Assembly (NCBI GenBank): GCA_023144005.1
Contig: JAGLGN010000006.1
Coordinates: forward strand, 1,841 to 65,840
From: a bacterium
GTDB lineage: Bacteria; AUK180
Length of the DNA stretch: 64,000 bases
Direction of reading: 5' to 3'
In this document: piece after piece, positions 1-64,000 of the stretch
How the letters are laid out: every line of letters starts with the position of its first letter
Position numbering within the stretch: position 1 is the stretch's first letter
Program-made: the position numbers and the translations under genes
Notes under the pieces: model-generated
Told to the model about the DNA's origin: nothing
Seen by the model: only the letters and a program-made list of their open reading frames with translations
Database searches by the model: none

Positions 1-337
1 CCGCGAGTGAAGGTATAATTACTTGTGAACATCCAGCCGTCCTTCTCACCATAAGCATCATCGGCTCTGTCCACGGAGCGCCAGCCAGGTGTCTGTATCA
101 GAAGCGCACCTGTTATAGTATCAGAAATGGTCGCATACCTCGCGGATCCGTATGTTCTTGTCAACTCTCTTACTATCTTGTCGATGTACATCTCTGTTTC
201 CGCCTGAGCTTTCCTCTTGGCAAGGCCGTTCCTGATGGAATTGTATGCCGTGTATATCATGCCGAGCACCAAGAGCGAGACCGACATAACGACGAGAAGC
301 TCAATTAAAGTAAAGCCTTTTCTTTTAGTCTTCATCA
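1..337 (-). CDS. Prepilin-type N-terminal cleavage/methylation domain protein (type IV pilin / T2SS pseudopilin-like), 5' part only; the gene runs off the window start
   Basis: Reverse-strand translation from ATG at ~337 gives MMKTKRKGFTLIELLVVMSVSLLVLGMIYTAYNS..., i.e. the class-III signal (KG|FTLIEL + hydrophobic helix). The frame stays open to position 1. Confidence 0.7.
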
Positions 338-343
338 TTACCA

Positions 344-3300
344 CTAATTACAGGAACAACCGGCTTTCTTGAGACAATTGACCATAACTGTCGCAACATC
401 GCTGCCGGAAGCATCGTTCACCGTGACCGTGACCGTAAAGGTCTGTGTCACATTATCCGAGAAGGTGTAGCTGGTCGTTGTCTTAGGACCGTCAGTCTTG
501 GAAGACGACTTACCATCTCCCCAGTCAAAAGCATAGTGAAATATAGTATCGTCGGGATCGTCTACGGTCACAGTAAAGCCCATAACTACGCCGCCAAGTA
601 ATGTGCATGAGAAAGAGGTTATAACAGGCGGCTGATTGACGCCGATACATGCAGCGTCCTTTTCACAATCGGAGTCGGCACAATCGATATTTCCGTCACC
701 GTCATTGTCTATAGCATCGTTACAATTTGTTTCAACTGTTTGACACAGATAGTAAACACTGCAATCCGGGTCATCGCAATCCACAAGGCCGTCGCCGTCA
801 TCGTCGCTTCCATTGTCGCAGATCTCCGGATTAACGGCTACGCAATTTGCCGCAGCGACACAGTCCGGATCATCACAATCGGTATAGCCGTCGCCGTCAT
901 CGTCAAGGCCATTATTACAAATGGTTTCAATCTTGACACATGCAGTATGGTCTACACAGTCCGTATCCTCGCAATCAATGTAGCCGTCCCCGTCATTATC
1001 CACACCGTCATCACAGATCTCAGTATCGATTCCGGTGGGTGCTGGGAAAAGGATCACGACCATCGTATCCGTATCATAGGCGCCAGAAGGATCTACCACC
1101 TCCAGATACACATCAATATATGCGGGTTCGCTATCATCCGCGCCACCCTTGGCAATAAGAAAATCATCTTCTGTAAATGTATGATAGTATGTGGCACCAT
1201 AATGTGAATTTCCGGTAGAGAAGGCCCAGTAATATGTAAGGTCCGTTAGTGCATCATCACAATCACCCGAACCTCTCGCGTCAAAGTACATCATATTTCC
1301 CACGGTGGTAAAATTATCCGCTCCGGCATTCGCTACCGGCGGGTAATTATATCCCCAGTCCTTCGTGCTGAATATATAGGTCTGCGGACATTTATACTCC
1401 TGAGATTGATCAGTTTTCACAATGATCTCGAAATCACATTGATCCATACCAAATGGAACTGCCTCATATGGAAGATCGGTAATTTGATTTGAAAAATGCA
1501 AATACAGCTTTACGGTGCTGCCGTAATCAGGGATCCACAGATTGGAATGGATCGAGGAGTTCAATTGCAATTCTATCGGGGCTCTTTCTCTTGAGCCCGG
1601 TGTCGGGGAATCATCCCTCCAATCCCAGATAACTCCTCCATTAGACGGATAATATGTGGACGATCCCTGGATCTCTATGGTTATCCTGTCGATATAAGGA
1701 AATGCCGAGGAGGTATCTCCCGAAGAAAGACAGATACTTTTGTATGTCGGTTCTTTGATCTCAATGGAATCAAGGATCATATCCCCGTGGCGGAAGTTCT
1801 CCAATGTGAGGACCACGGTATCATTGCTCGGCCCTTCAAGGACAACATCGCCGCTTAAATAAGGATCACTCATCCCGCTAGGGAAATAAAGGGCGTCGGC
1901 CTGATGGATGGTGAGGAAGCTTACACCTGGGTTATCTTCACTCGGTGGATTATACACATAATTATACGAAGAATCATATGCCATGGTCCTGAACCATAGA
2001 TCATCACGGCTATCGGGAGTTATATACCATTTGACATTATACCAGGTTTCAGGAGGCGAGACAGGAATATAGTGCACATGAGGGGTCATATCGCCGCCGA
2101 AATACATAATGTCCAACGGTACAGCCGCGAATGCCGTTTGGTAAACACCGCATTCATCGATAACATCAAAATCGATGATTATCGGCTCTATATTTGAGGC
2201 AACGCACTCTGAAAAACCAAGTCCGCCGTAATTGAAAACGATATTCGGAGGGCTGTTATCAAATTCAGTAACCTTTATATAGGTATCTTCGGCGTCGCCT
2301 ACGGGTATCATAGTAAAGGAATCACATTTATCATATGCGACTATCTCATAGTAGATATCCGGCAGGTTATCATAGGTACCGCCGCCGGACCAATCTTCAA
2401 TGGCGGTTTCGGGGATCGTCCATGTGAATCGACCCTCCGCGTCCGGGCCTTTTCTGTCGTATATCTCGATCAGAGAGCCCTTATTCCCCGCAGCATCCAG
2501 TTTGGCATAATAAGCCTGTACACGGTTCAGATCAAGTCCGGCAACACCATTGGCGCCGTCCAATATGGTCGCCATGACGAGGCCGTCACAAGCATTGGCA
2601 ACTATTTGTGAGCTGTAATCGCTAATGGTAGGGGGCTGAGAATCATAAATATTCAAGGTAGCGGAATTTGAGTAAGACTCCCTCACAGTAACCGTGCAGT
2701 CCTCTCCGATGAAATCGTCCTGAACATAGACCTGGAGGAACATATCAAAAGGCTCTTCGCCGGCGTATTCCTCGGTACATACGGAATCATTACCGTAGGG
2801 AGAGCCCATATCCGCATTAATAACAGCCGAGGCGGGAACATCAGCCGCATAATAATTCAAACTGCCGGCGTTTTTCAATTCCAATGATACCGCATCAGCT
2901 ATCGTTTCACCGTAATACCAGTAAAGCAATGTAAGCTGCGGCAGCCTTGAAGGACAATTATCATTCAAACCCACTCTGACAGTAAAGGCCGTAGAAACAG
3001 GCAGCGCCTGGGAGGTCCAGTCAATTGCGGCTCCGCCGATGGCAATGATCTCAATATTGTCGATCGAAGGATTATCACAGCATGATTTATCCATTGGTTC
3101 AAAACTGGAGATCACTGTAGAAAGAGTATATTCCTTCATTCTGACCTCTTCAAAGAAAGCATTATCCCCTGAGAGTAGAGCATTCAGGGCAGCTGTGATC
3201 GTAACCATCCGTCTGGTCTCGGGCCAGGAAACGTGGACGGTTACCCTCTTCATATCAAGGCCCTGTCCGGTATAGTCATCAGCGAGATTATTATCTGAAT

Positions 3301-3664
3301 CTATTATTGCTCTTATACGATAGGGTTTATCTTCAGTTCCCGAAAGATCCTGTTCCATGACCACATATTCCACCTCTTCTTTAACAAAGTATTTTTTGGT
3401 GAGTTTGACGCCCATAGATACATAGATATCCCTGTCGTTCTCATAGAGCCAGTTGACATCGGATATGCTGTTGAAATCCGACTGTGCGCGCGACTCAATA
3501 AGATCGATACGGGTCTTTGCAATGAGCTTTGCCTCGTTCTTATGTGTAAGTTGTCTGGCGTTAGCGCCTACTACTCCCAACATCCTGATCACGGCAAAAA
3601 GTCCGACGGTTATAATGGTAACTGCAACAAGAAGCTCGATTATCGTGGTACCTTTGCGTTTCAT
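344..3664 (-). CDS. Giant (1106 aa) pilin-fused adhesin: prepilin-type N-terminus, ~900 aa beta-rich region, four TSP3-like Ca-binding DxDxDGxxDCxDxDC repeats, C-terminal PKD-like domain
   Basis: N-term MKRKGTTIIELLVAVTIITVGLFAV is a prepilin signal. The C-terminal region has DNDGDGYIDCEDTDC, DDDGDGYTDCDDPDC, DDDGDGLVDCDDPDC and DNDGDGNIDCADSDC repeats, then a PKD-like ...HYAFDWGDG...TFTVTVTVNDASG segment. Confidence 0.75.
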   Translation of the reverse strand: MKRKGTTIIELLVAVTIITVGLFAVIRMLGVVGANARQLTHKNEAKLIAKTRIDLIESRAQSDFNSISDVNWLYENDRDIYVSMGVKLTKKYFVKEEVEYVVMEQDLSGTEDKPYRIRAIIDSDNNLADDYTGQGLDMKRVTVHVSWPETRRMVTITAALNALLSGDNAFFEEVRMKEYTLSTVISSFEPMDKSCCDNPSIDNIEIIAIGGAAIDWTSQALPVSTAFTVRVGLNDNCPSRLPQLTLLYWYYGETIADAVSLELKNAGSLNYYAADVPASAVINADMGSPYGNDSVCTEEYAGEEPFDMFLQVYVQDDFIGEDCTVTVRESYSNSATLNIYDSQPPTISDYSSQIVANACDGLVMATILDGANGVAGLDLNRVQAYYAKLDAAGNKGSLIEIYDRKGPDAEGRFTWTIPETAIEDWSGGGTYDNLPDIYYEIVAYDKCDSFTMIPVGDAEDTYIKVTEFDNSPPNIVFNYGGLGFSECVASNIEPIIIDFDVIDECGVYQTAFAAVPLDIMYFGGDMTPHVHYIPVSPPETWYNVKWYITPDSRDDLWFRTMAYDSSYNYVYNPPSEDNPGVSFLTIHQADALYFPSGMSDPYLSGDVVLEGPSNDTVVLTLENFRHGDMILDSIEIKEPTYKSICLSSGDTSSAFPYIDRITIEIQGSSTYYPSNGGVIWDWRDDSPTPGSRERAPIELQLNSSIHSNLWIPDYGSTVKLYLHFSNQITDLPYEAVPFGMDQCDFEIIVKTDQSQEYKCPQTYIFSTKDWGYNYPPVANAGADNFTTVGNMMYFDARGSGDCDDALTDLTYYWAFSTGNSHYGATYYHTFTEDDFLIAKGGADDSEPAYIDVYLEVVDPSGAYDTDTMVVILFPAPTGIDTEICDDGVDNDGDGYIDCEDTDCVDHTACVKIETICNNGLDDDGDGYTDCDDPDCVAAANCVAVNPEICDNGSDDDGDGLVDCDDPDCSVYYLCQTVETNCNDAIDNDGDGNIDCADSDCEKDAACIGVNQPPVITSFSCTLLGGVVMGFTVTVDDPDDTIFHYAFDWGDGKSSSKTDGPKTTTSYTFSDNVTQTFTVTVTVNDASGSDVATVMVNCLKKAGCSCN

Positions 3665-3746
3665 AGGTCCTCCTCTATTGCTAATTAAATTGCACTTTAT
3701 GTGCCAATGGCTTATTTGCCGCTATATTGGACAGATTTCGGACAAA

Positions 3747-4247
3747 TCACCATCGGTCAAGGCAATTATCGACAATTTTAACTGAAATTTTTGTAAACGC
3801 CTCTTCTATCGCGTCGTCTTCCCTGTTCTTGGTATCTCTTTCGGGATAATAATAACCATGGTCAGTTATCTTTCCCTCTTTCAATATCTCCTCTCCCTCT
3901 TTGAATTCATACTCTACCGTGAAGCCGATACGGTACTGCAGCGGCTTGCTTTCTTCATCGAACATCGAGGCCTTTTTCAGGGCATCCGTGATGCTGATAA
4001 CAAGCACACCGCCGGCACGGGATCGATCGGAGGAAATATTGCGGATTCTGATACCGGCATTTGAAAAAGCGTCCGATATTGCGCTTTCCATAATGAAGTC
4101 ACAGGGAAATTCTGTAATGTTCGATATACTTGAAAGCTCAAGTCTACGCTCACCGTTCAAGAGTAAGTTGCCGAATGTATATCCGCAGCCGGTGAACATC
4201 GGAATAAGGATGCTAAATAATAATATTGACCATTTTGCCCGGAACAT
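3747..4247 (-). CDS. lptE: Lipoprotein, LptE-like (LPS-assembly lipoprotein candidate) immediately downstream of leuS
   Basis: Signal peptide plus lipobox (ILIPMFTGCG), ~165 aa, and the conserved leuS-lptE synteny. The protein family call rests on synteny and size. Confidence 0.45.
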   Translation of the reverse strand: MFRAKWSILLFSILIPMFTGCGYTFGNLLLNGERRLELSSISNITEFPCDFIMESAISDAFSNAGIRIRNISSDRSRAGGVLVISITDALKKASMFDEESKPLQYRIGFTVEYEFKEGEEILKEGKITDHGYYYPERDTKNREDDAIEEAFTKISVKIVDNCLDRW

Positions 4248-6633
4248 AGATCTCCTTGCGTATCGTCATTCCCTGTAAATGCTTCTTGATATTAGGGTTG
4301 GATAGCGCGTACTTCAATATTTCTTTCTTTGTAGCGCTTCTGCCCACCGTAATAACGGCTCTTAATTTACCCTTGATCTGCACCGGTATCTCTATCTGAT
4401 CGGTCATCAGGGCGGTCTCATCGTGAACAGGCCACTGCTTCTCAAAGATAGATCCACCGCCAAAAATGAGTTTATTGTATTCCTCAGCCAAATAAGGAAA
4501 AAACGGCGCCATCACCTTGATGAACATTGCCTTTGTATCCTTAGACAGGGAGAAGTCAGCAGATTCCATCTTTTTATGGATGAAGTTAACATATTCCATC
4601 ATTGCGGCTATTGCTGTATTCAATTTAAACCGCTCAATATCCGAATTTACTTTTTTTACCAGAAGATGGGTCTGGTACCTGATCTCCTTGTCATCGTTAT
4701 TCCCTTCCTTCGCGTCCAATACGGTCTGTATCCTCGAGATAAACCTCTTGATAGAATCGACGCTTGATTCCTTCCATTCCAGATCCGCTTCCGGAGGTGC
4801 GATAAAAAGGATAGTGCCGCGAGCTACATCGACGCCCTCTTTCTTAACGAACGGGCCTACGGGAACCGCATTACCCTTGGATTTTGACATCACCTCCAGA
4901 TCACCGTTGATACGGTTCATGACCATTCCTTGAGTAAAGAGCTGCTTGAACGGCTCCTTATGAGAGATCATTTTAATATCATGCAGGAACTTGGTGATAA
5001 AACGCGAGAACATCAAATGGAGTATGGCATGTTCGACTCCGCCGATATACAGATCCACAGGAAGCCAGTAATCCGCCTTATCTTTTGAAAAAATGCTGCC
5101 GCTGTTCAAGGCATCGGTATAGCGCAAAAAATACCATGAGGAATCCACGAAAGTATCCATCGTATCGGTATCCCTCTTTGCGTCTTTTCCGCATTTGGGG
5201 CATTTCGTATTAACAAAATCATCCACGGACCCGAGCGGTGAAATCCCCTTTGGCACATAGTCCACCTTGCGGGAATCAGGCAGCAGTATGGGAAGATTCT
5301 CGATCTTCTCGGGGACCATGCCGCAATCCGGGCAATGTATCATGGGGATCGGTGCGCCCCAATACCTCTGCCTGGAGATCAGCCAGTCGCGAAGGCGGTA
5401 ATTTACCGTGCGCTTGCCTTTGCCCGCCGCTTCCAGATGCTCAATTATTTTTTCGATGGCATCAGAGGATAGCATCCCAGTGAATTCACCGGAATCCGTC
5501 ATAATGCCCGGTTCGATATATGCATTTGTCATTGATGATATGTCTAATTGTTCATTCTCGGGATTGATAACGACCTTAACAGGTATGGAATATTTCTTTG
5601 AAAAGGAAAAATCACGCTCATCATGGGCGGGAACTCCCATCACACTGCCGGTGCCGTATGTAGCAAGGACATAATCCGCCACAAAGATCTCTACATCTTC
5701 TCCGGTAAGGGGATTAACCGCATACACTCCGGTAAAAACACCGTCCTTTTCGGTTTTGGTGCCGGTACGCTCCACCTCGGATTTCTTGCGCGCCTGATCA
5801 ATATATGCGTCAAGCTCTTGTCTTTTTTCAGAGGTAATGTCCAATGAGTTAAGCAAAGGATTCTCCGGGGCGACGGCCATGAAGGTAACTCCGTAAAGAG
5901 TATCCGGACGGGTAGTATAGACCTTTATCTCTCCATCTCCGCTTTTCAAAGGGAAGTTAACTGTTACTCCATAAGAACGGCCGATCCAATTCCGCTGCAT
6001 GAGCTTCACTTTCTCAGGCCAGAGCGGAAGGTCTTCGAGATCTTCCAGTAATCTGTCAGCATATTTCGTTATGCCGAAATACCATTGCTCCAGATCCTTC
6101 TTTGTTACTTCCGTGCCGCATCGGTAGCACTCACCGGATTCAACCTGCTCATTAGCGAGTACCGTCATACACGACGGGCACCAGTTCACAGGGGCGTTTG
6201 ACCGGTATGCCAGACCATTTTCATAGAGCTGAATGAAGAGCCATTGAGTCCATTTATAATAATCGGGCAGGCATGTTGTTACTTCCCTGTCCCAATCATA
6301 GGTTATTCCTAGTTTTTTAAAGGTTTCTTTTGAAACTGAAATATTTTCTAATGTCCATTCTTTCGGTGATATTTTTCTTTGTATCGCGGCATTCTCCGCG
6401 GGAAGTCCGAAAGCATCCCAGCCCATCGGATGAAGGATGGAATATCCTTTCATCTTATAGTATCTGGTATATACATCCCCTATAACATAATTTCTAAGGT
6501 GGCCGACATGAAGATCTCCGGAAGGATATGGGAACATTTCAAGGACATAGAATTTCTTTCCCTTCTCATCCGCCTTGAAGATATTCTTCTCTTCCCAATA
6601 ATTTCTCCAATACTCTTCATTTACCTGCATCAT
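4213..6633 (-). CDS. leuS: Leucyl-tRNA synthetase
   Basis: Class I aaRS HIGH motif (PYPSGDLHVGHLRNY), KMSKS (VMSKSKGN) and an editing domain, ~800 aa. Start chosen at the MM pair preceded by GGAGG; the longest ORF starts at 6672. Confidence 0.9.
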   Translation of the reverse strand: MMQVNEEYWRNYWEEKNIFKADEKGKKFYVLEMFPYPSGDLHVGHLRNYVIGDVYTRYYKMKGYSILHPMGWDAFGLPAENAAIQRKISPKEWTLENISVSKETFKKLGITYDWDREVTTCLPDYYKWTQWLFIQLYENGLAYRSNAPVNWCPSCMTVLANEQVESGECYRCGTEVTKKDLEQWYFGITKYADRLLEDLEDLPLWPEKVKLMQRNWIGRSYGVTVNFPLKSGDGEIKVYTTRPDTLYGVTFMAVAPENPLLNSLDITSEKRQELDAYIDQARKKSEVERTGTKTEKDGVFTGVYAVNPLTGEDVEIFVADYVLATYGTGSVMGVPAHDERDFSFSKKYSIPVKVVINPENEQLDISSMTNAYIEPGIMTDSGEFTGMLSSDAIEKIIEHLEAAGKGKRTVNYRLRDWLISRQRYWGAPIPMIHCPDCGMVPEKIENLPILLPDSRKVDYVPKGISPLGSVDDFVNTKCPKCGKDAKRDTDTMDTFVDSSWYFLRYTDALNSGSIFSKDKADYWLPVDLYIGGVEHAILHLMFSRFITKFLHDIKMISHKEPFKQLFTQGMVMNRINGDLEVMSKSKGNAVPVGPFVKKEGVDVARGTILFIAPPEADLEWKESSVDSIKRFISRIQTVLDAKEGNNDDKEIRYQTHLLVKKVNSDIERFKLNTAIAAMMEYVNFIHKKMESADFSLSKDTKAMFIKVMAPFFPYLAEEYNKLIFGGGSIFEKQWPVHDETALMTDQIEIPVQIKGKLRAVITVGRSATKKEILKYALSNPNIKKHLQGMTIRKEIYVPGKMVNIII

Positions 6634-6778
6634 TGCCTCCGATTGGCTAGTGTGCCGTTCCATAAATACCATAACAATGGCTGATGCTATCGCATCCCAT
6701 ATTCATGGAACAGCACGCTAATTTATCAATATTCTACAAAATCCGCAAGGAAAATCCCTGCGAGGTCAGAAATGTATC

Positions 6779-7174
6779 TTACTCTGCGGCTACCAGGACC
6801 TCTTCACGATCCTTCCATGCAATTACGCCGAGAATGATCAGATTCACTATTGGTATGAGGAATAAAAGGAACCATATTGGGGGATAATTTCTTCTTTTGA
6901 GTATTTCTATCCAGACCATGATCCCGAATACTATGTTCGCTATAGGAACAAATATTATCATAGCGATCCACCACATTGGTTTCTGGGCGATCATTATCAT
7001 AAGTACAAGATTCAATATCGGTATCCAGGCGAACCATGCGTTTTCAGTATTGGTCTTTTTAGCGATGGTCTGAAGGACCAGTGCCATATACACATAGAGA
7101 ACAATTGACAATAACCAAGAAAATGCTACTGTTCCTGCTGCCAATCCTGCTGCTGCTACATCAACTTCGTTCAT
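6779..7174 (-). CDS. Small integral membrane protein (about four TM helices), function unknown
   Basis: Hydrophobic segments WLLSIVLYVYMALVL, WIPILNLVLMIMIA, WIAMIIFVPIANIVFGIMVWI and FLLFLIPIVNLIILGVIA. Confidence 0.5.
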   Translation of the reverse strand: MNEVDVAAAGLAAGTVAFSWLLSIVLYVYMALVLQTIAKKTNTENAWFAWIPILNLVLMIMIAQKPMWWIAMIIFVPIANIVFGIMVWIEILKRRNYPPIWFLLFLIPIVNLIILGVIAWKDREEVLVAAE

Positions 7175-7353
7175 AAAACCTCCTGATTCATATTATTTTA
7201 AGGTATTATGAGTTTTTTTGCAAGCGATTTAACGGAGAATACGGGAGGCGAAATACTCCACATGGCCACAATCGGACCCCGGATTGAGATGTATGCCGGA
7301 AATTGAATTCTTCTTACATAAATGCTATATTCCCCTATAATTAGGAGGTAAAA

Positions 7354-7746
7354 ATGCCAACAATAAAAACCGTAAACAAAGGTGATTTGCTTGCTGAGAC
7401 TATCATAGGGAACCACAAGGTTCTAACTGACCTGCCCGAAAGCTGGGGAGGAAAAGACAGAGGACCCTCTTCTACCGACCTTCTCGTGGCATCGCTCAGT
7501 TCTTGTATAATGGGAATTGTGGCTAACTACTGTAAACAGGCAGAGCTTGACGCTACAGGTATCGAAATTGAAATTTCCTTTGACTATGCCACAGATCCCA
7601 TGAAGCTTGTAAATATCCACCCGCATATTTCCCTGCCTAATGAAGAATTAAAAAAGCGAAAGAACGCCATTCTAAATGCCGTAGAAGTCTGTCCCGTCCA
7701 TACCACCATTTGCGAAACTGATAATATCACGGTTACAGTTGGATAA
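7354..7746 (+). CDS. OsmC/Ohr family peroxiredoxin-like protein
   Basis: OsmC signature GPSSTDLLVASLSSC, ~130 aa. Strong SD (AGGAGGT) 7 nt upstream, and TTACAT-16-TATAAT promoter-like hexamers at ~7304-7332. Confidence 0.8.
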   Translation: MPTIKTVNKGDLLAETIIGNHKVLTDLPESWGGKDRGPSSTDLLVASLSSCIMGIVANYCKQAELDATGIEIEISFDYATDPMKLVNIHPHISLPNEELKKRKNAILNAVEVCPVHTTICETDNITVTVG

Positions 7747-7934
7747 TCACTGAGAGAATTCGGGATTCGCAAGTTTGAATATTCAAAGGCATACGGGTTG
7801 AGAAATAACAAGTCGAGGTTTGTTGTAGAATGGGAAAAAGAAACACACTGTTTTCATTTTCTATCCTATTCTTTCTGCCTCCTTTCTTCTAATTGTTAAC
7901 GGCAATTGTATTTTACGCTTGCGCACTGGCCCTC

Positions 7935-7968
7935 ATCGTTTTGCAAATTTTCGGCTAAGTGTTATAAT
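7935..7968 (+). promoter_or_regulatory. Sigma70-like promoter (TTGCAA-16 nt-TATAAT) placed so the transcript of the 7974 gene would be leaderless or near-leaderless
   Basis: 'ttgcaaattttcggctaagtgttataatcacatATG': the -10 hexamer ends 5 nt before the ATG at 7974, and there is no SD. Confidence 0.4.
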
Positions 7969-7973
7969 CACAT

Positions 7974-8351
7974 ATGCATTGCATTATCTGTCAAACACCA
8001 TTATTTGATAAGAAAGCTTACAAAAGCCAGAGTCACAAAAAATACATAAAATGTCCCGGATGCGGAAATGTCTTCAAAATACAAGTGCCAAAGGAGATCC
8101 ATATGCTCTTTCTATTTGTTATTGCAGGAATAGTTATCTGGATCTATAAGGGAGAACACAATCTGAGTCAGGCGGCGATGAAGATATTTTCGGGGGTCGT
8201 ATTCTCAAATGTCCTCTCATTTGCCATTGCGCCGCTAATGGCTTCATATGATTTCTCTCGGCTCGAATTGATACACATCGATGATCCTTCGGAAATTTCA
8301 GCATCAAAATATTTCAATTTCAAGAAGAAAAAGAAATCCAAAGATAATTGA
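7974..8351 (+). CDS. Zinc-ribbon (CxxC...CxxC) membrane protein, hypothetical
   Basis: MHCIICQTP...KCPGCGNVF followed by two hydrophobic helices and a lysine-rich C-terminus. Confidence 0.45.
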   Translation: MHCIICQTPLFDKKAYKSQSHKKYIKCPGCGNVFKIQVPKEIHMLFLFVIAGIVIWIYKGEHNLSQAAMKIFSGVVFSNVLSFAIAPLMASYDFSRLELIHIDDPSEISASKYFNFKKKKKSKDN

Positions 8352-8382
8352 TTTATTGCACGATATAGATTAAAATTAATAA

Positions 8383-8957
8383 GTGTAGTGTTTCATAATT
8401 AGCTTGATAATGGAATGCTTAGATTTAAGTCAATTCCGACGTACAATGAGCGCGGTGTACCCTTTGTGGTACATAAGCGAAGAGAAAGGAATAAATTGAC
8501 CAAAGATGGGATTCCCTTCGGGCTGAAGCTCTTTTTCCGTCTTCTGCGTTGCTAGTGCTCTTTTTCATAAATACGATGGCAATGGAATGTTTCGATTTGA
8601 GTCAATTCCAACGAACAATAAGCGCGGCGTACCCTTTGTGGTCCGTAAGCGGAGAGAGAGGAAGAAATTGACCAAAGATGATATTCCCTTCGGGCTGAGG
8701 CTCTTTTTCTGTCTTCTGTGTTGCTCGTCGCTTACATACCGCTGTGGGTATGCGACGATCCTCGCTCTTAGAATCCAGAACAAAATAGCATCAGCCATTG
8801 TTACCGTATTTATGAATCAGAGCACTCATTGCTTACATACCGCAGTGGGTATGCGGCGTTCCTCACGCCTCGAATACGGAATAAAATTGCATCAGCCATT
8901 GTCCAGCCAATTATAAAACACTTCACTATAGTGTAGTGTTTTGTGATTCAGAGCACT
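8383..8957. repeat. Composite pile-up of three tandem or partial copies of the ~270 bp MITE-like element (family A): truncated copy ~8383-8560, full copy ~8553-8826, partial copy ~8827-8957
   Basis: Three successive 'aatggaatg(c/t)ttagatttgagtcaattcc...' and 'cttacataccgc..gggtatgc' modules. TIR-like 'agtgctctttttcataaatacg' and 'cgtatttatgaatcagagcact' flank the middle copy. Confidence 0.8.
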
Positions 8958-8969
8958 AAGCGGGGCTTT

Positions 8970-10199
8970 ATGAAAAGATCAATATTGCTACTTTGCCTGT
9001 TTTCATTGCTTATCGTCTTTGCTGATAATAAAATTCCGGCAGCATTTATCGACCTGCAAGAAGGAAATGCCGTGAATAAAGGATTGGTACTTACCATCTC
9101 CGATTATTTCCGTACTCAATTGGTCAATAGGGGGAAGTACCTGATAGTTTCACGCGAAAGTATGGAAGATATCTTGAAGGAACAGCAGTATCAGATATCC
9201 GGATGTACCAGTCAGGAATGCCTCGTACAAATGGGTAAGGTTCTCGGAGTAAGGAGTATGTTCGTGGGAACCCTTGGCAAGGTCGGTTCGATCTTTCTTC
9301 TCAATATCAAGCTCATCAGCGTTGAGACCGGAGAGATCATCGAGGCCACATCGGCGGAAGCGGCTTCCGAAGAAGCGCTTTTGGAAAAGATCAGGCATAT
9401 GGCGGATGAGCTCAGCGGCATTGAGACCGCGCCTGCATTCATGACCTCTCCGATCACTGCTGCACCGAAGAAGGCCACAACGGGCGATGTGCCCAAGTTC
9501 AAGGGACACAACTTCCTGATATTCACATACGGCATCGGCGGCGGCTCGATGAGGTTGAATTTCAGCAATACCAATGACGAGATACTTAAATCGCATCTTG
9601 GGATAACCGGGACTTTTTCCGACCCCTTTGATAATATTGAATGGCGGCATTTGAAAGCTGATATCTCACTCCCGCTTTCTCTGAAGATCGGCGGTGTTTT
9701 CGCCTTTGAAGGGAAAAAGGGATATCCCGGCCTTACCGTAGAGATCTTCTATCAGAATATGGATATCATCGCCCAGGAAACTGCCGTTTATGTTAACGGC
9801 TACGATGTGGGAACCACCGTATTTGTCTATGACAGTTATTTCTCCATAGGAATGCTTGCGGTGGATGTTCAGATCGTATATTATTATGAAATGGCAAAAG
9901 CCGTATCAATTTACGGCGGAGCTGGCTTCGGAATGACAATGAATATGTGGCGATCCGATCATATACTCGGTTATACAACGGGAAGCGGATCATTTGAATC
10001 TCCTGTATCCGGGTATTCCACGGGATTAATGGTGCATCTCCCATTGGGAATAATGGCAGAGATCGGACAATTTAAATTAATGGTGGAATGGGGATTCTGG
10101 GCAACTCTCTTCACATTCACACGAAATGTGGAAGATGAAGAGGATACAGCCGACATCCTGGTCCCGCTGCTGAAATTCGGAGTGGGAGCGAAATTCTGA
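8970..10199 (+). CDS. Outer-membrane protein: signal peptide, CsgG/TolB-N-like periplasmic domain, C-terminal beta-barrel (ends ...GVGAKF)
   Basis: MKRSILLLCLFSLLIVFA signal. An ...RESMEDILKEQQYQISGCTSQEC...GKVLGV... motif typical of CsgG-like N-domains. Alternating hydrophobic C-terminal half ending in Phe. The longest ORF (8943, GTG) starts inside the MITE TIR. Confidence 0.5.
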   Translation: MKRSILLLCLFSLLIVFADNKIPAAFIDLQEGNAVNKGLVLTISDYFRTQLVNRGKYLIVSRESMEDILKEQQYQISGCTSQECLVQMGKVLGVRSMFVGTLGKVGSIFLLNIKLISVETGEIIEATSAEAASEEALLEKIRHMADELSGIETAPAFMTSPITAAPKKATTGDVPKFKGHNFLIFTYGIGGGSMRLNFSNTNDEILKSHLGITGTFSDPFDNIEWRHLKADISLPLSLKIGGVFAFEGKKGYPGLTVEIFYQNMDIIAQETAVYVNGYDVGTTVFVYDSYFSIGMLAVDVQIVYYYEMAKAVSIYGGAGFGMTMNMWRSDHILGYTTGSGSFESPVSGYSTGLMVHLPLGIMAEIGQFKLMVEWGFWATLFTFTRNVEDEEDTADILVPLLKFGVGAKF

Positions 10200-10230
10200 G
10201 AGACCGGAGAATTTAGGTATATAATAAGCA

Positions 10231-11082
10231 ATGAACATCAAAGACTCGGACATCACGATCAGATTTGCAGATGTTTCCGACAGATCGGGAATTGAAGAGA
10301 TCTCGTCAAAGACGTGGGATGGTGACGATTATCTCGCTGCTGCATTTGAGGAATTCCTCAAAGACGGTTATTTTTATGTCCTTATGTACAAAAATAAGGT
10401 CGCCGGTTGTGCGAAGATGACTCTTTTTCCGGAACACATTCTTTGGCTGGAGGCATTGCGAATTCATCCTGACTTTCAAGGCAGGGGATTCGGCCGCGAT
10501 CTATATAATTTCTGTACTGAGATCGGAATAGCCATGATACGTGATGGAAAGATCAGCGCGATGGAGTTCTCAACCTATTACACGAATTACGGCTCGATCG
10601 CAATGGGCGAAAAGGGCGGGTTCAGCGTGATCGAAAAGCTCTTCGTCCTCACCTATGAGCTTAAGGCAAATGAGGAATTCACGGAGCCGAAGCCAATGAG
10701 ACCTGAATATTCCCAATATTCCAAATGCCGTGGACACATCCCCATCGGCTGGCATTTTGTCAAGAACTCAGAAGCTTCAATGCAATATATTGTCGATAAT
10801 ACCAAAGGATATGAGACGGACGGGATTTACTTCCATCTGGCACAGCCGTATAATTCATGTTATTGCCCTGAGCTTGATGTCAATAATTTCAAAATATTCC
10901 AAAAGGCGCTTAACTTCGTTTTCAAAGGTGAGGGCCATTATGAGATAATGGTGGAGGACAGCAAGGCAGCCCTTGTTCCCCATTTACTGAAAGCGGGTTT
11001 TCAATTCTGGGAAGAGCCGAAAGAACCAAATGTCATCATCTACGGACACAGCGGCAAGAGTGAGCAGAAAAATAGAGGTTAG
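10231..11082 (+). CDS. GNAT family N-acetyltransferase with an extra C-terminal domain of unknown function
   Basis: Acetyl-CoA binding motif region ...LRIHPDFQGRGFGRDLYNF... in the N-terminal ~150 aa. Confidence 0.55.
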   Translation: MNIKDSDITIRFADVSDRSGIEEISSKTWDGDDYLAAAFEEFLKDGYFYVLMYKNKVAGCAKMTLFPEHILWLEALRIHPDFQGRGFGRDLYNFCTEIGIAMIRDGKISAMEFSTYYTNYGSIAMGEKGGFSVIEKLFVLTYELKANEEFTEPKPMRPEYSQYSKCRGHIPIGWHFVKNSEASMQYIVDNTKGYETDGIYFHLAQPYNSCYCPELDVNNFKIFQKALNFVFKGEGHYEIMVEDSKAALVPHLLKAGFQFWEEPKEPNVIIYGHSGKSEQKNRG

Positions 11083-11109
11083 AGGCTCGAGGTTAGTGCA
11101 GAAAAGAAA

Positions 11110-11250
11110 TAAAATCCGTCTCTCTCATTCTTTATCCCTCATCCTTCATTTCCCCGCTTGTCACTTGTGCTCTTGTTGCTTGTGCCCTGCGAAGCGTGTT
11201 CCACTGGGTCCACTTGTTCCTGGGTCCACTGCGAAGCTTAACTTATAAAC
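11110..11250. repeat. Interspersed repeat family B, partial copy (module with 'gttccactgggtccact...cctgggtccactgcgaagc')
   Basis: Near-identical to 37260-37336 and 39830-39900, with short direct GGGTCCACT-type subrepeats. Confidence 0.65.
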
Positions 11251-11284
11251 AATCTTTGCTACATCACACGAGAATGCTTCGCGT

Positions 11285-11971
11285 TCACATATAGATCAAA
11301 TAGACTGCCATTATACCGATATCGGCAAGGAAATGGCTGATGACAGGTGCGTAAATAGATCGATAATGTAATCTCATATGGCCAAAAAAGATCCCTGAAA
11401 GAAAGATCGAAGCGGAAAAAAGGACAGCGGAAGTCGAGGCGAATAATATGCTTGTGGTTACAATGTGATGAAGTGTAAAAAGGCCACTGGAAAACAAAAG
11501 AGCTCTTCGGGGCCCAAAGAAATACCTCAATCCGCCAAGGACATATCCCCTCCAGAAGAATTCTTCCACAGTAGCGTTGGCAATAGTCATGAATACCAGG
11601 AATAATACAATATTCGAATCCGTTACTCCCCATTTGGATGTAAGCTCCAGTATCCCTTCCATATCCAATACGCTGCTTCCGAAGATCCTGAAGAAGATGA
11701 AGATAACGGCGAACATTGCCGCTCCCGTAACAAGGCCGGGAAGGAGGGCCCTTTTAAAATTGTGAAGAGCAATGATTCGGGAAAATGAAAAGTCGAAACC
11801 CCTTGGGAAAATATGAAAAAAAGGCACAAGCAGACATAGGAAGATATGATATCCGATAAAAGTTATCCAGACATTTCCGATATATTTCAAAGAAAAATAG
11901 ATCCAGAAAGAAGCGGAAAGCGCGGATAATATGATTACGAACAGGTCTTTGGGAGGACTTTTTCTACTCAA
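11285..11971 (-). CDS. CPBP family intramembrane glutamic endopeptidase (CAAX protease / Abi-like)
   Basis: Conserved EEFFWRG (EExxxR) and FxxxH / HxxxD-like motifs (LFTLHHIV, HFLADI) within a multi-TM protein. Confidence 0.7.
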   Translation of the reverse strand: MSRKSPPKDLFVIILSALSASFWIYFSLKYIGNVWITFIGYHIFLCLLVPFFHIFPRGFDFSFSRIIALHNFKRALLPGLVTGAAMFAVIFIFFRIFGSSVLDMEGILELTSKWGVTDSNIVLFLVFMTIANATVEEFFWRGYVLGGLRYFFGPRRALLFSSGLFTLHHIVTTSILFASTSAVLFSASIFLSGIFFGHMRLHYRSIYAPVISHFLADIGIMAVYLIYM

Positions 11972-12111
11972 TCCAAAATTCCATTCCCGCCAAACGATGA
12001 CATCAACAACTCCTCTATTTTTAGTTTAAAGGAGTTTCAATATTTTGTCAAATCCATGCTTCTTGACAAATACCCACTTTATAGTAAAATATACCGATGG
12101 AAAAAGGGGCC

Positions 12112-12257
12112 AGTGATCTGATTCAGAAATACGACAACAATGGAATGTTTAGATTTGAGTCAATTCCAACGAACAATGAGTGCGGCGTTCCTCGCTCCTT
12201 TCATGCTGAACAAAATAGCATCAGCCATTATCAGGGTATTTATGAATCAGAACACTA
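12112..12257. repeat. Internally deleted (~146 bp) copy of MITE family A that keeps both terminal inverted repeats
   Basis: 'agtgatctgattcagaaatacg' ... 'aatggaatgtttagatttgagtcaattccaacgaacaatgag' joins directly to 'tgcggcgttcctcgc...aaaatagcatcagccatt...ggtatttatgaatcagaacact'. The ~120 bp middle present in full copies is missing. Confidence 0.8.
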
Positions 12258-13102
12258 AGATATTTTATTTTACAGGAACCGGAAACACCGCCATCCTTGC
12301 TGGACTTTTTCAAAAGCAATTCGAAAAAGCGAATATAGCCGCTGAGCTATTTCCGACAGAGGAGATCTTGAACAGCGGGAAGCTCCCATCTTTGAGCAAT
12401 TGCTATATCCTTCTAGGATTCCCCGTGCATGCCTTCAATGCGCCGCCCAATGTATTTGACTTTGTTCACCGCCTTCCCCCGGGAATGGGGAAGAAGATCA
12501 TCCTCTTCAAGAATGCCGGGGACCCTATGAAGAACGGAGCTTTCACATGGGTGAAGAAAGTATTGAGAAAAAAAGGATATATCATCTCCTATGAGGCGTC
12601 TTTTGTTATGCCGTCAAATACATTTTTGAAATACCCGCCCGGATTATCTTATGACCTCTATCTTACAGCGAAACTAAGAATAGCAAGTATGGTCAAAGAA
12701 ATAATTGACGGAAAATGTGCTCATGTGAAAAGCAGTTTTGTTATTGATATCCTCGCAAAGCTCTTTATTACATTTAAAGGAAAAGGCACGAAGTATTTCG
12801 GCAGAAAAATAGAGCTAAGCAAGAGTAAATGCTTAAAATGCGGACAATGCGCGGCATCTTGCCCTGTAAATAATATCATACAAAATATGGACGGGTATCC
12901 GGTCTGGGGAACAAAGTGCGCCCTCTGTATGAGATGTATGTATATCTGCAAACAGGACGCCATCAGGCCGGGATATTTAAAATTCTTTAGGATCGCTTCG
13001 GGGTATAATGCGATTGATATGATGACCCCAAGTATTGATGCCTTACCATATAAAAGCCGATTAATAGAACGCATACACAGACATACCGTTAAATATCTTT
13101 GA
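12242..13102 (+). CDS. EFR1-family ferredoxin: flavodoxin-like domain plus 2x[4Fe-4S] ferredoxin domain
   Basis: KIFYFTGTGNTA flavodoxin-type motif, and CLKCGQCAASCP plus CALCMRCMYICKQDAIRP cluster motifs. The start codon ATGAATCAGAACACTAAG (MNQNTK) is the outward TIR of the upstream MITE. Confidence 0.65.
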   Translation: MNQNTKIFYFTGTGNTAILAGLFQKQFEKANIAAELFPTEEILNSGKLPSLSNCYILLGFPVHAFNAPPNVFDFVHRLPPGMGKKIILFKNAGDPMKNGAFTWVKKVLRKKGYIISYEASFVMPSNTFLKYPPGLSYDLYLTAKLRIASMVKEIIDGKCAHVKSSFVIDILAKLFITFKGKGTKYFGRKIELSKSKCLKCGQCAASCPVNNIIQNMDGYPVWGTKCALCMRCMYICKQDAIRPGYLKFFRIASGYNAIDMMTPSIDALPYKSRLIERIHRHTVKYL

Positions 13103-13119
13103 CTGAAACTAATCGTAAA

Positions 13120-14049
13120 TTAAACATCCTCTAATTCATAGGTGTAGGAGCCTTTCTGAGATCCGCGCTCCGATAAGATATATTGACCGCAATTCGAACC
13201 GATCTTATTTTCTTCATTCTCTCCGATACTGTGTATCACCTCAAAACCTGTATCTGTAAATTCTTCTGCGAGCCGCTTCTGAAATACCGCGTCAGATGAA
13301 TCCAATCCGTGTTTTACCGCGGAATATGTAGGATTGACCGGAGTGATCTTGATGATGAATTTCTCATTGTCGAAGATATCGGCAAGATGGCGCACGTCAA
13401 CACTGATCTTCTCGGATGCCGCGAAATTCAAGGTGATCTTTCTTTCGCCCCGGGAGAAAAACTTGTTTCCATAATCCGCGATCTGCTGCAGATCCCATTT
13501 GTCTATCGGCATCATATGGTCTCTTTGCGTTTTATCCGTTGAATGAATTGAAAATTGTAATTGAAAATTCTTTCCGTACAGGGTGTTTTTTATCGCGATC
13601 AAGTCCTCGAAAAAACTTTCCGTTCCCAGAGGAGCAATAGAAGATACAGAAGGCATCAGCGCTCCTTTGTATTCATAGCGGTGCGGAAGCTCCCGCAGAA
13701 CATCCAGCACGGCAGAGTTAAGCGACGGTTCTCCCATTCTCGCAAATTGTACCTTCAGCCGCTTCGTCTCTACGATACCTTTGGCATTGGCGGAATACAC
13801 CATATGGTCACATTGAAAAAGGATATCGTCGGAAGTCATCTTGCCATGGTAAGCGCCGCCCGCATCGCAGAATAGACACCCGGAAGGACAACCGAAGAGA
13901 GTGGAAAGTATCATCACCCATTTCTCTGTTTTTGATAATGGGGGCTGTATGGATTCCACGAATTCCACCTTCTTGCCGTCAATATCAGCTATATATACGG
14001 TCGCGATCTCACTTTTTTTCGTTCTTTTAATTACTTGGCGCATGTCCAA
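13120..14049 (-). CDS. Radical SAM protein of the RlmN/Cfr family, short form: lacks the N-terminal domain and the Cys equivalent to RlmN C118 but keeps the CGQ cysteine
   Basis: CPSGCLFCDAGG (Cx3Cx2C), MGEPSLN, FSIHSTDKTQRDHMMPIDK, IKITPVNP and SNCGQY blocks align with RlmN motifs (MGMGEPLLN, SLHAPNDEIRDEIVPINKK, NLIPWNPF, ACGQL). Confidence 0.5.
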   Translation of the reverse strand: MDMRQVIKRTKKSEIATVYIADIDGKKVEFVESIQPPLSKTEKWVMILSTLFGCPSGCLFCDAGGAYHGKMTSDDILFQCDHMVYSANAKGIVETKRLKVQFARMGEPSLNSAVLDVLRELPHRYEYKGALMPSVSSIAPLGTESFFEDLIAIKNTLYGKNFQLQFSIHSTDKTQRDHMMPIDKWDLQQIADYGNKFFSRGERKITLNFAASEKISVDVRHLADIFDNEKFIIKITPVNPTYSAVKHGLDSSDAVFQKRLAEEFTDTGFEVIHSIGENEENKIGSNCGQYILSERGSQKGSYTYELEDV

Positions 14050-14884
14050 TATCTCTCAGTAATTTCATTGCGGTTCTAAGGCCGTCACCGGCCGCGATAC
14101 CCGCCTGCCTGAAAAGGCCGTTCACTATATCGCCGCAAAAATATATCCCGCTTTGCTTAATATCAGGTCTATATAATGGGGAGGGTTTTCTGCCGCATGC
14201 CAATAGGATGTGATCAAAATCCATGGCAAAATTATCGTCACCCTTCACACGCAGACATATCTTGCCGTGATCACAGAGCGAGATGCCGGCAATTTCGATC
14301 CCTATGTGTATGTCAATATTCTCACACCTTACTACTTCGTTCTGAAGAAGCGGCAGGGCAGTGGAAATAGAACGCTGAACGATATGTACTTCATTTCCCC
14401 TTTCTTCAAGGGTCAAGGCTTGATCATAAGCCGCGTCACTGCCCCCGATAATACAAATGCGCTGGGCGGTCAGCAGCATCTCGCTTACATTATAATGAAT
14501 GTGTGTGTCGGGAAGGTCCTTGAGGCCCTGGATGTTCGGGATTACCGGAACCGTGCCCGCGGCAATAATAACATTACTGCTCACATATTCCTCTGATATA
14601 CTTTTTAGTATCCACTCGCCCTCATGCTTGGAAAGATCAATGATATCGTCCTTAACAAAGGGAATGCGCATCTCATCGAACGCCTCTACCAACCGTCCTG
14701 CGACCTCCTCTCCTTTGAGAGGCGGCATACCGGGGAAATTCTCGACATTCCAGCCATTGGATATCAATCCTCCCGGCAGGGCTTTCTCCACAACCAACAC
14801 TTCCAATCCGCTGCGTTTTAATTGAACAGCAGCGGAAAGGCCCGCGGGACCTGCGCCAACGACCACTATCTGAGTGAAGATCAT
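14027..14884 (-). CDS. FAD/NAD(P)-binding oxidoreductase, thioredoxin-reductase-like but with no redox-active CxxC
   Basis: N-terminal VVVGAGPAGLSAA Rossmann motif, a second dinucleotide fold (ICIIGGSDAAYDQA) and an FCGDIV C-terminal motif. Overlaps the radical SAM gene by 23 nt and the isochorismatase gene by 4 nt. Confidence 0.55.
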   Translation of the reverse strand: MIFTQIVVVGAGPAGLSAAVQLKRSGLEVLVVEKALPGGLISNGWNVENFPGMPPLKGEEVAGRLVEAFDEMRIPFVKDDIIDLSKHEGEWILKSISEEYVSSNVIIAAGTVPVIPNIQGLKDLPDTHIHYNVSEMLLTAQRICIIGGSDAAYDQALTLEERGNEVHIVQRSISTALPLLQNEVVRCENIDIHIGIEIAGISLCDHGKICLRVKGDDNFAMDFDHILLACGRKPSPLYRPDIKQSGIYFCGDIVNGLFRQAGIAAGDGLRTAMKLLRDIGHAPSN

Positions 14885-15540
14885 AGGAGCTCCTTTGAAA
14901 GAGGTGTTAAACCGAAGGCGAATGAGGCATTTTTCAAGGTGTTCTCATGTAATTTTCTCGTATATGCCGCTGTGGTATCTATCGGAATAACGGGAAGAAT
15001 ATCCCGTACAAATGCTGAACGCGCAGACTGCTCCACGCAGAGGTTCGTCATTACTCCGCAGATCACCAACTGAGTGACATCACCTGCTCTCAATATTTTC
15101 TCCAGATCTGTATTATAGAACGGGTCGTAAGTGCTCTTGTGTATAATGTGCATTAATGGGATATCTGCCTTGCTGATCTCAGATATTTCAGATATGAAAG
15201 CAGAGGAAGCATCATCCATCTTTCTTCGCCACCATTTCCCCATATTGATGCCGCTGTCTTCAATGTGTTTTGTAAGAATGATCGGAAGCGAATGCTCGTT
15301 ATAATATTTAATAAGATCCTTTACCTTAGAAATAATTGATGGGGCGGAAGGGATAAAGGCATGGGATTCGGGTGAAAAAAAATATTCCTGCATATCCACA
15401 ATGAGCAGAGCGGAACTATCCATTTGCAATAATGCGGACCTGTCTGGAGAATGCGCAAGAATAGTGTTTTTTATCTCTAATGAAACCTTGTCAATGATAG
15501 ATGATGTGAAATACAATTCCCTCTTAGTGTTCTGATTCAT
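14881..15540 (-). CDS. Isochorismatase-family cysteine hydrolase
   Basis: ALLIVDMQEYF and LVICGVMTNLCVEQSARSA (catalytic Cys region). The N-terminus MNQNTK is encoded by the TIR of the MITE at 15526-15798. Confidence 0.65.
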   Translation of the reverse strand: MNQNTKRELYFTSSIIDKVSLEIKNTILAHSPDRSALLQMDSSALLIVDMQEYFFSPESHAFIPSAPSIISKVKDLIKYYNEHSLPIILTKHIEDSGINMGKWWRRKMDDASSAFISEISEISKADIPLMHIIHKSTYDPFYNTDLEKILRAGDVTQLVICGVMTNLCVEQSARSAFVRDILPVIPIDTTAAYTRKLHENTLKNASFAFGLTPLSKELL

Positions 15541-15798
15541 AAATATGGTGACAATGGAATGTTTAGATTTGAGTCAATTTCAACAAACAATGAGGGCGGT
15601 GTACCCTTGGTGGTACATAAGCGAAGAGAGAGGAAGAAATTTACCAAAGATGATATTCCCTTCGGACTGATGTTCTTTTTCTGTCTTCTTCGTTGCTCGT
15701 TACTTACATACCGCAGTGGGTATGCTGCGCTCCTCGCGCCTTGAATACGAAGCAAAATAGCATCAGCCATTGTTCCCATATTTATGATTCAGATCACT
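15526..15798. repeat. MITE family A, full-length copy
   Basis: TIRs 'agtgttctgattcataaata' (left) and 'tatttatgattcagatcact' (right), with internal conserved hairpins (tcccTTCGgga; cataccgcagtgggtatg). Confidence 0.85.
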
Positions 15799-15825
15799 TG
15801 TAAATCCCATCATCTCACTATGATG

Positions 15826-15847
15826 AAAAAGGCCAGCGGCCTAAGCC
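15826..15847 (-). terminator. Weak intrinsic terminator candidate downstream of apgM (AGGCC-gct-GGCCT + T5)
   Basis: Minus strand reads ...TAGgccgctggccTTTTTc; the stem is short. Confidence 0.25.
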
Positions 15848-17046
15848 CCGTATTTTGCCAATTTCCCGGAATGGGCAAGAAGCAGGGGGATCTCATATAA
15901 TGCGTTTATTCTTGACAATGAACCGTTTCGGCAATTTTTCTCTGTAAACGGCATATCGTCCGTTCTCGCAAATTCCGAATGCAGCAGAAGCGGGACGGGA
16001 TGCCAGGAGTGGGCCTTCATCATACATGGGGTCGAATGATCCCCTGTAATGAGCAAGGCATCCGGGTTAAGAGCCAGTATCCTGGGAAGTATCTTGTCGA
16101 ATTCTTCGATAACATGGACTTTCCCGTCATAATTTCCGTCTTCTCCGTAAGAATCGGTCTTCTTAATGTGAAGAAAGTAATAATCATGATCAGAAGCCCA
16201 GTTGCGCTCCAAGGCCGCTGGAATATCTTCCATCTTCTCTCCGACATTCAAAAGGGTCATGCCAACCAAGCTGGCAAGACCTCTGTACATCGGGTACTGC
16301 GCGACGGCGGCGGGACGGAGCGAAAAGCGCTTCTCCATATTGTCAAGACCGGGGTCCTTGGCGAAACCTCTCAAGAGTATTCCGTTTACCTCGTCACCCT
16401 TTAGTATCTCCAGGACATGGTCTATGAACTTATTGACTTTTTCTGTGGTTTTTATAGCTGTATCGGTATCCGCTTCGGCATATTTGTAAGGCAAGCCGTC
16501 CTTTTGCGCATCAGCATCCAGGATATTCGGGACAAGTTCCTCTCCGAGAAATTCCACGACAAAACGGTGTTCCTTCACAGGGTATACTTTGGCTGGGACC
16601 TCTTTAAAATTTTTCAAGCCCGCATTTATCTTTTCACAGACGGTCCGGTTGATATCGGTAGAGATCCTTCCTGCGCGACGGTCAAGAATAACATTGTTCT
16701 TATCCAGGGTACAGAAATTTCCCCTTGCGTACATCCCATTGTCTCTCAATTTAAGATCAATTCCCAATGCTTCCAGAACGCCTCTGCCGATATTGAACTT
16801 CAAAGGGTCATAGCCGAAAAGGGACAAATGCCCCGGGCCGCTGCCCGGAGTAATACCGGGAAAGATCGGGTCGGCTAAGCCCAAAGAGGACGCTCTTGCG
16901 AGTTTATCCAGGTTCGGTGTCTGAGCTTTCTCCAGCGGTGAAGGTGTATTGTTATTATAAATATCCCCTACGCCATCTAATATGATCTGAATGATCCGGC
17001 TATCCGTGGTGGACGCCAACTTTTCAATAACAGAAATATCGTGCAT
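15841..17046 (-). CDS. apgM: 2,3-bisphosphoglycerate-independent phosphoglycerate mutase, archaeal-type (ApgM family)
   Basis: ~400 aa, N-terminal ILDGVGD...TPNLD, metalloenzyme-superfamily features. Confidence 0.7.
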   Translation of the reverse strand: MHDISVIEKLASTTDSRIIQIILDGVGDIYNNNTPSPLEKAQTPNLDKLARASSLGLADPIFPGITPGSGPGHLSLFGYDPLKFNIGRGVLEALGIDLKLRDNGMYARGNFCTLDKNNVILDRRAGRISTDINRTVCEKINAGLKNFKEVPAKVYPVKEHRFVVEFLGEELVPNILDADAQKDGLPYKYAEADTDTAIKTTEKVNKFIDHVLEILKGDEVNGILLRGFAKDPGLDNMEKRFSLRPAAVAQYPMYRGLASLVGMTLLNVGEKMEDIPAALERNWASDHDYYFLHIKKTDSYGEDGNYDGKVHVIEEFDKILPRILALNPDALLITGDHSTPCMMKAHSWHPVPLLLHSEFARTDDMPFTEKNCRNGSLSRINALYEIPLLLAHSGKLAKYGA

Positions 17047-17052
17047 TTGAAC

Positions 17053-17778
17053 TTATTCTTTCTTGTCTTCTGGAGCGGGCTCGGAGGGTTGTTCTTCTTT
17101 TTTCTCTTCCGCAGGAGCTTGCTCTGAACTCTCAGCGCTGACAGGGGTGTCTTCCGGTTTCGAAACAGCTTCCTTTTTTTCCTCAACGGGAGCATCCACC
17201 TTTGCTTCAACAACCGGTGCCTGCTGCTCTACTTTTTCCGCTGGTTTTTCCTCTGTTTTCTCTACTACGGGCTGCGCTTCTACTTTTTCTTCAGCACTGA
17301 CGGCCGTGGTTGCTTCCACTGCTTCTTCCTTCTCTGCTTTGACCTCTTCTTTTTTTACTTCTTTCGGCTGAACTTTCTTGGTCTCGACATGCGGGGCTTT
17401 TTCCTTCTTTTTTGGTTCATACTTTCCCGTAAGCTCAATTATAGCCAACGGAGCGGCGTCACCGGCGCGAATGCCGGTCCTGATAACCCGGACATAGCCG
17501 CCATTTCTGGAATTAAGAAAATCAATGAAATCATCGGTAAATAATTTCAGGAAAGCTTCTTTGGTTCTCAGGAATTTGATCGCGCGCTTCTTAGCGGGAA
17601 GATCGTTCTTTCTTACCCTTGAGAAAAAATTATCAGCATATCTTTTAAGTTCCTTCGCTTTGACTACCGTTGTTTCCATTCTACTGTTCAGGATCAAGCT
17701 GTCCAGAAGATTCCTCATAAGGGCCTTTCTGTGCGCAGCTGTTCTTCCCAGTTTTACGACGTTTTTTCTATGTCTCAT
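17053..17778 (-). CDS. rplQ: 50S ribosomal protein L17 with a ~120 aa E/K/A/P/V-rich low-complexity C-terminal extension
   Basis: L17 core MRHRKNVVKLGRTAAHRKAL...GGYVRVIRTGIRAGDAAPLAIIEL, then KKKEKAPHVETKKVQPKEVKKEEVKAEKEE... Confidence 0.9.
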   Translation of the reverse strand: MRHRKNVVKLGRTAAHRKALMRNLLDSLILNSRMETTVVKAKELKRYADNFFSRVRKNDLPAKKRAIKFLRTKEAFLKLFTDDFIDFLNSRNGGYVRVIRTGIRAGDAAPLAIIELTGKYEPKKKEKAPHVETKKVQPKEVKKEEVKAEKEEAVEATTAVSAEEKVEAQPVVEKTEEKPAEKVEQQAPVVEAKVDAPVEEKKEAVSKPEDTPVSAESSEQAPAEEKKEEQPSEPAPEDKKE

Positions 17779-17783
17779 CTTAA

Positions 17784-18761
17784 TTATCCTTTTTTCTTAA
17801 TGTTCATTCCGAGGTAAAGCCCTCTTTGTTTCAATTTTTCCTCAAGTTCCAGTAGTGATTTTGAACCAAGATTCTTCATTTTCATGAGTTCATCGCGGCC
17901 CATGGTCACAAGTTGTTTCACTTTTCTTATATTTGCGGACCTGAGACAATTAGCGGGGCGTTTTGAAAATTCAAGTTCTTCAATGTCGCAATCCAATAAC
18001 TTCTCTATAGGATCTTTATCTTCATCCTTATTACCGTTACCCACAGAATCGACATCCTCATCAAAGTTCACCAAAGCGGCAAAAATATCCTTTGCGATCT
18101 TGCTGGCATAGGGGAGAAAATTCTCACCGTCAACAGTAGTGTCGTGCCAGATCTCCATAAGGACCTTTTCATAATTTCTTTCTGCTTTGTACCTGATATC
18201 TTCAACAACTTCATATTTGACCTTGGTAACAGGAGAAAAAAGTGCATCGGTGGGAATAAACCCGACCGGTTTATCATCTGTATTCATCTGATCGGACAAT
18301 TGATAGCCCACACCGCGCTTGATATACACATTTAGGTCGACATCGACATCACCGGTTACTTCCAGAATAAGCTGATCTTTGTTGATCACCTTAACGGCAG
18401 AATTGCTTTTCGCGATATCAGCCGCAGTAACAACACATGGTCCCGATTTCTTGATATTGACCTCAACATCCTCTTCAAGGATGGAAAGCCTTATTGATTT
18501 CAGGTTCAGCATGATCTGTGTAGCGTCATGAAGAACTCCTTCCATTGTGGAAAGAGGGTGTTCAAATCCTTCAAGCTTGAATCCGTAAACAGCAGAGCCT
18601 TCTATTGAAGACATGAGTATCCTTCTTACTGTATTTCCTACGGTATTCCCATATCCCCTCATCAAGGGCTCAACCGATACCTTGATGTAGCCTTCTTTTG
18701 ACTTATTTTCTTCGATCTTAAACCCATTAGGTTTTTGAATTAATTCCCAGTTCATTACCAT
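17784..18761 (-). CDS. rpoA: DNA-directed RNA polymerase alpha subunit
   Basis: N-terminal assembly domain and C-terminal CTD (...RSANCLRSANIRKVKQLV...), 325 aa. Confidence 0.9.
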   Translation of the reverse strand: MVMNWELIQKPNGFKIEENKSKEGYIKVSVEPLMRGYGNTVGNTVRRILMSSIEGSAVYGFKLEGFEHPLSTMEGVLHDATQIMLNLKSIRLSILEEDVEVNIKKSGPCVVTAADIAKSNSAVKVINKDQLILEVTGDVDVDLNVYIKRGVGYQLSDQMNTDDKPVGFIPTDALFSPVTKVKYEVVEDIRYKAERNYEKVLMEIWHDTTVDGENFLPYASKIAKDIFAALVNFDEDVDSVGNGNKDEDKDPIEKLLDCDIEELEFSKRPANCLRSANIRKVKQLVTMGRDELMKMKNLGSKSLLELEEKLKQRGLYLGMNIKKKG

Positions 18762-18776
18762 AATATTGTTCCCCTA

Positions 18777-19433
18777 TTATCTCGAGTAGTATTCTATTAC
18801 CAGATTCTCTTTGAGCTCTGTGAAATACATTGACTTGATGTCTTCACCTTTAGGAGCCTCAACGACCTCGGCGATCATCAGATCCTTGTTAAACTTCAGC
18901 CATGCCGGAGCTTTCCCTGGATCAACTTCATCCAATCTTTCCTTCAAAGCGGGATGCTTATCAAGAACATTCTTTTTGAACTCTATTACATCTCCCTGTT
19001 TTACCAGGAAAGAGGCGATATCGGCTCTTCTTTGGTTTACTGTAAAAAATCCGTGTGTAACAAGCTGCCTTGCTTCCATTTTGGATCTTCCTATTCCAAG
19101 GCGAAAAATAACCATATCAAGGCGGCTCTCAAGGAGTTTAAAGAGGTTAGAGCTCTTTGTTCCCTTCATAGAACCGGCTTTCTTGACATAATTGGAAAAT
19201 TGTTTTTCTGTAATGAGATAGTATCTTCTTAATTTTTGCTTTTCTCTCAACTGAACGCCGAAATCGGTAAGGCGTCTTCTGAATTTTCTGCCTGCGCCGG
19301 GAACACCTTTGGCTCGTTTCCCTCTGGAGGCCTCTAACGGACATCTATCCGTTTTGCATCTATCGCCTTTGAGGTACAACTTTTCCTGTTCTCTTCGGCA
19401 CAATCTACATTTTGGTCCTGTATATTTTGACAT
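18777..19433 (-). CDS. rpsD: 30S ribosomal protein S4
   Basis: MSKYTGPKCRLCRREQEKLYLKGDRCKTDRCP zinc-ribbon N-terminus. Start set at an internal ATG preceded by GGGAG; the longest ORF is 18777-19535. Confidence 0.9.
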   Translation of the reverse strand: MSKYTGPKCRLCRREQEKLYLKGDRCKTDRCPLEASRGKRAKGVPGAGRKFRRRLTDFGVQLREKQKLRRYYLITEKQFSNYVKKAGSMKGTKSSNLFKLLESRLDMVIFRLGIGRSKMEARQLVTHGFFTVNQRRADIASFLVKQGDVIEFKKNVLDKHPALKERLDEVDPGKAPAWLKFNKDLMIAEVVEAPKGEDIKSMYFTELKENLVIEYYSR

Positions 19434-19443
19434 ATTGTACTCC

Positions 19444-19842
19444 CTAAACTCTTCTTCTTTTACGGGGCTTACAACCATTATGGGGTACCGGTGTAATGTC
19501 CTCGATATACCCAATGCTGATCCCTGCTGAAGCAATTGATCTGATCGCTGTATCCCTTCCTGAACCGGGGCCCTTCACAAAGATATTCGCCTTGTTCATT
19601 CCCAAGGTATCAATTGCGAATTTCGCGACTTTTTCCGCTGCTTTGCCGGCTGCATAAGGTGTGCTTTTCTTGGATCCCTTGAATCCCACGCCTCCGGCGG
19701 AGCACCAGTTCAATGTATTTCCGTCGCCATCGGTCAGGGTAATTATCGTATTGTTGAAGGTGGATTGTATATGAAATATACCCTCGTTCAACTTCTGATG
19801 CTTCTTAACTTTTCTTTCTGTTTTCTTTTTTACTTTTGCCAT
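19444..19842 (-). CDS. rpsK: 30S ribosomal protein S11
   Basis: ...[18 protein letters not shown]... Confidence 0.9.
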
Positions 19843-19861
19843 CTCTTAGCTCCTATTGTCC

Positions 19862-20230
19862 CTACTTTTTCCTACCACCGATAGGAGGTCTTGGCCCCTT
19901 ATGGGATCTGGCATTGGACTGAGTGTTCTGTCCTCTCAAGGGCATATTCCTGATATGACGAATGCCTCTATAGCATCCGATATCCTTGAGTCTTCTTATA
20001 TTCATCTGAACCTCGGTTCTGAGATCACCCTCGACCTTGTATTTTCCTTCGATGATCTTCCTTATCTTCTGGACTTCTTTCTCATCCAAATCCTTGATAC
20101 GCTTTTCCGGATCAATGCCGCTTTCGGCCACGATCTTCTTAGCGGATGTCAAACCAATACCGAACAGATAGGTCAAACCAATGGTCACCTTCTTGTTTTT
20201 CGGAATATCAACTCCTACAATTCTCGCCAC
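19862..20230 (-). CDS. rpsM: 30S ribosomal protein S13
   Basis: MARIVGVDIPKNKKVTIGLTYLFGIGLTSAKKI... Confidence 0.9.
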   Translation of the reverse strand: MARIVGVDIPKNKKVTIGLTYLFGIGLTSAKKIVAESGIDPEKRIKDLDEKEVQKIRKIIEGKYKVEGDLRTEVQMNIRRLKDIGCYRGIRHIRNMPLRGQNTQSNARSHKGPRPPIGGRKK

Positions 20231-20242
20231 ATCAGCCTCCTA

Positions 20243-20359
20243 TTATCCTTGTCTCTGCTTATGCTTTGGATCTCTGGAGCATAAGACCATTACGGTCTTG
20301 TTCCGTTTGATTATTTTGCAGTATTCGCACATTTTTTTTACTGAAGCTCTAACCTTCAT
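20243..20359 (-). CDS. rpmJ: 50S ribosomal protein L36 (not in the supplied ORF track; 38 aa)
   Basis: Reverse translation gives [38 protein letters not shown]. Its ATG overlaps the infA TGA stop (ATGA). Confidence 0.85.
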
Positions 20360-20586
20360 CTTATTCCTCTCCTGATAATTCTTCCCTTGGTCACGTCGTA
20401 TTTGCTTATTTCAACGATGACCTTATCACCGGGGTTCAGCTTAATATAATATAGCCTCATCTTCCCGGAAATGGTACATTCTATAACCACGCCGTTCTCA
20501 AGTTTAACCTTGAAAACAGTATTGGGCAGCTGCCTTACAACTTCCCCGTTCATGGAAAATTTGTTGTCGTCCATTTTACTCATCAT
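20356..20586 (-). CDS. infA: Translation initiation factor IF-1
   Basis: S1-like OB fold; ...[33 protein letters not shown]... Confidence 0.9.
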
Positions 20587-21329
20587 ACAGTCAATCTTTC
20601 ACCTTTTTCGTCTCCCACCAGGTACATATTCTCCCAATGAGCAGACTGCTTCTCATCCTTGGTGACAACGGTCCATCCGTCCTTTTTTGTCCGGACCTCA
20701 AAGGTCCCTTCATTCACCATAGGTTCAATGCAGATCACCATCCCTTTTTTCAAAAGGAAACCGGTTCCCGTCAAGCCGTAATTAGGCACTTGAGGGTCCT
20801 CGTGAAGCGCGCGTCCGATGCCGTGTCCGACATAATCCCTGACCACGCTGTATCCTTCATCTTCAGCGATCTTTTGTATCTCATTGCCAAGGGTCCCAAG
20901 CTTCATTCCGTCCCTTGCCAGTTCGCCGCCTTTTTCGCAGCATTCTCTGGCAACACGGATCAGCCGCAGCTTGTCCCGATCATCACTGTCAATAAGGTAG
21001 GAGCGCGCCATATCACTATAAATTTCCTGATGCACCAACCCCAGATCTATCTTCAGTAGCTGCCCGGACTTAAGCTTTCTATTGGAAGTAGGTATCCCGT
21101 GGACTACTTCCTCGTTAATGGAAATACACGCAGTTGCCGGGAATCCGTTGTAGCCCTTAAAGGCTGGTCGGCAATTGCGTTTAAGTATTTCACTCTCGAG
21201 GAAAGTATCCAGTTCAAGGGTACTTCTCCCATCTGCTATGAGAGCCTCAGCACTTGTTAACACTTCAAAGAGCATATGCCCCGCATGGCGCATCAGATCG
21301 ATCTCATGCGCTGTTTTTATCAGGGGCAT
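20583..21329 (-). CDS. map: Methionine aminopeptidase type I
   Basis: MPLIKTAHEIDLMRHAG... with metal-binding D/H/E residues (HGIG..., ...EPM...). Confidence 0.9.
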   Translation of the reverse strand: MPLIKTAHEIDLMRHAGHMLFEVLTSAEALIADGRSTLELDTFLESEILKRNCRPAFKGYNGFPATACISINEEVVHGIPTSNRKLKSGQLLKIDLGLVHQEIYSDMARSYLIDSDDRDKLRLIRVARECCEKGGELARDGMKLGTLGNEIQKIAEDEGYSVVRDYVGHGIGRALHEDPQVPNYGLTGTGFLLKKGMVICIEPMVNEGTFEVRTKKDGWTVVTKDEKQSAHWENMYLVGDEKGERLTV

Positions 21330-21988
21330 AAAACTACCAACTTCACTAAATTTTCGTAAATAAATTCTATTTTATCATTTCCCTTGATTTCAGTCAATAG
21401 TTTTTTATCTTTATAAAAAGAGATGAGGGGTTCCGTGAGCTTCCTATAAACCTCAAGACGGTACTTCACTCTTTCGGGCTTATCATCATCCCTTTGTATT
21501 AATGGTATATCGCAATCGTCGCAGAACCCCTCACGCTTCGACGGCAGTGTCTTCAAATTATAGACCTTGCCGCATTTGGAGCAGATCCTTCGGGCGGAGA
21601 TCCTGTCAATGATCGCCTGGTCGGGAATGTTAAAATACACCGCCCGGTCAATAGCGATTCCGGTTATATCCGTGATCTCCTGAAGGTCTTTTCCCTGAAT
21701 GAGAGTTCGCGGATAGCCGTCCAGAATAAATTTATCATCCCCGGACAATGCCTTGAATTTTTCAAGAACGATCTCCTTCATGACATCATCGGAAACCAGG
21801 TCACCGCGATCCAGTATCGCTTTCACTTTGATCCCCAACGAGGTCTGATCCTTTATGCTTTCCCGGAGTATATCTCCGGTGGAAAAATGCATGAATCCCG
21901 ACCTGTCGCTCAACATTCCTGCCTGAGTTCCCTTTCCGCAGCCCGGAGGCCCAAGGAAAATCAGATGTTTACCGCAAGCTTTTCCCAT
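21320..21988 (-). CDS. adk: Adenylate kinase with a zinc-binding LID (CxxC...CxxC)
   Basis: P-loop GPPGCGKGTQ; LID CSKCGKVYN...CDDCD. Confidence 0.9.
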   Translation of the reverse strand: MGKACGKHLIFLGPPGCGKGTQAGMLSDRSGFMHFSTGDILRESIKDQTSLGIKVKAILDRGDLVSDDVMKEIVLEKFKALSGDDKFILDGYPRTLIQGKDLQEITDITGIAIDRAVYFNIPDQAIIDRISARRICSKCGKVYNLKTLPSKREGFCDDCDIPLIQRDDDKPERVKYRLEVYRKLTEPLISFYKDKKLLTEIKGNDKIEFIYENLVKLVVLCP

Positions 21989-21990
21989 AT

Positions 21991-23304
21991 TTACATATGC
22001 CTGGATTTTATCCTTCGCTTTGAGAATCCGTCATAATGCCTCATTATCAGCTGTCCTTCTATCTGCTGTATGGTATCCAGAACAACACCGACCATGATCA
22101 GCAGTGATGTACCGCCGAAAAGCATCGACAATCCAGCGGGAATATGAAAAAGGGCCGTAATAATAGTAGGCAAGATAGCGATGATCGCCAACATCATGGC
22201 TCCGATAAAGGTAACCCTGCTTAGGATGGTATGTAGAAAAGCCGCCGTTTTCTTGCCGGGCCTCTTATTCTGAATAACAGCGCCGTACTTCTTCAGATTA
22301 TCCGATATCTCATCTGGATTGAAGGTGATCGCTGTGTAAAAGAAAGTAAAACCGATGACAAGGAAAAAGAAAATAATGATATAAAGAGGCTTATCCCAGG
22401 CAAAGTAATTATTTACAAAACCCCGAAAGCCCTCATGTTTTACGATCGCTGCAAGAGAGGTGGGGATCATCATAACGGATTGCGCGAAAATGATGGGAAT
22501 AACACTTGCTGAATTCACTCTCAATGGGAGATAATTCTTCGCCCCTTGGACCACTCTCCTTCCCTGTATCCTCTTTGGATACATGATCGGGATCTTTCGA
22601 GCGCCCAATGTAAGCATAATAGCAGCGACTGTGACCAGCAATACTATGAATATCAGCAGCAGTATCTTTGCGAATCCTATACCCCCGGTTGCCTGTATCT
22701 CAATAATGGAAGGAATAAGCCTCGCAACTATGCCGATCAGAATGATCAGGGAAATACCGTTCCCTATACCGATTTCGGTAATGGTCTCGCCAACCCACAT
22801 AAGCAGGACAGTGCCCGCCGTAAAGGTAAGCACCGCTACGAACATAAACAGCACGGGATTAATGGTCACTATCTGAACACCGCCGAGGTTTAGCCCGCTG
22901 ATCCATTTAGCGTAAGCCAGGGACTGCATAATACAGATAAGAATAGTACCGTAACGCGTATATTGTGTTAAAACCTTATTGCCGCGCTCGCCTTCATCAT
23001 GTAAGCGTTTGAATTCCGGAATAACATACACCAGAAGCTGAACGATGATCGAAGAAGTAATATACGGCATGATCCCCAGAGCAAATATAGTTACTCTTGA
23101 AAAGGCGCCGCCGGTAAACATATCATATAGGGAAAGCAGTGTACCCTGGGTCTGTGCCTGCATATATTCGATTATGGCATCCGAATTGATACCCGGAACC
23201 GGAATATGCTTCCCGAATCTGAAAACCAGCAAAAGAAGGAATGTGATCCAGAGTTTTCTGGTCAGATCCTTGACTTTGAATATATTTGCAAATCCCTTTA
23301 ACAT
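21991..23304 (-). CDS. secY: Preprotein translocase subunit SecY
   Basis: 10-TM protein, 437 aa, in the conserved position between rplO and adk. Confidence 0.9.
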   Translation of the reverse strand: MLKGFANIFKVKDLTRKLWITFLLLLVFRFGKHIPVPGINSDAIIEYMQAQTQGTLLSLYDMFTGGAFSRVTIFALGIMPYITSSIIVQLLVYVIPEFKRLHDEGERGNKVLTQYTRYGTILICIMQSLAYAKWISGLNLGGVQIVTINPVLFMFVAVLTFTAGTVLLMWVGETITEIGIGNGISLIILIGIVARLIPSIIEIQATGGIGFAKILLLIFIVLLVTVAAIMLTLGARKIPIMYPKRIQGRRVVQGAKNYLPLRVNSASVIPIIFAQSVMMIPTSLAAIVKHEGFRGFVNNYFAWDKPLYIIIFFFLVIGFTFFYTAITFNPDEISDNLKKYGAVIQNKRPGKKTAAFLHTILSRVTFIGAMMLAIIAILPTIITALFHIPAGLSMLFGGTSLLIMVGVVLDTIQQIEGQLIMRHYDGFSKRRIKSRHM

Positions 23305-23316
23305 TACTTACTCCTT

Positions 23317-23784
23317 CTAAACTTGGACATTTCCACCCTTGTCGGTAACTTCCTTCAAAGCGTTTTTTGAAAAGGCGAATTCATTGGTGAATTCCAGTTT
23401 CTTTTCCAGCTTCTTATCGGAAAGTATCTTTATCCTTTTTAATGCGGATGGTTTGATGAGAGATTTTGACAGAAGCAACTCTTCTGAGATTACTGTACCT
23501 TCATCAAATCTATTGAAGAAGGAGACCTTCATTATCACATAGTCTCTCTTCAAATTTCTCATCATATTCTGTTTTGAACCCTTGGACATACCTCTCTTCG
23601 GCACCTTACGCTGAATCGGCATCTGTCCGCCTTCATAGCCCGCCTTACTTTTATAACCGGTTCTTGACTTCTGGCCTTTATGGCCCCTGCCTGCCGTTTT
23701 TCCGTGACCGGATGATGTTCCACGGCCTATTCTTTTTCTTTTCTTTCTTGAATTTTCTGATATTCTCAGGTCATTTAATCTCAT
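23317..23784 (-). CDS. rplO: 50S ribosomal protein L15
   Basis: [41 protein letters not shown]... Confidence 0.9.
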
Positions 23785-24248
23785 TATTTCCCTCCGCTCT
23801 CGGGCTTCTTATCGCCTTTGGGGGCCTTCGTAGGCGCTGCTTTCTTAACGGGCTTTTCCGCGGCAGCCTTCTTCTGCGGTGCTTTCTCCGCTTTGGGCTG
23901 CTGCTTTTTCGATGCGGCGGCCGCTGTCTTCTTCGCAACAGGCGGCTTCTTCGCCGCTGCTGGCTTCTTCGCCGCCGAAGGCGTTTCCTTCTTTATCGTT
24001 TTCTCTTGAGTTTCCTTTTTCGGCGCTGCCGGTTTTTTCGGCGCAGCTTTTGGCTTCGCGGATTTATCCTCGAATATTTCATAGGATATCAGGTGATTCA
24101 CTTTCCTGATCATCCCCATGACACAATCATTCATGGGATATTCTCTTATTTGGCCGATCTTGCGTAAACCCAGCGAATCCATGACCACCTTCGTGGTGTT
24201 CTTCTCACGGATCCTGCTGCCAGTAACTCTAACCTTTACCCTTTTCAT
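23784..24248 (-). CDS. rpmD: 50S ribosomal protein L30 carrying a ~100 aa histone-H1-like K/A/P-rich C-terminal tail
   Basis: L30 core [33 protein letters not shown]..., then ...[20 protein letters not shown]...[16 protein letters not shown].... Start set at the ATG after GGAGAA. Confidence 0.85.
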
Positions 24249-24750
24249 TATTGTTCTCCATCTGCTTGAAGGTCTGACGCACCTGCCATTTCTTATACAC
24301 ATTGCTTATCTTCCTCAAAGCATCCATTGTCGCTCTCGCGATATTTGTCTGCGAACCGGAGGTCAATGCCTTCGTAACGATATTCTTCATTCCGCTGACC
24401 TCCAAGATAGCACGCACGGATCCGCCGGCGATAATACCTGTTCCGGGACGGCCGGGTTTCAATAAAACCCTCGCGTTTCCCCACTGGCCGATCATTTCAA
24501 AGGGTATGGTCCCCTCATCATTGACCGGTATCTGTATCATATATCTCTTACCGTCATTCGCTGCTTTTCTCATCGCATCTGTTGTTTCATTTGCTTTACC
24601 GAAACCAAGGCCGACCTTTCCATTGACATCACCAACGGCCATGAGGCAGTTGAAACTGAATTTTCTTCCGCCCTTCAGGACCTTGGCAACCCTGTTGATC
24701 TTGATTATCTTCTCTTCATATTCTTTGACTTCTTCTCTGTAGAATGCCAT
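24229..24750 (-). CDS. rpsE: 30S ribosomal protein S5
   Basis: ...INRVAKVLKGGRKFSFNCLMAVGDVNGKVGLGFGKANE... Confidence 0.9.
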   Translation of the reverse strand: MAFYREEVKEYEEKIIKINRVAKVLKGGRKFSFNCLMAVGDVNGKVGLGFGKANETTDAMRKAANDGKRYMIQIPVNDEGTIPFEMIGQWGNARVLLKPGRPGTGIIAGGSVRAILEVSGMKNIVTKALTSGSQTNIARATMDALRKISNVYKKWQVRQTFKQMENNNEKGKG

Positions 24751-24761
24751 AGTTCGCTCCT

Positions 24762-25115
24762 TTAAAATTTCAGTCCGGCTTCGCGGGCCGCGTCGGCTAA
24801 GGCTTTAATGCGGCCGTGATAGATGAATCCGTTTCTGTCAAATACCACTTTCTCAAAGCTCTTTTCCTTGCACATTTCGGCAATTTTCTTACCAACGGCC
24901 TTTGCGGCATCCGAATTCCCACCGTATTTTAGAGTCTTCTTCACATCCTCGGTCAATGTCGAACAGCCGAAAAGGACCTTGCCGGCCTCATCGTCCACGA
25001 CCTGAACATAGATATGCTGAAGGCTTTTATAAACACAGAGTCTGGGAATGTCGCCGGTTCCGTTGACAACTTTTCTTATGTGTTTTTTTCTTCTGAATCT
25101 TTTTTCCTGTTTCAT
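24762..25115 (-). CDS. rplR: 50S ribosomal protein L18
   Basis: ...PRLCVYKSLQHIYVQVVDD... Confidence 0.9.
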   Translation of the reverse strand: MKQEKRFRRKKHIRKVVNGTGDIPRLCVYKSLQHIYVQVVDDEAGKVLFGCSTLTEDVKKTLKYGGNSDAAKAVGKKIAEMCKEKSFEKVVFDRNGFIYHGRIKALADAAREAGLKF

Positions 25116-25124
25116 ATTGTACCT

Positions 25125-25706
25125 CTATACAGTGGCACCGGATTTGCCGGATTTTGTCTTAACGAACTCATCAATGTATCTGATCCCCTTTCCATGATAG
25201 GGTTCCGGTGGAAGAAAGTGTCTGATCTTCGCCGCAACCTGTCCGACCAGCTGCTTGTCTATACCGCTGACGGTGATGGCGCCGGCGTATCTGCCTCTTT
25301 CTATTCCGGGAATATTGAGTTCTGTCGTTTTCATTGGAGTAAGCTCGATGCCGGCGGGAGGTGTAAGGCTTTTATTGATAAAATTAACGCTTAAGGAAAA
25401 ATCCTTTCCCTTCACTTCCATCTTTCCGCCCTTCCAGATAAGTACCAATGTCTTCGAATAACCCTCGGAGACCCCTATAGCCATATTGTAAATGAGGGCT
25501 CTCGAAAGGCCGTGAAAAGCCTTTATCTTTTTTAATTCGCTTCCTCTTTTCACTTCAACCTGATTATCCTTAATGGAAAGGGAGATCTCGGGAAGAAGCG
25601 CCCATTTCAATTCACCTTTGGGGCCCTTGACATGAACGGTATTATCCTTCACCTCGATTTGAACTCCCTTCGGTATTTCAATAAGAAGATTTCCTATTTT
25701 TGACAT
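25125..25706 (-). CDS. rplF: 50S ribosomal protein L6
   Basis: MSKIGNLLIEIPKGVQIEVKDNTVHVKGPKGEL...; start trimmed from the longest ORF (25766). Confidence 0.9.
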   Translation of the reverse strand: MSKIGNLLIEIPKGVQIEVKDNTVHVKGPKGELKWALLPEISLSIKDNQVEVKRGSELKKIKAFHGLSRALIYNMAIGVSEGYSKTLVLIWKGGKMEVKGKDFSLSVNFINKSLTPPAGIELTPMKTTELNIPGIERGRYAGAITVSGIDKQLVGQVAAKIRHFLPPEPYHGKGIRYIDEFVKTKSGKSGATV

Positions 25707-25717
25707 TATTAACCTCT

Positions 25718-26119
25718 TTACCAGATATAGCAGAGAAGCTCGCCGCCAACCTTGTTGAAGCGGCAATCCTTATCAGTCAGGACACCATGTGATGTTGAAA
25801 CAATGGCTACGCCGTAGCCGTTCAGCACCCTTGGTATATCCTTGTATGATTTATAGATTCTTCTGCCGGGTTTTGACACCCTTTTTAGTCCGGAAATCAG
25901 ACTTTCATTTTTTTCGCCGTAACGTAAAAAGAGAACCAGAGATTTCTTATTAGCGGTGATATCCTTGATGGTATAATCCGCGATAAAACCTTCTTTCTTC
26001 AGGATGGATGTAACCTCTTCCTTCATCTTAGAATGGTTGATCTCTACCTCTTTATGTTCAGCCATGCATGCATTTCTAATCCTTGTAAGTAAATCTGCGA
26101 TCGGATCTGTCATTACCAT
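25718..26119 (-). CDS. rpsH: 30S ribosomal protein S8
   Basis: [32 protein letters not shown]... Confidence 0.9.
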
Positions 26120-26129
26120 AATATTCCCC

Positions 26130-26315
26130 TTACCACGAGGCCTTCTTTACCCCGGGGAGCTTGCCTTGACTGGCCAATTCCCTGAAGCAAATTCTGCACA
26201 TATCAAATCTTCTGTAGTACGCACGAGCGCGGCCACAGATCGGACATCTATTATATTCTCTAACCTTGAACTTACTGCCGGCTTTTTGTTTAACTCTCCA
26301 CGATTTTTTCGCCAA
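26130..26315 (-). CDS. rpsZ: 30S ribosomal protein S14 type Z (zinc-binding, 61 aa)
   Basis: ...[23 protein letters not shown]... Confidence 0.9.
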
Positions 26316-26326
26316 TTTTTTCTCCT

Positions 26327-26875
26327 CTACTTCTTTTGCTTCTTAAAGGGGAAACCTAATTCCCTGAGCAGTGCTTCCGCTTCTTCATCTGTGGCATTAC
26401 TGGTTGTGATCGAGATATTCATTCCTCTGATAACCTGAACCTTCTCAATGTCGATCTCAGGAAAGATGAATTGCTCTCTCAAACCAAAATTATAATTTCC
26501 CCGGCCATCGAACTGACTTGTCTTGAAGCCTTTAAAATCCTTGATACGGGGAGCGGTTACCGAAATAAACCTGTCCAGGAATTCCCACATCATCGCTCTT
26601 CGCAATGTTACGGAAGTACCCACTGCCATACCATCTCTAAGCTTGAAGTTCGCTATAGATTTTCGGGCTTTGTTCAAACGGGGTTTCTGACCCGTAATAA
26701 TAGACAGGTCCTTCATCGCGGCTTCTATGTTCTTATAATCTTTGATCGCATCGCCGACGCCCATATTAACAACGATCTTTTTAATATTGGGGATCTGCAT
26801 TTCGTTCTTGTACTTGAACTCTTCTTTCAGTTTCTTTCTGACCTCTTTGTATTTGGTCTTTAATCTAGGTTCCAT
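26327..26875 (-). CDS. rplE: 50S ribosomal protein L5
   Basis: ...[14 protein letters not shown]... Confidence 0.9.
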
Positions 26876-26888
26876 CTGACTTCCTCAA

Positions 26889-27218
26889 TTATTTGTATTC
26901 AAGCACGGCATCACAGCTGACACATTTTCTGATGACTTTGCCGTGCGCCCTTTCATACTTGACCCTGACACCTTTGTGACAGGCATTGCAATAAGGCATG
27001 ACCTTTGACATCTTAAGGGGAGCCGGTTCTTCAACTATTCCGCCCTGCTTATTATTCGCGGGGTCGGCCTTCGTGGACTTCTTCATAAGGTTGAGGCCTT
27101 CAACGATGACCTTGTCACTCTTGCGGAGGACCTTCAAGACCTTACCCATCTTCCCTTTTATCGCGCTCTTTCCGGAAATGATCTGTACGATATCTCCTTT
27201 TTTTATCCTGTTTCCCAT
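26889..27218 (-). CDS. rplX: 50S ribosomal protein L24 with a C-terminal CxxC...CxxC zinc-ribbon-like ending
   Basis: KOW motif KKGDIVQIISGKSAIKGKMGKV; C-terminus ...YCNACHKGVRVKYERAHGKVIRKCVSCDAVLEYK. Confidence 0.85.
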   Translation of the reverse strand: MGNRIKKGDIVQIISGKSAIKGKMGKVLKVLRKSDKVIVEGLNLMKKSTKADPANNKQGGIVEEPAPLKMSKVMPYCNACHKGVRVKYERAHGKVIRKCVSCDAVLEYK

Positions 27219-27227
27219 ATATTTCTC

Positions 27228-27599
27228 CTACCAGACCTCGGGTGCAAGAGACACTATCTTCATGTACTTGTTGACACCGGTACGCAATTCTCTCGCGACC
27301 GGCCCGAAGATCCTGGTTCCCTGGGGATTTTGCTGATCGTCAATAATGACAACACTGTTATCATCAAATTTAATATAACTTCCGTCCGGCCTTCTGATCT
27401 CCTTGGCGATCCTTACGATCACGCCTTTAACTATATCACCTTTCGTGTTATTTGAATTGGGGATGATCTTTTTTACGGCCAAAGCCACAATATCGCCTAA
27501 GCTGGCCGTGCTTCGGTTGGAACCGTAAAATCCGATCACAAGAGCCCTCTTTATCCCTGTATTATCAGCGACATTGACCATTGTGTTTCTCTGTATCAT
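27228..27599 (-). CDS. rplN: 50S ribosomal protein L14
   Basis: [23 protein letters not shown]... Confidence 0.9.
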
Positions 27600-27609
27600 C
27601 TATAATCTC

Positions 27610-27867
27610 CTACGAAACGACCTTTTTCAGAACGGTGAGCAGTCTCCACCTTTTTCTTTTTGAAAGGGGTCTTGTTTCCATGATCTCCACGAAATCTCCG
27701 ACCTTACATTCGTTCTTCTCATCATGTACGGCAAATTTATTGCTCTGCTTGTAATACTTCTTGAACCTGGGGTGAAGCTTGAGTGTCTCGACCCTGACGA
27801 TGATCGTTTTATCCATCTTGTCAGAGACGACCAAACCCTTCCTCACTTTTCGTCTATTTCTTTCCAT
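27610..27867 (-). CDS. rpsQ: 30S ribosomal protein S17
   Basis: ...[27 protein letters not shown]... Confidence 0.9.
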
Positions 27868-28057
27868 CTTTATTCTCCTTTTCCGTGAGAATGGTCAAAA
27901 ATCTTGCGATTTCTTTCTTCTCCGATTTAAACTTACTGAAATCGGTGAGCTGGCCTATTTTCCTCTGGAATCTAAGATGCATAAGGTTGGATTTCATCTC
28001 GTCGACCTTGTGTTTGATCTCGTCAACTGTCATTGCTCTAATTTCCGACGTTTTCAT
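27854..28057 (-). CDS. rpmC: 50S ribosomal protein L29
   Basis: [31 protein letters not shown]... Confidence 0.85.
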
Positions 28058-28062
28058 TTTCC

Positions 28063-28467
28063 CTACCTCTTAATAAAATTGGTTTTTACACTCAATTTGT
28101 ATGATGCTTGTTTCAATATCCGCTTTGCCTCAACCTCATCCACACCGGATATCTCGAACAGAACATGACCTGGTTTTACAGCGGCGACCCATTTGTCGGG
28201 AGCGCCTTTACCCTTTCCCATTCTAACTTCCAGCGGTTTTGAGGTAAGTACTTTCTGAGGGAAGATCCTAATCCAGATCTTACCGATCTTTCTCAATTTC
28301 TTATTCAAATTTACTCTGACAGATTCGATCTCATTAGCGGTGATAAATGCGTGTTCTTTGGTTTGAATGCCGTATTCTCCGAAGGATACGCGATTGCCCC
28401 TCTGGGCATGGCCTCTGATCCTTCCTTTCTGCATTTTCCTAAACTTACTTTTTCTTGGCATTAACAT
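28063..28467 (-). CDS. rplP: 50S ribosomal protein L16
   Basis: MLMPRKSKFRKMQKGRIRG... Confidence 0.9.
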   Translation of the reverse strand: MLMPRKSKFRKMQKGRIRGHAQRGNRVSFGEYGIQTKEHAFITANEIESVRVNLNKKLRKIGKIWIRIFPQKVLTSKPLEVRMGKGKGAPDKWVAAVKPGHVLFEISGVDEVEAKRILKQASYKLSVKTNFIKR

Positions 28468-28478
28468 AATATTCCTCT

Positions 28479-29126
28479 TTAATCAATTAGTTCTTTGTGA
28501 GATTTCACATCACCCTTATAGAGCCATACCTTAACACCGATAATACCATAGGACGTCCGTGAGGCAACATAGGCATATTCAATATTCGCTCTCAAAGTGT
28601 GAAGAGGGATCCTGCCCTTTTTTTCCCACTCGATCCTTGCCATTTCAGAACCGGCAATACGGCCCGCGATGCGCATCTTGATGCCCTTTGCTCCTCTTGC
28701 CATGGATTCCAAAGCAGTCTTTTTAATGACGCGCTTGAAATGCATTCTTCTTGCCAGCTGATTGGCAACATTCTGAGCAACGATATTCGCGTCAAGATTG
28801 GGCTCGATTATTTCAGAGATCTCAACCTTGTATTCTTCTCCCCATTTCTTCTTAAGAGCTGTGGTGAGCTTTTTTATTTCTGTCCCTTTCTGGCCGATGA
28901 TAAATGCGGGCCTAACAACAAACACACGGATCTTGTTCTGTTTTGTACCCTTTCTCTCGAAGATGATCCTGCCGATGCCGGCATCTTTATAGTTTTCCCG
29001 TATGAAATTTTCGATGCCTCTCTCATTGATAACATTCTTCGCATAGTTCTTCTCATTAAACCATCTGGAGGACCAATTCTTTGTAATTCCTACTCTGAAT
29101 CCTTCCGGATTTACTTTCTGACCCAT
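28479..29126 (-). CDS. rpsC: 30S ribosomal protein S3
   Basis: MGQKVNPEGFRVGITKNWSSRWF... with a KH domain. Confidence 0.9.
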   Translation of the reverse strand: MGQKVNPEGFRVGITKNWSSRWFNEKNYAKNVINERGIENFIRENYKDAGIGRIIFERKGTKQNKIRVFVVRPAFIIGQKGTEIKKLTTALKKKWGEEYKVEISEIIEPNLDANIVAQNVANQLARRMHFKRVIKKTALESMARGAKGIKMRIAGRIAGSEMARIEWEKKGRIPLHTLRANIEYAYVASRTSYGIIGVKVWLYKGDVKSHKELID

Positions 29127-29135
29127 AATTACCTC

Positions 29136-29483
29136 TTATTTCCCATCAGTGAGGACAACTTCGACATGGGATGTCCTTCTCTTTATTATAGTAGCCCGTC
29201 CCATGGAGAGGGGTTTCATTCTCTTCAAACCGGGGCCTTCATCAACTGAAATGGTCTTGATGCGAAGATCTTCTTCCTTCATATTCTTCTGAATAGCATT
29301 TGCCAGAGCGCTTTTTATCAGCTTTGACAGCAGCTTCGCGCCCTTTGAGGGCTCCAGCTGAAGAACATTTATGGCATCAACGACGCTGTATCCGTATTCC
29401 TTTTTGATTCCCCTGGCGATCCTTCTCATCTTGAGCGGAGAGTACCTGGCGTATCTGAGTTTTGCTGAAGTTTCCATATACAT
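29136..29483 (-). CDS. rplV: 50S ribosomal protein L22
   Basis: METSAKLRYARYSPLKMRRIARGIKK... Confidence 0.9.
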   Translation of the reverse strand: MYMETSAKLRYARYSPLKMRRIARGIKKEYGYSVVDAINVLQLEPSKGAKLLSKLIKSALANAIQKNMKEEDLRIKTISVDEGPGLKRMKPLSMGRATIIKRRTSHVEVVLTDGK

Positions 29484-29487
29484 CTCC

Positions 29488-29766
29488 CTATTTCATCTTC
29501 TTGACAAGACGGCCGCCATGTGTCTTAAAATATCTTGTGAGAGCGAATTCTCCAAGACGGTGGCCGACCATGTTCTCGGTTACAAAAACTGTGACAAATT
29601 TTTTGCCGTTGTGTACCTGAAAGGTCAATCCGACCATATCGGGAATAAGCATACTTGCCCGCGACCAGGTCTTGATCGGCTTGGTATCGCCGCTTGCTCT
29701 CATCTTCTGGACCTTTTTCATCAATTTTTCATGTACGAAAAACCCTTTTTTTAATGATCTACTCAT
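29488..29766 (-). CDS. rpsS: 30S ribosomal protein S19
   Basis: [19 protein letters not shown]...[17 protein letters not shown]. Confidence 0.9.
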
Positions 29767-29775
29767 ATGATTCCC

Positions 29776-30606
29776 CTACTTCTTCCTTCTTCTCACGATC
29801 CACTTGTCGGAGTACTTGTTCTTATCCCTGGTTCTCTTGCCCTTTGCCGGCGTACCCCAAGGAGAAACGGGCATTTTATACCCTTTCTGCTTTCCGCGGC
29901 CGCCGCCATGAGGATGATCATGCGCGTTCATCGCCACACCTCTGACCTTCGGCCTTCTTCCCAAATACCTGGATCTTCCGGCTTTGCCGAGAGTGATATT
30001 TGCATGCTCCGAATTGGAAACTATACCGATGGTCGCCTTGCAATTGGTATGGAATTTCCTCATTTCCTTGGAGGGAAGTTCTATATAAGCGGTGTCTCCT
30101 TCACGCGACTTGATGATCGCCGAGGCACCTGCGCTTCTCACCATCTGACCTCTTCCTCTTCCGGGAATGATCTCGATATTGTGAATAGGCGTTCCTTCCG
30201 GAATGTTCTTTAAATATGTGCAATTGCCGGGCTTAAGCTCGACTTCGTCGCCTGCCATGACCGATGCGCCGACATTCAGATTCTCAGGCGTAATAATATA
30301 GCGCCTTTCGCCGTCAGCGTACTTGACAAGAGAGATCCTGGCTGTCCGGTTGGGATCGTATTCTATTGTTTCCACTATACCGGGAATATTCCATTTATCT
30401 CTTTTGAAATCAATATAGCGGTAAAGTCTCTTGGCTCCGCCGCCCCTTCTTCTGACAGTGATCCTGCCATGATTGTTCCTGCCGCAGATCCTGGTTTTGC
30501 CCACGGTAAGAGGCTTGAAGGGTTTATCCTTAGTGATCTCGGAGAAATCGGAAAGCTTCGTGAACCTTCTTGTCGGTGTATATGGTTTATGCTGCTTGAT
30601 TCCCAT
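29776..30606 (-). CDS. rplB: 50S ribosomal protein L2
   Basis: [15 protein letters not shown]...; start at the ATG after AGGAG (the longest ORF starts 30657). Confidence 0.9.
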
Positions 30607-30616
30607 ATCTGTTCTC

Positions 30617-30907
30617 CTATATTCCTTCAAACAGCTCGATGCTGTTTCCTTTCGCAAGTTTCACATAGGCCTTCTTGTATCCCTGCGTCTTGGTGGTGTA
30701 TCTGAAATTAACCTTTTTGGTCTTTCCTTTTATGGTCAACACATTGACCTTTTCCACCTTCACCTTGAAGATCTTTTCGACTGCCTTCTTTATTTCGGGC
30801 TTGTTGGCATAGGGAGCGACCTTGAACACATAAACTCCATGCTCTCTGACATTCTCCGCTTTCTCTGCCAATACCGGCTCTATTAAGATGTCATATTCAG
30901 TTTTCAT
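30617..30907 (-). CDS. rplW: 50S ribosomal protein L23
   Basis: ...[23 protein letters not shown]... Confidence 0.9.
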
Positions 30908-31530
30908 AGTTCCATCCTTTTATCCAGATCAGTGATGGCATCCTTGGTAAAGACGATCTTGTCAAAATAGAGAAGATCGAAAACATTGAGATAATTCTGT
31001 GAAACCCATTTGGTATTCTCAAGATTTCTGATGGAAAGATCCAGATTCGTATCCGGAAGCTCTACAACAAAAAGAGATTTTGCGGGAAGATTCAATGATT
31101 TTTTCAGTCCTGCCATCTCTTTTGTCTTGGGTTTATCCAAAACAAGTTTATCCAATATTATGAAGTCTTCAAATCTTGATGTGAGCGCGGAGATCAAAGC
31201 TTTGCGTCTGATCTTCTTGTTCAATTTGATAGAAAAATCTCTCTGTTTCTTGCCAAAAGCAACACCGCCGCCGGTTCTAATATTTGTCCTTTTGCGGCCC
31301 ATTCTGGCATTACCGGTACCTTTCTGTCTGAAGATCTTCTTATTGGAGCCCTTCACCATAGCACGGCTTTTCGTGACCGCGGTGCCCGCCCGCCTTGCAT
31401 TCATATATGCTCTTACGGCAAGCTGCATCAATGTGTCACTTATTTCGCCCTTGAAGATCTCATCCTTTACCTTGATCTTGTCTATTTCCTGGCCTTCTCT
31501 GTTGATTACTTTGATTTCAGCCATGATCAC
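30904..31530 (-). CDS. rplD: 50S ribosomal protein L4
   Basis: 208 aa, ...RQKGTGNARMGRKR... Confidence 0.9.
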   Translation of the reverse strand: MIMAEIKVINREGQEIDKIKVKDEIFKGEISDTLMQLAVRAYMNARRAGTAVTKSRAMVKGSNKKIFRQKGTGNARMGRKRTNIRTGGGVAFGKKQRDFSIKLNKKIRRKALISALTSRFEDFIILDKLVLDKPKTKEMAGLKKSLNLPAKSLFVVELPDTNLDLSIRNLENTKWVSQNYLNVFDLLYFDKIVFTKDAITDLDKRMEL

Positions 31531-32204
31531 ACCTCAATATTCTGAAGATATACAACGCCGTTGATAGCCCCGGGAACTCCGCCCTTGACTAAAACAACGT
31601 TCTTTTCAGGAATTACATCAATTATCGGTATCTTTTTCAAGGTAACCTTCTGCACACCCATATGGCCGGGCATCTTCTTTCCCTTCAGGATCCTGGAAGG
31701 GGAAGCACACATTCCAACAGAACCGGGAGCTCGATGAAAATGTGAGCCGTGGCTTGCGGGGCCGCCGGCGAAATTGTATCTCTTCATGACACCCTGAAAA
31801 CCTCTTCCTTTGGAGGTTCCGACTATCGTGACCACATCATTCACCTTCAATGCTTCTACATCGACCTGGTCTCCGGGAGCGTATTTCTCAGGATCCGTGA
31901 CCCTGAATTCTTTCAATACGCTGAAAGTGAAAAGTTTATCGGTATTTCTTTTTTTGATCTCCTTTTCAATATCTTCCCTGGGCATTCCGAAGGCCTTCAT
32001 AATATGAACAAGCACCGGTTTTGTTCCTCTGAACCATTTATTTCTCACCGAACCCATCTGAACGGCATCATAGCCGTGCGTTTCACGTTTCTTTATCTCG
32101 ATAACGTAGTTAGGTTCGATCTTGATTACGGTAACGGGAATACTGACACCATCTCTGAAGACCTGTGTCATTCCCACTTTTTTTCCGATCAGTCCGACTT
32201 TCAT
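31527..32204 (-). CDS. rplC: 50S ribosomal protein L3
   Basis: MKVGLIGKKVGMTQVF... Confidence 0.9.
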   Translation of the reverse strand: MKVGLIGKKVGMTQVFRDGVSIPVTVIKIEPNYVIEIKKRETHGYDAVQMGSVRNKWFRGTKPVLVHIMKAFGMPREDIEKEIKKRNTDKLFTFSVLKEFRVTDPEKYAPGDQVDVEALKVNDVVTIVGTSKGRGFQGVMKRYNFAGGPASHGSHFHRAPGSVGMCASPSRILKGKKMPGHMGVQKVTLKKIPIIDVIPEKNVVLVKGGVPGAINGVVYLQNIEV

Positions 32205-32217
32205 TTGTAACTACTCC

Positions 32218-32532
32218 TCACTTTGTTAACTTGATCTTGACCTCTACGCCGGCAGGCAGTACAAGTTTATTCAGGACCTCAACGGTCTTAGGACTGTATT
32301 CCACTATATCGATAAGTCTTTTATGTATCCTTATCTCAAATTGTTCTCTGGATTTTTTATCAATGAAGGGTGAGCGGAGAACCGTGTACCTTGAAACCCT
32401 TGTAGGCAGTGGTATCGGTCCGGCCATTTTCCCTTCACTTCTCTTCAGTTCCTTTATGATCTGTTGTGCGGTCTTATCAAGTATTCTATAATCGTATGCA
32501 CTTAAATATATTCTTACTCTATCCAATGTCAA
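32218..32532 (-). CDS. rpsJ: 30S ribosomal protein S10
   Basis: ...RVRIYLSAYDYRILDKTAQQIIK... Confidence 0.9.
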   Translation of the reverse strand: MTLDRVRIYLSAYDYRILDKTAQQIIKELKRSEGKMAGPIPLPTRVSRYTVLRSPFIDKKSREQFEIRIHKRLIDIVEYSPKTVEVLNKLVLPAGVEVKIKLTK

Positions 32533-32537
32533 CTCCT

Positions 32538-33731
32538 TTATTCGTGGATCTTGCCAACAACGCCGGCACCAACGGTCCTGCCGCCTTCACGAACGGCGAA
32601 ACGCTGACCTATCTCCATTCCGATAGGTTTGATCAACTCGACCATAATGGTGAGGTTGTCACCGGGCTTGACGATCTGAACATTCTCAGGAAGCGTGATC
32701 GATCCCGTAACATCTGTGGTTCTGAAAAAGAATTGAGGACGATATCCCGTAACAAACGGTTTATGGCGTCCGCCTTCCTTTGCGGTCAGAACATAGATAT
32801 TCGCGTCGAACTTCGTGTGAGGGGTGATGCTCTTGGGCTTGGCCAAAACCTGGCCGCGCTCTACATCAACCTTGTTTACGCCTCTTAACAATACTCCGAC
32901 ATTCTCGCCGGCACGGCCTTCGTCAAGAAGCTTTCTGAACATCTCAACACCGGTCGCGACAGTCTTCCTCGTCTCGCGGAGGCCGACTATCTCAACATCC
33001 TCTCCGACCTTGATAACGCCTCTCTCAACACGGCCGGTTACAACCGTACCTCTTCCCGTGATAGAGAAAACATCTTCGATCGGCATAAGGAAAGGTTTAT
33101 CCAATGGCCTCTCAGGATCAGGTATGGAGTTATCCATAGCGTCTAATAGTTCCTGAATACATTTATAAGCGTCTGAATCAGCATCATCAGATTCGCCGGC
33201 TTTCAAAGCGCTGCCCTGTATAACAGGAACATCGTCGCCGGGAAATTCATACTGGTTCAGAAGATCTCTTACATCCATCTCTGACAGCTCGATCATCTCA
33301 GGATCATCGACCATGTCGACCTTGTTCAGGAAAACGACAATGTAGGGTACATTGACCTGACGGGCCAGCAAAATGTGCTCTCTCGTCTGGGGCATGGGGC
33401 CGTCCGCTGCTGAAACAACAACGACAGCACCGTCCATCTGAGCGGCACCGGTGATCATATTCTTGATATAATCAGCATGTCCGGGACAGTCAACATGAGC
33501 ATAATGACGCTTCTCTGTCGAATACTCAACATGAGCTGTATTGATCGTAATTCCCCTTGCTTTCTCTTCCGGGGCCTTATCGATCGCATCAAACGGCGTA
33601 TAATCCGCCATCCCCTTGAGATGCAGATATTTAGTGATCGCCGCAGTTAACGTGGTCTTTCCATGATCAACGTGGCCTATTGTGCCGACATTGACATGTG
33701 GTTTAATTCGTTCAAATTTTTCCTTAGCCAT
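32538..33731 (-). CDS. tuf: Elongation factor Tu
   Basis: [18 protein letters not shown] and NKVD GTPase motifs; 397 aa. Confidence 0.95.
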
Positions 33732-33754
33732 AAGTTCCTCCTAATTTAAATTTT

Positions 33755-35827
33755 CTAGAAAGAGTATCCCTGTAAAAGCTCTTTCTGTTCACCCGGCGGC
33801 AGCGGCCTGAATTCCATGAATTCAAGATTAATATTGCCGCGTCCCTGGGTAAGGGAGCGAAGTTCCGTAGTGTATTTAAACATCTTGCTCAGCGGTATTG
33901 CGCCCTTAATGATCTTCAATGCTCCCTTGGGGATAACATCCCTCACTGTAGCACCCTTGGAGTTGATGGAGTTGAATACATCTCCAAAATACTCCTCGGG
34001 GGCGTAGAGCTCGAATTTCATATAGGGTTCAAGCATAACGGGCTTCCCTCTTTGCAGCCCGTTCATGACACCGTTGGATAACGCCATCTTGTACAGGGTT
34101 ACATTCAGGTTCTCACTTCCAGTCACCAGTTCTCTGATGATGAGTTTGACTCCCATTAATGGATAACCGCTTAATACACCTACGGATAACAGGTTCTCGG
34201 CAGCCTCTTGGAGTTCTCTTACAAAAGTCCTGTGAAATTTATCATTGAGCTTTTTCAATGACATCTCCACACGATTCTTATCGTTGTCTTCCAGTGGCTC
34301 GAGATCAATAATGATCTCGGCACTTCCCATTTCATTGGCAACCTTCCCTCTGATGCCGTAAACGGCTTCAGAAATAGATTCCCGGAATGAAACCCTGGGT
34401 TTGCCCGATTTCACATCGATCTTTGCTTCTCTAAACAGACGGTCTAGAATGATCTCCAAATGCAATTCTCCCATACCGTAAATGATCAATTGCCCTGTCT
34501 CCTCACTTTCCCTGAAGGCAAATGAGGGGTCTTCGAACTTATAATCCTCAAGGATACTGATCAATTTGTCGTAGTCCTTATTGGATCGAGGTTCAATGGC
34601 AAGTGATATAACGGGTTTCGGGACTTCAATAACATCCAGCACCAATGGGAAGTCGGGGGTAGATAAGGTATCTGCCGTTTTAGAGAACTTCAAGCCGGCA
34701 ATGCCGACGAAATTCCCCGCAAAGGCTTCTTCTATCTCCTTTTTCGAATTGGCGTGCATCTGGAAGATCTTAAGGACCTTCTCCTTTTTCCTGCTCACGT
34801 CGTTAAAGATAACCTGTCCGCGTTTCAAAGAGCCTGAATAGATCCTCACGAAGGACAATTTGTCCAAAAAAGGATCCTTCATAATTTTGAACACATAGCC
34901 TAAAAAACTATTATGTTCCAGGGGGTTAATGTTAACCCTTTCATTGTTCCTGGGATCGACACCATTCAATGATGCAATATCCGCAGGGGAAGGCAGAAAG
35001 TCTACTATCCCGTCAAGGAGCGGGAGGATTCCCACATTCTTCAATGCAGAACCGGTCAGTACCGGAATTAGCTTCCGGCTCAAAACCAGGTCTCTGAAGG
35101 TTGCTTTGAAGTCATCCTGGGAAATTTCTTCGCCTTCAAGGTACAGAGCCAGTAGATCCTCATTATTTTCAACCACGCTTTCAATGAGTATCTTTCGCCT
35201 GGATTCTACCTCATCCTTGATATCATCCGGAAGTTCGGAAGTGGCGGTCAATTCGCCCCCTTCGTCTTCCCGGTGTAACAAATTTCTTGTAAAAAGATCA
35301 ATGACCCCGTAAAGTTTCTCATCCCTATAATAAGGAATGTTGACGGCCACGGGATCTACAGAAAACTTTTTTCTGATGTCGTCAATGGCAAATACATAAT
35401 CCGCTCCGGCTCGGTCAAGTTTGTTAATACAGACCAGCCTCGGAACATTGAACTTATCGGCTTGGTGCCAGACGGTTTCGGATTGGGGCTGTACTCCCGC
35501 AACTCCATCAAATATAACGACCAGGCCGTCAAGTACCCTAATGGCCTTCTCCACCTCAAGTGTGAAGTCCACATGGCCGGGAGTATCAATAATGTTTATC
35601 TGATGCTCCTTATAATAGGTCGTGGTGACCGCGGATTGTATCGTTATTCCGCGCTCTCTCTCCTGGTCCATCCAGTCCATCTGGGTGGTGCCGTAGTCCA
35701 CTTCCCCTATCTTATGGGTTTTGCCAGTAAAAAAAAGAACTCGTTCGGTGGTAGTGGTCTTACCCGCGTCTATATGGGCTATGAAGCCTATATTCCTAAT
35801 TGCCGGACCGGATAACTCTCCTACCAT
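33755..35827 (-). CDS. fusA: Elongation factor G
   Basis: AHIDAGKTTTTE, DTPGHVDF and NKLD; 690 aa. Confidence 0.95.
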   Translation of the reverse strand: MVGELSGPAIRNIGFIAHIDAGKTTTTERVLFFTGKTHKIGEVDYGTTQMDWMDQERERGITIQSAVTTTYYKEHQINIIDTPGHVDFTLEVEKAIRVLDGLVVIFDGVAGVQPQSETVWHQADKFNVPRLVCINKLDRAGADYVFAIDDIRKKFSVDPVAVNIPYYRDEKLYGVIDLFTRNLLHREDEGGELTATSELPDDIKDEVESRRKILIESVVENNEDLLALYLEGEEISQDDFKATFRDLVLSRKLIPVLTGSALKNVGILPLLDGIVDFLPSPADIASLNGVDPRNNERVNINPLEHNSFLGYVFKIMKDPFLDKLSFVRIYSGSLKRGQVIFNDVSRKKEKVLKIFQMHANSKKEIEEAFAGNFVGIAGLKFSKTADTLSTPDFPLVLDVIEVPKPVISLAIEPRSNKDYDKLISILEDYKFEDPSFAFRESEETGQLIIYGMGELHLEIILDRLFREAKIDVKSGKPRVSFRESISEAVYGIRGKVANEMGSAEIIIDLEPLEDNDKNRVEMSLKKLNDKFHRTFVRELQEAAENLLSVGVLSGYPLMGVKLIIRELVTGSENLNVTLYKMALSNGVMNGLQRGKPVMLEPYMKFELYAPEEYFGDVFNSINSKGATVRDVIPKGALKIIKGAIPLSKMFKYTTELRSLTQGRGNINLEFMEFRPLPPGEQKELLQGYSF

Positions 35828-35835
35828 TTTTCATA

Positions 35836-36309
35836 TTACCAATTATAATGCGCAAATGCCTTATTGGCTTCTGCCATTCTATGTGTATCATCTTTCTTCT
35901 TTACAGTGGCGCCTTTATTGTCCAGAATATCCAGGAATTCACCTGTGAGCTTCTCGGTCATGGTGTGCCCTGAGCGTTTTCTTGAAAAGGAAATGATCCA
36001 TCTCATCGCCAATGCTGTTGAGCGTTTCTTGTTGACCTCGATAGGTATTTGATAATTGGTACCACCAAGCCTTCTGGATTTAACTTCCACATGGGGCCTG
36101 ATCTTCTCTATAATCGTTTCAAATATCTCCAAGGCACTTTTCCCCGTTTTCTTCTCCAAAGCTTCCAGTGTTCCGTACACGATCTTGGTGGCGGTACTTT
36201 TCTTACCGTCCATCATTATCATATTGATAAATCTGGCCAAAAGCCTCGAATTGTACTTGAAATCAGGGTTAAGTCCGTATTTAAGTTTCTTAAAAGGTTT
36301 CCTTGACAT
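35836..36309 (-). CDS. rpsG: 30S ribosomal protein S7
   Basis: ...[15 protein letters not shown]... Confidence 0.9.
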
Positions 36310-36311
36310 AA

Positions 36312-36695
36312 TTACACCTTGCTTTTCTTGGGCTTTTTGGCCCCGTATTTTGATCTTCCCCGTCTGCGTTCTTCGACACCAGCAGCGTCATATTTTCCGC
36401 GGATGATATGATATCTTACTCCGGGAAGATCTTTCACTCTACCACCCCTGATAAGGACAACATGATGCTCTTGGAGTTCATGGCCTTCGCCGGGAATATA
36501 TGCAGTTACTTCAATACCGTTCGTTAATCTTACCCTTGCGACCTTTCTCAGTGCTGAGTTAGGTTTCTTAGGGGTTCTTGTCGACACCCTCAGGCAGAAT
36601 CCTCTTTTCTGAGGTGAGTTCTGCAATGCCGGTGACTTCGACTTTTTCTTCGACTTTTTCCTGCCATTTCTGAGCAGTTGGTTTATAGTAGGCAT
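36312..36695 (-). CDS. rpsL: 30S ribosomal protein S12
   Basis: [14 protein letters not shown]...[19 protein letters not shown]... Confidence 0.95.
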
Positions 36696-37146
36696 TGTTC
36701 CTCCTCTTTTTGCAATTTATCGTTCAAACAGCCTATTTATTTTTCTACGCAACAAAAAAGATATTTTACCAGTTTTATTTTGAAAGTCAAGTATTTATGG
36801 GAGATTAATGAATAAATAATTGGCTTAAAATGGTGCCGTCGGGATATATTACTTCCTATCTATATACACATTGGGCATATTCTCGCTTATTAATTATTAT
36901 TTACCAATATCCGCATCCGTAGCCGAAAAGCCAATATTCGTTCAAGTAGCGAATGTCGTACCTTAAGGGAGGGATTCCCCGCTTTCGCGGGAATGAAGAG
37001 AAGAAGGCAGAATTGCAGAAAACAGATGTGAAGAATGTTCCGTTTAATTCTAAACATTGCGTAGAGTGTACAATTGCTACGCAATTTTCAACTCTCCGCT
37101 TGGTACTTTTACATCGGGACAGTCGAACGCCTGCGGCGTACGGCAT

Positions 37147-37336
37147 GTCCCCTATCTTGGTTGGGGTACGGCGTGATATGATTGTATCAGTAGAATGAAT
37201 GGTTTAAGCGAAATATTGATTTTCCGTTACGGATGTGTTTCTTTTCCATTTCCCCACTTGTGCCTTGTGCTCTTCTCCCTGTTCCACTGGGCTACTGGGT
37301 CACTGGGTTACTGGGAAGCGCGTACCCGCTTCGCTA
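37147..37336. repeat. Interspersed repeat family B, full copy: modules 'gtcccctatcttgg ttggggtacggcgtga...', 'cgaaatattgattttccgttacggatg' and the 'gttccactgggctactgggtcactgggttactggg' microrepeat
   Basis: High similarity to 43191-43400 in the first two modules and to 39712-39900 and 11110-11250 in the last two. Confidence 0.7.
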
Positions 37337-37636
37337 TCCCCAATTGATATCAAATTCAGTTATATCATCTCCTTTGGTAAGAGACTTGGTGACCTTGACA
37401 GAAAGGTCTTTGACCCCGGTCATCATCATGGCGGTATGTATCCATCCGTGGATTCCGGGTTCTATATATTTGTTCATATCCTGAAAATCGATGATCTGTA
37501 CCTTGGCGGAGTTCTTTTTCAGCTCTACTGTCTGCATCGCGGAAGGTTTATAATAGGATGGGAAAATAACGCTTGCTTTTTTGATGATGAAGGAAGGGCT
37601 TCCCATTTTCACAAAGATCTTGTAAATACCTGTCAA
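37334..37636 (-). CDS. Hypothetical protein, ~100 aa; the frame continues upstream into the MITE TIR where the MITE ATG is mutated to ATA
   Basis: ORF MTGIYKIFVKMGSPSF... (TTG start in the ORF track). Upstream in frame is ...VFINQNTLGIFSAEFA from 'ttataaatcagaacact'. Confidence 0.35.
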   Translation of the reverse strand: MTGIYKIFVKMGSPSFIIKKASVIFPSYYKPSAMQTVELKKNSAKVQIIDFQDMNKYIEPGIHGWIHTAMMMTGVKDLSVKVTKSLTKGDDITEFDINWG

Positions 37637-37663
37637 AGCGAATTCGGCGCTGAAGATGCCTAA

Positions 37664-37946
37664 AGTGTTCTGATTTATAAATACGATGACAATGGAATGT
37701 TTAGATTTGAGTCAATTCCAACGAACAATGAGCACGGCGTACCCTTAGTGGTACGCAAGCGAAGAGAGAGGAAGAAATTGACCAAAGATAAGATTCCCTT
37801 CGGACTGATGCTCTTTTTCTGTCTTCGGCGTTCCTCGTCCCTTACATACCGCTGCGGGTATGCAGCGCTCCTCGCGCCTTGAATACGGAATAAAATAGCA
37901 TCAGCCATTGTTGCCGTCTTTATGAATCAGATCACTATCATAGGTC
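37664..37946. repeat. MITE family A, full-length copy
   Basis: TIRs 'agtgttctgatttataaatacg' and 'tctttatgaatcagatcact'. Confidence 0.85.
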
Positions 37947-38209
37947 ACTTGCATATCTCCATTACAAAGCTTCTCTACGATGGCCTTTGTGGGTATAGTA
38001 ACGGCATCTTCCATAGAATACCACGCTCCCACGAAGGGGTTCTCCAGGATCTCTCTTGATCTTTCAGGCAGAGAGGCATACCATTCATCATATTTATTCG
38101 GATAATGTTTCTTGACATATTCCCTTAAGGGAAGAACCGCCGCGCCTTTTACTTCCATATATTTTACTCCTCTATTTGGGGACGGTGGTTGCAAAAGTTG
38201 CAAGTCCAT
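37901..38209 (-). CDS. Hypothetical small protein; the C-terminal codons and stop lie inside the MITE, and the N-terminal codons lie inside the 24 bp inverted repeat (probable true start MEVKG at ~38158)
   Basis: ORF MDLQLLQPPSPNRGVKYMEVKGAAVLPLREYVKKHYPNKYDEWY... Confidence 0.35.
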   Translation of the reverse strand: MDLQLLQPPSPNRGVKYMEVKGAAVLPLREYVKKHYPNKYDEWYASLPERSREILENPFVGAWYSMEDAVTIPTKAIVEKLCNGDMQVTYDSDLIHKDGNNG

Positions 38210-38407
38210 CCCTGCTCCTCTTGTATTGCACCTTTATTAGTATATTTATAACCTTATCGAACCTCGCTTTGAGGCATTGCTTCATGTATCTCATATCGGT
38301 CTTGCATCATGCTTATTGCAATAAGTATTCAGCCCAGTATAATAGGAGTTACCCAGCCTCCTGCTAGGGAAATATTCACTTCCTGCAACTTTTGCAACCA
38401 CCGTCCC
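38179..38407. repeat. ~230 bp element bounded by perfect 24 bp inverted repeats 'gggacggtggttgcaaaagttgca'
   Basis: Left copy 38179-38202; right copy (reverse complement) 38384-38407; ~180 bp AT-rich spacer containing 'cagtataatagg'. Confidence 0.8.
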
Positions 38408-38420
38408 TATTTTTTATTTT

Positions 38421-39068
38421 TTAAAGAATATTCAGTCCTATTCCTAATGCGACCATCAGATTGATATATCTGGAAGACATTCCTTCCACCGTTGCCGTGG
38501 TCTCCAGATCCGAGAGTCCCATCGCAAAGCGGCCATCCAATGACATGCGGACATTGAAAAGATAAAAATCGAACCCCAGACCGAATACTAATGAAAAATT
38601 TACATTCGCGGCCTGATCCTTGATATCTTCCCATGCGCCGTCCAATGTAAGTTTTTCTGCCTTCGTCAATATTGAAAATGATGGGCCTATTAGAAAGTAC
38701 GGTTTAATTATAGGCATATTCAACCGAAGCTTTAGAAGCACAGGTATCTCGATATAATCACTGACCCTCTCCTTGTAATTGAAGGTGGTTTCCGCCACTT
38801 CAGACAGTTGAGAGATATTATGCAGATAGTATATTTCGGTCTGAATTGAGACTACCTTGAAAAGGTTGATGGAGCCGTATATTCCGAAGTTGAATCCGGC
38901 GGACGGATCAAAATTCTCATTAAGGGAAGCCTCGGTGGAGTCATCTGTAGCGGTGATCTGCACATCGGCAAAACTTGTGCCGAATTTCAAGCCCAGATCA
39001 AGCAGGTCAGCTTGCAGAAATGCAGCCGAGAACATAAGCATCAATGTAAGGACAATTATCTTTTTCAT
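38421..39068 (-). CDS. Outer-membrane beta-barrel protein (OmpA-like / porin-family small barrel) with signal peptide
   Basis: MKKIIVLTLMLMFSAAFLQA signal, alternating amphipathic strands, C-terminal ...VALGIGLNIL. Confidence 0.55.
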   Translation of the reverse strand: MKKIIVLTLMLMFSAAFLQADLLDLGLKFGTSFADVQITATDDSTEASLNENFDPSAGFNFGIYGSINLFKVVSIQTEIYYLHNISQLSEVAETTFNYKERVSDYIEIPVLLKLRLNMPIIKPYFLIGPSFSILTKAEKLTLDGAWEDIKDQAANVNFSLVFGLGFDFYLFNVRMSLDGRFAMGLSDLETTATVEGMSSRYINLMVALGIGLNIL

Positions 39069-39357
39069 ATTGCCTCCTTCGTATGATATATTTTAAACAC
39101 AATCAGAATATAAATCAACCCTTCAGCGGCAGCATTTATCTGAATTTGTATGATAACATACCATAATAGCAGAAGGAGATGTGTGAAGTCTGAAGTGTGA
39201 AGTGAAAAATAGGTGATAAGGTAATAAGTTTGTAGGTAGAGAACGATGGATTATCGGGTCAAGCCCGATAATGACAGAGGAGAGAGGAAATAACATTAAT
39301 AGATGTGTGGAGAATATTTACATATGATTCTACGCCCATTCTCCCTCCACCCGCCCA

Positions 39358-39629
39358 GGTGATCTGAGTCATAAATAAGATGGCAATGGAATGTTTAGAT
39401 TTGAGGTAATTCCAACGAACAATGAGCGCAGCGTACCCTTTGTGGTCCGCAAGCGAAAAGAGAGGAAGAAATTGACCAAAGATTAGATTCCCTTCGGGCC
39501 GAAGCTCTTTTCTGTCTTCTGTGTTGCTCGTTACTTACATACCGCCTTGGGTATGCAGTGTTCCTCGCGCCTTGAATCCGTAACAAAATAGCTTCAGCCA
39601 TTGCTATCGTATTTATGACTCAGAACACT
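39358..39629. repeat. MITE family A, full-length copy with compensatory TIR variant (tgagtca...tgactca)
   Basis: TIRs 'ggtgatctgagtcataaataag' and 'tatttatgactcagaacact'. Confidence 0.85.
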
Positions 39630-39711
39630 ATTCTCCAGGGACGGAGGTGGTGAATTTTTCAACCCACTTATTTGTCTGAATTGAATGTATTAAGTTAAAA
39701 TATTCAACCTG

Positions 39712-39900
39712 CCGTCCCGTAGGCTGATCGCTGCGGCGTTCTATATTTGTTACGGATAAATTAATGATAAATACGAAATAGTGATTTTCCGGTTACGGAT
39801 GCGTTTCCTTTTCCCTTACACACTTGTTCCTTGTCTCTCTCCCCCTGTTCCACTGGGTCCACTTGTACCTGGGTCCACTGCGCAGCGTGTCGCTTGTGCG
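39712..39900. repeat. Interspersed repeat family B copy (second and third modules)
   Basis: 'cgaaatagtgattttccggttacggatgcgtttcc...cctgttccactgggtccacttgtacctgggtccactgcgcagc'. Confidence 0.7.
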
Positions 39901-39904
39901 CTAC

Positions 39905-41866
39905 TTATCGTATGATCATAAATTTGCCGGTGATCTCCTCTGAGCCGTCATGAGGGACTACCCTGAAGATATATACTCCCGGAGCCAGTAACTGGCCGGA
40001 ATCATTATCCAGATTCCACGCTTCATCAGCGTCCCCGCTGTAATGTTCGATAGTTCGGGCAAGCATTCCGGACATGGTGTATATCTTAATAGAGCATCGG
40101 GAAGGTAAATGGATGAAATCCACCCTTTTATAGCTGGTCTCCCAATACGAGTATTGACCTTCAATGTATGGATTTGGAACCACTTCCACTTTGTATTTGT
40201 AATCTGCCGGGGTAGATTCCTCATGCCATTCAGGAGTGACGGGAAAGACATTCGCGAGAGCCGACGAATATGCGGGAGCCACAGGAGGGGTTGTAGTTCG
40301 ATCGCCCGTATCATATGCGACAACGGAATAATAATAAGTGAAGCCGTTAAAGATAGAGGGATCCGTATCTGTGTATTCCATGAAATAGGTTTCATTCCAA
40401 GAACTTCTATGTAATTCAGAAACCGGGATCTCGCCATAGTGATTTTTTACATAGGTTGATTCCAATTGAACAACAAGGGCATAATCTCCTAATTCGATAT
40501 CCCCCATACCTGTAAGGTTTCTATAGACTCTGTATCCGTCCCAATCCCTGATGCCTGAGTCGGGCGGATCCTCAGAAGATTCAGAACCTATCGAATACTC
40601 TGGGGACGGGTCATCCGCTTCTGAATAATAGCCCTCAAGGCCGCCGGGAAGGGGCTTTGGAATATAATTACGATTCCTTGACCACTTAAGAAATACCGAT
40701 CTGTCGCCTGTCTCAACCTCCAAAAAGGGAGCTTCGGGAGGAGGATTCGGTATCAGCCAGTCATTGTTATATATCTTTCTCGCCGTAGCGGCGTTCTTCT
40801 TGAATTTCACTACATCGTACCCCATGGGATTTGCCCATGACACCGCGGCCGTAGCGCCCATCGGCAGGTCAAAAGGCCCCATGCTGACATATAGCAAGGC
40901 ATCCTGCGGTTTTGCGTTCTTCTCCTGTATCTGATCGGAAGTAAGATAGGTCCAGAAGGCCTCATCATTGCCCCAATCTCCCCAATTTTCATATGTTAGG
41001 TCAAGCTTCACGGACCGCAATGTTGAAGTATCAAATATCGTCAGTCCAGCTACGCCAAGGGTTTCATCGGCGCCATAATAAGAATATGCCGTTCCCAGAG
41101 ATGGATCATAATAAGAAACATTCTTTGCGGCATGGTCCCAATCTACATCAGGATCCATGAAAACACCTATATAGAATTCGGGATAATCGTATTCAGAAGT
41201 ATTTTCAAGCGTCATTATATGTATATTAAAGGCATCCGCATTCGGGTAATTCCAGCGGAGATTTCTAACGGTGGCAAATATCCCAAGAGGGGTGCGGCTA
41301 TAAGAATCTTCTGCGAAGGTTACATAATCCGACTGGGAGAGTGATCCCAATTCCTCATTAATAGAAGAAAAGTAATACCCGTAAAAACTGATCATGTCCT
41401 TGTATGACCCGGGATAAGGTGTCAAAGAATCCTCCGGTGACTGAATGTCGCCCTCCCAGAGAAAATCAGAGATGATGCCGTTGTATCCCCACATAACATT
41501 CTGATCAGAAGCGATCTGTCCTTTCAAATGTTCGCCAAGATTCTTAGGATACTGCCATCCGGCAAAATACGGAGCCCATCCGCCCGCCCACGCGGGATTG
41601 GCGAGCCAGCCGAACCACCAGGCATTAGTTCCGGCGGTGATCGCGTAATTACCGTAACAGTCATTATACATGGAAGATCTTAATGAGACCCACAAATAAT
41701 CATAGGGGATCACATAGAAACAAAAATAAAACGGTGCTTTATCATCCTGGAGTTTTTCCAGGCCCAGAGGGTTGAAATACTGCTCTCTGTTCAAGGGCTT
41801 CTCTAAACTGAAGGCCGAAACAGATAGGAGCACAATAATTATTACCAAAGTTAATTTACTTCTCAT
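39905..41866 (-). CDS. Secreted protein with a T9SS-type (Por) C-terminal sorting domain and an FN3-like module; catalytic or binding function unknown
   Basis: Signal peptide MRSKLTLVIIIVLLSVSAFS. C-terminus ...VEVVPNPYIEG...SIKIYTMSGMLARTIEH...LAPGVYIFRVVPHDGSEEITGKFMIIR matches the T9SS CTD pattern. Confidence 0.6.
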   Translation of the reverse strand: MRSKLTLVIIIVLLSVSAFSLEKPLNREQYFNPLGLEKLQDDKAPFYFCFYVIPYDYLWVSLRSSMYNDCYGNYAITAGTNAWWFGWLANPAWAGGWAPYFAGWQYPKNLGEHLKGQIASDQNVMWGYNGIISDFLWEGDIQSPEDSLTPYPGSYKDMISFYGYYFSSINEELGSLSQSDYVTFAEDSYSRTPLGIFATVRNLRWNYPNADAFNIHIMTLENTSEYDYPEFYIGVFMDPDVDWDHAAKNVSYYDPSLGTAYSYYGADETLGVAGLTIFDTSTLRSVKLDLTYENWGDWGNDEAFWTYLTSDQIQEKNAKPQDALLYVSMGPFDLPMGATAAVSWANPMGYDVVKFKKNAATARKIYNNDWLIPNPPPEAPFLEVETGDRSVFLKWSRNRNYIPKPLPGGLEGYYSEADDPSPEYSIGSESSEDPPDSGIRDWDGYRVYRNLTGMGDIELGDYALVVQLESTYVKNHYGEIPVSELHRSSWNETYFMEYTDTDPSIFNGFTYYYSVVAYDTGDRTTTPPVAPAYSSALANVFPVTPEWHEESTPADYKYKVEVVPNPYIEGQYSYWETSYKRVDFIHLPSRCSIKIYTMSGMLARTIEHYSGDADEAWNLDNDSGQLLAPGVYIFRVVPHDGSEEITGKFMIIR

Positions 41867-42318
41867 TACTTCTCTTCCTTTATATATCGTTCCAAATCCC
41901 CCGCTTCAGCATTAACAAGTCGTTTAAAATTATTTTTATCCTTCGCGAAAAATATGATCTGCGCCAGAAGTTTAATATAATCCCCCTGACGACTTCGTGG
42001 TGCAGCAATAAGAAAAAGTGCTTTTACCGGTTTATTATCGATCGATTCAAAAGGAATTCCTTCCTTCACTCGGGCTATACTCAAAATAAAATCGTCTATA
42101 CCGTCTATTCGAGCATGGGGAATAGCGATCCCAAGGCCTATACCGGTTGATAGCTGGCGCTCCCTATTCAAGAGCTCTTCAATAAAAACGGCTTCGCCCG
42201 GTATATCCGCCAGTTTACATGTTCTTGCGGCAAATCGGGTTATAAGGTCAAATTTATCATCCTTTTCGAGTCGAAAGATAAGATCCTTTTTTACATAATT
42301 CTTGAAAAGCAGCTCCAT
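41866..42318 (-). CDS. ptsN: PTS EIIA type-2 domain protein (PtsN/EIIA-Ntr-like regulatory protein)
   Basis: GIAIPHARIDG active-site His motif, 150 aa. Its stop overlaps the start of the downstream T9SS-CTD gene. Confidence 0.7.
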   Translation of the reverse strand: MELLFKNYVKKDLIFRLEKDDKFDLITRFAARTCKLADIPGEAVFIEELLNRERQLSTGIGLGIAIPHARIDGIDDFILSIARVKEGIPFESIDNKPVKALFLIAAPRSRQGDYIKLLAQIIFFAKDKNNFKRLVNAEAGDLERYIKEEK

Positions 42319-42444
42319 TTCGCCTCCGTAATGTTTATGGTATTATATTTTTGCTCATAAATCAATAAGCGGAATGTTCAAAGGTTGAAAAGTTCAAGGG
42401 TGATTGGGAAATGAATACTTGGAGAAGGATGTAATAACTGCTAC

Positions 42445-42600
42445 TCACGAGCGTGGCAATCTTTTTATACTGTAAAAAAAAGCAAGATATTCTTCAATAA
42501 GGTTGAGCTTTTCGGTTGTAGTTAATTTGGAATATTCTCTTAGCTTCTCATCGCTGATCTCATAATAGTATTCCAGATCCTTCCTATTGCTATTTTTCAT
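42445..42600 (-). CDS. Possible 51-aa small ORF overlapping the 3' end of the nucleotidyltransferase gene by 11 nt (not in the ORF track)
   Basis: Reverse translation gives MKNSNRKDLEYYYEISDEKLREYSKLTTTEKLNLIEEYLAFFYSIKRLPRS*. Confidence 0.25.
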   Translation of the reverse strand: MKNSNRKDLEYYYEISDEKLREYSKLTTTEKLNLIEEYLAFFYSIKRLPRS

Positions 42601-43087
42601 TGTTTTGTTTTCCGAGCTTTCTTAAAAGTTTAACATCCTGAAGATCCTGGATTCGTCCCGAGTATTTCTTCATCTCAATAAGCCCGGCCGTTGATATGAT
42701 CGGAATAATAATACTCTCGGATTCCATCTCCGTTTTCTCTGAATACTCCTTATTAAAATCTACATTATGACTTAAAACTATGTCGATCTCTTCAAAGGGC
42801 TTATCTTTACCATATACACAGAAATCAATAAGGTTTTTCTCTGTAATCCATTTCTCTATTGTTTCAGGAGAAAGGAGGTCCTTCAGCGCCATGGGTCGGC
42901 GGGGGGCAAATCCCGCTTTTTGAAAGGCATTCACCAAATTTTGGAAATTCTCTAATTTGTTTTCAACTATCAGATCCAGATCAAAGGTCATTCTCGGTAC
43001 ACCATAAAGATTAACCGCAAGGCCGCCGACCACGAGGTATCTGACATTTTCAGAATTCAATGTTAGAAATATATCTCTGTAACTCAT
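42590..43087 (-). CDS. Nucleotidyltransferase-fold (MNT/Pol-beta superfamily) protein
   Basis: YLVVGGLAVNLYGVPRMTFDLDLIV matches the hG[GS]...D.D nucleotidyltransferase signature. Confidence 0.5.
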   Translation of the reverse strand: MSYRDIFLTLNSENVRYLVVGGLAVNLYGVPRMTFDLDLIVENKLENFQNLVNAFQKAGFAPRRPMALKDLLSPETIEKWITEKNLIDFCVYGKDKPFEEIDIVLSHNVDFNKEYSEKTEMESESIIIPIISTAGLIEMKKYSGRIQDLQDVKLLRKLGKQNNEK

Positions 43088-43190
43088 ACTATATAATAAG
43101 GCATTTTAAAAATATGTAAAGATTCCAATCTCATTTCTTCCTTGCATTTTCCCACTTTGCACCTCACACTTCACACTTTCTTTTGCACTT

Positions 43191-43400
43191 GTCCCCTATC
43201 TTGATTGGGGTGCGGCGTGAAACGATTGTAACAGAAAATTTAATGTATTAAACGAAATATTTATTTCCGGTTACGGGGGCGCGCAACGCGTGACGTGAAG
43301 AAAATCAAATATCAGTTTTTCTGCTTGCGTCCCTCTTTCTCAACGTGGAACCTTTGAACTTTGAACGCTTCGTTACTGCGAAGCTCCCGCTTCGCTAATT
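43191..43400. repeat. Interspersed repeat family B copy (first and second modules plus a divergent tail), preceded by a reverse-complement GTGAAGTG-type motif at 43155-43180
   Basis: 'gtcccctatcttgattggggtgcggcgtgaaacgattgtaacag...aacgaaatatttatttccggttacggggg...cccgcttcgcta'. Confidence 0.7.
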
Positions 43401-44066
43401 TATTATCAATTGATCGAGGTCAAATACATATGTCAATTTGATGGAGACCTTTATATTTTTGCCGTTTTGCACCGCGCCTGTAAATTTGCAGAGCTTTCCG
43501 GAGTTAAGAGCGGCCTTGTCCAATCTATCATACCCGGATGACTCCAATATCTCGGTGCCATAAATATTACCCTCTTCATCGAGATACAGCGTCAACACGA
43601 CCGTTCCCTCGAAACCCATCTTGATCGCAAGATCAGGATAAGCTGGAATGGATTTATATATTAGCATCGGAGCCGCAATTGTACCTGCCCTGTCATTACT
43701 TATCGACGGCGAGAACGAAGTGTTAACATTTGAATTCAAGTCTGCTATAACGCGCTCAAGATCCTCTTCATCCACCAGGTTTTTCGGCATTTCAGTAGGT
43801 TCGGGAATAGGGTGGTCACCGGATGGCGGTCTTAATGTATTCTCGGTGGAGACAGGCTTCGGAGGAGGAGGTGGCGGGCGAAAGTCCTCCCATACCAGAT
43901 CGATCGGGCCTTGTGGAGGGGGCAATGGATCCGAAATAGTGATCACTGGGTTGACAAATACAAATAAAGCAATATGAACAAGCATAGCGAAACAGAAAGC
44001 CAGAAGCTTCCTTTTAAGCGGAACCTCTTTCCTGAAAAAGTATCTTTTCCCTTGACGAAGATTCAT
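43395..44066 (-). CDS. tonB: TonB family protein (proline-rich spacer plus TonB C-terminal domain)
   Basis: TM anchor; PPPQGP...PPPPPPKP; C-terminal ...YPDLAIKMGFEGTVVLTLYLDEEGNI... Confidence 0.7.
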   Translation of the reverse strand: MNLRQGKRYFFRKEVPLKRKLLAFCFAMLVHIALFVFVNPVITISDPLPPPQGPIDLVWEDFRPPPPPPKPVSTENTLRPPSGDHPIPEPTEMPKNLVDEEDLERVIADLNSNVNTSFSPSISNDRAGTIAAPMLIYKSIPAYPDLAIKMGFEGTVVLTLYLDEEGNIYGTEILESSGYDRLDKAALNSGKLCKFTGAVQNGKNIKVSIKLTYVFDLDQLIIN

Positions 44067-44180
44067 AATATCCTCCTCTATCTATAATATTATAATTGAG
44101 AAAAGGACGATTTGTCAACTGTTTGAATGGTCGATCAGCCCGGCTACTGCGGCTTCGCCGGGCTATTTGATATTATCGGA

Positions 44181-44843
44181 TCAGTAGGTCTCTACAGAGA
44201 TCCCTTCCAAAAGATATTTATAAGTAAGTTCGACATCTATATCATCGACGGCGGTGTCACCCTGCATCGCAGCTGTAAATACACAGAGCTTCGCGGCGTT
44301 CATCGCGGCCTTGTCAAGAATATCGGAGCCGGAGGTCTTAAGTAGATATACCTTTCTGACCTGCCCTTTATTATCAAGTGTGCAGACCACTTTCACCGCG
44401 CCTTCAAGGCCCATTTCCTTGGCGATCTGCGGGTAAGTACCCGGATGCCTCTTTACAAGCATGGGAGGTATTATCGCACCGATATCTCTTAAGTTATGCG
44501 GTGTTGTATCTTCATCGATCATGATCTCAGGAATTTCAGGTATCGGTTCTTCATCCTTTCTCGGATCCGGAACTGCCTTCGGAATTGCCCTTTTTCGCGG
44601 TTTGTAGATATTCTTTGTTTTCTTCATTTTCTGATCTAATTTCTTTTTCGGAATGGTGTATTTCAAGGGTTTGAATATCTTTCTTTTTCCCGCCTTATAT
44701 TTATTCGGGCCCTTCTTGAACTCTCTGATACCGACAAATAATCCTATATGAACCACTATCGCGAGGATCAAAGCAATAAGGGTCGTCTTTTGAGAAAATT
44801 TTCTCTCTGTTTCCAGACGCTTTTTTATTACATCTATCATCAT
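44181..44843 (-). CDS. tonB: TonB family protein, second paralog
   Basis: TM anchor, K/P-rich linker, C-terminal ...YPQIAKEMGLEGAVKVVCTLDNKGQV... Confidence 0.7.
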   Translation of the reverse strand: MMIDVIKKRLETERKFSQKTTLIALILAIVVHIGLFVGIREFKKGPNKYKAGKRKIFKPLKYTIPKKKLDQKMKKTKNIYKPRKRAIPKAVPDPRKDEEPIPEIPEIMIDEDTTPHNLRDIGAIIPPMLVKRHPGTYPQIAKEMGLEGAVKVVCTLDNKGQVRKVYLLKTSGSDILDKAAMNAAKLCVFTAAMQGDTAVDDIDVELTYKYLLEGISVETY

Positions 44844-44855
44844 AATACGACTCCT

Positions 44856-45296
44856 TTATTCCCCGCCTACTTCTTTAGAGTAGTCGAAATCCTCATAGCT
44901 CTCTTCGGTTGACTGGAAGGCGATATTATCGATACCGCCCAATAAGACGCTGTCAATGGTATCAACAAGATAGCTGTACGGGGTTTTTGGATCCACCTTG
45001 ATCACGACAAAGGCATCCTTTTGGACCATCTTTGTTGTTTTAACTGTGGTCTTGACCTCATCCAGAGAAACGATGGATTCGTTCATCATTACAACACCGT
45101 ACGCATCTATATATATCTCAATATTCTTCTGATCGAGGGTTACCTCTTTCACCGAATCTGGAAGCTCGTATTTCAAGCCGGATTCCTGCGAAAATACCGT
45201 TGTAAGCATAAAAAAGATTATAAGCAGAAAAGCGATATCGGACATTGAAGAAGCAGGTATCGCTGTTGATGCTTTTGATTTGTTTTTTACCTTCAT
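44856..45296 (-). CDS. exbD: Biopolymer transport protein ExbD/TolR
   Basis: SMSDIAFLLIIFFMLTTVF N-terminal TM motif. Confidence 0.8.
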   Translation of the reverse strand: MKVKNKSKASTAIPASSMSDIAFLLIIFFMLTTVFSQESGLKYELPDSVKEVTLDQKNIEIYIDAYGVVMMNESIVSLDEVKTTVKTTKMVQKDAFVVIKVDPKTPYSYLVDTIDSVLLGGIDNIAFQSTEESYEDFDYSKEVGGE

Positions 45297-45303
45297 CCTA
45301 CAC

Positions 45304-45714
45304 CTATTTCTTATAGTCCACTGCCAGGGCGACCTTATTCACATATCCCTCCTGAATGCTGTTTAGGACTCTCTTTATGATCTCATAGGGGATACTTCCG
45401 TCGGCCTTGAGAACCACATACAGATTGGCTCTTTTTGAACCCTCGACCATAATATGCGCCGAGAGAGCTTCGATAAAAACAGGTTTGCCCTCTAATCTCA
45501 CCATTGTGCCGTCATCTCCCTTTTGCAGGGTAACATGAAGAACTGTCTGCTCCAGGGTTTCCGGCTTTGTAGCTTGAGGAAGAGTAAGGTCCAGGCCCTG
45601 ATCTTTATTGAAGACCGTGGTTATCATGAAGAAGATTATAAGCAGAAAGGCTATATCGGACATGGCGGAATCTGGAATATTCGTATTCGCCTTCAGTCCC
45701 TTTGATAACTTCAT
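45304..45714 (-). CDS. exbD: Biopolymer transport protein ExbD/TolR, second paralog
   Basis: AMSDIAFLLIIFFMITTVF. Confidence 0.8.
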   Translation of the reverse strand: MKLSKGLKANTNIPDSAMSDIAFLLIIFFMITTVFNKDQGLDLTLPQATKPETLEQTVLHVTLQKGDDGTMVRLEGKPVFIEALSAHIMVEGSKRANLYVVLKADGSIPYEIIKRVLNSIQEGYVNKVALAVDYKK

Positions 45715-46376
45715 TACTTGGTCAACTCCATTTCCTCCAGAACCTCAAGCAGTACACTTGAAGACTCCTGAATATCCATTGTGAACCTATCCAGGAAGTT
45801 TACAAAAAAGTTGTACATAATGAGAGCGGGAGCGGATATGATAAGACCTGTCGCTGTGGTGACAAGTGCTTCGGAAATACCGCCGGCGACAATAGTAGGA
45901 TCTCCAAGACCCGCGGTGGCCATGGAGCCGAAGGCGCCGATCATACCGGTAACAGTTCCAAGGAACCCAAAAATAGGAGCCAAAGAAACGACAGTTGCCA
46001 GCCAGACGAGACCTTTTTCAAGACTGGACAATTCGACCGCTGCCGCGGCTTCCATTGTCTTTTCGATCATGTCTCTTTTTTCCTGAGATTTCACCTTCAG
46101 TGTAGAGACCTTCTGAAGGTCGCTGTATTTTGTCAGACCTTCATGAAGAACCGCAGGAATTGGCCCGTTGGTTTTTTCACAAAGATCAAGAGCGCTGTCA
46201 AGATCATCCTTCTCCAGAAGCTCAATGATCATTCCCAAAAATTCTTTGGTATTGATCTTTCTCTTATAATAAGTGATCATTCTTTCAAAGAAAATGAATA
46301 ACGCAAGTAATGATAAGAGCAGAAGCGGCCACATCATCGGGCCACCTTGCTTAAATTTTTCTAATAGAAATCCCAT
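45714..46376 (-). CDS. exbB: MotA/TolQ/ExbB proton channel protein
   Basis: Three TM helices; ...TVTGMIGAFGSMATAG... conserved region. Confidence 0.8.
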   Translation of the reverse strand: MGFLLEKFKQGGPMMWPLLLLSLLALFIFFERMITYYKRKINTKEFLGMIIELLEKDDLDSALDLCEKTNGPIPAVLHEGLTKYSDLQKVSTLKVKSQEKRDMIEKTMEAAAAVELSSLEKGLVWLATVVSLAPIFGFLGTVTGMIGAFGSMATAGLGDPTIVAGGISEALVTTATGLIISAPALIMYNFFVNFLDRFTMDIQESSSVLLEVLEEMELTK

Positions 46377-46398
46377 TCGTCACTCCTTTATTTAATAA

Positions 46399-48768
46399 TT
46401 AAAAACTAACCGTAATGCCGGCTTTAGCACGCTGGGGGGCGCTGTACAATGCCGCTGACCCGTCCGCATAGACTCCGGTAATATTTCTGGTATCGAAAAC
46501 ATTGGTAAGTTCTAAATATAATTTATACTTCATACCGAACCATTTGATACCGTCAAAGGCCTTCCACAAACTCATATCTACCCTCTTGTAATCGGGGAAT
46601 CTTGCATCGTTGACCAGGCCCTTTTTACTTCCATCAACTGAGGTATAGGGCATTCCGGTATGCCAATAACCGATAACCGAAGCGCCGAGACCGTTATTTC
46701 CTTCATAGCCGACCTGAAGTATAACATTATGAGTTACATCCCAATCAAGGGGATATTCCTTCGGCGGCAGAACATCTATGGAAATATAAGGATTTGAAGA
46801 TGTACCCTTTGCGTCGGAAAGGGTGTATGCAAGTCTCCAATAATAATTATTCGCAAATCCCTTGGTAAGCTGAACCTCGAGGCCCTGAGCATAGGAATGA
46901 TCGACATTCATGGGCATATCACGGTCGCTGCCGCTAAGACGGGAATTTCCCGCGACGAATTTGATAAGGTCACTTGTATTCTTATAATAGGTGACCATGT
47001 CCAATTTCAGCACATCCGAAAGAAGGTATGTGATACCATATTCAAATGCGACCGCGTTAGCAGCTTCCAAATACTGATTGTTCGACTGGTCTTTATATGA
47101 TTCATACTTCTCCTGAAGAACATACATTGCCGCCGGCGGCTGATAGAAGATGCCGTAAGTAAAGCGGAATTTGGTTCTGTCATTGATGGCGAATGAAAGG
47201 AACGCCCTTGGGGAGAACTGTGATCCGGCATATTGCCTTCTGTCATATCTGAGCCCAACATTCATTACAAGATCCTGATCCCAATCCATGAAATCAAGGA
47301 CGTAGAACGCCTGCTCATCCATGAACCTATGATAGGCATCCCTGTAAGCGGAATCCTCAATGGCGGGATATGTCTGGAAATTCTCCAGAAGGTCATAGTA
47401 ATTATACTGAAGACCGGCTTTTATCTGATGTATCTTGTTAAGCTGATTGACTATGTCTATTTTGAATGAGTATTGTGTCGAAGTTCTGTCCTCATACACG
47501 GGGTAATCTCTTGAATCGGGGTCATAGGACCACTCATATTCTTCCGGTTCTTTATCACCGACACCAACTACGATCTGGTTCTGAAATCTATATAAGAATA
47601 TCTGATAGAAGAGGTTCATGGAAATGGTGTGAGCCCATTCGAAGTTAACCTGATTGTTCATCTGCCATTGTGTGGGCTGATGCTCTACGGTAGGTGTGGC
47701 ATATGATCTTGAGACCAAGTAATCGATCGAGGCCCAGGAATACTGATACCCCAATTTGGCTTTCATCCTGGGTGATATCTTCATGGTCAATTTGGAAGAA
47801 GTATCGTTGAAATTCTGCCAATTATAGCGCACATAATCATAATCATAATCCTGGTCCGCCTGCAATGTTCCATTAAAATCGGGATTGGAGAGCCACTTCA
47901 GATCAGATGTAAAGCTCGATCCCGAGGTATAAAAGGTCAGTAATGGGCCGCGCTTTGTCTTTTTGAAGATCGGGATGGGGCCGCCCAATTCCCAGTTTAT
48001 ATCGACATCGCCCTGGTCCGCGGCCTTCCACACAAGATTGCCTGTCCAATAAGCGAATCTTCCCGAATACTTTTTTCCGCCTTCTTTGGTAACGACATTA
48101 ACGATACCCGAAAGAGCACCGCCGTACTCAGCGGAAAATCCACCGGTCTTCACGGAGATTTCTTTAATGGCCCAATTATTGATATTTCCACCGAAGGTCC
48201 CCGTTACAGGATCCTTGATCGTCATACCGTCAACCATATAGTTGACCTCATCGCTACGGCCGCCGCGAATATGAAGCTGTCCGCCTTCGCCGACAACGCC
48301 GGGGACGGTTTGAACTATTCTCTGGAAGCTGGAAATCGGTGTATCGGTGATCTCTGCCTCTGAAAGGACATGATCGGTACCGCCTTTATCCCTCTGTATC
48401 TTCACAACTCTCTTATCTTTAACGATAATGACCTCTGAAGTTGCCGCACCCCTTTCCAATCTGATCGGGGGTTCTGTTGATGTTGAATCCGATGTGATAA
48501 TAATATTTTCCCTGATAACCGGTTTGTATTTAACATGGGTTACCGCTATGGAATAAATATCGACGGCAAGGCCACTGAAGTAGTATTCTCCTCTCTCATC
48601 GGTAGCGGTTTCAAGCCCAATAGGTTCGATCACCACTTTAGCATCGACCACGGGATTTCCGGAACTGTCATCGACAACGATTCCTTTGACTGCTCCTGTA
48701 TTTCCTGCATAGGTAACCATACCAACAATAATAAATACCGTTAATATTAAAATCTTCCAGTGCTTCAT
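46399..48768 (-). CDS. TonB-dependent receptor with N-terminal carboxypeptidase-regulatory-like domain (SusC/RagA-style architecture)
   Basis: Signal peptide, CarboxypepD_reg-like GIVVDDSSGNPVVDAKVVI, plug region, and a long barrel ending ...AGITVSF. Confidence 0.75.
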   Translation of the reverse strand: MKHWKILILTVFIIVGMVTYAGNTGAVKGIVVDDSSGNPVVDAKVVIEPIGLETATDERGEYYFSGLAVDIYSIAVTHVKYKPVIRENIIITSDSTSTEPPIRLERGAATSEVIIVKDKRVVKIQRDKGGTDHVLSEAEITDTPISSFQRIVQTVPGVVGEGGQLHIRGGRSDEVNYMVDGMTIKDPVTGTFGGNINNWAIKEISVKTGGFSAEYGGALSGIVNVVTKEGGKKYSGRFAYWTGNLVWKAADQGDVDINWELGGPIPIFKKTKRGPLLTFYTSGSSFTSDLKWLSNPDFNGTLQADQDYDYDYVRYNWQNFNDTSSKLTMKISPRMKAKLGYQYSWASIDYLVSRSYATPTVEHQPTQWQMNNQVNFEWAHTISMNLFYQIFLYRFQNQIVVGVGDKEPEEYEWSYDPDSRDYPVYEDRTSTQYSFKIDIVNQLNKIHQIKAGLQYNYYDLLENFQTYPAIEDSAYRDAYHRFMDEQAFYVLDFMDWDQDLVMNVGLRYDRRQYAGSQFSPRAFLSFAINDRTKFRFTYGIFYQPPAAMYVLQEKYESYKDQSNNQYLEAANAVAFEYGITYLLSDVLKLDMVTYYKNTSDLIKFVAGNSRLSGSDRDMPMNVDHSYAQGLEVQLTKGFANNYYWRLAYTLSDAKGTSSNPYISIDVLPPKEYPLDWDVTHNVILQVGYEGNNGLGASVIGYWHTGMPYTSVDGSKKGLVNDARFPDYKRVDMSLWKAFDGIKWFGMKYKLYLELTNVFDTRNITGVYADGSAALYSAPQRAKAGITVSF

Positions 48769-49031
48769 TAAAGCCTCCTGTTTTGTGCATTATATCATTT
48801 TTAATTTTCTAAGTCAATAAAAAAAACCTCAAATTCGCGGCCGGTTCATTGCCGCTAACTCGTTACGCCTTGGTGTTATATCGGCAGTTTATCCTCTTAC
48901 TATTTTCCATTTTTGAGAGGTTCTCACAGGACTCTTCCTCTTATTCTACCTTACGGTACCGACAAGCCCGTTGATAATCATCACATTTGCTTTCATTTTT
49001 GTTATGTTTCCGATCTTCGGGAGGAATAGGC

Positions 49032-50699
49032 TCAAGTCCTTTTAAACATTTTTTCGAGATCTTTTGAGGATAATTTTATAAGCGTCGGACGGCCGTGAGG
49101 GCATTGATACGGGTTTTCACAAAGGCAGAGGTCCTTCAATATTTCAGAAATGAGATCAAAGGACAGATTGTCGCCTGCCTTGACGGCGGATTTACACGCA
49201 AGATCCTTTACCCAGTCCATGAATGAAAAGTTCTCCTCTTCCAATGACTCAAGCAATGTTCCGATGCCGTCAAGAGGGAATCTTAATGCCAGCCATGGAG
49301 GGACCGCGATTATCCGGTCACCGTCATCAGAGATATCAAATCCCGCATTCCTCAGAAATTTGATGTGATGGTCCGCCAGAACACGGTCAAGCTCGAAAGG
49401 GATCAGGAGTTCCTGTGACAATTTCACCGAACGCTTCATTTCTTTGCTGATCTTCTCAAAAAGGACACGCTCATCAGCGGCATGCTGATCCATCAGGTAT
49501 AATTCATCCTGCCCCTTGAAAATAAGGTAGGTGTCCTTTATTCTGCCGATAAAACTGACATGGGCACCGAATAATTCCAGTCGCTGATGCGTTATGTGAA
49601 CAGGTGTCTGGCCGTTAATTTCAGAAAGCGAACCACTGAAGTCCAAGGAAGATTGGACTGACCCGGGGGAAGTACTTGAAAAAGATGCAGTGCTCTCCGG
49701 TGTAAATACCTCAACTTCATCCTTCAATACAGAAGATACTCCGTAGAAGATCAGATCTCTTACCAGCGCGGCCGCAAGAAAGCGGACCTCTGTTTTTCTC
49801 GGATGTACATTTACATCCACATGAGATGCGGGTACGGTCAGATTTATTATACCTACCGGGAAAGTGCCTTTCATCATATAAGGTTCGTAAGCAGAAGTAA
49901 GGTAATAGATCAACTTCTGATCTCTTAACATCCGGCCGTTCATACTTACATAAAGCCGTTTCTTGTTCTTTCTGAATATTCTCGGTTTTGAAACAACTCC
50001 CGTGAGCGACATTCCCTGCTCTCCTTCATGCCTGATTTCCAGAAGGTCCTTTCCCGTAATATCCTTAAAGAGCAATGCGAGACGCTCGGCAAGAGAACTT
50101 GGAGGGAATGACCATTTCTCTACTCCCTCATTGAAAAATCTGAATCTGATCTCAGGATACATCAGCGCGAAACTGTAAAAATGATCCAGAATTTCCAGGT
50201 ATTCGCTTCTTGAGGATTTTAGGAATTTTTTTCTGCCGGGAACATTAAAAAAAAGTTCTTTCACGGAAATATTTGTTCCCGACGGGCCGCCTCTTTCGTG
50301 TTGATCAATGATATTTCCCCCATCCATCTCGATATAATTGCCGCTTTCCGAGGAAGGGGTTTTTGAAAAAATACCGATGCGTGAAACCGAGGCTATGCTG
50401 GGAAGGGCTTCGCCTCGAAATCCGAGAGTATGGATCGCATCGAGGTCTTCAAGGCTCTTTATCTTACTTGTGGCATAACGCGTAAATGCCGAATTCATAT
50501 CGTCAGGCACCATGCCTTCGCCATTATCCACAACACGGATAAGCCGGGTGCCGCCTTCTTCAATATGTATAGAAATACTGTCGGCACCGGCATCAATGCT
50601 GTTTTCCAGCAATTCCTTCAGAACAGAGGCGGGGCGTTCTACGACCTCACCCGCGGCGATCTTATTAATTAAAGCCGCTTCAAGTTTCTTTATCTTCAT
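49032..50699 (-). CDS. mutL: DNA mismatch repair protein MutL
   Basis: GHKL ATPase motifs (ELLENSIDAGA, DNGEGM); start chosen at MKIKKLEAALINKIAAGEVV, whose ATG overlaps the mlaD stop (ATGA). The longest ORF starts at 50873. Confidence 0.85.
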   Translation of the reverse strand: MKIKKLEAALINKIAAGEVVERPASVLKELLENSIDAGADSISIHIEEGGTRLIRVVDNGEGMVPDDMNSAFTRYATSKIKSLEDLDAIHTLGFRGEALPSIASVSRIGIFSKTPSSESGNYIEMDGGNIIDQHERGGPSGTNISVKELFFNVPGRKKFLKSSRSEYLEILDHFYSFALMYPEIRFRFFNEGVEKWSFPPSSLAERLALLFKDITGKDLLEIRHEGEQGMSLTGVVSKPRIFRKNKKRLYVSMNGRMLRDQKLIYYLTSAYEPYMMKGTFPVGIINLTVPASHVDVNVHPRKTEVRFLAAALVRDLIFYGVSSVLKDEVEVFTPESTASFSSTSPGSVQSSLDFSGSLSEINGQTPVHITHQRLELFGAHVSFIGRIKDTYLIFKGQDELYLMDQHAADERVLFEKISKEMKRSVKLSQELLIPFELDRVLADHHIKFLRNAGFDISDDGDRIIAVPPWLALRFPLDGIGTLLESLEEENFSFMDWVKDLACKSAVKAGDNLSFDLISEILKDLCLCENPYQCPHGRPTLIKLSSKDLEKMFKRT

Positions 50700-51970
50700 C
50701 ACATCGTAATGCCGAAGAGATACTTGAAATCCTCCTCTCTGAATCGTATTGAAAGGCCGAATTTCACGGCAGGAGAATGTATGAGGTCGTCGAAGGTCAG
50801 ATTGATCCCCGCCCATTTGATATACTGCCGGAAAGATATTCTGAGATTGAGGGCATTGAAACCCTGATCCCAATGGAAGGTCTCCAGCCGTAAACGGCTC
50901 CGTTCGGTGAAATTATACCCGAGTCCGATCGCGGGGGTTTCCTCGGTTATTCCCGCGGAAATAACAAATCTGTTCAATACTACATTCAGAGTGGCGTTGA
51001 GTTTCGCGTCACCGCTGCCTATTTTCGAAATTCCGAATGAGTAAAATCTGTTCTTAGCGGGATAAAATTCAAAATTAAGGTTACCGTCAAAGGCGGAAAG
51101 CGCACGATCCGACACAAGGTCGCCATACCACCAGAACTGCAGCTCCTTTCCTTTTGCCAAAGCGGTTTCCAATTCTTCAGATAAGGATGTAAGCCGCTTA
51201 TGAAGCTTGTCATCATTCAGTAGTTTACCGAGAGTGCCTTCTCCTTTGTTCAATTTTTCAATGGCGGGAAGCGTCTCATCCATTACCAGATTGAACTTCT
51301 TTCCCGCAATATTCAGATTATCTATGGCATCGTCAATATTGGGATTGTCCAGGAGTTTATTGAATTTGGAAAGCATTGATTTCGCGTTACTTATCATATC
51401 AACTATATCATCCGTTGATCCCTCAAGGGGCTTTACGAGCCGGTCGATTTGAGCAAAGGCTTTATCCATGCCCTTATTCAAACCATCCAGCGACTCATTT
51501 ATCAGCATAATGGTTTCTTCAAATTTGCCCAGTTTCAGAGAAAAATCGTTCAGATTGAAGATAAGATCTCCCATAGACACCGCGTCTCTTCCTGTAAGTA
51601 TGAGGCCTTTCGCGTTTTCCTCATGATAGCCCGCGGAGGGATCGCCGATGGTGATCTCCACATACGCCTCACCGATAATGCCGAGTGAATTTATATATAT
51701 CAACGCCTCTTTATTGATCCTTATTCCTCTTTGTATCTCCATAAGGACTCTGGGATGCGCGTCGTGTATATAGACCTTGGCGACCGAACCGATCTTTACG
51801 CCGGAAAGCCGGACAGGAGTTCCGGAATCCAGGCCGCCCACATATGAAAAGTCCACTAAAACCTTGTAATTTCGCTTCTTTATCTGATAATTGGATATGG
51901 TAATAATAAACCATGCCATTACGATAATCACGAATGTCGCGAACAATCCTATTTTTATCTCTTTTCCCAT
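50699..51970 (-). CDS. mlaD: MCE-domain protein MlaD with a long C-terminal extension
   Basis: N-terminal TM then the MCE fold ...VGGLDSGTPVRLSGVKIGSV... Confidence 0.7.
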   Translation of the reverse strand: MGKEIKIGLFATFVIIVMAWFIITISNYQIKKRNYKVLVDFSYVGGLDSGTPVRLSGVKIGSVAKVYIHDAHPRVLMEIQRGIRINKEALIYINSLGIIGEAYVEITIGDPSAGYHEENAKGLILTGRDAVSMGDLIFNLNDFSLKLGKFEETIMLINESLDGLNKGMDKAFAQIDRLVKPLEGSTDDIVDMISNAKSMLSKFNKLLDNPNIDDAIDNLNIAGKKFNLVMDETLPAIEKLNKGEGTLGKLLNDDKLHKRLTSLSEELETALAKGKELQFWWYGDLVSDRALSAFDGNLNFEFYPAKNRFYSFGISKIGSGDAKLNATLNVVLNRFVISAGITEETPAIGLGYNFTERSRLRLETFHWDQGFNALNLRISFRQYIKWAGINLTFDDLIHSPAVKFGLSIRFREEDFKYLFGITM

Positions 51971-52737
51971 TATACTGTTTCCTCCAGGAACACCTCGATC
52001 GGGCCTTTGGTGCTTCCTTCAATGAACTGCTTCAAATATTTATTCTTGCTGTTTTTAATATCTTCTGCTTCCTCCAATGCGACAAGCTTCCCTCTGTACA
52101 GAAGGCCCAGCCGGTCAGATATCTCCAGAGAGGTCTTGATGCTATGGCTGACTATTATTGAAGTTATTTTATTCTTTTTGTTCAAATCCCGGATCAGACG
52201 GATAATGACCGCTGCAGTAATGGGGTCCAAGCCAGTGATCGGCTCATCATAAAAGAGCAGGGCAGGGTTCAAAGCGATCGTCCGTGCAAGGGCCACCCTT
52301 TTCTGCATTCCTCCCGATAATTCAGAAGGATAAAGCTCCTCAATACCCTTCAAGCCAACTTCCATAAGGAGTTTATACACCCGCTCCACTTTCTCCTCAT
52401 GCGGAATATTTAAATGCTCAGTAAGCAGAAAGGAAACATTTTCAAAGACATTCAAAGAATCAAAAAGAGCGCCGTTCTGAAAGAGCATTCCCATTTCTTT
52501 GCGTATTTCTATCCAGGCCTGATCGGATGCATGCGTTATCTCTTCGCCTTGAAAAATGATGCGTCCTTTGTCCGGTTTCAACAGCCCGAGCACCAGTTTT
52601 AAAAACACCGATTTACCGGTGCCGCTCTGGCCCATCAGCGTGAATATCTCATTTTTCTCGAACGAGAGATTGATATCATCTATCACCTTGAATTTCTTAA
52701 AGGCCTTACTAAGGTTCTCTACTCTTAATATTTCCAT
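51970..52737 (-). CDS. mlaF: ABC transporter ATP-binding protein MlaF
   Basis: Walker A GQSGTGKS, signature LSGGMQKRVALAR, Walker B LLFYDEP. Confidence 0.8.
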   Translation of the reverse strand: MEILRVENLSKAFKKFKVIDDINLSFEKNEIFTLMGQSGTGKSVFLKLVLGLLKPDKGRIIFQGEEITHASDQAWIEIRKEMGMLFQNGALFDSLNVFENVSFLLTEHLNIPHEEKVERVYKLLMEVGLKGIEELYPSELSGGMQKRVALARTIALNPALLFYDEPITGLDPITAAVIIRLIRDLNKKNKITSIIVSHSIKTSLEISDRLGLLYRGKLVALEEAEDIKNSKNKYLKQFIEGSTKGPIEVFLEETV

Positions 52738-52738
52738 A

Positions 52739-53506
52739 TTACCATATTATCAGATTCAATACATAATCAGCCGCAAGAATAAGGATCATGGAAATAACTA
52801 CTGATTCCATTGTAGCCTTTCCAACGCCCTTGGAGCCGCCTTTAACATAAAAACCACGCCAGCAACCGATTATCGAGATTATCATCCCGAAAAAAATTCC
52901 CTTGCCGGCAGAGGCAAAGAAATCCTTTAATTCAATATACTTAAGGGTTTCGGCGATAAACGTCGCCTTGTTCAGATCAAGCAATGTGGTGCCGACTAAG
53001 TATCCGCCAAGAATTCCAACAAAATTAGCCATTACAACAATACCGAACATTGCAAGAGATGTAGCGATCAATCGGGGTACGGACAGATATTGAACCGGAT
53101 TTATCCCCATGATGGTAATAGCGTCAAGCTGATTTGTGACCTTCATTGTCCCTATCTCCGCCGTGATCGCGGCACCCACTCGGCCGGCCATAACCAAACC
53201 CGACAGGATCGGGGCAAGCTCCCTGATAAGTGTAAGACCCAGAGAGCGGGGACACAAAGGCTCCAGATCAAATTCCTTCAAAGAGAAATACAATTGCACG
53301 ATGAAGATCATACCGGTGAAGGCAGATGTGAGCAGGGCGACCGGCAAGGTCTGTATCCCTATTTTTTCCATCTGTTCGACCACTAATTGTCTTCGGAAAG
53401 GTTTCTTAAATAACCATTTGAAGGTATCTGCGGTGAATAATGTGATATTCCCTACCTGCTCAAAAAGATTGAAGAATCTTTCGTAAAATAACTTTAGTAT
53501 CCCCAT
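52739..53506 (-). CDS. mlaE: ABC transporter permease MlaE
   Basis: 255 aa, multi-TM, conserved MlaE N-terminal region. Confidence 0.75.
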   Translation of the reverse strand: MGILKLFYERFFNLFEQVGNITLFTADTFKWLFKKPFRRQLVVEQMEKIGIQTLPVALLTSAFTGMIFIVQLYFSLKEFDLEPLCPRSLGLTLIRELAPILSGLVMAGRVGAAITAEIGTMKVTNQLDAITIMGINPVQYLSVPRLIATSLAMFGIVVMANFVGILGGYLVGTTLLDLNKATFIAETLKYIELKDFFASAGKGIFFGMIISIIGCWRGFYVKGGSKGVGKATMESVVISMILILAADYVLNLIIW

Positions 53507-53509
53507 ATA

Positions 53510-54931
53510 TTACCAATTACTGTCGGTTTCTTCGAAAGTGAATCTGGATTTGAAAAAGATGAACGGCACGATGCCCGTTGCTCCATTACGATTCTTGGCA
53601 ATGGAAACATTTATCCTCGCTTCAGGATTTGAAAGATAATCAGTAAGCGCGGCCTCGCCGGGTTTTCCTGCTGTCTGATCCTCCGCGGGATAGAGGAACA
53701 TAACGACATCCGCATCCTGTTCAAGAGCCCCCGAATCCCTTAGATCGGAAAGTTTGGGAGATTTATCCTTTCTATCGTATTGCTCAATGCTTCTTGAAAG
53801 CTGCGATAAAACAAATAGCGAGACCTTCTCCTCTGAGGCCAGCTCCTTAAGGCTCCGTGAAATATCAGTTGTCTCCCTCAATTTAGTGTCCCTTACCGCT
53901 GATTTAATGAACTGCAAATAATCAATGAACACAACCTCGACACCCTTTTCCTTTACATATCTTCTGGTGATATTTTTCATATCATTTATATCCAGTTTGG
54001 AATCATCTATAATATTTATGCGATCGGCATAATTTCCGATGGTCTCTATCGCATGATTGATGACATCGGCGGTATCATCACCGTACCTGTCGTTAAGAGC
54101 AATAATATCTCCGGACATGGCAGGCATAAATGATATTTCCAATGTCATGGACAGGAATCTCGCGATGATCTGTTCGACCGGCTGCTCTAATGAAAAGAAA
54201 AGGATATTTTTCCCCTCCATCGCCATATTGCGCATAAGATTTAGCGCGAATGAGGTTTTTCCCACTGATGCACGGGCTCCCAGAATATTGTATGATCCCG
54301 GATACAGGCCGCCGCCTACCTTCTTGTCCAATTTTTGAAATCCTGAATGAACGATATTAGGTTTAAAAGAACCGCTTTCGATCTTTGAAACGATATCATT
54401 TTTAAAATCGATCAATTTATTTTGTAGATTATATTCCTCTTTCGTAGAGGAGATCGCCTGAGAGATCAAATTAAAATTACTGAAGAGATGGTCAATTACA
54501 GCTGTTAGTTTCTTCTCATGCAATGATTCTTCAATTATTTCCGAACATTCCTGAATAACCCTTCGAAAGAGGAATTTCTCCTTGATGATCTTGGCATATG
54601 TGTCCCAGGTACTCCCGAGAAATTGAGATTCCATGAACTCATAGATCTCTTCTTCGTTCAATTTACTCTCAAGGTCATTCTTTTTGAGCTCTTCCAGTAC
54701 ATTGATAGGATTCAGCTGCTTGCCTTCATTATGAAGGTCAATCATGCACTGATAAACGACCTTGTGTTTTTCCAAATAGAAAAAATCCGGGCTGTAAATA
54801 TGATTGATAATGTCCTTGAAAAGCTCGTTATTGATCAGGATCGAACTGAGAAGCGCCTGCTCGGCCTCTATGCTGCTGGGCACTTCTCTTGATAGTTTTA
54901 CATGACTCTTGATCTCTTTTTTCTTGGCCAT
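53510..54931 (-). CDS. dnaB: Replicative DNA helicase DnaB
   Basis: N-terminal domain ...EQALLSSILINNE...; Walker A GARASVGKTSFALN; 473 aa. Confidence 0.9.
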   Translation of the reverse strand: MAKKKEIKSHVKLSREVPSSIEAEQALLSSILINNELFKDIINHIYSPDFFYLEKHKVVYQCMIDLHNEGKQLNPINVLEELKKNDLESKLNEEEIYEFMESQFLGSTWDTYAKIIKEKFLFRRVIQECSEIIEESLHEKKLTAVIDHLFSNFNLISQAISSTKEEYNLQNKLIDFKNDIVSKIESGSFKPNIVHSGFQKLDKKVGGGLYPGSYNILGARASVGKTSFALNLMRNMAMEGKNILFFSLEQPVEQIIARFLSMTLEISFMPAMSGDIIALNDRYGDDTADVINHAIETIGNYADRINIIDDSKLDINDMKNITRRYVKEKGVEVVFIDYLQFIKSAVRDTKLRETTDISRSLKELASEEKVSLFVLSQLSRSIEQYDRKDKSPKLSDLRDSGALEQDADVVMFLYPAEDQTAGKPGEAALTDYLSNPEARINVSIAKNRNGATGIVPFIFFKSRFTFEETDSNW

Positions 54932-54940
54932 GGGCCCGGT

Positions 54941-55525
54941 TTATTCCTGCTCGGGAGAACCTTCTTCTAATCCTTCAACAGGAGTAGAAGGGGTTTCGGG
55001 CTGCTCAACAGCAGCTTCAGGCTCAACAGCAGCTTTAGGCTCAACCGTTTCCTCGGCTTTTGCTTCCTTGGGCTCGGGCTGATCTTCCGGATTCACAGAT
55101 ATCCTGATGGACACTTCAGTTCCGCCTTTTAATTTAATATTAACGGTGTGATCTCCGATAACCTTGATATGCTCCTCTAGAACGATCTGATCCTTATCCA
55201 GAGTAAATCCCTGCTCTGTAAGCTTTTCATGGATATCCTTCTCGGAGATCGAGCCGTAAAGCATGTTCTCATTATGTGTCTTTTCTACGAAGGATAATGA
55301 CACCTGAGAAAGAGCGGCGGAAACATTCTCAGCTTCCAGGATCTCTTTTTTTACTTGTTTATTGTATGCCGTCTTCTCCATATCCAACTTCTTGATATTT
55401 CCCTTGGAAAAGGGCAGAACAATTCCTCTGGGGATCAGGTAATTTCTTGCGTACCCGTCTTTGATGTTAATAATATCTCCCCGGTTCCCAAGATTGTCCT
55501 GGGCGATAGCAACTATTACTTTCAT
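54941..55525 (-). CDS. rplI: 50S ribosomal protein L9 with an acidic P/E/A-rich C-terminal extension
   Basis: [34 protein letters not shown]... then ...[32 protein letters not shown]... Confidence 0.85.
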
Positions 55526-55758
55526 TTCTTCATTCTCCTCAGATGGGCTGTCGAATCAAATGGCAAAAGGGCCATCTGTCTTGCTCTTTTTATTGCGACG
55601 GTAAGTTTTCTTTGATGAAAAGAACACGCGCCGGTTATCCTTCTGGGTAATATTCTTCCCTTTTCAGTAACAAAATTTCTAAGGTTGTCAACATCTTTGT
55701 AATCTATCTCTTTGACGCCCTTACTGCAAAATACACATCTTTTTCTTTTTTTCAGCAT
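55522..55758 (-). CDS. rpsR: 30S ribosomal protein S18
   Basis: ...[36 protein letters not shown]... Confidence 0.9.
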
Positions 55759-55772
55759 CTTATTTCTCCCTG

Positions 55773-56255
55773 TTAATCATTGCTCCAGAGGTCACTCGTG
55801 TCCTCTTCGCCTTCTTTATTGACAATCTCATTTTCATAATCGTTCGTAGCCGCGGGCGCTGAGTGATTGTCCTCCTCAGTTTTGCCGGCGGGCTCCTGGG
55901 AATTACCGTCTCTTCCTTTGCTGGTAACGAATGTTATCTTTTCCGCGGTAACATCAAGATAGTTTATGGTCTTGCCTTCATCGGTGGCCCATTGACGCGA
56001 AGTCAATCTGCCTTCGACAAAAAGGTTCGCGCCCTTTTTAATATAATTAGACAGCTGATCCGCTAATTTATTCCATGCCGTTACCCGGACAAATACCGTA
56101 TCTTCCTTTTTCACCGTTGTGTCGCCGGTATGTGAATAATATGTCCTGTTCACCGCAAGGGTAAAATTGCACACCCTGTTATTCGTAACCTCTCTCACTT
56201 CCGGGTCGGCGGTAATATTTCCGCCGAGCATAACTCTGTTAAGATAGAATGCCAT
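55773..56255 (-). CDS. ssb: Single-stranded DNA-binding protein
   Basis: OB fold [26 protein letters not shown]... with a G/acidic-rich tail. Confidence 0.85.
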
Positions 56256-56266
56256 GAATGGTTCTC

Positions 56267-56557
56267 CTATTCCTGTACGACAGGCATATATCTCAATACA
56301 TCCTCGTCATACTTAAGAGATTCGCTCAAAATCTTATTAAAGTCAGAAGGGACCTCGTAATTAAAAACGAAGTAGTATCCCGAACTGTTCTTCTTAATAG
56401 CATAAGCAAGGTTTCGCTTGAAGTATTTTGGTTCTTCTTTGATCTTGCCTTTATTCTCTGTTACCAGAGTATTTATCCTTTCAATAAATTTCTTGACCTC
56501 TTCTTCGGTCAATGTAGGTCTAAGGATGAACATTGTTTCATATTTCCTCAGTTCCAT
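56267..56557 (-). CDS. rpsF: 30S ribosomal protein S6
   Basis: MELRKYETMFILRPTLTEEE... Confidence 0.9.
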   Translation of the reverse strand: MELRKYETMFILRPTLTEEEVKKFIERINTLVTENKGKIKEEPKYFKRNLAYAIKKNSSGYYFVFNYEVPSDFNKILSESLKYDEDVLRYMPVVQE

Positions 56558-56566
56558 TAAAGCCTC

Positions 56567-57199
56567 CTAAACATTTGTATCAATTTCTTGACTCGTTTCA
56601 CTTTCCAATTTTCTATTAAAGATCGTCTGCGCAGTCGGAACCCCTTTAGCCGCAAGGGCATGGACTGCGGAAACGGCCTGCTTCAATCCCTTATCAAAGA
56701 TATCTTTCTCTTCTTCCGAGAACGGCTCCAAAACATAATCGGCAGGGTCACCGGTTGCGGATTTTGAGATCCCTATGCGTATTCTCGCAAAATCCGAACT
56801 GCCCAATTCAGAGGAAACGGACAGTATGCCCTTGTGCCCTCCGGCACCTCCCCCGAATTTCACCTTGATCTCGCCGAGAGGGATGTCCATATCATCGTGG
56901 CAGACTACTAATTCCGTTAATGGAATGCTCATCCTTTCCACGAGACATTTCACTGCTTTACCGCTCAGATTCATATAGGTCATGGGCTTGAAAAAACCTG
57001 AAAGCTTACCTGCGGAGCTGTAAAATTCACCGCGGCAGATCTTCTTTGATCTCTTTGCTTCGGTCAAAGCATAGTTCTCTCCAGCAAGGCGCACATTTGA
57101 TCTATTTACTCTGACCATTGAATCGACCAGCATAAATCCCGCATTATGGCGGGTTTTGCTGTATTCAGGACCGGGATTGCCCAAGCCTATAACCAACAC
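56567..57199 (-). CDS. pth: Peptidyl-tRNA hydrolase
   Basis: MLVIGLGNPGPEYSKTRHNAGFMLVD... Confidence 0.9.
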   Translation of the reverse strand: MLVIGLGNPGPEYSKTRHNAGFMLVDSMVRVNRSNVRLAGENYALTEAKRSKKICRGEFYSSAGKLSGFFKPMTYMNLSGKAVKCLVERMSIPLTELVVCHDDMDIPLGEIKVKFGGGAGGHKGILSVSSELGSSDFARIRIGISKSATGDPADYVLEPFSEEEKDIFDKGLKQAVSAVHALAAKGVPTAQTIFNRKLESETSQEIDTNV

Positions 57200-57862
57200 C
57201 TATTTTTCCTCTTGCGTTCCTTCGGTTTCTTCCTCGGCTCCTTCCTCAACACCTTCTTCACCTTCCAATTCTTCCTCATCAGTAGTCGGCTCAATGAGCT
57301 TCGCAGGTGTCGCTATAAGGATCACTGTTTCATCCGGGGATGAAAGCACTTCGAACTTTTCAAGATCGGCATCAATGTCCCGGACCTTAATATAATCACC
57401 CATATCAAGAGCGGTTATATCAACCATGAAATGGTCAATAAGGTCTTTCGGTAAACACTTAACATGCAGGTCTTTTGTCATCTGATCGACAATACCGCCA
57501 TGCTCAAGGCCGATCGCTTCGCCCGTCAGAACAATAGGTATCTTAACATCGATCTTCTCACCACGCTTAATGGCGAACATGTCGAAGTGAACAATATTGT
57601 GCTTATAGGTATCATATTCGACCTTCTTCAGAATGACTTCCTGCTCCGTTCCTTCAAGGTTCAGATTGATAAGACTGCTCTCCCATTCTATTCTGTTGAT
57701 GAGATTGGTAAATTCCTGCTTCTCAACAGTAACGGGGATCGCCGATTCCAGATGCCTTCCGTAGATTATTCCGGGGATCATTCCTGTTTTTCGGAGTCTT
57801 TTTACCTTTGCGGTTCCCTTGTCTGTCCTTTTTTGTGCTGCTAATTCTTTTATTATCATCAT
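57200..57862 (-). CDS. rplY: 50S ribosomal protein L25 / general stress protein Ctc, with an acidic C-terminal tail
   Basis: ...TDKGTAKVKRLRKTGMIPGIIYG... then ...TTDEEELEGEEGVEEGAEEETEGTQEEK. Confidence 0.85.
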   Translation of the reverse strand: MMIIKELAAQKRTDKGTAKVKRLRKTGMIPGIIYGRHLESAIPVTVEKQEFTNLINRIEWESSLINLNLEGTEQEVILKKVEYDTYKHNIVHFDMFAIKRGEKIDVKIPIVLTGEAIGLEHGGIVDQMTKDLHVKCLPKDLIDHFMVDITALDMGDYIKVRDIDADLEKFEVLSSPDETVILIATPAKLIEPTTDEEELEGEEGVEEGAEEETEGTQEEK

Positions 57863-57881
57863 GCACTCCTATACTTTATAT

Positions 57882-58817
57882 CTATACGAAGAGAGAACTC
57901 ACGGAAGTATTTGTATGTATTCTCAATATTGCTTCACCTATTAGTGATGAAACATTGAATACCTTCAATTTCCGTGAGCTTTTCTTCTGTTCAATTGAAT
58001 TGGTAATGGCAATTTCAAGTATGTTGCTTGCATCCAATTTTTCAACGGCGTTCTTGGAGAGTACCCCATGAACTCCTACAACCCTGACCGCCTTGGCACC
58101 AGCTGCCAGCAAGGCATCGGATGAGTTGATCACCGTACCGCATGTATCGAGGATATCATCGTATATTACAAGACTTTTGTCTTTGACATCGCCTATGACA
58201 TTCAATACCTCACTATGATTGGGGCTGTGCCTTCTTTTATCGATTATTACGATACTCTTTTTCATTCTTTTCGCGATGGCTCGAGTACGCGCCACCCCGC
58301 CGGTGTCTGGAGATACCATCAGGTCAAAATCTATTTTACTGAGATAATTATCTATAAATACAGGGGCGGCATAAAGATGGTCGACCGGTATATTGAAATA
58401 ACCCTGTATCTGATCAACATGAAGGTCCATCGTAATAATTCTCTGCGCGCCGGCTGCGGTAAGCAGGTCAGCGACCAATTTAGCGGTAATGGGCACCCTC
58501 GGCTGGTCTTTTCTGTCCTGCCTTGCATATCCGTAATAGGGCATCACCGCGGTGATACGGCCGGCGGAGGCGCGCTTTAAGGCATCTATGATAATAAGAA
58601 GCTCCATCAGATTACTGTTCACATCTGAAGAAGTAGGCTGTACGATGAAACAATCCATTCCCCTGACATTGTCCTTGATCTTGACAAAGGTTTCTCCATC
58701 GGAAAAATGACGGATCTCGATCGGAGCAAGTTCTATATCAAGATACGAACAGATATCGCTTGTTAGCGGCTGATTGGCATTTCCGCCAAATACTCTGAGT
58801 TCTTTACTATTATACAT
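57882..58817 (-). CDS. prs: Ribose-phosphate pyrophosphokinase
   Basis: ...LRVFGGNANQPLTSDICSYL... with PRPP-binding ...DLHVDQIQGYF... and DDILDTCGT. Confidence 0.9.
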   Translation of the reverse strand: MYNSKELRVFGGNANQPLTSDICSYLDIELAPIEIRHFSDGETFVKIKDNVRGMDCFIVQPTSSDVNSNLMELLIIIDALKRASAGRITAVMPYYGYARQDRKDQPRVPITAKLVADLLTAAGAQRIITMDLHVDQIQGYFNIPVDHLYAAPVFIDNYLSKIDFDLMVSPDTGGVARTRAIAKRMKKSIVIIDKRRHSPNHSEVLNVIGDVKDKSLVIYDDILDTCGTVINSSDALLAAGAKAVRVVGVHGVLSKNAVEKLDASNILEIAITNSIEQKKSSRKLKVFNVSSLIGEAILRIHTNTSVSSLFV

Positions 58818-59526
58818 ACTTCTCCAATTCCTTCAACTGCTCTGGGGTATTCACTCCCATAAGCTGCCAATTATCAGGAAACACATGGGCTGCTACCCGT
58901 TTTCCTTTACCATTCAATACCGAAACAATATCGGTGAGATAATACTCTTTCTGAGCATTATCATTCCCTATACTTGAAAGTCCATCTTTCAAGTCGGGAA
59001 CATCAAGCAGATAAACACCTCCGTTAACAAGGCGAACACTGCGAATATTTTCATCGGCGTCGCGTTCCTCAACAATGCGCTCCAAAAGGCCATTGTTCAC
59101 CAACGCTCTACCATAACCCATCGGGTCATCAAGCCGTAATAAACCTACGGTGAGATCACTGTTCATGTTCTTGTGGGTCTCACCCAGCTCCTCAAGGCTC
59201 TTTCTTTTCAGCAGAGGCGTATCCCCGTTAAGAATGTACACCTCTGAGTTCTCTGTCAGCATAGGCAGGGCCATCATAACCGCATGCCCGGTACCCAGCT
59301 GCTCCTTCTGCTCGGTGAATTCTACATTGGGGAATTCAGACAAAACCTCTTCTTTTACCAGCTCACCCTTAAATCCCACAACCACAATGATCCTCTGAAA
59401 AAAAACCTCAACGGAATGCATCAGATGAGAAATAAGTGTGCGGCCGTTAAGCTCCGCCAATACTTTCGGGGAGTTACCTCCCATTCTTTTGCCGAGGCCT
59501 GCGGCCAATATCACTGCTGTCTTCAT
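58810..59526 (-). CDS. Sugar-nucleotidyltransferase resembling only the N-terminal (uridyltransferase) domain of GlmU; no left-handed beta-helix acetyltransferase domain
   Basis: MKTAVILAAGLGKRMGGNSPKVL..., ~238 aa. The conserved glmU-prs-ctc-pth synteny would predict a full-length GlmU. The longest ORF (to 59586) runs into the tRNA. Confidence 0.55.
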   Translation of the reverse strand: MKTAVILAAGLGKRMGGNSPKVLAELNGRTLISHLMHSVEVFFQRIIVVVGFKGELVKEEVLSEFPNVEFTEQKEQLGTGHAVMMALPMLTENSEVYILNGDTPLLKRKSLEELGETHKNMNSDLTVGLLRLDDPMGYGRALVNNGLLERIVEERDADENIRSVRLVNGGVYLLDVPDLKDGLSSIGNDNAQKEYYLTDIVSVLNGKGKRVAAHVFPDNWQLMGVNTPEQLKELEKYV

Positions 59527-60458
59527 ATCAATATTCTGGCTGGGGTGGAAGGACTCGAACCCTCGAATGGCGGGACCAAAACCCACTGCCTTTCCACTTG
59601 GCTACACCCCAGCATTTTAGTTCCTATCAAATTGTTGGCACGTTCTTTGCCGAACATATCTAAAAATACATCTTTATTCTTGGGGATAAAGAAAATGGTA
59701 GACCCACTTCCGCTGAGCCGCGCAAACCAACTGTTTTCTTTGATCAGATCAAATGTCTCACTATACTCGGGGCATAAGCTGAAAAAAGAGTTCTCAAGAT
59801 CATTGAAACCCACCTCTCCCAATTCAGTAAATGAACAATTATTGCAAATAAATTGTATTTTACTGATTTTTTCATTTCTTGTCAATACTGAAGCGTAATT
59901 TTGACGATCGAAATTCTTAAACACTTCTGAGGTCAAAGCGCCCTTTTCCGGGATAAAGAGAAAGAGTTCGTCACTGCAGGACATATCAAAATACTCGATC
60001 TTGTTCTGAATGCCCGTTATATTGGCGGCGGACCAGCCGGTGAGAAAGAAGGGAATGTCCTTTCCAAGATCGTAGGCATATTTGAAAAGATCCTTGATGT
60101 CGCCGAACGGATGAAAATTCAAATGAAGGTATCGAAGGAATGCCGCCGCGTCGGACGAGCCGCCGCCCAGGCCCCCGCAAACGGGTATGTTCTTTTTTAA
60201 AGATATTTCGATGCCGGATATTTCGGGCATGGATCCGCTGAGATCTTCCCATATCCTTTCCAGAAGATTCTTACCTTTTAGATCTTTCGCATACGGGCCG
60301 GAGACCTTCAAGTCAAAACCGGATGGGCTCTTTTTGAAAGTAAGTTCATCCGAAAGTTCGATCAGGCAGAAAAGAGACTCTATCGGGTGAAAATTTTGAG
60401 AAGCTTTACCCACTGCGAGGTACATATTGACCTTTGCATGGGCCTTTTGGAAATTCAT
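59523..60458 (-). CDS. ispE: 4-diphosphocytidyl-2-C-methyl-D-erythritol kinase; the open reading frame continues through the whole tRNA-Gln
   Basis: GHMP kinase motif PVCGGLGGGSSDAAAFL. The last ~27 codons (CSQVERQWVLVPPFEGSSPSTPARILI) are the in-frame translation of the tRNA sequence. Confidence 0.8.
   Translation of the reverse strand: MNFQKAHAKVNMYLAVGKASQNFHPIESLFCLIELSDELTFKKSPSGFDLKVSGPYAKDLKGKNLLERIWEDLSGSMPEISGIEISLKKNIPVCGGLGGGSSDAAAFLRYLHLNFHPFGDIKDLFKYAYDLGKDIPFFLTGWSAANITGIQNKIEYFDMSCSDELFLFIPEKGALTSEVFKNFDRQNYASVLTRNEKISKIQFICNNCSFTELGEVGFNDLENSFFSLCPEYSETFDLIKENSWFARLSGSGSTIFFIPKNKDVFLDMFGKERANNLIGTKMLGCSQVERQWVLVPPFEGSSPSTPARILI
59537..59611 (-). tRNA. tRNA-Gln (anticodon UUG), CCA encoded
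   Basis: Reverse complement TGGGGTGTAGCCAAGTGGAAAGGCAGTGGGTTTTGGTCCCGCCATTCGAGGGTTCGAGTCCTTCCACCCCAGCCA folds as a cloverleaf: acceptor TGGGGTG/CACCCCA, D-stem GCC/GGC, anticodon stem GTGGG/CCCGC with loop TTTTGGT, T-stem GAGGG/CCTTC with loop TTCGAGT, discriminator G. Closely resembles E. coli tRNA-Gln. Confidence 0.85.
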
Positions 60459-61711
60459 ATCTTTTCCCTGAATATCTTTGCGCCTACGCTACTTAATTTC
60501 TTCTCCAGATTTTCATAGCCCCTGTCAATATGATAGATTCGGCGAATAACCGTCTCTCCCTTCGCTGCCAATGCGGCGAGAACAAGGGAGGCTCCTGCTC
60601 GAATATCCGATGCCATGATCGGGGCGGCTTGAAGCGTTTTCACGCCATTGATAATTATACTTTCGCCTTCTTTATGGATGTCGGCGCCCATTCTTTCCAA
60701 TTCGGGAACCCACATGAAGCGATTCTCAAATATGGTCTCGTGAATATGCGAGGTTCCCTTATTTAAGGTCAGTAATACTCCAAGCAGTGGCTGAAGGTCG
60801 GTTGGAAATCCGGGATACGGCAATGTTCTCACATCGATATTCCCTTTCATTTTTCCAGCTTTAAAGGTGTAAATGCCTTCTTCTTCATCCAGACGTACAT
60901 GATGCCCCATATCCTCAAGTTTCTCTCGAAAGGAGGAAATAATATCGGAATGCTGCCATTTTAATTTGATCTCACCACCGGTGATCAGCGCCGCGGCGCC
61001 TAATGTCCCGAGCTCGATACGGTCCGGCATAACAGAATATTCAATAGGGCTGAGAGTTTCTACGCCTTCTATCTCAATGTATTCTTCTTTTCTCATGATC
61101 TTCGCGCCGGAACGATTAAGGAACTCAACAAGGTCCCAGATCTCGGGCTCTTTGGCGAAGTTCTTCATCTTCGTAATACCTTTCGCCAGAACCGCTGCCA
61201 TAATAAGATTGCATGTGGCGCCTACGGAAGGGAAGGCCAAATTTATCTCTGAACCCTTCAGGTGTTTTGCCTTTCCGACGATATCACCGCCATTTACCTC
61301 GATCGAGGCGCCTAATTTCTCAAAGCCCTTGAGGTGTATGTCGATAGGGCGTACACCCAGGGAACAACCGCCGGGAAAAGAGACTCGCGTATGTCCCTTG
61401 GTAGCCAAAAGCGGCCCCATAACATATATTGAGGCACGCATCGTTTTCACTAATTCATAAGGGGCCTGGTCACTTCTGAGATCAGTAGGATCAATGGTGA
61501 GCCGATTATTTTCAAATGTTGTTTCGGCACCTAGAATATTCAGAAGCTTGATCATTGTCCTTATATCAGCGAGTTCGGGGATATTTGTAAGTGTGACCTT
61601 TTCTTTGAAGAGAAGGGAAGCGGCGATTATCGGCAAGGCGGCATTCTTTGAGCCGCTGACCGTTAATTGACCGAATAACGGCTGTCCGCCGATGATGCGA
61701 AATGAATCCAT
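60455..61711 (-). CDS. murA: UDP-N-acetylglucosamine 1-carboxyvinyltransferase
   Basis: MDSFRIIGGQPLFGQLTVSGSKNAALPIIAASLL... with the active-site Cys region ...PGGCSLGVRPIDIHL... Confidence 0.9.
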   Translation of the reverse strand: MDSFRIIGGQPLFGQLTVSGSKNAALPIIAASLLFKEKVTLTNIPELADIRTMIKLLNILGAETTFENNRLTIDPTDLRSDQAPYELVKTMRASIYVMGPLLATKGHTRVSFPGGCSLGVRPIDIHLKGFEKLGASIEVNGGDIVGKAKHLKGSEINLAFPSVGATCNLIMAAVLAKGITKMKNFAKEPEIWDLVEFLNRSGAKIMRKEEYIEIEGVETLSPIEYSVMPDRIELGTLGAAALITGGEIKLKWQHSDIISSFREKLEDMGHHVRLDEEEGIYTFKAGKMKGNIDVRTLPYPGFPTDLQPLLGVLLTLNKGTSHIHETIFENRFMWVPELERMGADIHKEGESIIINGVKTLQAAPIMASDIRAGASLVLAALAAKGETVIRRIYHIDRGYENLEKKLSSVGAKIFREKI

Positions 61712-62583
61712 CAGCCCCTTTTCTCCGCTATCAGGAATCTGGGAACACCGTTCAGATCTTCAGCGAATTCTATTGAGAAATACCTTGAGGCGAATGCCTC
61801 GACATCTCTTTTCTGATCGTCTCCGATCTCAACGATGAGGACTCCGTTATACTTCAAGAGGCCATTTGCGACAAGGATGATCTTCTTTATAAATTCGAGA
61901 CCGTCTGCGCCGGCGGCCAATGCGTAATGCGGTTCGTATTGGCTGATTTCGGGCATGAGTTTTTCCACTTGCTCATCCGGAATATATGGGGGATTGGAAA
62001 CTATTACATCAACATAACCGTCTATCGTCGTTTTCAATTCTTCATAGTCATCGTGAATAGAGCGGTTCATAAATTTTATTTTTCCCTTGACGCCGTTCTC
62101 TTCCGCATTGCGCTTAGCGACTTCGAGGCTCTTCTCATTATTGTCCATTGCGAACACTTCCACAATATTTGAATTCTTGGCGATAGAGACCGCTATATTG
62201 CCGCTACCGGTGCCGATATCAAGTACCGAGAGCATTCTTTCGAAACGATTGTTGATATGCTCCAAAGCAAGCTCTACCAATGTTTCCGTTTCCGGACGGG
62301 GGATCAATACGGATTCATTCACCATGAATTCCAAACCGTAAAAAGCAGCGGTTCCCAGGATATACTGCATGGGTTTGCGGCGCATCCTTTCCTTGATCAA
62401 TGATTTGTACTGATCTATCTTTTCCTGCGCGATAAAGCCGCTCAGGTCGATGTAGAGCTGTATCCTTGTCTTATTCACAACATGACAGAGCAGCATCTCC
62501 GCTTCCAGCTTACCCTTTTCAATACCGGCTTCCTTCAGGGCGGCATCGCCATACTTGATCAATTCTAAGATCTTATTATCCAT
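61711..62583 (-). CDS. prmC: Release-factor glutamine N5-methyltransferase PrmC/HemK
   Basis: VLDIGTGSGNIAV and the NPPY motif (VIVSNPPYIPDE). Confidence 0.85.
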   Translation of the reverse strand: MDNKILELIKYGDAALKEAGIEKGKLEAEMLLCHVVNKTRIQLYIDLSGFIAQEKIDQYKSLIKERMRRKPMQYILGTAAFYGLEFMVNESVLIPRPETETLVELALEHINNRFERMLSVLDIGTGSGNIAVSIAKNSNIVEVFAMDNNEKSLEVAKRNAEENGVKGKIKFMNRSIHDDYEELKTTIDGYVDVIVSNPPYIPDEQVEKLMPEISQYEPHYALAAGADGLEFIKKIILVANGLLKYNGVLIVEIGDDQKRDVEAFASRYFSIEFAEDLNGVPRFLIAEKRG

Positions 62584-63664
62584 TTTTCACCATTTTTTCC
62601 AATTTCTTCAAATTATCCTCAAATCTAAGCGCAGCTATCATATCTTCGATGTATCCGCCAAGGAACATATCCAATTTATACAGGGTCAGCTTGATCCTGT
62701 GATCGGTGATCCGGTTCTGCGGAAAATTGTATGTCCTTATCTTTTCGGAACGGTCTCCCGACCCGATCATAGACCTTCTCAAGGAATCCCGCTCTGCCGC
62801 CAATTTCCTTTGTTCCTCTTCATAGAGTTTTGTACGAAGAATGATCATGGCCTTGGCCTTGTTCTGTATCTGGGATTTCTCATCCTGACAGGTCACCACG
62901 ATTCCGGAAGGTACATGGGTTACACGCACCGCGGAATCAGTTGTATTGACACTCTGTCCCCCCGGGCCTGAGGATCTGAAAACATCTATTTTCAGGTCTT
63001 CATTATTGATCTTAACATCCACATCCTTGGCTTCCGGTAAAACGGCGACAGTCACCGCAGATGTATGCAGGCGGCCCTGAGATTCGGTAGCGGGTACGCG
63101 CTGTACTCTGTGGACACCGCTCTCATATTTCAAAAAGGAGAATGTGTTCTTTCCGCTGATCTTGACCACGGCATCCTTAATGCCGCCCATTCCGGTATCA
63201 CTGAAGCTCAATACCTCTGTTTTCCATTTATTCATCTCGGCGAATTTGGTATACATGCGAAGAAGTTCCGCGGCGAATAATGCCGCTTCATCGCCGCCGG
63301 TGCCGGCTCGGATCTCCATGATCGCATTCCTCGAATCTTCTGCTATCGGGGGTACTATTTTGAGGATCAGCACTTGATGGAGTGCGATTTTCTTGCTTTC
63401 GAGCTCGGGAAGCTCCTCTTTTAAAAGAGCAACCATTTCGGGATCTTCATTCTTGGAGATCGCATCCTCATATTCCGAGATCCTGCCCACAACGGTAGAA
63501 TATTTCTCAAAAACCTCAGCAACTTCCTTCATGCGAGTGTATTTCTTGGTTAATTCCACATACTCGCTTGAATCAGAGAACTCTTCAGGGTGTGAAACCC
63601 TTTTTTCGATCTCTTTAAATTCCTCTAAGAGTATGGAAATTACATTTTCCAAACTCATATGCAA
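62576..63664 (-). CDS. prfA: Peptide chain release factor 1
   Basis: GGQ motif SGPGGQSVNTTDSAVRVTHVPSG; PxT-type region. Confidence 0.9.
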   Translation of the reverse strand: MHMSLENVISILLEEFKEIEKRVSHPEEFSDSSEYVELTKKYTRMKEVAEVFEKYSTVVGRISEYEDAISKNEDPEMVALLKEELPELESKKIALHQVLILKIVPPIAEDSRNAIMEIRAGTGGDEAALFAAELLRMYTKFAEMNKWKTEVLSFSDTGMGGIKDAVVKISGKNTFSFLKYESGVHRVQRVPATESQGRLHTSAVTVAVLPEAKDVDVKINNEDLKIDVFRSSGPGGQSVNTTDSAVRVTHVPSGIVVTCQDEKSQIQNKAKAMIILRTKLYEEEQRKLAAERDSLRRSMIGSGDRSEKIRTYNFPQNRITDHRIKLTLYKLDMFLGGYIEDMIAALRFEDNLKKLEKMVKNG

Positions 63665-63865
63665 TTATTTGAGATTGTATTTCTTCTTGAATTTTTCCAA
63701 AGTTCCTTGAGTGTCAACAAATCTTTGCTGACCCGTAAAGAAGGGGTGACATGCCGAACATATTTCAACTTTCAGCTCCTTCTTGGTTGACCTGGTTACA
63801 AAAGTACTTCCACAGGCACAACTCACGTTACACTCAACATATTTTGGATGGATGTCTTTTTTCAT
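63665..63865 (-). CDS. rpmE: 50S ribosomal protein L31 (zinc-binding type)
   Basis: [29 protein letters not shown]... Confidence 0.9.
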
Positions 63866-63936
63866 AATATCCTCCGATTATATAATATCAATCAAAGTGG
63901 CATTGTATCAAAATCTGACAATAAAATCAAATGCAA

Positions 63937-64000
63937 AGTGTGCCTTCAAGCGCATTTTGCATTTGAAGTGTGAAGTGTGGTGTGTGAAGTGTAAGTAGTG
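63937..64000. repeat. GTGAAGTG-type microsatellite-like repeat (also at 39181-39205 and, as reverse complement, at 43155-43180)
   Basis: 'gaagtgtgaagtgtggtgtgtgaagtgtaagtagtg'. The other copies sit beside family-B repeats. Confidence 0.6.

Follow-up and report, generated by a model that had tools for sequence, protein, structure and literature searches.

A modular pilin consists of an N-terminal pilin module fused to at least one domain that is not specific to type IV filaments (Raynaud et al. 2021, PMC8179133). Some of them are documented tip adhesins, for example PilB, with a vWA domain, and PilC, with a lectin domain, of Streptococcus sanguinis (PMC8179133). Three proteins with a pilin-PKD-PKD_4 architecture have already been catalogued, and the largest multi-domain modular pilin singled out in the 2021 survey was 860 aa long (PMC8179133). 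In the type IVb minor pilins CofB and TcpB, which are located at the tip, the pilin module is followed by beta-repeat and beta-sandwich domains (PMC8179133). These are trimeric proteins of about 500 aa with neither calcium repeats nor PKD domains, and no sequence similarity to the protein described here was detected.

PilY1, which is large (some 1000 aa or more), is presented by the minor-pilin tip complex, and its DxDxDG-type calcium site controls pilus dynamics. It does not belong to the pilins, and its C-terminal domain is a beta-propeller. The teneurin C-rich domain, described in 2022, is reportedly, taken as a whole, like no other known fold.

Here we describe a gene for a protein of 1106 aa in a 64,000-nt stretch of DNA (the window). 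Its product is composed of an N-terminal pilin-like module (aa 1–175) followed by HYR-like, PKD and NF033662 modules, in agreement with the definition of a modular pilin. We favored the explanation that it is a modular minor pilin that forms a stalk from the pilus tip and serves as a calcium-stiffened adhesin, which we considered somewhat better than an even chance. Since modular pilins and pilin-PKD fusions have been catalogued, the protein represents a further, extreme case of a known design. As in PilB and PilC of S. sanguinis, domains are grafted onto a small N-terminal pilin module, with predicted display at the tip. It differs from the surveyed modular pilins in its size (1106 versus 860 aa), its approximately 10 extra modules and its host, a diderm of a candidate phylum.

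The gene and its distribution

The gene and its ribosome-binding site were located as follows.

344..3664, minus strand: gene of the modular prepilin-like protein (1106 aa), from the open reading frame list; stop codon TAG at 344–346
3669..3675, minus strand: strong Shine-Dalgarno sequence GAGGAGG, read from the sequence, ending 4 nt 5' of the ATG

The open reading frame is a real gene under purifying selection. The exact 1106-aa protein was present on nine metagenomic contigs, and comparison with a 91%-identical orthologue (locus L003) gave a dN/dS of 0.11. Two antisense open reading frames on the plus strand (740..1207 and 940..1158) were taken as spurious, because they lie inside the region coding for the Asp-rich repeats.

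A search of 1.84 billion representatives yielded only 12 matches to this tiny family, which is linked to candidate phylum AUK180. In a preliminary description of the DNA, modular pilins of this size had been called rare, and this count, together with the 860-aa example singled out in the survey, bore it out. The host is a diderm. Related MAGs came from deep-sea hydrothermal sediments.

The N-terminal signal

3587..3664, minus strand: class-III-type signal; leader MKRKG (aa 1–5), predicted cleavage between G5 and T6, Glu10 (= +5), hydrophobic alpha1-N (aa 6–26)

The protein starts with MKRKG/TTIIELLVAVTIITVGLFAVI (the slash marks the predicted cleavage site), which provides a basic leader, Gly at −1, Glu at +5 (residue 10, in TTIIE) and a hydrophobic stretch of about 21 residues. 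Gly−1, Glu+5 and the hydrophobic alpha1-N were invariant in an alignment of all the orthologues (45–50% identity).

The curated models gave scores below their cut-offs, 15.8 bits for Pfam N_methyl (PF07963; cut-off 21.2) and 11.1 bits for TIGR02532 (cut-off 16.3). The residue at +1 was Thr6, and not Phe (or Met/Leu). This Thr was invariant in the family, and was Ser in the distant relative P0020. Since position +1 tolerates substitution for prepilin cleavage, the Thr was regarded as atypical, and not as disqualifying. The class-III prepilin signal claimed in the preliminary description thus stood with respect to Gly−1, Glu+5 and the hydrophobic tract, but not with respect to the curated N_methyl and TIGR02532 thresholds and Phe at +1. 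A PilD-type peptidase would presumably cleave after Gly5 and so remove the leader.

The pilin module

3140..3664, minus strand: PilV/GspI-type pilin module (aa 1–175); alpha1 helix (8–68), about five beta strands, last-strand motif VTVHVSWPE

The PilV model (TIGR02523) gave 22.4 bits (cut-off 52.2) and the GspI model (TIGR01707; PF02501) 21.7 bits (cut-off 44.35). Both were below the cut-offs, and covered only aa 4–62. Alignment by hhalign of an N-terminal profile built from the family only with proteins named PilV gave a strong match (98.4%, E 5.4e-15) at aa 3–58. The homology to PilV was thus limited to alpha1, with the globular part outside.

The profile made from family members only retrieved short canonical pilins with G/FTLLE (P0025 and P0024) over aa 1–180. 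A widened profile picked up hundreds of proteins, of which many were named PilV and some carried Pfam T2SSI. The sequence matches of the module in the PDB were only type IV pilins and pseudopilins, GspI included. For two distant short PilV-like relatives (P0027 and P0033), the genomic context said little about the AUK180 protein, because they came from other organisms.

AlphaFold modeling, which had been proposed in the preliminary description, was run on the N-terminal module and on the full length. The AF2 model of the module (mean pLDDT 71.6) showed a helix at 8–68 and five strands. A Foldseek search of the PDB with this model gave no significant pilin match. We interpreted aa 1–175 as most likely a PilV/GspI-like module. 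Without the leader (aa 6–175), it would be anchored in the core of a type IV filament by its hydrophobic alpha1.

PilV and GspI resemble this protein in alpha1 homology, gene order, the Glu5-less last member of the cluster and a strand motif (TVTVSW). On the other hand, they are 100–190 aa long, whereas the 1106-aa protein carries about 930 more residues at that position, has Thr at +1 and stays below the curated cut-offs.

The same N-terminus could be that of a membrane-tethered or secreted surface protein with an ordinary Sec signal or signal-anchor, whose likeness to pilins is limited to a hydrophobic helix. The sub-threshold scores with every curated prepilin model and the Thr at +1 are in its favor, as are the sequence A-N-A/R at aa 34–37, readable as a signal peptidase I site, and the lack of peptidase and assembly genes in about 84 kb around the gene (below). 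However, the PilV homology takes in the amphipathic alpha1-C, as far as residue 58, and a PilV-like strand (VTVxVSW) is in common. Moreover, translational coupling links the gene to one that encodes a bona fide prepilin, and the third protein of the cluster has the same type of leader (below). T9SS C-terminal domains are present in the other giant proteins of the host's surface, and absent from the 1106-aa protein. This explanation was considered very improbable, and was rejected because the AxA-like site was not conserved in the orthologues, while Gly5 and Glu10 were invariant.

The central region and the PKD domains

1343..3139, minus strand: central beta-rich region (aa 176–774) without a Pfam family; about four beta-sandwich domains, invariant vicinal Cys195-Cys196
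2252..2635, minus strand: HYR-like Ig-fold domain (aa 344–471), starting at a QPPTI boundary
1040..1342, minus strand: first PKD domain, PKD1 (aa 775–875); Pfam PKD and PKD_4 report two stretches in the protein
380..634, minus strand: C-terminal PKD domain, PKD2 (aa 1011–1095), above the Pfam cut-off; AF2 pLDDT 70–86
347..358, minus strand: conserved C-terminal end C[ST]C[NQ] (here CSCN), from the orthologue alignment

The beta strands over aa 200–565 were predicted by AF2 with moderate confidence. The full-length model, built with six homologues (all that were available), was poor (mean pLDDT 50.7), and its best-modeled part was the HYR-like region. Foldseek with this model returned only generic Ig/FN3/macroglobulin strings (TM 0.08–0.14), which would support at most a string of beta-sandwiches. 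A profile segment covering aa 328–368 matched 17 stretches of P0022, in which Pfam recognizes 18 HYR domains.

The PKD models scored above their cut-offs in two stretches (PF18911, 39.8 versus 27 bits; PF00801, 36.5 versus 23.5 bits). The terminal PKD domain noticed previously was therefore retained, but it was not the single copy. The profile of PKD1 matched the PKD structures of collagenases (4aqo, 4jrw and 2y72; E 5e-7 to 1e-5). PKD2 was the fastest-evolving part of the protein, with a dN/dS of 0.28, about three times that of the rest. No recognizable lectin, vWA or enzyme domain was found in the Pfam scan of the protein.

These results bear on what the extension of a tip-displayed modular pilin would do. 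It could be a tether that binds polymers or minerals (polysaccharide, protein fibers or particles of the hydrothermal sediment), or a passive calcium-rigidified spacer that shows only the last PKD domain. The nearest solved PKD relatives are from collagenases, in which PKD accompanies the binding of insoluble substrates, and the sediment origin of the related MAGs would also fit. So would the lack of a recognizable lectin, vWA or enzyme domain and the fast evolution of the distal PKD2. The evidence does not discriminate between ligands, and this alternative, to which we gave a low probability, refines the adhesin explanation and does not contradict it.

The acidic repeats

647..1015, minus strand: four acidic double-disulfide repeats (aa 884–909, 916–941, 949–974 and 981–1006), predicted to bind up to three Ca2+ each

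The repeats were recognized by NCBIfam NF033662 in four stretches (112.8 bits; cut-off 41). They had been assigned in the preliminary description to thrombospondin type 3 repeats. The presence of four acidic repeats and the DxDxDGxxD calcium-loop chemistry were upheld. On the other hand, a regex search found four Cys in each repeat, and not two, and Pfam TSP_3 (PF02412) had no match in the protein at E ≤ 1. Because of the latter result, TSP_3 membership was dropped in favor of NF033662 and the teneurin C-rich domain. Among the three profiles that had been proposed for a search, N_methyl was therefore sub-threshold, TSP_3 was absent at E ≤ 1 and PKD was above the cut-off.

The repeats aligned in register with the crystallized three-calcium C-rich domain of Teneurin-4 (PDB 7PLP; E 1.4e-5). 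Ligand-by-ligand mapping to this structure revealed that all eight side-chain calcium ligands were kept in all four repeats. Cys 1, 2, 3 and 5 of the teneurin domain were conserved, with the same spacing (C-13-C-4-C-5-C). Calcium sites I and II of teneurin are coordinated as in thrombospondin type 3 repeats. Teneurin has one copy of the domain with six Cys (three disulfides), whereas the 1106-aa protein has four copies in tandem, in which there are four Cys and the 4-6 pair is lacking.

Judging from these conserved positions, the acidic repeats very probably bind calcium. In each teneurin-C-rich-type module, two disulfides and as many as three Ca2+ would lock the structure. There were no DNA-level tandem repeats in this region, which suggested that the repeats are old. 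Their number among the orthologues varied from 0 to 4.

The gene cluster

1..338, minus strand: 5' part of the second prepilin gene, M(M)KTKRKG/FTLIELLVV, cut by the edge of the window; 267 aa in full

The 1106-aa gene heads a set of three prepilin-like genes in the same orientation (1106, 267 and 424 aa), and is translationally coupled to the second. The full-length second gene was seen in the same organism (L013) and in L003. Its 267-aa product passed N_methyl (33.1 bits) and TIGR02532 (27.5 bits), and its G/FTLIE confirmed the prepilin signal previously noticed in the downstream gene. The third protein (424 aa) has KG/S at the cleavage site and lacks Glu5. A common type of leader, MK[RK]xG/, is present in all three.

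The order of the genes is that of PilV-PilW-PilX and GspI-J-K, and the arrangement was kept in the same organism and in five related lineages. The minor-pilin or pseudopilin gene cluster suspected in the preliminary description was thereby substantiated. Profile searches of Pfam, NCBIfam and the PDB found no family for the 424-aa protein. Its PilX/GspK role was therefore assigned only from gene order and N-terminal features. The cluster contained no FimU/GspH-type or PilE-type gene, and no PilY1 gene.

Among the 40 open reading frames of the window and in 10 kb on each side (about 84 kb in total), there was no prepilin peptidase, PilB/C/M-Q or Gsp gene. The pilB, pilC, pilD, pilQ or gsp genes for which the preliminary description had looked to the neighborhood were thus not found within this distance. 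The loci fetched from relatives also contained no peptidase or assembly genes, apart from one PilT. In the related genome GCA_030622125.1, the gene of this PilT/PilU-family ATPase (TIGR01420, 453.6 bits; cut-off 319.1) lay at a distance of 5 kb from the orthologous cluster.

The three proteins would most likely constitute the priming/tip complex of a type IVa pilus, in view of the V-W-X (I-J-K) order and the Glu5-less third protein, as in GspK and PilX. They might instead be a GspI-J-K-like tip of a T2SS pseudopilus or another non-pilus type IV filament. The extension would then lie in the periplasm or in the secretin vestibule, for example in substrate handling. The GspI model scored near the PilV model (21.7 versus 22.4 bits), some of the profile matches carried Pfam T2SSI, and GspI chains in the PDB were among the weak matches over the globular part. 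Three genes with a Glu5-less last member and no FimU/GspH or PilE type also resemble a minimal I-J-K core. However, no gspD, gspE or gspF was found in the window, its flanks or the loci of relatives, and the sole machine gene near an orthologous cluster was PilT, a gene specific to type IVa pili that retract. The named relatives of the module were mostly PilV. Moreover, extracellular adhesins typically have such appendages (about 930 aa, with disulfides, calcium sites and PKD/HYR domains), and one of this kind would fit poorly inside a periplasmic pseudopilus. We considered this alternative unlikely.

Discussion

According to the favored explanation, a modular minor pilin, the approximately 930 residues after the pilin module would project as a stalk from the pilus tip. 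The stalk would comprise about four Ig/HYR-like beta-sandwiches, PKD1, the four teneurin-C-rich-type modules and the distal, faster-evolving PKD2. It would serve as a calcium-stiffened adhesin, with one polypeptide doing the job of PilY1 or of a separate adhesin. PilY1/PilC, the tip adhesin of type IVa pili, would be the functional analogue. The 1106-aa protein lacks the beta-propeller, and its adhesin would be joined covalently to the pilin at the PilV position.

We also suggest, tentatively and as the less likely outcome, that AUK180 and its relatives have a tip complex without a PilY1-type adhesin, in which the pilin at the PilV position is the stalk of about 930 aa. The four modules (up to about 12 Ca2+) would serve adhesion or retraction as a rigidifier or switch that depends on calcium.

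No earlier description is known of a protein that combines HYR-like, PKD and teneurin-C-rich-type repeats. The match to IPR012902, the operational criterion of the survey, was below threshold. Surveys based on motif thresholds would miss such proteins, because the pilin motif, as with N_methyl here, is below the InterPro/Pfam threshold.

If the assignment to the teneurin domain is true, the C-rich domain of metazoan teneurins would have a prokaryotic homologue in the bacterial NF033662 repeat, and the bacterial ancestry that has been proposed for parts of teneurin would be extended. The accepted view of how type IV filaments work is unchanged; the finding is an extension of it, and not a surprise. 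If the favored explanation is true, the 1106-aa protein, from a barely known, uncultured lineage of hydrothermal sediments, ranks among the largest pilin subunits described, and among the most elaborate, and the grafting of modules onto a pilin can reach a stalk of about 10 domains at the PilV/GspI position of the tip complex.

The 1106-aa gene and its neighborhood

The large gene and the signals around its 5' end were located as follows:

344..3664, minus strand: ORF of 1106 aa
ending 4 nt before the ATG of the 1106-aa gene, minus strand: Shine-Dalgarno sequence GAGGAGG
3747..4247, minus strand: LptE-like lipoprotein of 166 aa with lipobox FTGC, near-full-length but sub-threshold match to LptE

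The identical protein was found on nine metagenomic contigs from several samples, and comparison of the whole gene with its 91%-identical orthologue (locus L003) gave a dN/dS of 0.11. The ORF is therefore a real gene under selection.

Upstream of it lay leuS and the lipoprotein gene, separated from it by 82 bp. leuS overlapped at its end with the lipoprotein gene, an instance of the classic leuS-lptE linkage. On the other side, the stop codon of the 1106-aa gene abutted or overlapped the start codon of the next gene. The order leuS, lptE, the 1106-aa gene and two further prepilin-like genes (J-like and K-like) was kept in lineages with LeuRS only 65-66% identical. The three prepilin-like genes (the trio) were also present in three loci of relatives (L002, L007 and L008). 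Two ORFs on the plus strand (740..1207 and 940..1158), opposite the coding region of the Asp-rich repeats, are almost certainly artefacts, caused by a codon composition rich in GAT/GAC.

A three-gene prepilin cluster

The preliminary description had noted a prepilin signal in the neighboring gene, which is truncated in the window and starts with M(M)KTKRKG|FTLIELLVV. This was borne out: the second trio gene in the same organism encodes 267 aa and passed both N_methyl and TIGR02532. The third encodes 424 aa, with the N-terminus MKERKG|SILMLVIVILAG. The 424-aa protein has the same type of leader and a hydrophobic helix, without Glu5, and no family was detected for it in Pfam, NCBIfam or PDB. Beyond its gene the strand switched to unrelated genes, and the cluster therefore consists of exactly three genes.

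The order of a V/I-like protein, a canonical pilin of about 260 aa and a larger Glu5-less protein mirrors that of pilV-pilW-pilX and gspI-gspJ-gspK, in which the Glu5-less member (GspK or PilX) caps the filament. In the AUK180 MAG (L004, 6404..7150, plus strand), residue -1 of the second trio pilin is Ala, not Gly (MNKKKA|FTLMELMVV).

The N-terminal pilin module

The 1106-aa protein starts with MKRKG|TTIIELLVAVTIITVGLFAVI. All three features that mark a class III (prepilin) signal were present: a short basic leader with Gly as its last residue, Glu at +5 and about 21 hydrophobic residues. Gly5, Thr6 and Glu10 were invariant across all orthologues (45-50% identity). The prepilin-type N-terminus of the preliminary description thus stood, at sub-threshold scores in the curated models: the protein missed the cut-offs of N_methyl (15.8 vs 21.2 bits) and TIGR02532 (11.1 vs 16.3 bits). 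PilV and GspI, with 22.4 and 21.7 bits over residues 4-62, were the best of the weak whole-family matches.

These sub-threshold scores, and Thr instead of Phe at +1, would also fit a protein that is no pilin and carries a Sec signal or signal-anchor. We consider this improbable. The sole AxA-like site was not conserved, whereas Gly-1 and Glu+5 were invariant; homology extended through alpha1-C; its gene neighbors, to which it is coupled, are genuine prepilin genes; and the other giant surface proteins of the organism seem to use T9SS C-terminal domains.

In an exhaustive search of 1.84 billion representative proteins with HMMER, a profile of residues 1-773 derived solely from family members gave only 12 matches. 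Two of these, P0025 (206 aa, G|FTLLE) and P0024 (121 aa), were short canonical pilins, whose alignment to residues 1-180 took in the last-strand motif VTVxVSWP. The profile widened with these sequences retrieved 587 proteins, many of them named PilV and a few with Pfam T2SSI. To avoid circularity, the family-only N-terminal alignment was compared with an alignment of PilV-named proteins by hhalign; the match (probability 98.4%, E 5.4e-15) covered only residues 3-58, that is, helix alpha1. PDB sequence searches with the module profiles returned type IV pilins and pseudopilins only (geopilin, MshA, TcpA, PilE, GspI and GspG).

AF2 with an 81-sequence alignment predicted a helix of 61 residues and, after it, five beta strands (mean pLDDT 71.6), a topology that fits the pilin fold. 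Foldseek found no significant match to this model in PDB. We interpreted residues 1-175 as a divergent PilV/GspI-type pilin module, an assignment with good support for alpha1; for the globular part it is plausible.

Machinery and organism

No prepilin peptidase and no pilus or T2SS assembly protein was found among the 40 ORFs scanned in the window, and no machine genes in the 10 kb past each window end in the same organism. The content of the window was housekeeping (ribosomal operons, RpoA, DnaB, MutL, RF-1 and others), with clear diderm markers that comprised the LptE-like protein, an outer-membrane beta-barrel protein and two clusters:

43395..48768, minus strand: ExbB, two TonB and a TonB-dependent receptor with a CarboxypepD_reg N-domain
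50699..53506, minus strand: MlaD/F/E

The sole type IV filament machine gene among the fetched loci of the lineage was a PilT/PilU-family type IVa pilus ATPase in GCA_030622125.1 (L007, 10340..11497, minus strand), 5 kb from the orthologous trio. It scored 453.6 bits on TIGR01420 (cut-off 319.1), and at least this member of the wider group therefore has a retractile type IVa pilus component.

The PilT gene in a relative counts against a reading in which the trio would form the tip of a T2SS-type pseudopilus. The GspI score as good as that of PilV and the three-gene set are compatible with such a tip. However, no gsp genes were seen in the window, the 10-kb flanks or the loci of relatives, and the domains of the 1106-aa protein are of extracellular type. 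A pseudopilus tip is thus unlikely, and we favor a type IV pilus.

One of the MAGs bearing an orthologue is AUK180; a candidate phylum in GTDB is named after it, with three genomes recovered from hydrothermal sediments (PMC11382960). T9SS seems to be the export route for other giant surface proteins of the window organism. Just past the right end of the window (L017, 1..2344) lies an FG-GAP protein of 2781 aa that carries a CHU_C T9SS signal, and a 653-aa protein (39905..41866, minus strand) has a weak T9SS C-terminal sorting-domain/PorZ-like tail. One more gene was listed:

8943..10199, plus strand: protein of 418 aa whose CsgG-like/DUF3280 N-terminal region is joined to a long C-terminal extension of unassigned type

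The central region and the PKD domains

Residues 176-774 matched no Pfam family. AF2 predicted beta-sandwich domains at aa 200-565 with moderate confidence, for which Foldseek returned nothing beyond generic Ig/FN3 domain strings. The segment around residues 328-368 matched 17 stretches of a protein carrying 18 HYR domains. At least the domain at aa 344-471 is therefore HYR-like. An invariant vicinal pair, Cys195-Cys196 (motif SCCDNPS; 3080..3085, minus strand), lies where the first domain beyond the pilin module begins.

A single PKD domain had been described previously. That at aa 1011-1095 (PKD2) was above the Pfam cut-offs, and a second Pfam stretch at aa 775-875 (PKD1), which had been missed, matched collagenase PKD structures with E down to 5e-7. 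PKD2 was the best-modelled part of the full-length AF2 prediction and the fastest-evolving part of the protein (dN/dS 0.28 vs 0.07-0.11 elsewhere). The C-terminus of every full-length orthologue is C[ST]C[NQ]-COOH (CSCN, CTCN, CTCQ or CSCQ; aa 1103-1106, 347..358, minus strand), which may form a terminal disulfide, bind a metal or act as a signal for sorting.

The acidic, probably calcium-binding repeats

Between the two PKD domains lay the following:

647..1015, minus strand: four 26-residue acidic repeats (aa 884-1006) with four Cys per repeat

The repeats have the form C-x-[DN]-x-x-D-[DN]-D-G-D-G-x-x-D-C-x-D-x-D-C-x5-C. They had been taken for thrombospondin type 3 repeats with paired cysteines. 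The family assignment failed, with no match to Pfam TSP_3 in the protein; NCBIfam NF033662 ("acidic double-disulfide repeat") was passed at 112.8 bits (cut-off 41) in four stretches. Each repeat has four Cys, not two.

The nearest solved structure was the C-rich domain of human Teneurin-4 (7PLP; phmmer E 1.4e-5). This domain binds three Ca2+ via E835, D840, D843, N844, D845, D847, D851, D854, D856 and backbone carbonyls, with sites I and II coordinated like thrombospondin type 3 repeats and with disulfides 1-3, 2-5 and 4-6; as a whole it resembles no other known fold, according to its authors (Meijer et al. 2022, PMC9058538).

In an in-register mapping on 7PLP, the positions of the side-chain ligands D840-D856 were all Asp or Asn in every one of the four repeats, each of which also has a Glu 2-3 residues ahead of its first Cys. 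The TSP3-like calcium-binding chemistry proposed earlier is thus, in essence, very probably right. Teneurin Cys 1, 2, 3 and 5 were retained with identical spacing and Cys 4 was missing; Cys 6, the position of which falls outside the mapped segment, was taken to be missing too because there are only four Cys per repeat. Exactly two disulfides would form in each, matching the NCBIfam name. Judged from these sequence matches, the teneurin C-rich domain and the NF033662 repeats seem to be homologous, and a bacterial homologue of this domain may so far be unreported. Copy number varied from 0 to 4 among orthologues, and no DNA-level tandem repeat was found in the region.

Comparison with known modular pilins

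Modular pilins are an established class of more than 1,200 proteins in 264 architectures, pilin+PKD+PKD_4 among them, of which the most extreme multi-domain member has 860 residues (Raynaud et al. 2021, PMC8179133). The 1106-aa protein is larger, with about ten extra modules. The rarity of modular pilins of this size, claimed earlier, was confirmed by six homologues among 5.8 billion clustered proteins, beside the 12 matches in the representative set. New features are this size, modular extension at the PilV/GspI position, putative calcium repeats of the teneurin C-rich type, a divergent motif (Thr at +1, sub-threshold) that would hide the protein from motif-based surveys, and confinement to a tiny family of a poorly known lineage.

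Proposed mechanism

The established part of the proposal comprises the domain architecture, the three-gene prepilin cluster, the PilV-type alpha1, the conserved calcium ligands, and purifying selection with a faster distal domain. From this we propose that a PilD-type peptidase would cleave after Gly5, and that the trio proteins would assemble as a PilVWX/GspIJK-like priming complex, whose final position would be the filament tip, topped by the 424-aa protein that lacks Glu5. The extension of about 930 residues would project as a stalk with a length of tens of nanometres, and the disulfide/Ca2+ modules may stiffen its stretch between PKD1 and PKD2. Passage through a secretin as beads on a string is conceivable, because each domain is a narrow beta-sandwich or a mini-module.

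The distal PKD2, the HYR-like domains or both would contact the ligand. There is only a small chance that the extension, displayed at the same tip, serves as a tether for a polymer or particle instead of as a cell adhesin. For the favored adhesin, the three-gene cluster contains no PilY1-like gene, and the covalently attached extension may therefore replace the PilY1 adhesin.

Follow-up and report, generated by a model that had tools for sequence, protein, structure and literature searches.

A 64-kb stretch of bacterial DNA, referred to here as the window, carries one and the same repeat in seven places, which raises the question of what kind of element this repeat, termed family A, represents and by what it has been moved. 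The host belongs to a lineage of uncultured cold-seep sediment bacteria. By repeat search, direct reading and alignment, family A is a direct-repeat family of ~271-273 bp with ends GTG...CAC. The copies in the window are 84-90% identical to the reference copy in the repeat search, an identity far beyond chance, which confirms that the repeat family is real. A preliminary description had listed seven copies; the places hold to within 1-10 nt, but not their makeup, as the seven pieces in 64 kb comprise four full-length copies, one split copy, one internally deleted copy and one remnant:

8383..8552, + strand: left part of an outer family-A copy, interrupted by the copy at 8555; terminal inverted repeat (TIR) GTGTAGTGTTTCATAATTAGCTTGATAATGG
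8553..8554, no strand: TA beside the left end of the inner copy; the right counterpart, 8826-8827, reads TC
8555..8825, + strand: full-length copy, inserted in the outer copy at element position ~174
8828..8926, + strand: right part of the outer copy, ending ...AAAACACTTCAC, then TA
8931..8956, + strand: 26-bp end-only remnant GTGTAGTGTTTTGTGATTCAGAGCAC, left TIR tip fused to right TIR tip, TA on both sides
12113..12255, + strand: internally deleted copy, element positions 1-80 and 198-273 kept
15527..15797, + strand: full-length copy between genes for an apgM-type phosphoglycerate mutase and an isochorismatase
37665..37935, + strand: full-length copy ~1 kb upstream of the rpsL (ribosomal protein S12) operon
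39359..39628, + strand: full-length copy, both arms carrying the GAGTCAT TIR variant, inside a repeat 'B' (...CCCTCCACCC / ATTCTCCAGGGACGGAGGTGG...)

The segment 8383-8957, formerly described as three nested copies, consists on direct reading and alignment of two nested copies and an adjoining remnant. At the insertion point of the inner copy the outer one exceeds the consensus by 2 nt, which fits a 2-bp duplication at 8553-8554. The TIR of the outer copy equals those of the other copies in length but has diverged from them, with the same derived changes on both arms (the right arm reads GTGAAGTGTTTTATAATTGGCTGGACAATGG as reverse complement). A 5-nt deletion in both TIRs of this copy was considered and discarded, since the TIRs are equal in length and have diverged in parallel. 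The adjoining remnant resembles a 21-nt remnant in a locus of a related MAG (L008). In the copy at 12113-12255 element positions ~81-197 are missing, the deletion being bounded by GCGGCGT direct repeats, and the copy is found at the same place in a related MAG (L008 4444-4583). The site of the copy at 15527-15797 holds only a 21-nt remnant in a related MAG.

Family A is probably a non-autonomous MITE of the IS630/Tc1-mariner superfamily, which was mobilised in trans and now looks old and inactive. Both the interpretation as a MITE, already favoured in the preliminary description, and the choice of the partner family rest on three observations, namely the match of the TIRs to the ends of IS630-family elements, the enrichment of TA in the flanks and the presence of TA at paralogous empty sites. 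An IS630-family DDE transposase, acting in trans, would bind and cut at the TIRs, excise the element and paste it into TA dinucleotides with duplication of the TA, while the palindromic body would fold as a long rod from either strand. We infer this mobilisation in trans from sequence comparison.

The terminal inverted repeats are real and ~20-32 nt long (GTGNTCTGAKTCATAAATACGATGACAATGG). Their tips had been given as AGTG and CACT; the correct ends are GTG and CAC, the outer A and T being the inner halves of flanking TA dinucleotides, and the TA-bounded end is written here as TA-GTGNTCTGAKTCATAAATA. Scanning metagenomes for the end sequence GTGNTCTGANTCATAAATA returned 99 matching loci, none of which contains family A. 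In at least 13 of these 99 loci an IS630-family transposase gene adjoins the match, within elements of 1.1-1.2 kb whose ends read TA-GTG...CAC-TA. TA precedes 11 of the 13 transposase-linked matches and 28 of all 99. Two of the elements (L078 and L164) measure 1132 bp and contain a pair of ORFs with matches to the N and C halves of NF033545 transpos_IS630 and to PF13358 DDE_3, and a third (L175) encodes a 363-aa transposase. Over 19-27 nt the family-A TIR matches the ends of elements encoding NF033545/PF13358 transposases; with a RefSeq-annotated IS630-family element of Streptomyces, which ends in TA-GTGACCTGAGTC, it agrees over the first ~12 nt. Furthermore, other MITEs of 102-162 bp from unrelated metagenomes agree with this TIR over up to 27 nt. 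IS630-family insertion sequences, ISY100 and the three elements above among them, resemble family A in the TIR core GTGNYCTGAKTCATAAATA and the TA flanks. Beyond the first 20-27 nt, however, there is no common sequence, and the three elements are autonomous, with HTH and DDE_3 transposases, whereas family A is non-coding. On these sequence comparisons the assignment of the missing partner to IS630/Tc1-mariner is supported.

TA is the insertion target of IS630-family elements and becomes duplicated, as has been shown in vitro for ISY100 (PMC2170065). At host ends of family A with unique flanks, TA precedes GTG at 24 of 49 left ends and is found at 23 of 43 right ends, against a background of 5.8%; A occupies position -1 in 77% and T position -2 in 57%. 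Single ends keep an intact TA in about half of the cases, and just 6-7 of 31 full copies keep it on both sides, a retention below that predicted by the ~89% mean conservation of the internal columns. Two paralogous empty sites (L053 and L059) carry TA at the insertion point. At the C-site the empty form, AGAGT-G-TA-CAATTGC in L053, is 2 bp shorter than filled AGAGTT-TA-[A]-TC-GTATTGC. At the B-site, empty CCCTCCC-TA-ATTCTCC in L059 compares with filled CCC-AG-[A]-T-ATTCTCC, without a clean 2-bp duplication. Both the self-insertion at 8553-8827 and the C-site have thus gained 2 bp relative to the empty form, the duplicate reading TA/TC. Several points speak against an IS630-dependent MITE: no partner was found in ~0.5 Mb of host DNA, TA is intact at only about half of the ends, strains yielded no clean filled/empty pair, the B-site has an AG...T junction, and the element is large for a bacterial MITE.

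Hairpin elements moved by HUH transposases leave no duplicated target and are under selection to form hairpins. Family A might be such an element, moved as single-stranded DNA by a Y1 enzyme like REPINs by RAYTs or like the PATEs derived from IS200/IS605. The entire element forms one long hairpin with compensatory changes on its arms, two small REP-like hairpins lie in inverted orientation at positions ~72-95 and ~181-199, insertions recur beside hairpins and at one spot within family A itself, and all copies in the window share one orientation. Over 55 scored copies from MAG loci, however, orientation is unrelated to GC skew (17:16 and 12:10), so the shared orientation in the window is a matter of chance. 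With the ends set at GTG...CAC, moreover, the self-insertion adds 2 bp and the TA flanks are enriched, and the ends match DDE-type IS630 elements; we therefore regard transposition by an HUH enzyme as very improbable. An intermediate reading, 'no target duplication, hence HUH, IS110 or REPIN-like', had arisen from counting the A and T of the flanking TA as element ends, and is ruled out by the IS630 ends and the GC-skew-independent orientation. REPINs and BOX-type repeats do share with family A the long hairpin of inverted arms and the modular make-up. REPINs, whose movement depends on RAYT (HUH) enzymes, have neither the IS630-type TIRs nor the TA flanks of family A, and unlike REPINs family A displays no replication-strand bias by GC skew.

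The body of family A is an imperfect palindrome and gives a long rod from either strand. Its left module (positions 28-68) is almost invariant, and the internal columns have a mean conservation of ~89%. Left (1-67) and right (175-273) modules are also found with other interiors, in elements of 537 bp (L019) and 248 bp (L008). Two hairpins had been pointed out within the body. The CATACC-GCNNNG-GGTATG hairpin is borne out, with a constant stem and a variable loop across 32 copies; the supposed UUCG hairpin is a mere conserved TTCG motif with a stem of 2-3 bp and is not used in the consensus fold. Open frames of 60-87 codons occur on both strands, and a protein-coding function was considered; since the substitutions show no codon periodicity and a change in the length of a T-run shifts the frame, family A is non-coding. 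The copies are mostly intergenic, with only 4 of 53 clusters inside long ORFs.

The alternative of a repeated structured RNA, small or cis-regulatory, in which rod and hairpins would be the function and the TIRs the closing stem, draws on the same body. With -102 kcal/mol and z = -8.7 against shuffled sequences, the predicted structure is highly stable. In 30 of 33 copies the fold of the + strand is the stronger one, its mean advantage over the - strand being 9.7 kcal/mol. A:C pairs are tolerated much less often than G:U pairs, compensatory changes exceed those in shuffled controls (12 cells versus 4.5 +/- 1.8), and the near invariance of the left module points the same way. Nevertheless, C/T and A/G variant columns are equally frequent, and the double-sided changes all lie in the TIR helices except for one, several of them being single events inherited by orthologous copies. 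Rfam 15 yields no match to family A at the gathering score or the E <= 10 cutoff, the best hits of the element having E = 2.8-7.4, and in the window a tRNA is the only match. Copies lie at random with respect to the direction of the flanking genes (10 co-directional, 10 antisense, 5 divergent, 2 convergent), the element contains no promoter-like site and its terminator-like matches are weak, and the ends are already accounted for by the match to IS630 elements together with the TA flanks. The absence of an Rfam match and of an orientation bias, with covariation confined to the TIR helices, makes a structured RNA, which the preliminary description had offered as its alternative, decidedly unlikely.

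The copy at 39359 has matching changes in both TIRs (TGAGTCAT...ATGACTCA), which had been taken as a sign of selection by a transposase. The changes are real; by themselves they are no proof of such selection. They fit equally a switch between two common IS630 TIR variants, GATTCAT and GAGTCAT, or a correction between the arms of a quasi-palindrome. The same copy bears on whether family A is an inverton, i.e. a segment between inverted repeats flipped by a site-specific recombinase so as to switch neighbouring genes. Among paralogues in repeat B with identical junctions, the interior is indeed flipped between the window copy at 39359, L011 and L024 on the one hand and L052 on the other; a further locus, L051, has only the ATTCTCC-side junction in common. 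A single flip is, however, readily explained by recombination between the 30-bp TIRs. No recombinase was noticed beside the copies whose neighbours were examined, the element lacks an internal promoter-like site, dozens of copies lie beside unrelated genes, and copies are nested in each other, which leaves an inverton extremely improbable.

Returning to an IS630-dependent MITE, the partner was sought in the host DNA. The earlier statement that the window encodes no transposase holds for the IS630 type, the type checked, with no tblastn match better than E = 0.7. In the window and 76 host loci together (~0.5 Mb), tblastn with three queries gave nothing better than E = 0.17, and the only multi-copy ORFs in 59 loci, examined for a hidden transposase, are translations of family A itself. 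These 59 family-A loci stem from two related MAGs in a scan of GTDB r232, in which no other genome was found to carry the family; viral contigs gave 0 matches with the core pattern and 0 with the extended TIR. Over syntenic stretches the identity between the MAG loci and the window is ~88-98%, with copies at the same positions. Two differences between strains are seen, both of them deletions, and no genomic position yielded a clean pair of filled and empty sites. Contigs encoding the flanking genes come from the same strain only and carry the same insertions, with no empty sites among them. Integron attC sites or gene cassettes were also considered and rejected, as the copies are scattered among housekeeping genes, e.g. 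ribosomal protein operons.

In the host lineage family A thus looks abundant but old and inactive: its copies occupy the same positions across related genomes, the flanking TAs survive at about half of the ends, deletions erode the palindrome, strains differ by deletions only, and no transposase was found in the ~0.5 Mb of host DNA. Family A may be a domesticated MITE, with the rod or the left module AATGGAATGTTTAGATTTGAGTCAATTCCAACGA serving in RNA processing or stability or being bound by a protein, although we think this rather unlikely. Domestication would explain why conservation is higher in the interior (89% mean column identity) than in the flanking TA (57-77%), why the + strand folds systematically better, and why copies persist at the same positions with no transposase in sight.

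Among known systems the closest comparison is with RUP of pneumococcus, an accepted IS630-dependent bacterial MITE mobilised by IS630-Spn1 and, like family A, a non-coding, intergenic element with IS630-like TIRs that inserts at TA, occurs in many copies and enters mobile elements (PMC2229807). By its description RUP is 107 bp long with short TIRs (9 bp), whereas family A has 271 bp, TIRs of ~30 bp and a palindromic body; the partner of RUP resides in the same genome, whereas none was found for family A in the available ~0.5 Mb of host DNA. The Correia/NEMIS elements of Neisseria share with family A the TA at the termini, the TIRs (~24 bp in Correia), long and short forms differing by an internal segment, the folding into a long stem-loop (of the transcripts in Correia) and the lack of a known host transposase (PMC2229807). 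Correia elements are shorter, 107-155 bp against 271 bp, and their host belongs to a different phylum. For Correia elements, moreover, promoter, IHF-binding and RNase III-processing functions are documented. Classic bacterial MITEs in general are smaller than family A with its very conserved left module. Family A is nonetheless an ordinary type of bacterial MITE and reveals no new kind of mobile element or RNA.

With the assignment to IS630/Tc1-mariner, an abundant repeat of an uncultured cold-seep lineage can be annotated more readily. The window and the related loci furthermore illustrate how palindromic elements decay, slippage deletion between short repeats in the arms leading to end-only remnants of 21-26 bp, interiors flipping between the TIRs and copies nesting in one another. 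The assignment also explains breaks in assemblies, as contigs of the Logan collection (assemblies of public sequencing runs) end inside a family-A element.

In the window, the repeat search grouped direct repeats of 273 nt at 8382/8554, 15526 and 37664 into one family, to which 153-nt and 122-nt sub-families of the same repeat add the copies at 12113 and 39359. By sequence reading and alignment of the copies, the family (family A) comprises four full copies, one copy interrupted by a second one inserted within it, and one short copy (12113) without positions ~81-197; 8931-8956 is a 26-bp piece consisting of two terminal tips only. All copies are in + orientation, with identities of 84-90%. Repeat search, direct reading and alignment thus agree on the repeat family of the preliminary description, and its terminal inverted repeats (TIRs), the matching TGAGTCAT/ATGACTCA TIR change of the 39359 copy and the CATACC...GGTATG hairpin with its varying loop are all present. 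The supposed UUCG hairpin is merely a conserved TTCG motif with a stem of 2-3 bp, unused by the consensus fold. In the interrupted outer copy, ~10 of 31 positions of each TIR (8383-8413, 8896-8926) are off the family consensus, about eight of them altered on both arms, with an arm-to-arm match of 26/31; the interior of this copy is ~84% identical to the other copies.

A core-pattern scan of GTDB r232, covering one genome per species, yielded 59 family-A loci confined to two MAGs, labeled 'bacterium RS_12_30' (JAGLWT01) and 'Ca. Atribacteria' (JAIVYW01). Stretches syntenic with the window are ~88-98% identical and several copies occupy shared positions; the two MAGs are closely related to the window's organism. 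Exact-protein matches assign the window to a scaffold of 600 kb that derives from cold-seep sediment metagenomes of the South China Sea (PMC9357000), its proteins bearing the NCBI names 'bacterium' or 'Ca. Calescamantes'. The blastn collection comprises 33 full-length copies, with their flanks, and numerous partial copies; nesting around element position ~170-177 is frequent among them. Other interiors, too, are joined to the left module (positions 1-67) and the right module (175-273), as in two host loci:

L019, 537-bp element with an alternative interior
L008, 7125-7372, 248-bp element with an alternative interior

The left module is also seen fused to other short modules, e.g. GGATYCYWCGGTCGC...GGATGACA-type hairpins present several times over (L019 2115-2651, L033 5184-5440, L053 5200-5660), giving longer elements or ones without a recognizable right end, a mosaic like BOX or BIME repeats.

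The origin of the family is indicated by its termini. Scanning metagenomes for the terminal repeat GTGNTCTGANTCATAAATA gave 99 matching loci, very roughly half of them expected by chance as estimated from the pattern length and a guessed collection size. Family A occurs in none of the 99, and in at least 13 an IS630-family transposase gene directly adjoins the match. Examples of the latter are:

L078 and L164, 1132-bp elements bounded by the repeat, with two ORFs matching NF033545 (IS630 family transposase, N and C halves) and Pfam HTH_32 and DDE_3
L175, 1180-bp element encoding a 363-aa transposase

Their ends read TA-GTG...CAC-TA (hyphens marking the element boundary), often inside CTAG; TA precedes 11 of the 13 transposase-adjoining matches, and an element of a Streptomyces plasmid, annotated in RefSeq as IS630-family, ends in TA-GTGACCTGAGTC. 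Since IS630 elements end in this manner, the actual ends of family A are GTG and CAC, and the AGTG...CACT proposed before includes, as its outer A and T, the inner halves of the flanking TA. In unrelated metagenomes, small MITEs of 102-162 bp have as many as 27 nt in common with the family-A repeat; the MITEs there with a near-identical terminal repeat (TA-GTGCTCTGATTCATAAATACGGTGAC...) are:

L148 6442-6660; L129; L136; L118 1-160; L138 2346-2507; L115; L106 1517-1618

MITEs seem to have arisen repeatedly from IS630 ends of this type.

The flanks point to the same family. Among host copies with unique flanks, 24 of the 49 left ends carry TA immediately before GTG, as do 23 of the 43 right ends at the corresponding position, against a TA background of 5.8%; base -1 is A in 77% and base -2 is T in 57% of the host ends. 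The self-insertion 8553-8827 lengthens the outer copy by 2 bp relative to the consensus (TA ... TC). In L053, a paralogous hairpin repeat that lacks the insert (...AGAGTGTACAATTGC...) carries TA exactly at the insertion point, its filled counterparts reading ...AGAGTT-TA-[element]-TC-GTATTGC.... A further site lies in a second repeat:

39290-39357 and 39630-39700, repeat 'B' module, ...GTGATTCTAYRCCCATTCTCCCTCCACCC / ATTCTCCAGGGACGGAGGTGGTGAA..., flanking the 39359 copy

Here the empty host locus L059 reads CCCTCCC-TA-ATTCTCC and the filled one CCC-AG-[element]-T-ATTCTCC. TA is found at both ends in just 6-7 of 31 full copies. Flanks and empty sites would fit TA targeting with a 2-bp duplication, the duplicates often being degenerate; for ISY100 of the IS630 family such targeting has been shown biochemically (PMC2170065).

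With TIRs matching IS630 ends, TA enriched in the flanks and TA at paralogous empty sites, the earlier MITE reading is supported, and family A is likely an IS630-type MITE: it is small, dispersed and without a coding signal, prefers TA and has TIRs similar to IS630 ends. The ~0.5 Mb of host DNA searched (the window and 76 host loci) yielded no IS630 transposase and no cognate transposase from the same genome. RUP of Streptococcus pneumoniae likewise has IS630-Spn1-type TIRs and TA targets, and Correia/NEMIS elements resemble family A in their TA termini, in occurring in long and short forms and in transcripts that form long stem-loops (PMC2229807). Family A is larger (271 bp), is built of modules and is for the most part palindromic. 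Most copies have open frames of 60-87 codons on both strands (e.g. window 8587-8916, +), as noted in some other bacterial MITEs (PMC2229807). Substitutions lack codon periodicity (minor-allele cells per codon position, 80/70/95 and 145/187/140) and the frame is shifted by a length change in a T run; family A is non-coding.

The fold of the whole element is a single long rod (-102 kcal/mol, z = -8.7), which, together with AGTG...CACT ends lacking a visible target duplication, at first suggested a single-stranded-DNA hairpin element like REPINs or IS200/IS605. The replication orientation bias predicted for such an element is absent, the orientations relative to GC skew being 17:16 at positive-skew and 12:10 at negative-skew MAG loci, so that the shared + orientation in the window is due to chance. 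The same fold would also suit a structured small-RNA family, the alternative offered in the preliminary description, as would the better folding of the + strand in 30 of 33 copies, the more frequent tolerance of G:U than of A:C, and 12 cells with double-sided changes compared to 4.5 in shuffled controls. These double-sided changes, however, are nearly confined to the terminal-repeat helices, several of them each going back to one event common to orthologous copies, while C/T and A/G variant columns are of equal frequency. Furthermore, the element has no Rfam match, promoter-like sites were not found inside it, and it takes no preferred orientation relative to neighboring genes (10 co-directional, 10 antisense, 5 divergent, 2 convergent); the RNA reading is not supported. 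We consider it improbable that the rod or the near-invariant left module has been domesticated by the host.

The matching changes in the TIRs are real; they can be explained more simply than by RNA structure, and their use as a sign of selection is weakened. In a quasi-palindrome, template switching from one arm to the other can carry a change across, and it would fit these changes. Alternatively, since GATTCAT and GAGTCAT are both common among IS630 ends, both TIRs of a copy may track one transposase, giving paired changes. The ends of the 8383 copy, strongly diverged yet mutually matching, fit either explanation.

Over window 9.6-17 kb, which is syntenic with host locus L008, two element-related differences were found, both losses. 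In place of the 15527 copy (15527-15797) it contains (~1150-1170) a 21-nt remnant, AGTGTTCTTATTCAGATCACT, as would result from deletion between TGATTCA repeats of the two arms. Conversely, a 375-bp stretch of L008 (7068-7452) between AGACC(C/G) repeats is absent from the window (~10205-10217); it contains the 248-bp variant element, with the same ends and left module and a different interior, rich in CTGAAGTGTGARGTG motifs. The 26-bp remnant (8931-8956) and the 12113 deletion, which lies between GCGGCGT repeats, show the same slippage erosion, and these palindromic elements appear to be lost via deletion between short direct repeats in both arms. Given these losses, the slippage remnants and the decayed TAs, the family appears to be old and is probably inactive. 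A 596-bp stretch of L008 (4696-5292), absent at window ~12005, is unlike the element family and may encode protein.

In the copy within repeat B, the interior is reversed in L052 (3809-4081) and L051 (4811-5084) relative to window 39359-39628, L011 and L024. The junction bases of L052 (AG at one end, T at the opposite end) are those of the unflipped paralogues, and L051 has the ATTCTCC-side junction in common, which suggests inversion of the interior by recombination between the ~30-bp terminal repeats.

Further intergenic repeats were returned by the repeat search:

37146-37291, 39786-39886, 43190-43276 and 11197-11237, families D5, D6 and D7

Together with repeat B these recur in the related MAGs with or without a family-A insert (without it in L010, L030 and L059). 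Family D4 consists of four in-frame ~62-nt repeats spaced by 96-99 nt (666-1018) within a 1106-aa ORF (344-3664, -). A tRNA gene at 59540-59611 (-), the sole Rfam match of the window (56 bits), falls inside the automatically called ORFs 58810-59586 and 59523-60458.

Follow-up and report, generated by a model that had tools for sequence, protein, structure and literature searches.

Terminal inverted repeats of a bacterial MITE as probable start-codon donors to unrelated genes

Introduction

Two unrelated genes in a 64,000-nucleotide stretch of bacterial DNA (the whole of which we call the window) open with the same six residues, MNQNTK, and each opening lies at the outward-facing end of a short repeat. 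The locus raises the question of whether a mobile repeat can hand a start codon to the gene in which it lands. Repeat elements are commonly regarded as noise between genes or as sources of promoters. A sequence-only reading of the window had gone further and proposed that this one is a portable promoter and start codon that creates N-terminal fusions, or else that it homes to gene starts. The comparison of filled and empty insertion sites points to a narrower reading, the donation of start codons by the ends of a MITE, to which we assign a probability of about three in four. Coordinates are collected in Table 1; in sequences, slashes mark junctions.

Table 1. Positions of the repeat copies, genes and signals discussed in the text.
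Feature	Position	Strand	Remarks
69-bp mini-MITE, leuS leader	6650..6718	-	two TIRs flanked by TA; ATG 6663 in frame with leuS
Composite insertion upstream of OMP gene	8383..8956	+	variant copy A (8383-8926) carrying full copy B (8555-8825)
Native sigma-70-like promoter of EFR1, TTGACA-N16-TAAAAT	12063..12090	+	11/12 consensus matches
Upstream ORF from ancestral EFR1 ATG, 53 codons	12097..12258	+	crosses MITE; TAA 14 nt beyond TIR ATG
MITE copy, internally deleted, 143 bp, GTG...CAC	12113..12255	+	left TIR 12113-12143, right TIR 12225-12255
EFR1-family flavodoxin-ferredoxin gene, 286 aa	12242..13102	+	putative start at outward ATG of right TIR; MNQNT/KIFYFTGTGNT
Isochorismatase / cysteine-hydrolase family gene, 219 aa	14881..15540	-	putative start at outward ATG of left TIR; MNQNT/KRELYFT
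Full-length 271-bp MITE after codon 4 of isochorismatase-family gene	15527..15797	+	site empty in L078, L079
80-codon ORF within MITE	15537..15779	-	TGA stop overlaps TIR ATG (ATGA); candidate for translational coupling
Ancestral ATG ATG start of isochorismatase gene	15808..15813	-	severed from gene body by MITE
Full MITE interrupting ~185-aa gene	37665..37935	+	TIR start position reads ATA
Full intergenic MITE copy within another recurrent repeat	39359..39628	+	no gene fused

Results and discussion

A TA-duplicating mobile repeat

The sequence TATTT-ATG-AAT-CAG-AAC-ACT-AAG lies at 12237-12259 on the plus strand, with an exact 18-mer at 15523-15540 on the minus strand, and the tip has six matches in the window at up to three mismatches against 0.1 expected. 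Both copies proved to be what had been claimed for them, outward tips of the terminal inverted repeats (TIRs) of a genuine repeat family. The modal element is 271 bp long (33 of 53 paired copies measure 270-272 bp) with TIRs of 31-32 nt, and deletion derivatives of 143, 69 and about 26 bp occur. Its arms of 31-36 nt are 84-91% complementary within and between copies, and each end, read outward, gives TATTT-ATG-AAT-CAG-AAC-AC/TA. Six insertion sites lie in the window, and a genome scan found at least 74 loci, almost all of two MAGs, with 128 non-redundant TIR ends among the matches listed.

The target is YTAR with duplication of the TA, and the flank consensus runs Y-TA, element, TA-R. Flanks of the 128 ends show T in 80%, A in 65% and then R; 73 of the 128 begin with TA, and the left TA is preceded by Y in 14 of 17 cases. 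A TAAG or 3-bp TAA duplication was rejected, as TAAG occurs at the rate expected given TA plus R, and a TA duplication with YTAR preference fits better. Empty orthologous sites were found for five insertions (leuS, the OMP gene, the isochorismatase gene, EFR1 and rsmE). The repeat is thus short and without a transposase gene (its internal ORFs reach at most 80 codons, a measure of length rather than of protein family), bounded by TIRs, flanked by a target-site duplication at sites found both empty and filled, and dispersed in many copies, features by which its sequence identifies it as a MITE.

No partner transposase was seen, in that no pair of TIRs 0.7-3 kb apart in about 570 kb encloses a transposase-like ORF, the ORFs being judged by their first residues. 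TA duplication with a CTAG-like target is the signature of IS630, and the element resembles the IS630 / Tc1-mariner family in its TA duplication, its palindromic YTAR (CTAG-like) target and its TIRs of about 30 nt. By this analogy membership is suggested and stays unproven; that family is not known to carry an outward ATG in phase with the TA. An Rfam search of the whole window at gathering thresholds returned one tRNA only and no family for the MITE.

The structure of the ends also qualifies the claim that the element supplies all of MNQNTK. The start codon does come from it; the six codons do not, since the element gives 4 2/3 (ATG AAT CAG AAC AC). The next two letters, T and A, belong to the TA target duplication, and the sixth codon takes its AG from host DNA, so that the shared K is due to the flank preference for TA plus R.

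The EFR1 flavodoxin-ferredoxin gene

As the sequence-only reading had stated, the EFR1 ORF (12242, plus strand) and the isochorismatase ORF (15540, minus strand) both open at a TIR ATG. The EFR1 insertion, whose right TA target copy is at 12256-12257, is common to the window and the related genomes L002 and L078 and absent from L081. The empty-site orthologue (P0272/L081) begins MEKRVKVLYFTGTGNT and is likewise 286 aa long; its site reads TAAAAT-ATACCG-ATG GAA AAA CGA GT[T A]AA GTA CTA TAT TTT, giving MEKRVKVLYFTG, and the ancestral N-terminus taken from this relative is MEKRV/KVLYFTG. The TIR ATG is the sole in-frame start for EFR1 in L002 and L078. Among the three filled sites the segment TATTTATGAATCAGAACAC(T/A)AAG shows one synonymous change, while the remainder of the element has suffered indels and a replaced core. 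With a dN/dS of 0.18-0.22 for the gene, these comparisons indicate that the TIR ATG is the start codon of EFR1.

Between the native promoter of EFR1 and the MITE are 22 nt, and 6 nt separate the promoter from the ancestral ATG (12097) that follows it; the window, L002 and L078 have kept this promoter, as has L081 with its empty site. An upstream ORF leads from the ancestral ATG across the element; its equivalents in L002 (48 codons) and L078 (23 codons) end at the TGA of ATGA, and the ORF is open in all three genomes despite the indels. A longer EFR1 ORF (from 12140, or from 12176 in the 308-aa NCBI call) was considered and rejected, as a 2-nt indel and an in-frame stop remove the extension in L002 and L078. 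The NCBI calls are 22 codons too long for the window EFR1 and 42 codons too short for the L078 copy, and donated starts would explain this class of annotation errors.

The isochorismatase-family gene

The second fused gene of the window carries a full-length copy. The sites in L078 and L079 are empty and their proteins begin MM(D/G)S(K/N)RELYFT, where the family N-terminus is MKExYFT; L002 holds a 21-nt in-frame remnant, or scar, at the same place. The frame of the ancestral start now ends after 16 codons, inside the MITE. Five distinct MNQNTK alleles of the gene are present in public data, its dN/dS is 0.11-0.15, and the window branch has seven synonymous to three non-synonymous changes (p = 0.0035 against neutrality). 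Both fused genes of the window remain under purifying selection after insertion. We infer that the isochorismatase gene starts at the TIR ATG; a TTG at codon 9 is an alternative that would retain the invariant Y-F.

Comparing orthologues that lack the insertion was the check set by the sequence-only reading, and its outcome supports the TIR as a portable start codon that makes new N-termini. Proteins from sites without the repeat begin MEKRVK (EFR1, L081) and MMDSK or MMGSN (isochorismatase, L078 and L079), and those with it MNQNTK. Empty site, filled site and in-frame scar form a series in which a bacterial MITE appears to have replaced start codons in conserved genes, which would be a concrete way for transposons to make new N-termini in bacteria.

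Genes outside the window and a split gene within it

The rsmE gene of sister MAGs provides a perfect empty/filled pair. Its site is empty in L082 and L083 and filled in L035 with a perfect TA duplication, and the N-terminus changes from MVSAQKKKRT/NIFIAEP to MRQHT/NIFIAEP. In EFR1, the isochorismatase gene and rsmE alike, the insertion occupies a TA of codon phase 3/1 that is 4-10 codons from the start of the gene. Selection (dN/dS) was computed for the two window genes. Sister genomes probably hold some six further genes with a donated start. Some frame-0 cases are truncations and not clean exchanges of the N-terminus, such as a Sir2 protein missing profile positions 1-38 and a P-loop protein missing its first strand, and an EamA-family gene has an N-terminal insertion, common to two genomes, that is out of frame and leaves no evident start.

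A further window copy had been cited because the gene at 37636 continues in frame into a TIR whose ATG has become ATA. The frame and the mutated codon are as described. Start donation falls away here, since the MITE has cut a gene in two and the ORF is the C-terminal part of it; the two parts, resolved by a library-wide HMMER search, are an N-terminal fragment of about 70 residues (37937-38158, minus strand) and a C-terminal fragment of about 108 residues (37334-37663, minus strand). Reading from the split gene into the MITE meets a stop at 37901. No orthologue of the split gene was found by tblastn against related MITE loci.

Under start-codon donation, a non-autonomous transposon would duplicate the TA of a YTAR target, and its tip, ATG AAT CAG AAC AC, together with the duplicated T/A would read M-N-Q-N-T, with the handover to the host gene at a codon boundary. 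A copy landing at a phase-3/1 TA within the first ~10 codons would sever the gene from its native start, the TIR ATG would become the start codon and the first few residues would be exchanged. Transcription would still be driven by the host, from the native promoter for EFR1 and by operon read-through for the isochorismatase gene and rsmE.

Frame statistics of the repeat ends

We asked how far the reading frames at the 128 ends bear on this. The loci were chosen by an internal MITE motif and come from two or three related MAGs, with many copies inside other repeats, and the independence of the ends is imperfect even after clustering. Among the matches listed, the frame of the TIR ATG was the one that opened into a long open frame (at least 100 codons) at 19 of the 128 ends, whereas the other two frames did so at 4 and 5 ends; at a threshold of 150 codons the counts were 17, 2 and 3. 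This frame-0 excess has p = 2e-4 against one third and p = 0.019 against a stricter null in which 46.5% of coding TA is in phase, the share of TA dinucleotides at phase 3/1 in the long ORFs of the window. Part of the frame bias is non-selective, as 46.5% of coding TA is already in the favourable phase. When insertions into the first codons of genes without another start were sorted manually, about nine of ten were in frame (p = 0.006), and the near absence of out-of-frame cases implies that selection filtered the survivors. The bias is reversed where a gene reads into the element, 3 of 22 using the read-on phase (p = 0.001). The TIR ATG was not more often intact at fused ends, with 16 of 19 against 84 of 109 unfused ends among the matches listed, so that conservation of the codon adds no signal of its own.

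These counts bear on the simplest competing account, in which the phase of the TA target alone puts the ATG in frame, the genes are dead or otherwise started, and the ATG has no function. The high background of phase-3/1 TA, the modest overall excess (p = 0.019), and the split gene and truncated Sir2, both in frame without a functional fusion, are what such a bias would produce. It does not accommodate EFR1 and the isochorismatase gene, which are intact and under purifying selection after insertion, nor the lack of any other in-frame EFR1 start in L002 and L078, nor the conservation of TIR-coded codons while the remaining element decays. The same TA phase is, moreover, depleted where genes read into the element, which implies that frames track the translational outcome and not the target phase. 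We consider insertion bias alone highly improbable as the whole explanation. Reciprocal frame biases at the 5' and 3' ends of genes offer an annotation-free way of detecting translation-dependent selection on transposon insertions.

No promoter and no homing required

The other half of the original proposal was that the element brings its own promoter, with TATTTA as a -10 element, and so drives the gene alone, or that it is actively drawn to gene starts. The last letter of TATTTA is already the A of the ATG. With a -10 element at this point transcription would begin 3' of the ATG and leave the codon outside the transcript, so that the roles of promoter and start codon are mutually exclusive. 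Our consensus scan detected nothing at TATTTA and no sigma-70-like site in the element facing either EFR1 or the isochorismatase gene. The portable promoter is not supported for either: EFR1 has its near-consensus native promoter outside the element, conserved in empty and filled genomes, and the isochorismatase gene follows a phosphoglycerate mutase gene directly in an operon, as rsmE follows another gene in its own. Fused ends are not biased in orientation (L 8, R 7), so no single internal promoter serves them, and 109 of the 128 ends, among the matches listed, are fused to no gene.

There is something to be said for the fuller proposal in the position of the independent window insertions, four of six lying within ~25 nt of a start codon, and in precedents such as the outward promoters of Correia elements and the promoter, ribosome-binding site and ATG of Neisseria REP2 (PMC3184786). 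Homing is neither needed nor shown, the insertion pattern being explained by a TA/YTAR target, by the AT-richness of gene boundaries and by selective survival of insertions that are in frame. Weighing both sides, we give the combination of portable promoter and start codon, or of active homing, very little chance.

Initiation at the TIR ATG

If the TIR ATG is the start codon, translation must begin at an unusual place. Upstream of the ATG the TIR reads ...CCATTGTNNNCGTATTT, and no GGAG-like Shine-Dalgarno motif is present in any fused copy, in an organism that uses GGAGG at many genes. The RNA of the 271-bp copy at 15527..15797 is predicted to form one long hairpin (-104.8 kcal/mol, z = -6.4), in which the TIR AUG would be buried by pairing of the two TIRs. 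Initiation at a hairpin-buried AUG without a Shine-Dalgarno sequence is a mechanistic question for which reinitiation and RNA processing are candidates.

Reinitiation would take the form of translational coupling, with ribosomes crossing the element on an upstream ORF, stopping at the TGA of ATGA or at the target-copy TAR, and reinitiating. An ORF of at least 75 codons that stops at a start-overlapping codon is present at five of five fused L-type ends against 14 of 38 unfused ones (p = 0.012); the stop is the TGA of ATGA in four of the five and a TAA in the ATA-mutated split-gene copy. Coupling is not general, since R-type ends normally have a 5-codon upstream ORF only and the five fused L-type ends include the split gene. 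We put it forward as a tentative explanation, somewhat short of an even chance.

Correia-element hairpins are cut by RNase III. A similar cut in the TIR-TIR duplex would yield a short-leader or leaderless mRNA starting near the AUG, and the element is predicted to form a very stable hairpin in which both TIRs pair. The ancestral EFR1 mRNA was probably leaderless, its -10 element being 6 nt from the ATG, which makes leaderless initiation plausible in this organism. Such cleavage would leave unexplained the upstream ORFs that are open in three genomes and preferentially present at fused ends; as the route to these starts we rate it unlikely.

Start-codon donation may also have a side that concerns the element itself. 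Read outward, the TIR offers an ATG in the commonest coding TA phase (frame 0), a stop at the TGA of ATGA (+1) and a stop at the target-copy TAR (+2); read inward, TA/G regenerates a stop codon and GTG-WTC-TGA stops a second frame. Selection acting on the element may have shaped the TIR into a translation-safe terminus, one with which copies could settle at gene boundaries and in first codons without destroying the genes, an idea we hold to be speculative and rather doubtful. If it were true, the ORF of the master copy (77 codons, ending at ATGA) would carry ribosomes through the hairpin to the new start, N-termini would be rewritten genome-wide, and captured genes could share translational control.

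Relation to known systems

The closest precedents are Neisseria REP2 and Borrelia IR-A/IR-B, dispersed repeats just upstream of unrelated genes that supply the ATG (Delihas, 2011; PMC3184786). The likeness is that unrelated proteins share a repeat-encoded start. REP2 is without TIRs and was described with its own promoter and ribosome-binding site, whereas the element here is a TIR-bounded MITE with TA duplication and an ATG at both tips, so that either orientation works. Of the parts of a REP2-type cassette it appears to have the repeat ATG, used by EFR1, the isochorismatase gene and rsmE; an internal promoter (by consensus scan only) and an internal ribosome-binding site or Shine-Dalgarno sequence were not found.

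In Rickettsia palindromic elements, BOX, ERIC and Anabaena MITE ORF fusions, mobile repeats can be tolerated within coding genes by keeping the frame, and they add residues to host proteins (PMC10969869, PMC3184786). Those are internal insertions or N- or C-terminal extensions that are translated through, whereas here the body of the element lies outside the protein, with stops in the read-through frames (after 16 codons at the isochorismatase site and at 37901 in the split gene, unlike whole-element translation of the RPE kind), and the last 4 2/3 TIR codons would act as a replacement initiation site.

The Correia elements (CREE) of Neisseria are likewise TA-duplicating MITEs found at gene 5' ends and in operons, whose hairpin transcript alters expression of the neighbour. 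Their effects come from outward promoters, from IHF sites and from processing by RNase III, and start-codon donation is outside their described roles. The words 'start codon' are absent from the text of a 2024 MITE review, and a literature search for start-codon donation by MITE or IS inverted repeats returned, beside ORF fusions in general, only the cases of REP2 and Borrelia.

Copies beside genes that keep their own starts

A mini-copy in the leader of leuS was absent from the sequence-only reading. Its ATG lies 10 codons upstream of the true leuS start, an ATGATG (6633/6630) after GGAGG, and in L002 this site is empty. In the composite insertion that precedes the OMP gene, copy A is followed by a 26-nt TIR-tip remnant (8931-8956) with a GTG at 8943, from which the gene had been thought to begin. 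This GTG is in frame, but the gene's own ATG (8970) comes 9 codons later, and the empty site in L002 has a single TAA and the same ATG AAA AGA start. Because these two sites are empty in a relative, leuS and the OMP gene can be seen to keep their own starts.

The element and its target

The motif TATTT-ATG-AAT-CAG-AAC-ACT-AAG lies at 12237-12259 on the plus strand, and the 18-mer ATGAATCAGAACACTAAG has a second exact copy at 15523-15540 on the minus strand, with four further window sites at three mismatches against a chance expectation of 0.1. Both exact copies are outer tips of the terminal inverted repeats (TIRs) of one repeat family, whose copies in the window are listed in the table. The TIR consensus is GTGWTCTGATTCATAAATAnGATGACAATGG and, read outward, every end runs ...TATTT ATG AAT CAG AAC AC and then into the flank.

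Genes and element copies in the window. Copy lengths were measured GTG...CAC; a slash marks the junction of element-derived and host-derived residues.
Feature	Position	Strand	Comment
EFR1 flavodoxin-ferredoxin gene	12242-13102	+	starts at TIR ATG
Isochorismatase-family gene	14881-15540	-	MNQNT/KRELYFT from TIR ATG
Full copies	8555-8825; 15527-15797; 37665-37935; 39359-39628		full length 271 bp
Internally deleted copy	12113-12255		143 bp
Mini-copy	6650-6718		two TIRs only, 69 bp
Variant copy	8383-8926		nests full copy 8555-8825
Remnant of two TIR tips	8931-8956		26 nt

A scan of the internal MITE motif against one genome per species returned at least 74 loci, nearly all of them in the uncultured MAGs JAGLWT01 (GCA_023133295.1) and JAIVYW01. 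The loci listed and the window contain at least 166 TIR ends (128 non-redundant after flank clustering). Among the matches listed, 33 of 53 paired copies were 270-272 bp long, the flank was T at position 1 (80%) and A at position 2 (65%) followed by a purine (TAA 29, TAG 26, TAT 12, TAC 6), and a pyrimidine preceded the left TA in 14 of 17 copies. We identify the element as a TA-duplicating MITE; the flanks give YTAR as its target, with TA duplicated, which is the pattern of IS630/Tc1-mariner elements. No partner transposase was found among the loci examined. Both strands of the master copy are open (e.g., window 37675-37908, minus; 37697-37882, plus), with ORFs of 77 codons (MADAILFRIQGARSAAYP...) on one strand and 61-81 codons (MFRFESIPTNNE...) on the other, and nested copies lengthen both to about 200 codons.

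The sequence-only reading had the TIR supplying the start codon and first six codons (MNQNTK) of unrelated genes. Given the TA duplication, the element itself contributes only ATG AAT CAG AAC AC; the end of codon 5 and the first base of codon 6 are the duplicated T and A, and the remainder of codon 6 is host sequence. Because the flank prefers a purine, codon 6 is AAN or AGN, which explains the lysine in both genes without a special TAAG target.

Probable donation of start codons to host genes

We estimate a probability of roughly 0.75-0.8 that the MITE donated the start codons of the EFR1 and isochorismatase-family genes. At EFR1, the insertion occupies the same place in two loci from related genomes, L002 (GCA_023133295.1; syntenic, 88% protein identity) and L078 (GCA_030596505.1). 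The three-way alignment of TATTTATGAATCAGAACAC(T/A)AAGATATTTTATTTT contains a single change, which is synonymous, while a 2-nt indel (L002) and a replaced core (L078) occur deeper in the element. In both L002 and L078, no in-frame start other than the TIR ATG lies between the conserved FYFTGTGNT and the nearest in-frame stop ahead of it; longer in-frame starts occur in the window only. The NCBI calls for the window protein (P0001, 308 aa) and for L078 (244 aa) are therefore too long and too short, respectively. An orthologue from the same 90% cluster (P0272) begins MEKRVKVLYFTGTGNT and has 286 aa, as does the window EFR1. Its DNA (L081, GCA_030591945.1) lacks the element entirely and reads TTGACA-N16-TAAAAT-ATACCG-ATG GAA AAA CGA GT[T A]AA GTA CTA TAT TTT, with the target TA in brackets. 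This empty site indicates that the MITE inserted at the TA joining codons 5 and 6, converting MEKRV to MNQNT. A dN/dS of 0.18-0.22 shows that purifying selection on EFR1 persists after insertion.

Across 20 homologues, isochorismatase-family proteins begin MKExYFT, the Y and F being invariant or nearly so. The empty sites of two related loci read ATG ATG GAT TCC AAG AGG GAA TTG TAT (L078) and ATG ATG GGT TCC AAC AGG GAA TTA TAT (L079). In the window, a 271-bp element follows codon 4, the frame of the old ATG ATG (15813-15808) now ends after 16 codons within the element, and the TIR ATG alone remains in front of the gene body. A possible alternative start is a TTG at codon 9. The gene has a dN/dS of 0.11-0.15, and on its window branch (L078 as outgroup) synonymous codon changes outnumber non-synonymous ones 7 to 3, a departure from neutrality (p = 0.0035). 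Public data contain five distinct MNQNTK alleles and three of the empty type. The proposed starts of EFR1 (12242, plus) and of this gene (15540, minus) at the TIR ATG are supported, the former by the sole start in L002 and L078 and the empty L081 site and the latter by the empty L078 and L079 sites. Where the repeat is absent, the N-termini differ (MEKRV in L081, ATG ATG starts in L078 and L079).

At the same point of the isochorismatase gene, L002 keeps a 21-nt remnant of both TIR tips (AGTGATCTGAATAAGAACACT; 13297-13317) in frame with the old ATG ATG, leaving a scar peptide in the N-terminus. Such 21-26-nt remnants, including that at window 8931-8956, mark former full copies and probably arose by deletion between short direct repeats (TGAATCA) within the inverted TIRs. 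Synonymous distances at EFR1 are smallest between L002 and L078 (dS 0.19; either against the window, 0.32-0.34), and those at the isochorismatase gene are smallest between the window and L002 (0.11; other pairs, 0.19-0.20). The discordance of these trees for genes 2 kb apart suggests recombination between lineages.

A third case, rsmE, was found outside the window. Two related loci, L082 and L083, read ...AAG AAA AGA AC[T A]AT ATT TTT ATC GCG, encoding (M)VSAQKKKRT/NIFIAEP. In the related locus L035, the element, a 393-bp composite, occupies exactly this TA with perfect duplication, and the protein begins MRQHT/NIFIAEP; MRQHT is present in 7 of 8 cluster members. Upstream of rsmE lies a DUF3467 gene whose TAA stop contains the target TA (L035 5032-5036 versus L082 1530-1534), and the left junction, TA/G, gives this gene a stop again, as TAG.

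Two of the four examples in the sequence-only reading were misread. The GTG at 8943, taken as the start of an OMP gene, lies within the 26-nt remnant, and the site is empty in a relative (AATTAATAAG/CGAGGCTTT ATG AAA AGA) that has the same ATG start; a typical signal peptide (MKRSILLLCLFSLL) begins there. The in-frame GTG merely extends the frame upstream. The ORF at 37636, described as continuing into a TIR, aligns to residues ~77-184 of ~185-aa homologues and the ORF beyond the MITE to residues 1-70; this gene is therefore interrupted by the copy at 37665-37935, whose TIR start position reads ATA. At leuS, which had been overlooked, the ATG of the mini-copy is in frame and precedes GGAGG-N-ATGATG by 10 codons. 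The site is empty in a relative, and here too the element's in-frame codon merely extends the frame upstream, as at the OMP gene.

Reading frames at element ends

We measured, without using annotation, the stop-free length outward from the boundary of each non-redundant end in three frames. Among the matches listed, at least 100 codons were open in 19 cases in frame 0 (that of the TIR ATG), 4 in frame +1, and 5 in frame +2; for at least 150 codons, the counts were 17, 2, and 3. This frame-0 excess is significant against 1/3 (p = 2e-4 and 3e-5, respectively). Part of it is non-selective because 46.5% of TA dinucleotides in long ORFs of the window are already in phase 3/1, which puts the TIR ATG in frame; against 0.465, p = 0.019 and 0.003. 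By manual sorting, first-codon insertions leaving no other start were in frame in about 9 of 10 cases (p = 0.006), the exception being an EamA-family transporter gene in two related loci (L063 4469-4490, L017 553-575). This gene, common to two genomes, carries an out-of-frame TIR at its 5' end and has no evident start codon, and the ATGAAT of the TIR has become AAGGAG, which is Shine-Dalgarno-like.

Long ORFs entering the element had the reverse bias (n = 22 among the matches listed). The incoming TA occupied codon positions 1-2 in 12 (about half terminating at once on a TAG or TAA junction codon and the others, with a mutated TA copy, within 5-8 codons) and positions 2-3 in 7 (most terminating within three codons, two running 45 and 73 codons). 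Phase 3/1, which would continue into the element, was depleted (3 of 22; p = 0.001). The frames therefore track translational outcome, and their pattern is as expected under selection on translated products; homing to gene starts, the other option raised from sequence, was not supported. According to Pfam, N-terminal domains are complete in most fused proteins (domain starts: PHP, residues 8-10; RsmE PUA, 17; Cation_efflux, 21), while the fused Sir2 and P-loop genes are truncated instead.

Transcription and translation of the fused genes

The idea of a portable promoter was not supported. The suggested -10 element, TATTTA, includes the A of ATG and thus cannot be used for a transcript containing that ATG. 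In a consensus scan, no sigma-70-like site facing EFR1 or the isochorismatase gene was found in the element, and TTGACA-N16-TAAAAT (11/12 matches) was found at 12063-12090, 22 nt outside it. This native EFR1 promoter is kept in the filled genomes and in empty L081. Only 6 nt separate the end of its -10 from the ancestral EFR1 ATG (12097), so the ancestral mRNA was probably leaderless or nearly so. Both rsmE and the isochorismatase gene lie directly behind other genes in operons. Fused ends, whose TIR ATG frame opens a long ORF, showed no orientation bias between the two ends of the element (8 L-type, 7 R-type among the matches listed). Between EFR1 and a CPBP-protease-like gene (11285-11971, minus), near-consensus divergent promoters (window 12023-12090; TTGACA-16-TAAAAT, plus; TTGACA-17-TAAACT, minus) share the palindrome TTGTCAA...TTGACAA, an arrangement conserved in four genomes that looks like an operator.

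Shine-Dalgarno sequences are in use at many genes of this organism (e.g., GGAGG before EF-Tu; 28 of 62 genes in a naive count) and are absent from every fused TIR examined. In predicted RNA folds, paired TIRs bury the AUG in both the short copy and the full copy (-104.8 kcal/mol, z = -6.4 for the latter). The ORF from the ancestral EFR1 ATG stays open through the element for 53 (window), 48 (L002), and 23 codons (L078) despite indels. Its stop in L002 and L078 is the TGA of ATGA; in the window it is the target-copy TAA, 14 nt beyond the TIR ATG. The full element has a 77-80-codon ORF terminating at ATGA at its L-type end, intact in 11 of 35 full-length copies among the matches listed. In the same set, an ORF of at least 75 codons stopping at a codon that overlaps the start position was found at 5 of 5 fused versus 14 of 38 unfused L-type ends (p = 0.012). 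The five include the split gene; the stop is TAA in that ATA-mutated copy and the TGA of ATGA in the other four.

Since the fused TIRs have no Shine-Dalgarno sequence, the AUG is buried in a predicted hairpin, and upstream ORFs are kept to the start position, we tentatively favor termination-reinitiation, at somewhat below even odds. Ribosomes on the upstream ORF would unwind the TIR hairpin, terminate, and then reinitiate at the TIR AUG. Alternatively, RNase III processing could give access to the AUG, or initiation there could be direct, with no Shine-Dalgarno sequence. Coupling through reinitiation cannot be universal, as R-type ends usually have just a 5-codon upstream ORF.

Relation to known repeats

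Fusion of repeat-borne ORFs to host genes is well documented (RPE, BOX, ERIC, and Anabaena MITEs), and Neisseria REP2 and Borrelia IR-A/IR-B are described as placing a promoter, RBS, and ATG ahead of unrelated genes (PMC3184786; PMC10969869). The present case differs in that a TA-duplicating MITE is the donor, through its TIR, and has an ATG at both ends; neither promoter nor RBS was found in the element, and the ancestral state is documented for three genes by empty sites. Neither a review of prokaryotic MITEs nor a survey of 183,232 genomes, both from 2024, mentions start codons, and phrase searches of the literature found no precedent for start-codon donation by a MITE TIR.

Other repeats

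At least one other repeat family has the same terminal ~20 nt (...CGAACGACTGTCAGCGTATTTATGAAWCAGAACAC), as seen in L047, L051, and L078 (6300-6370) and in the window (39630-39700, 39300-39358). Many MITE copies lie within further recurrent repeats (flanks such as TAAACTCTTCGCCCCGTTAGAATC, TCGTATTGCTCCGCAATTTTCAAC, and CTGGGTGGGTGGAGGGAGAATGGG). An unrelated family, TGTCCCCTATCTTG...TTTTCCGTTACGGATG...CTGTTCCACTGGGTCCACTTGT, adjoins gene 3' ends (window 37146-37291, 39786-39886, 43190-43276, 11197-11237), and short repeats of the CACTTCACAC type occur at 43153-43178 and 63966-63991. Within a 1106-aa ORF (344-3664, minus), a 62-nt unit is repeated four times at 96-99-nt spacing (666-1018), most likely encoding a repeated aspartate-rich module of a PKD-domain surface protein.
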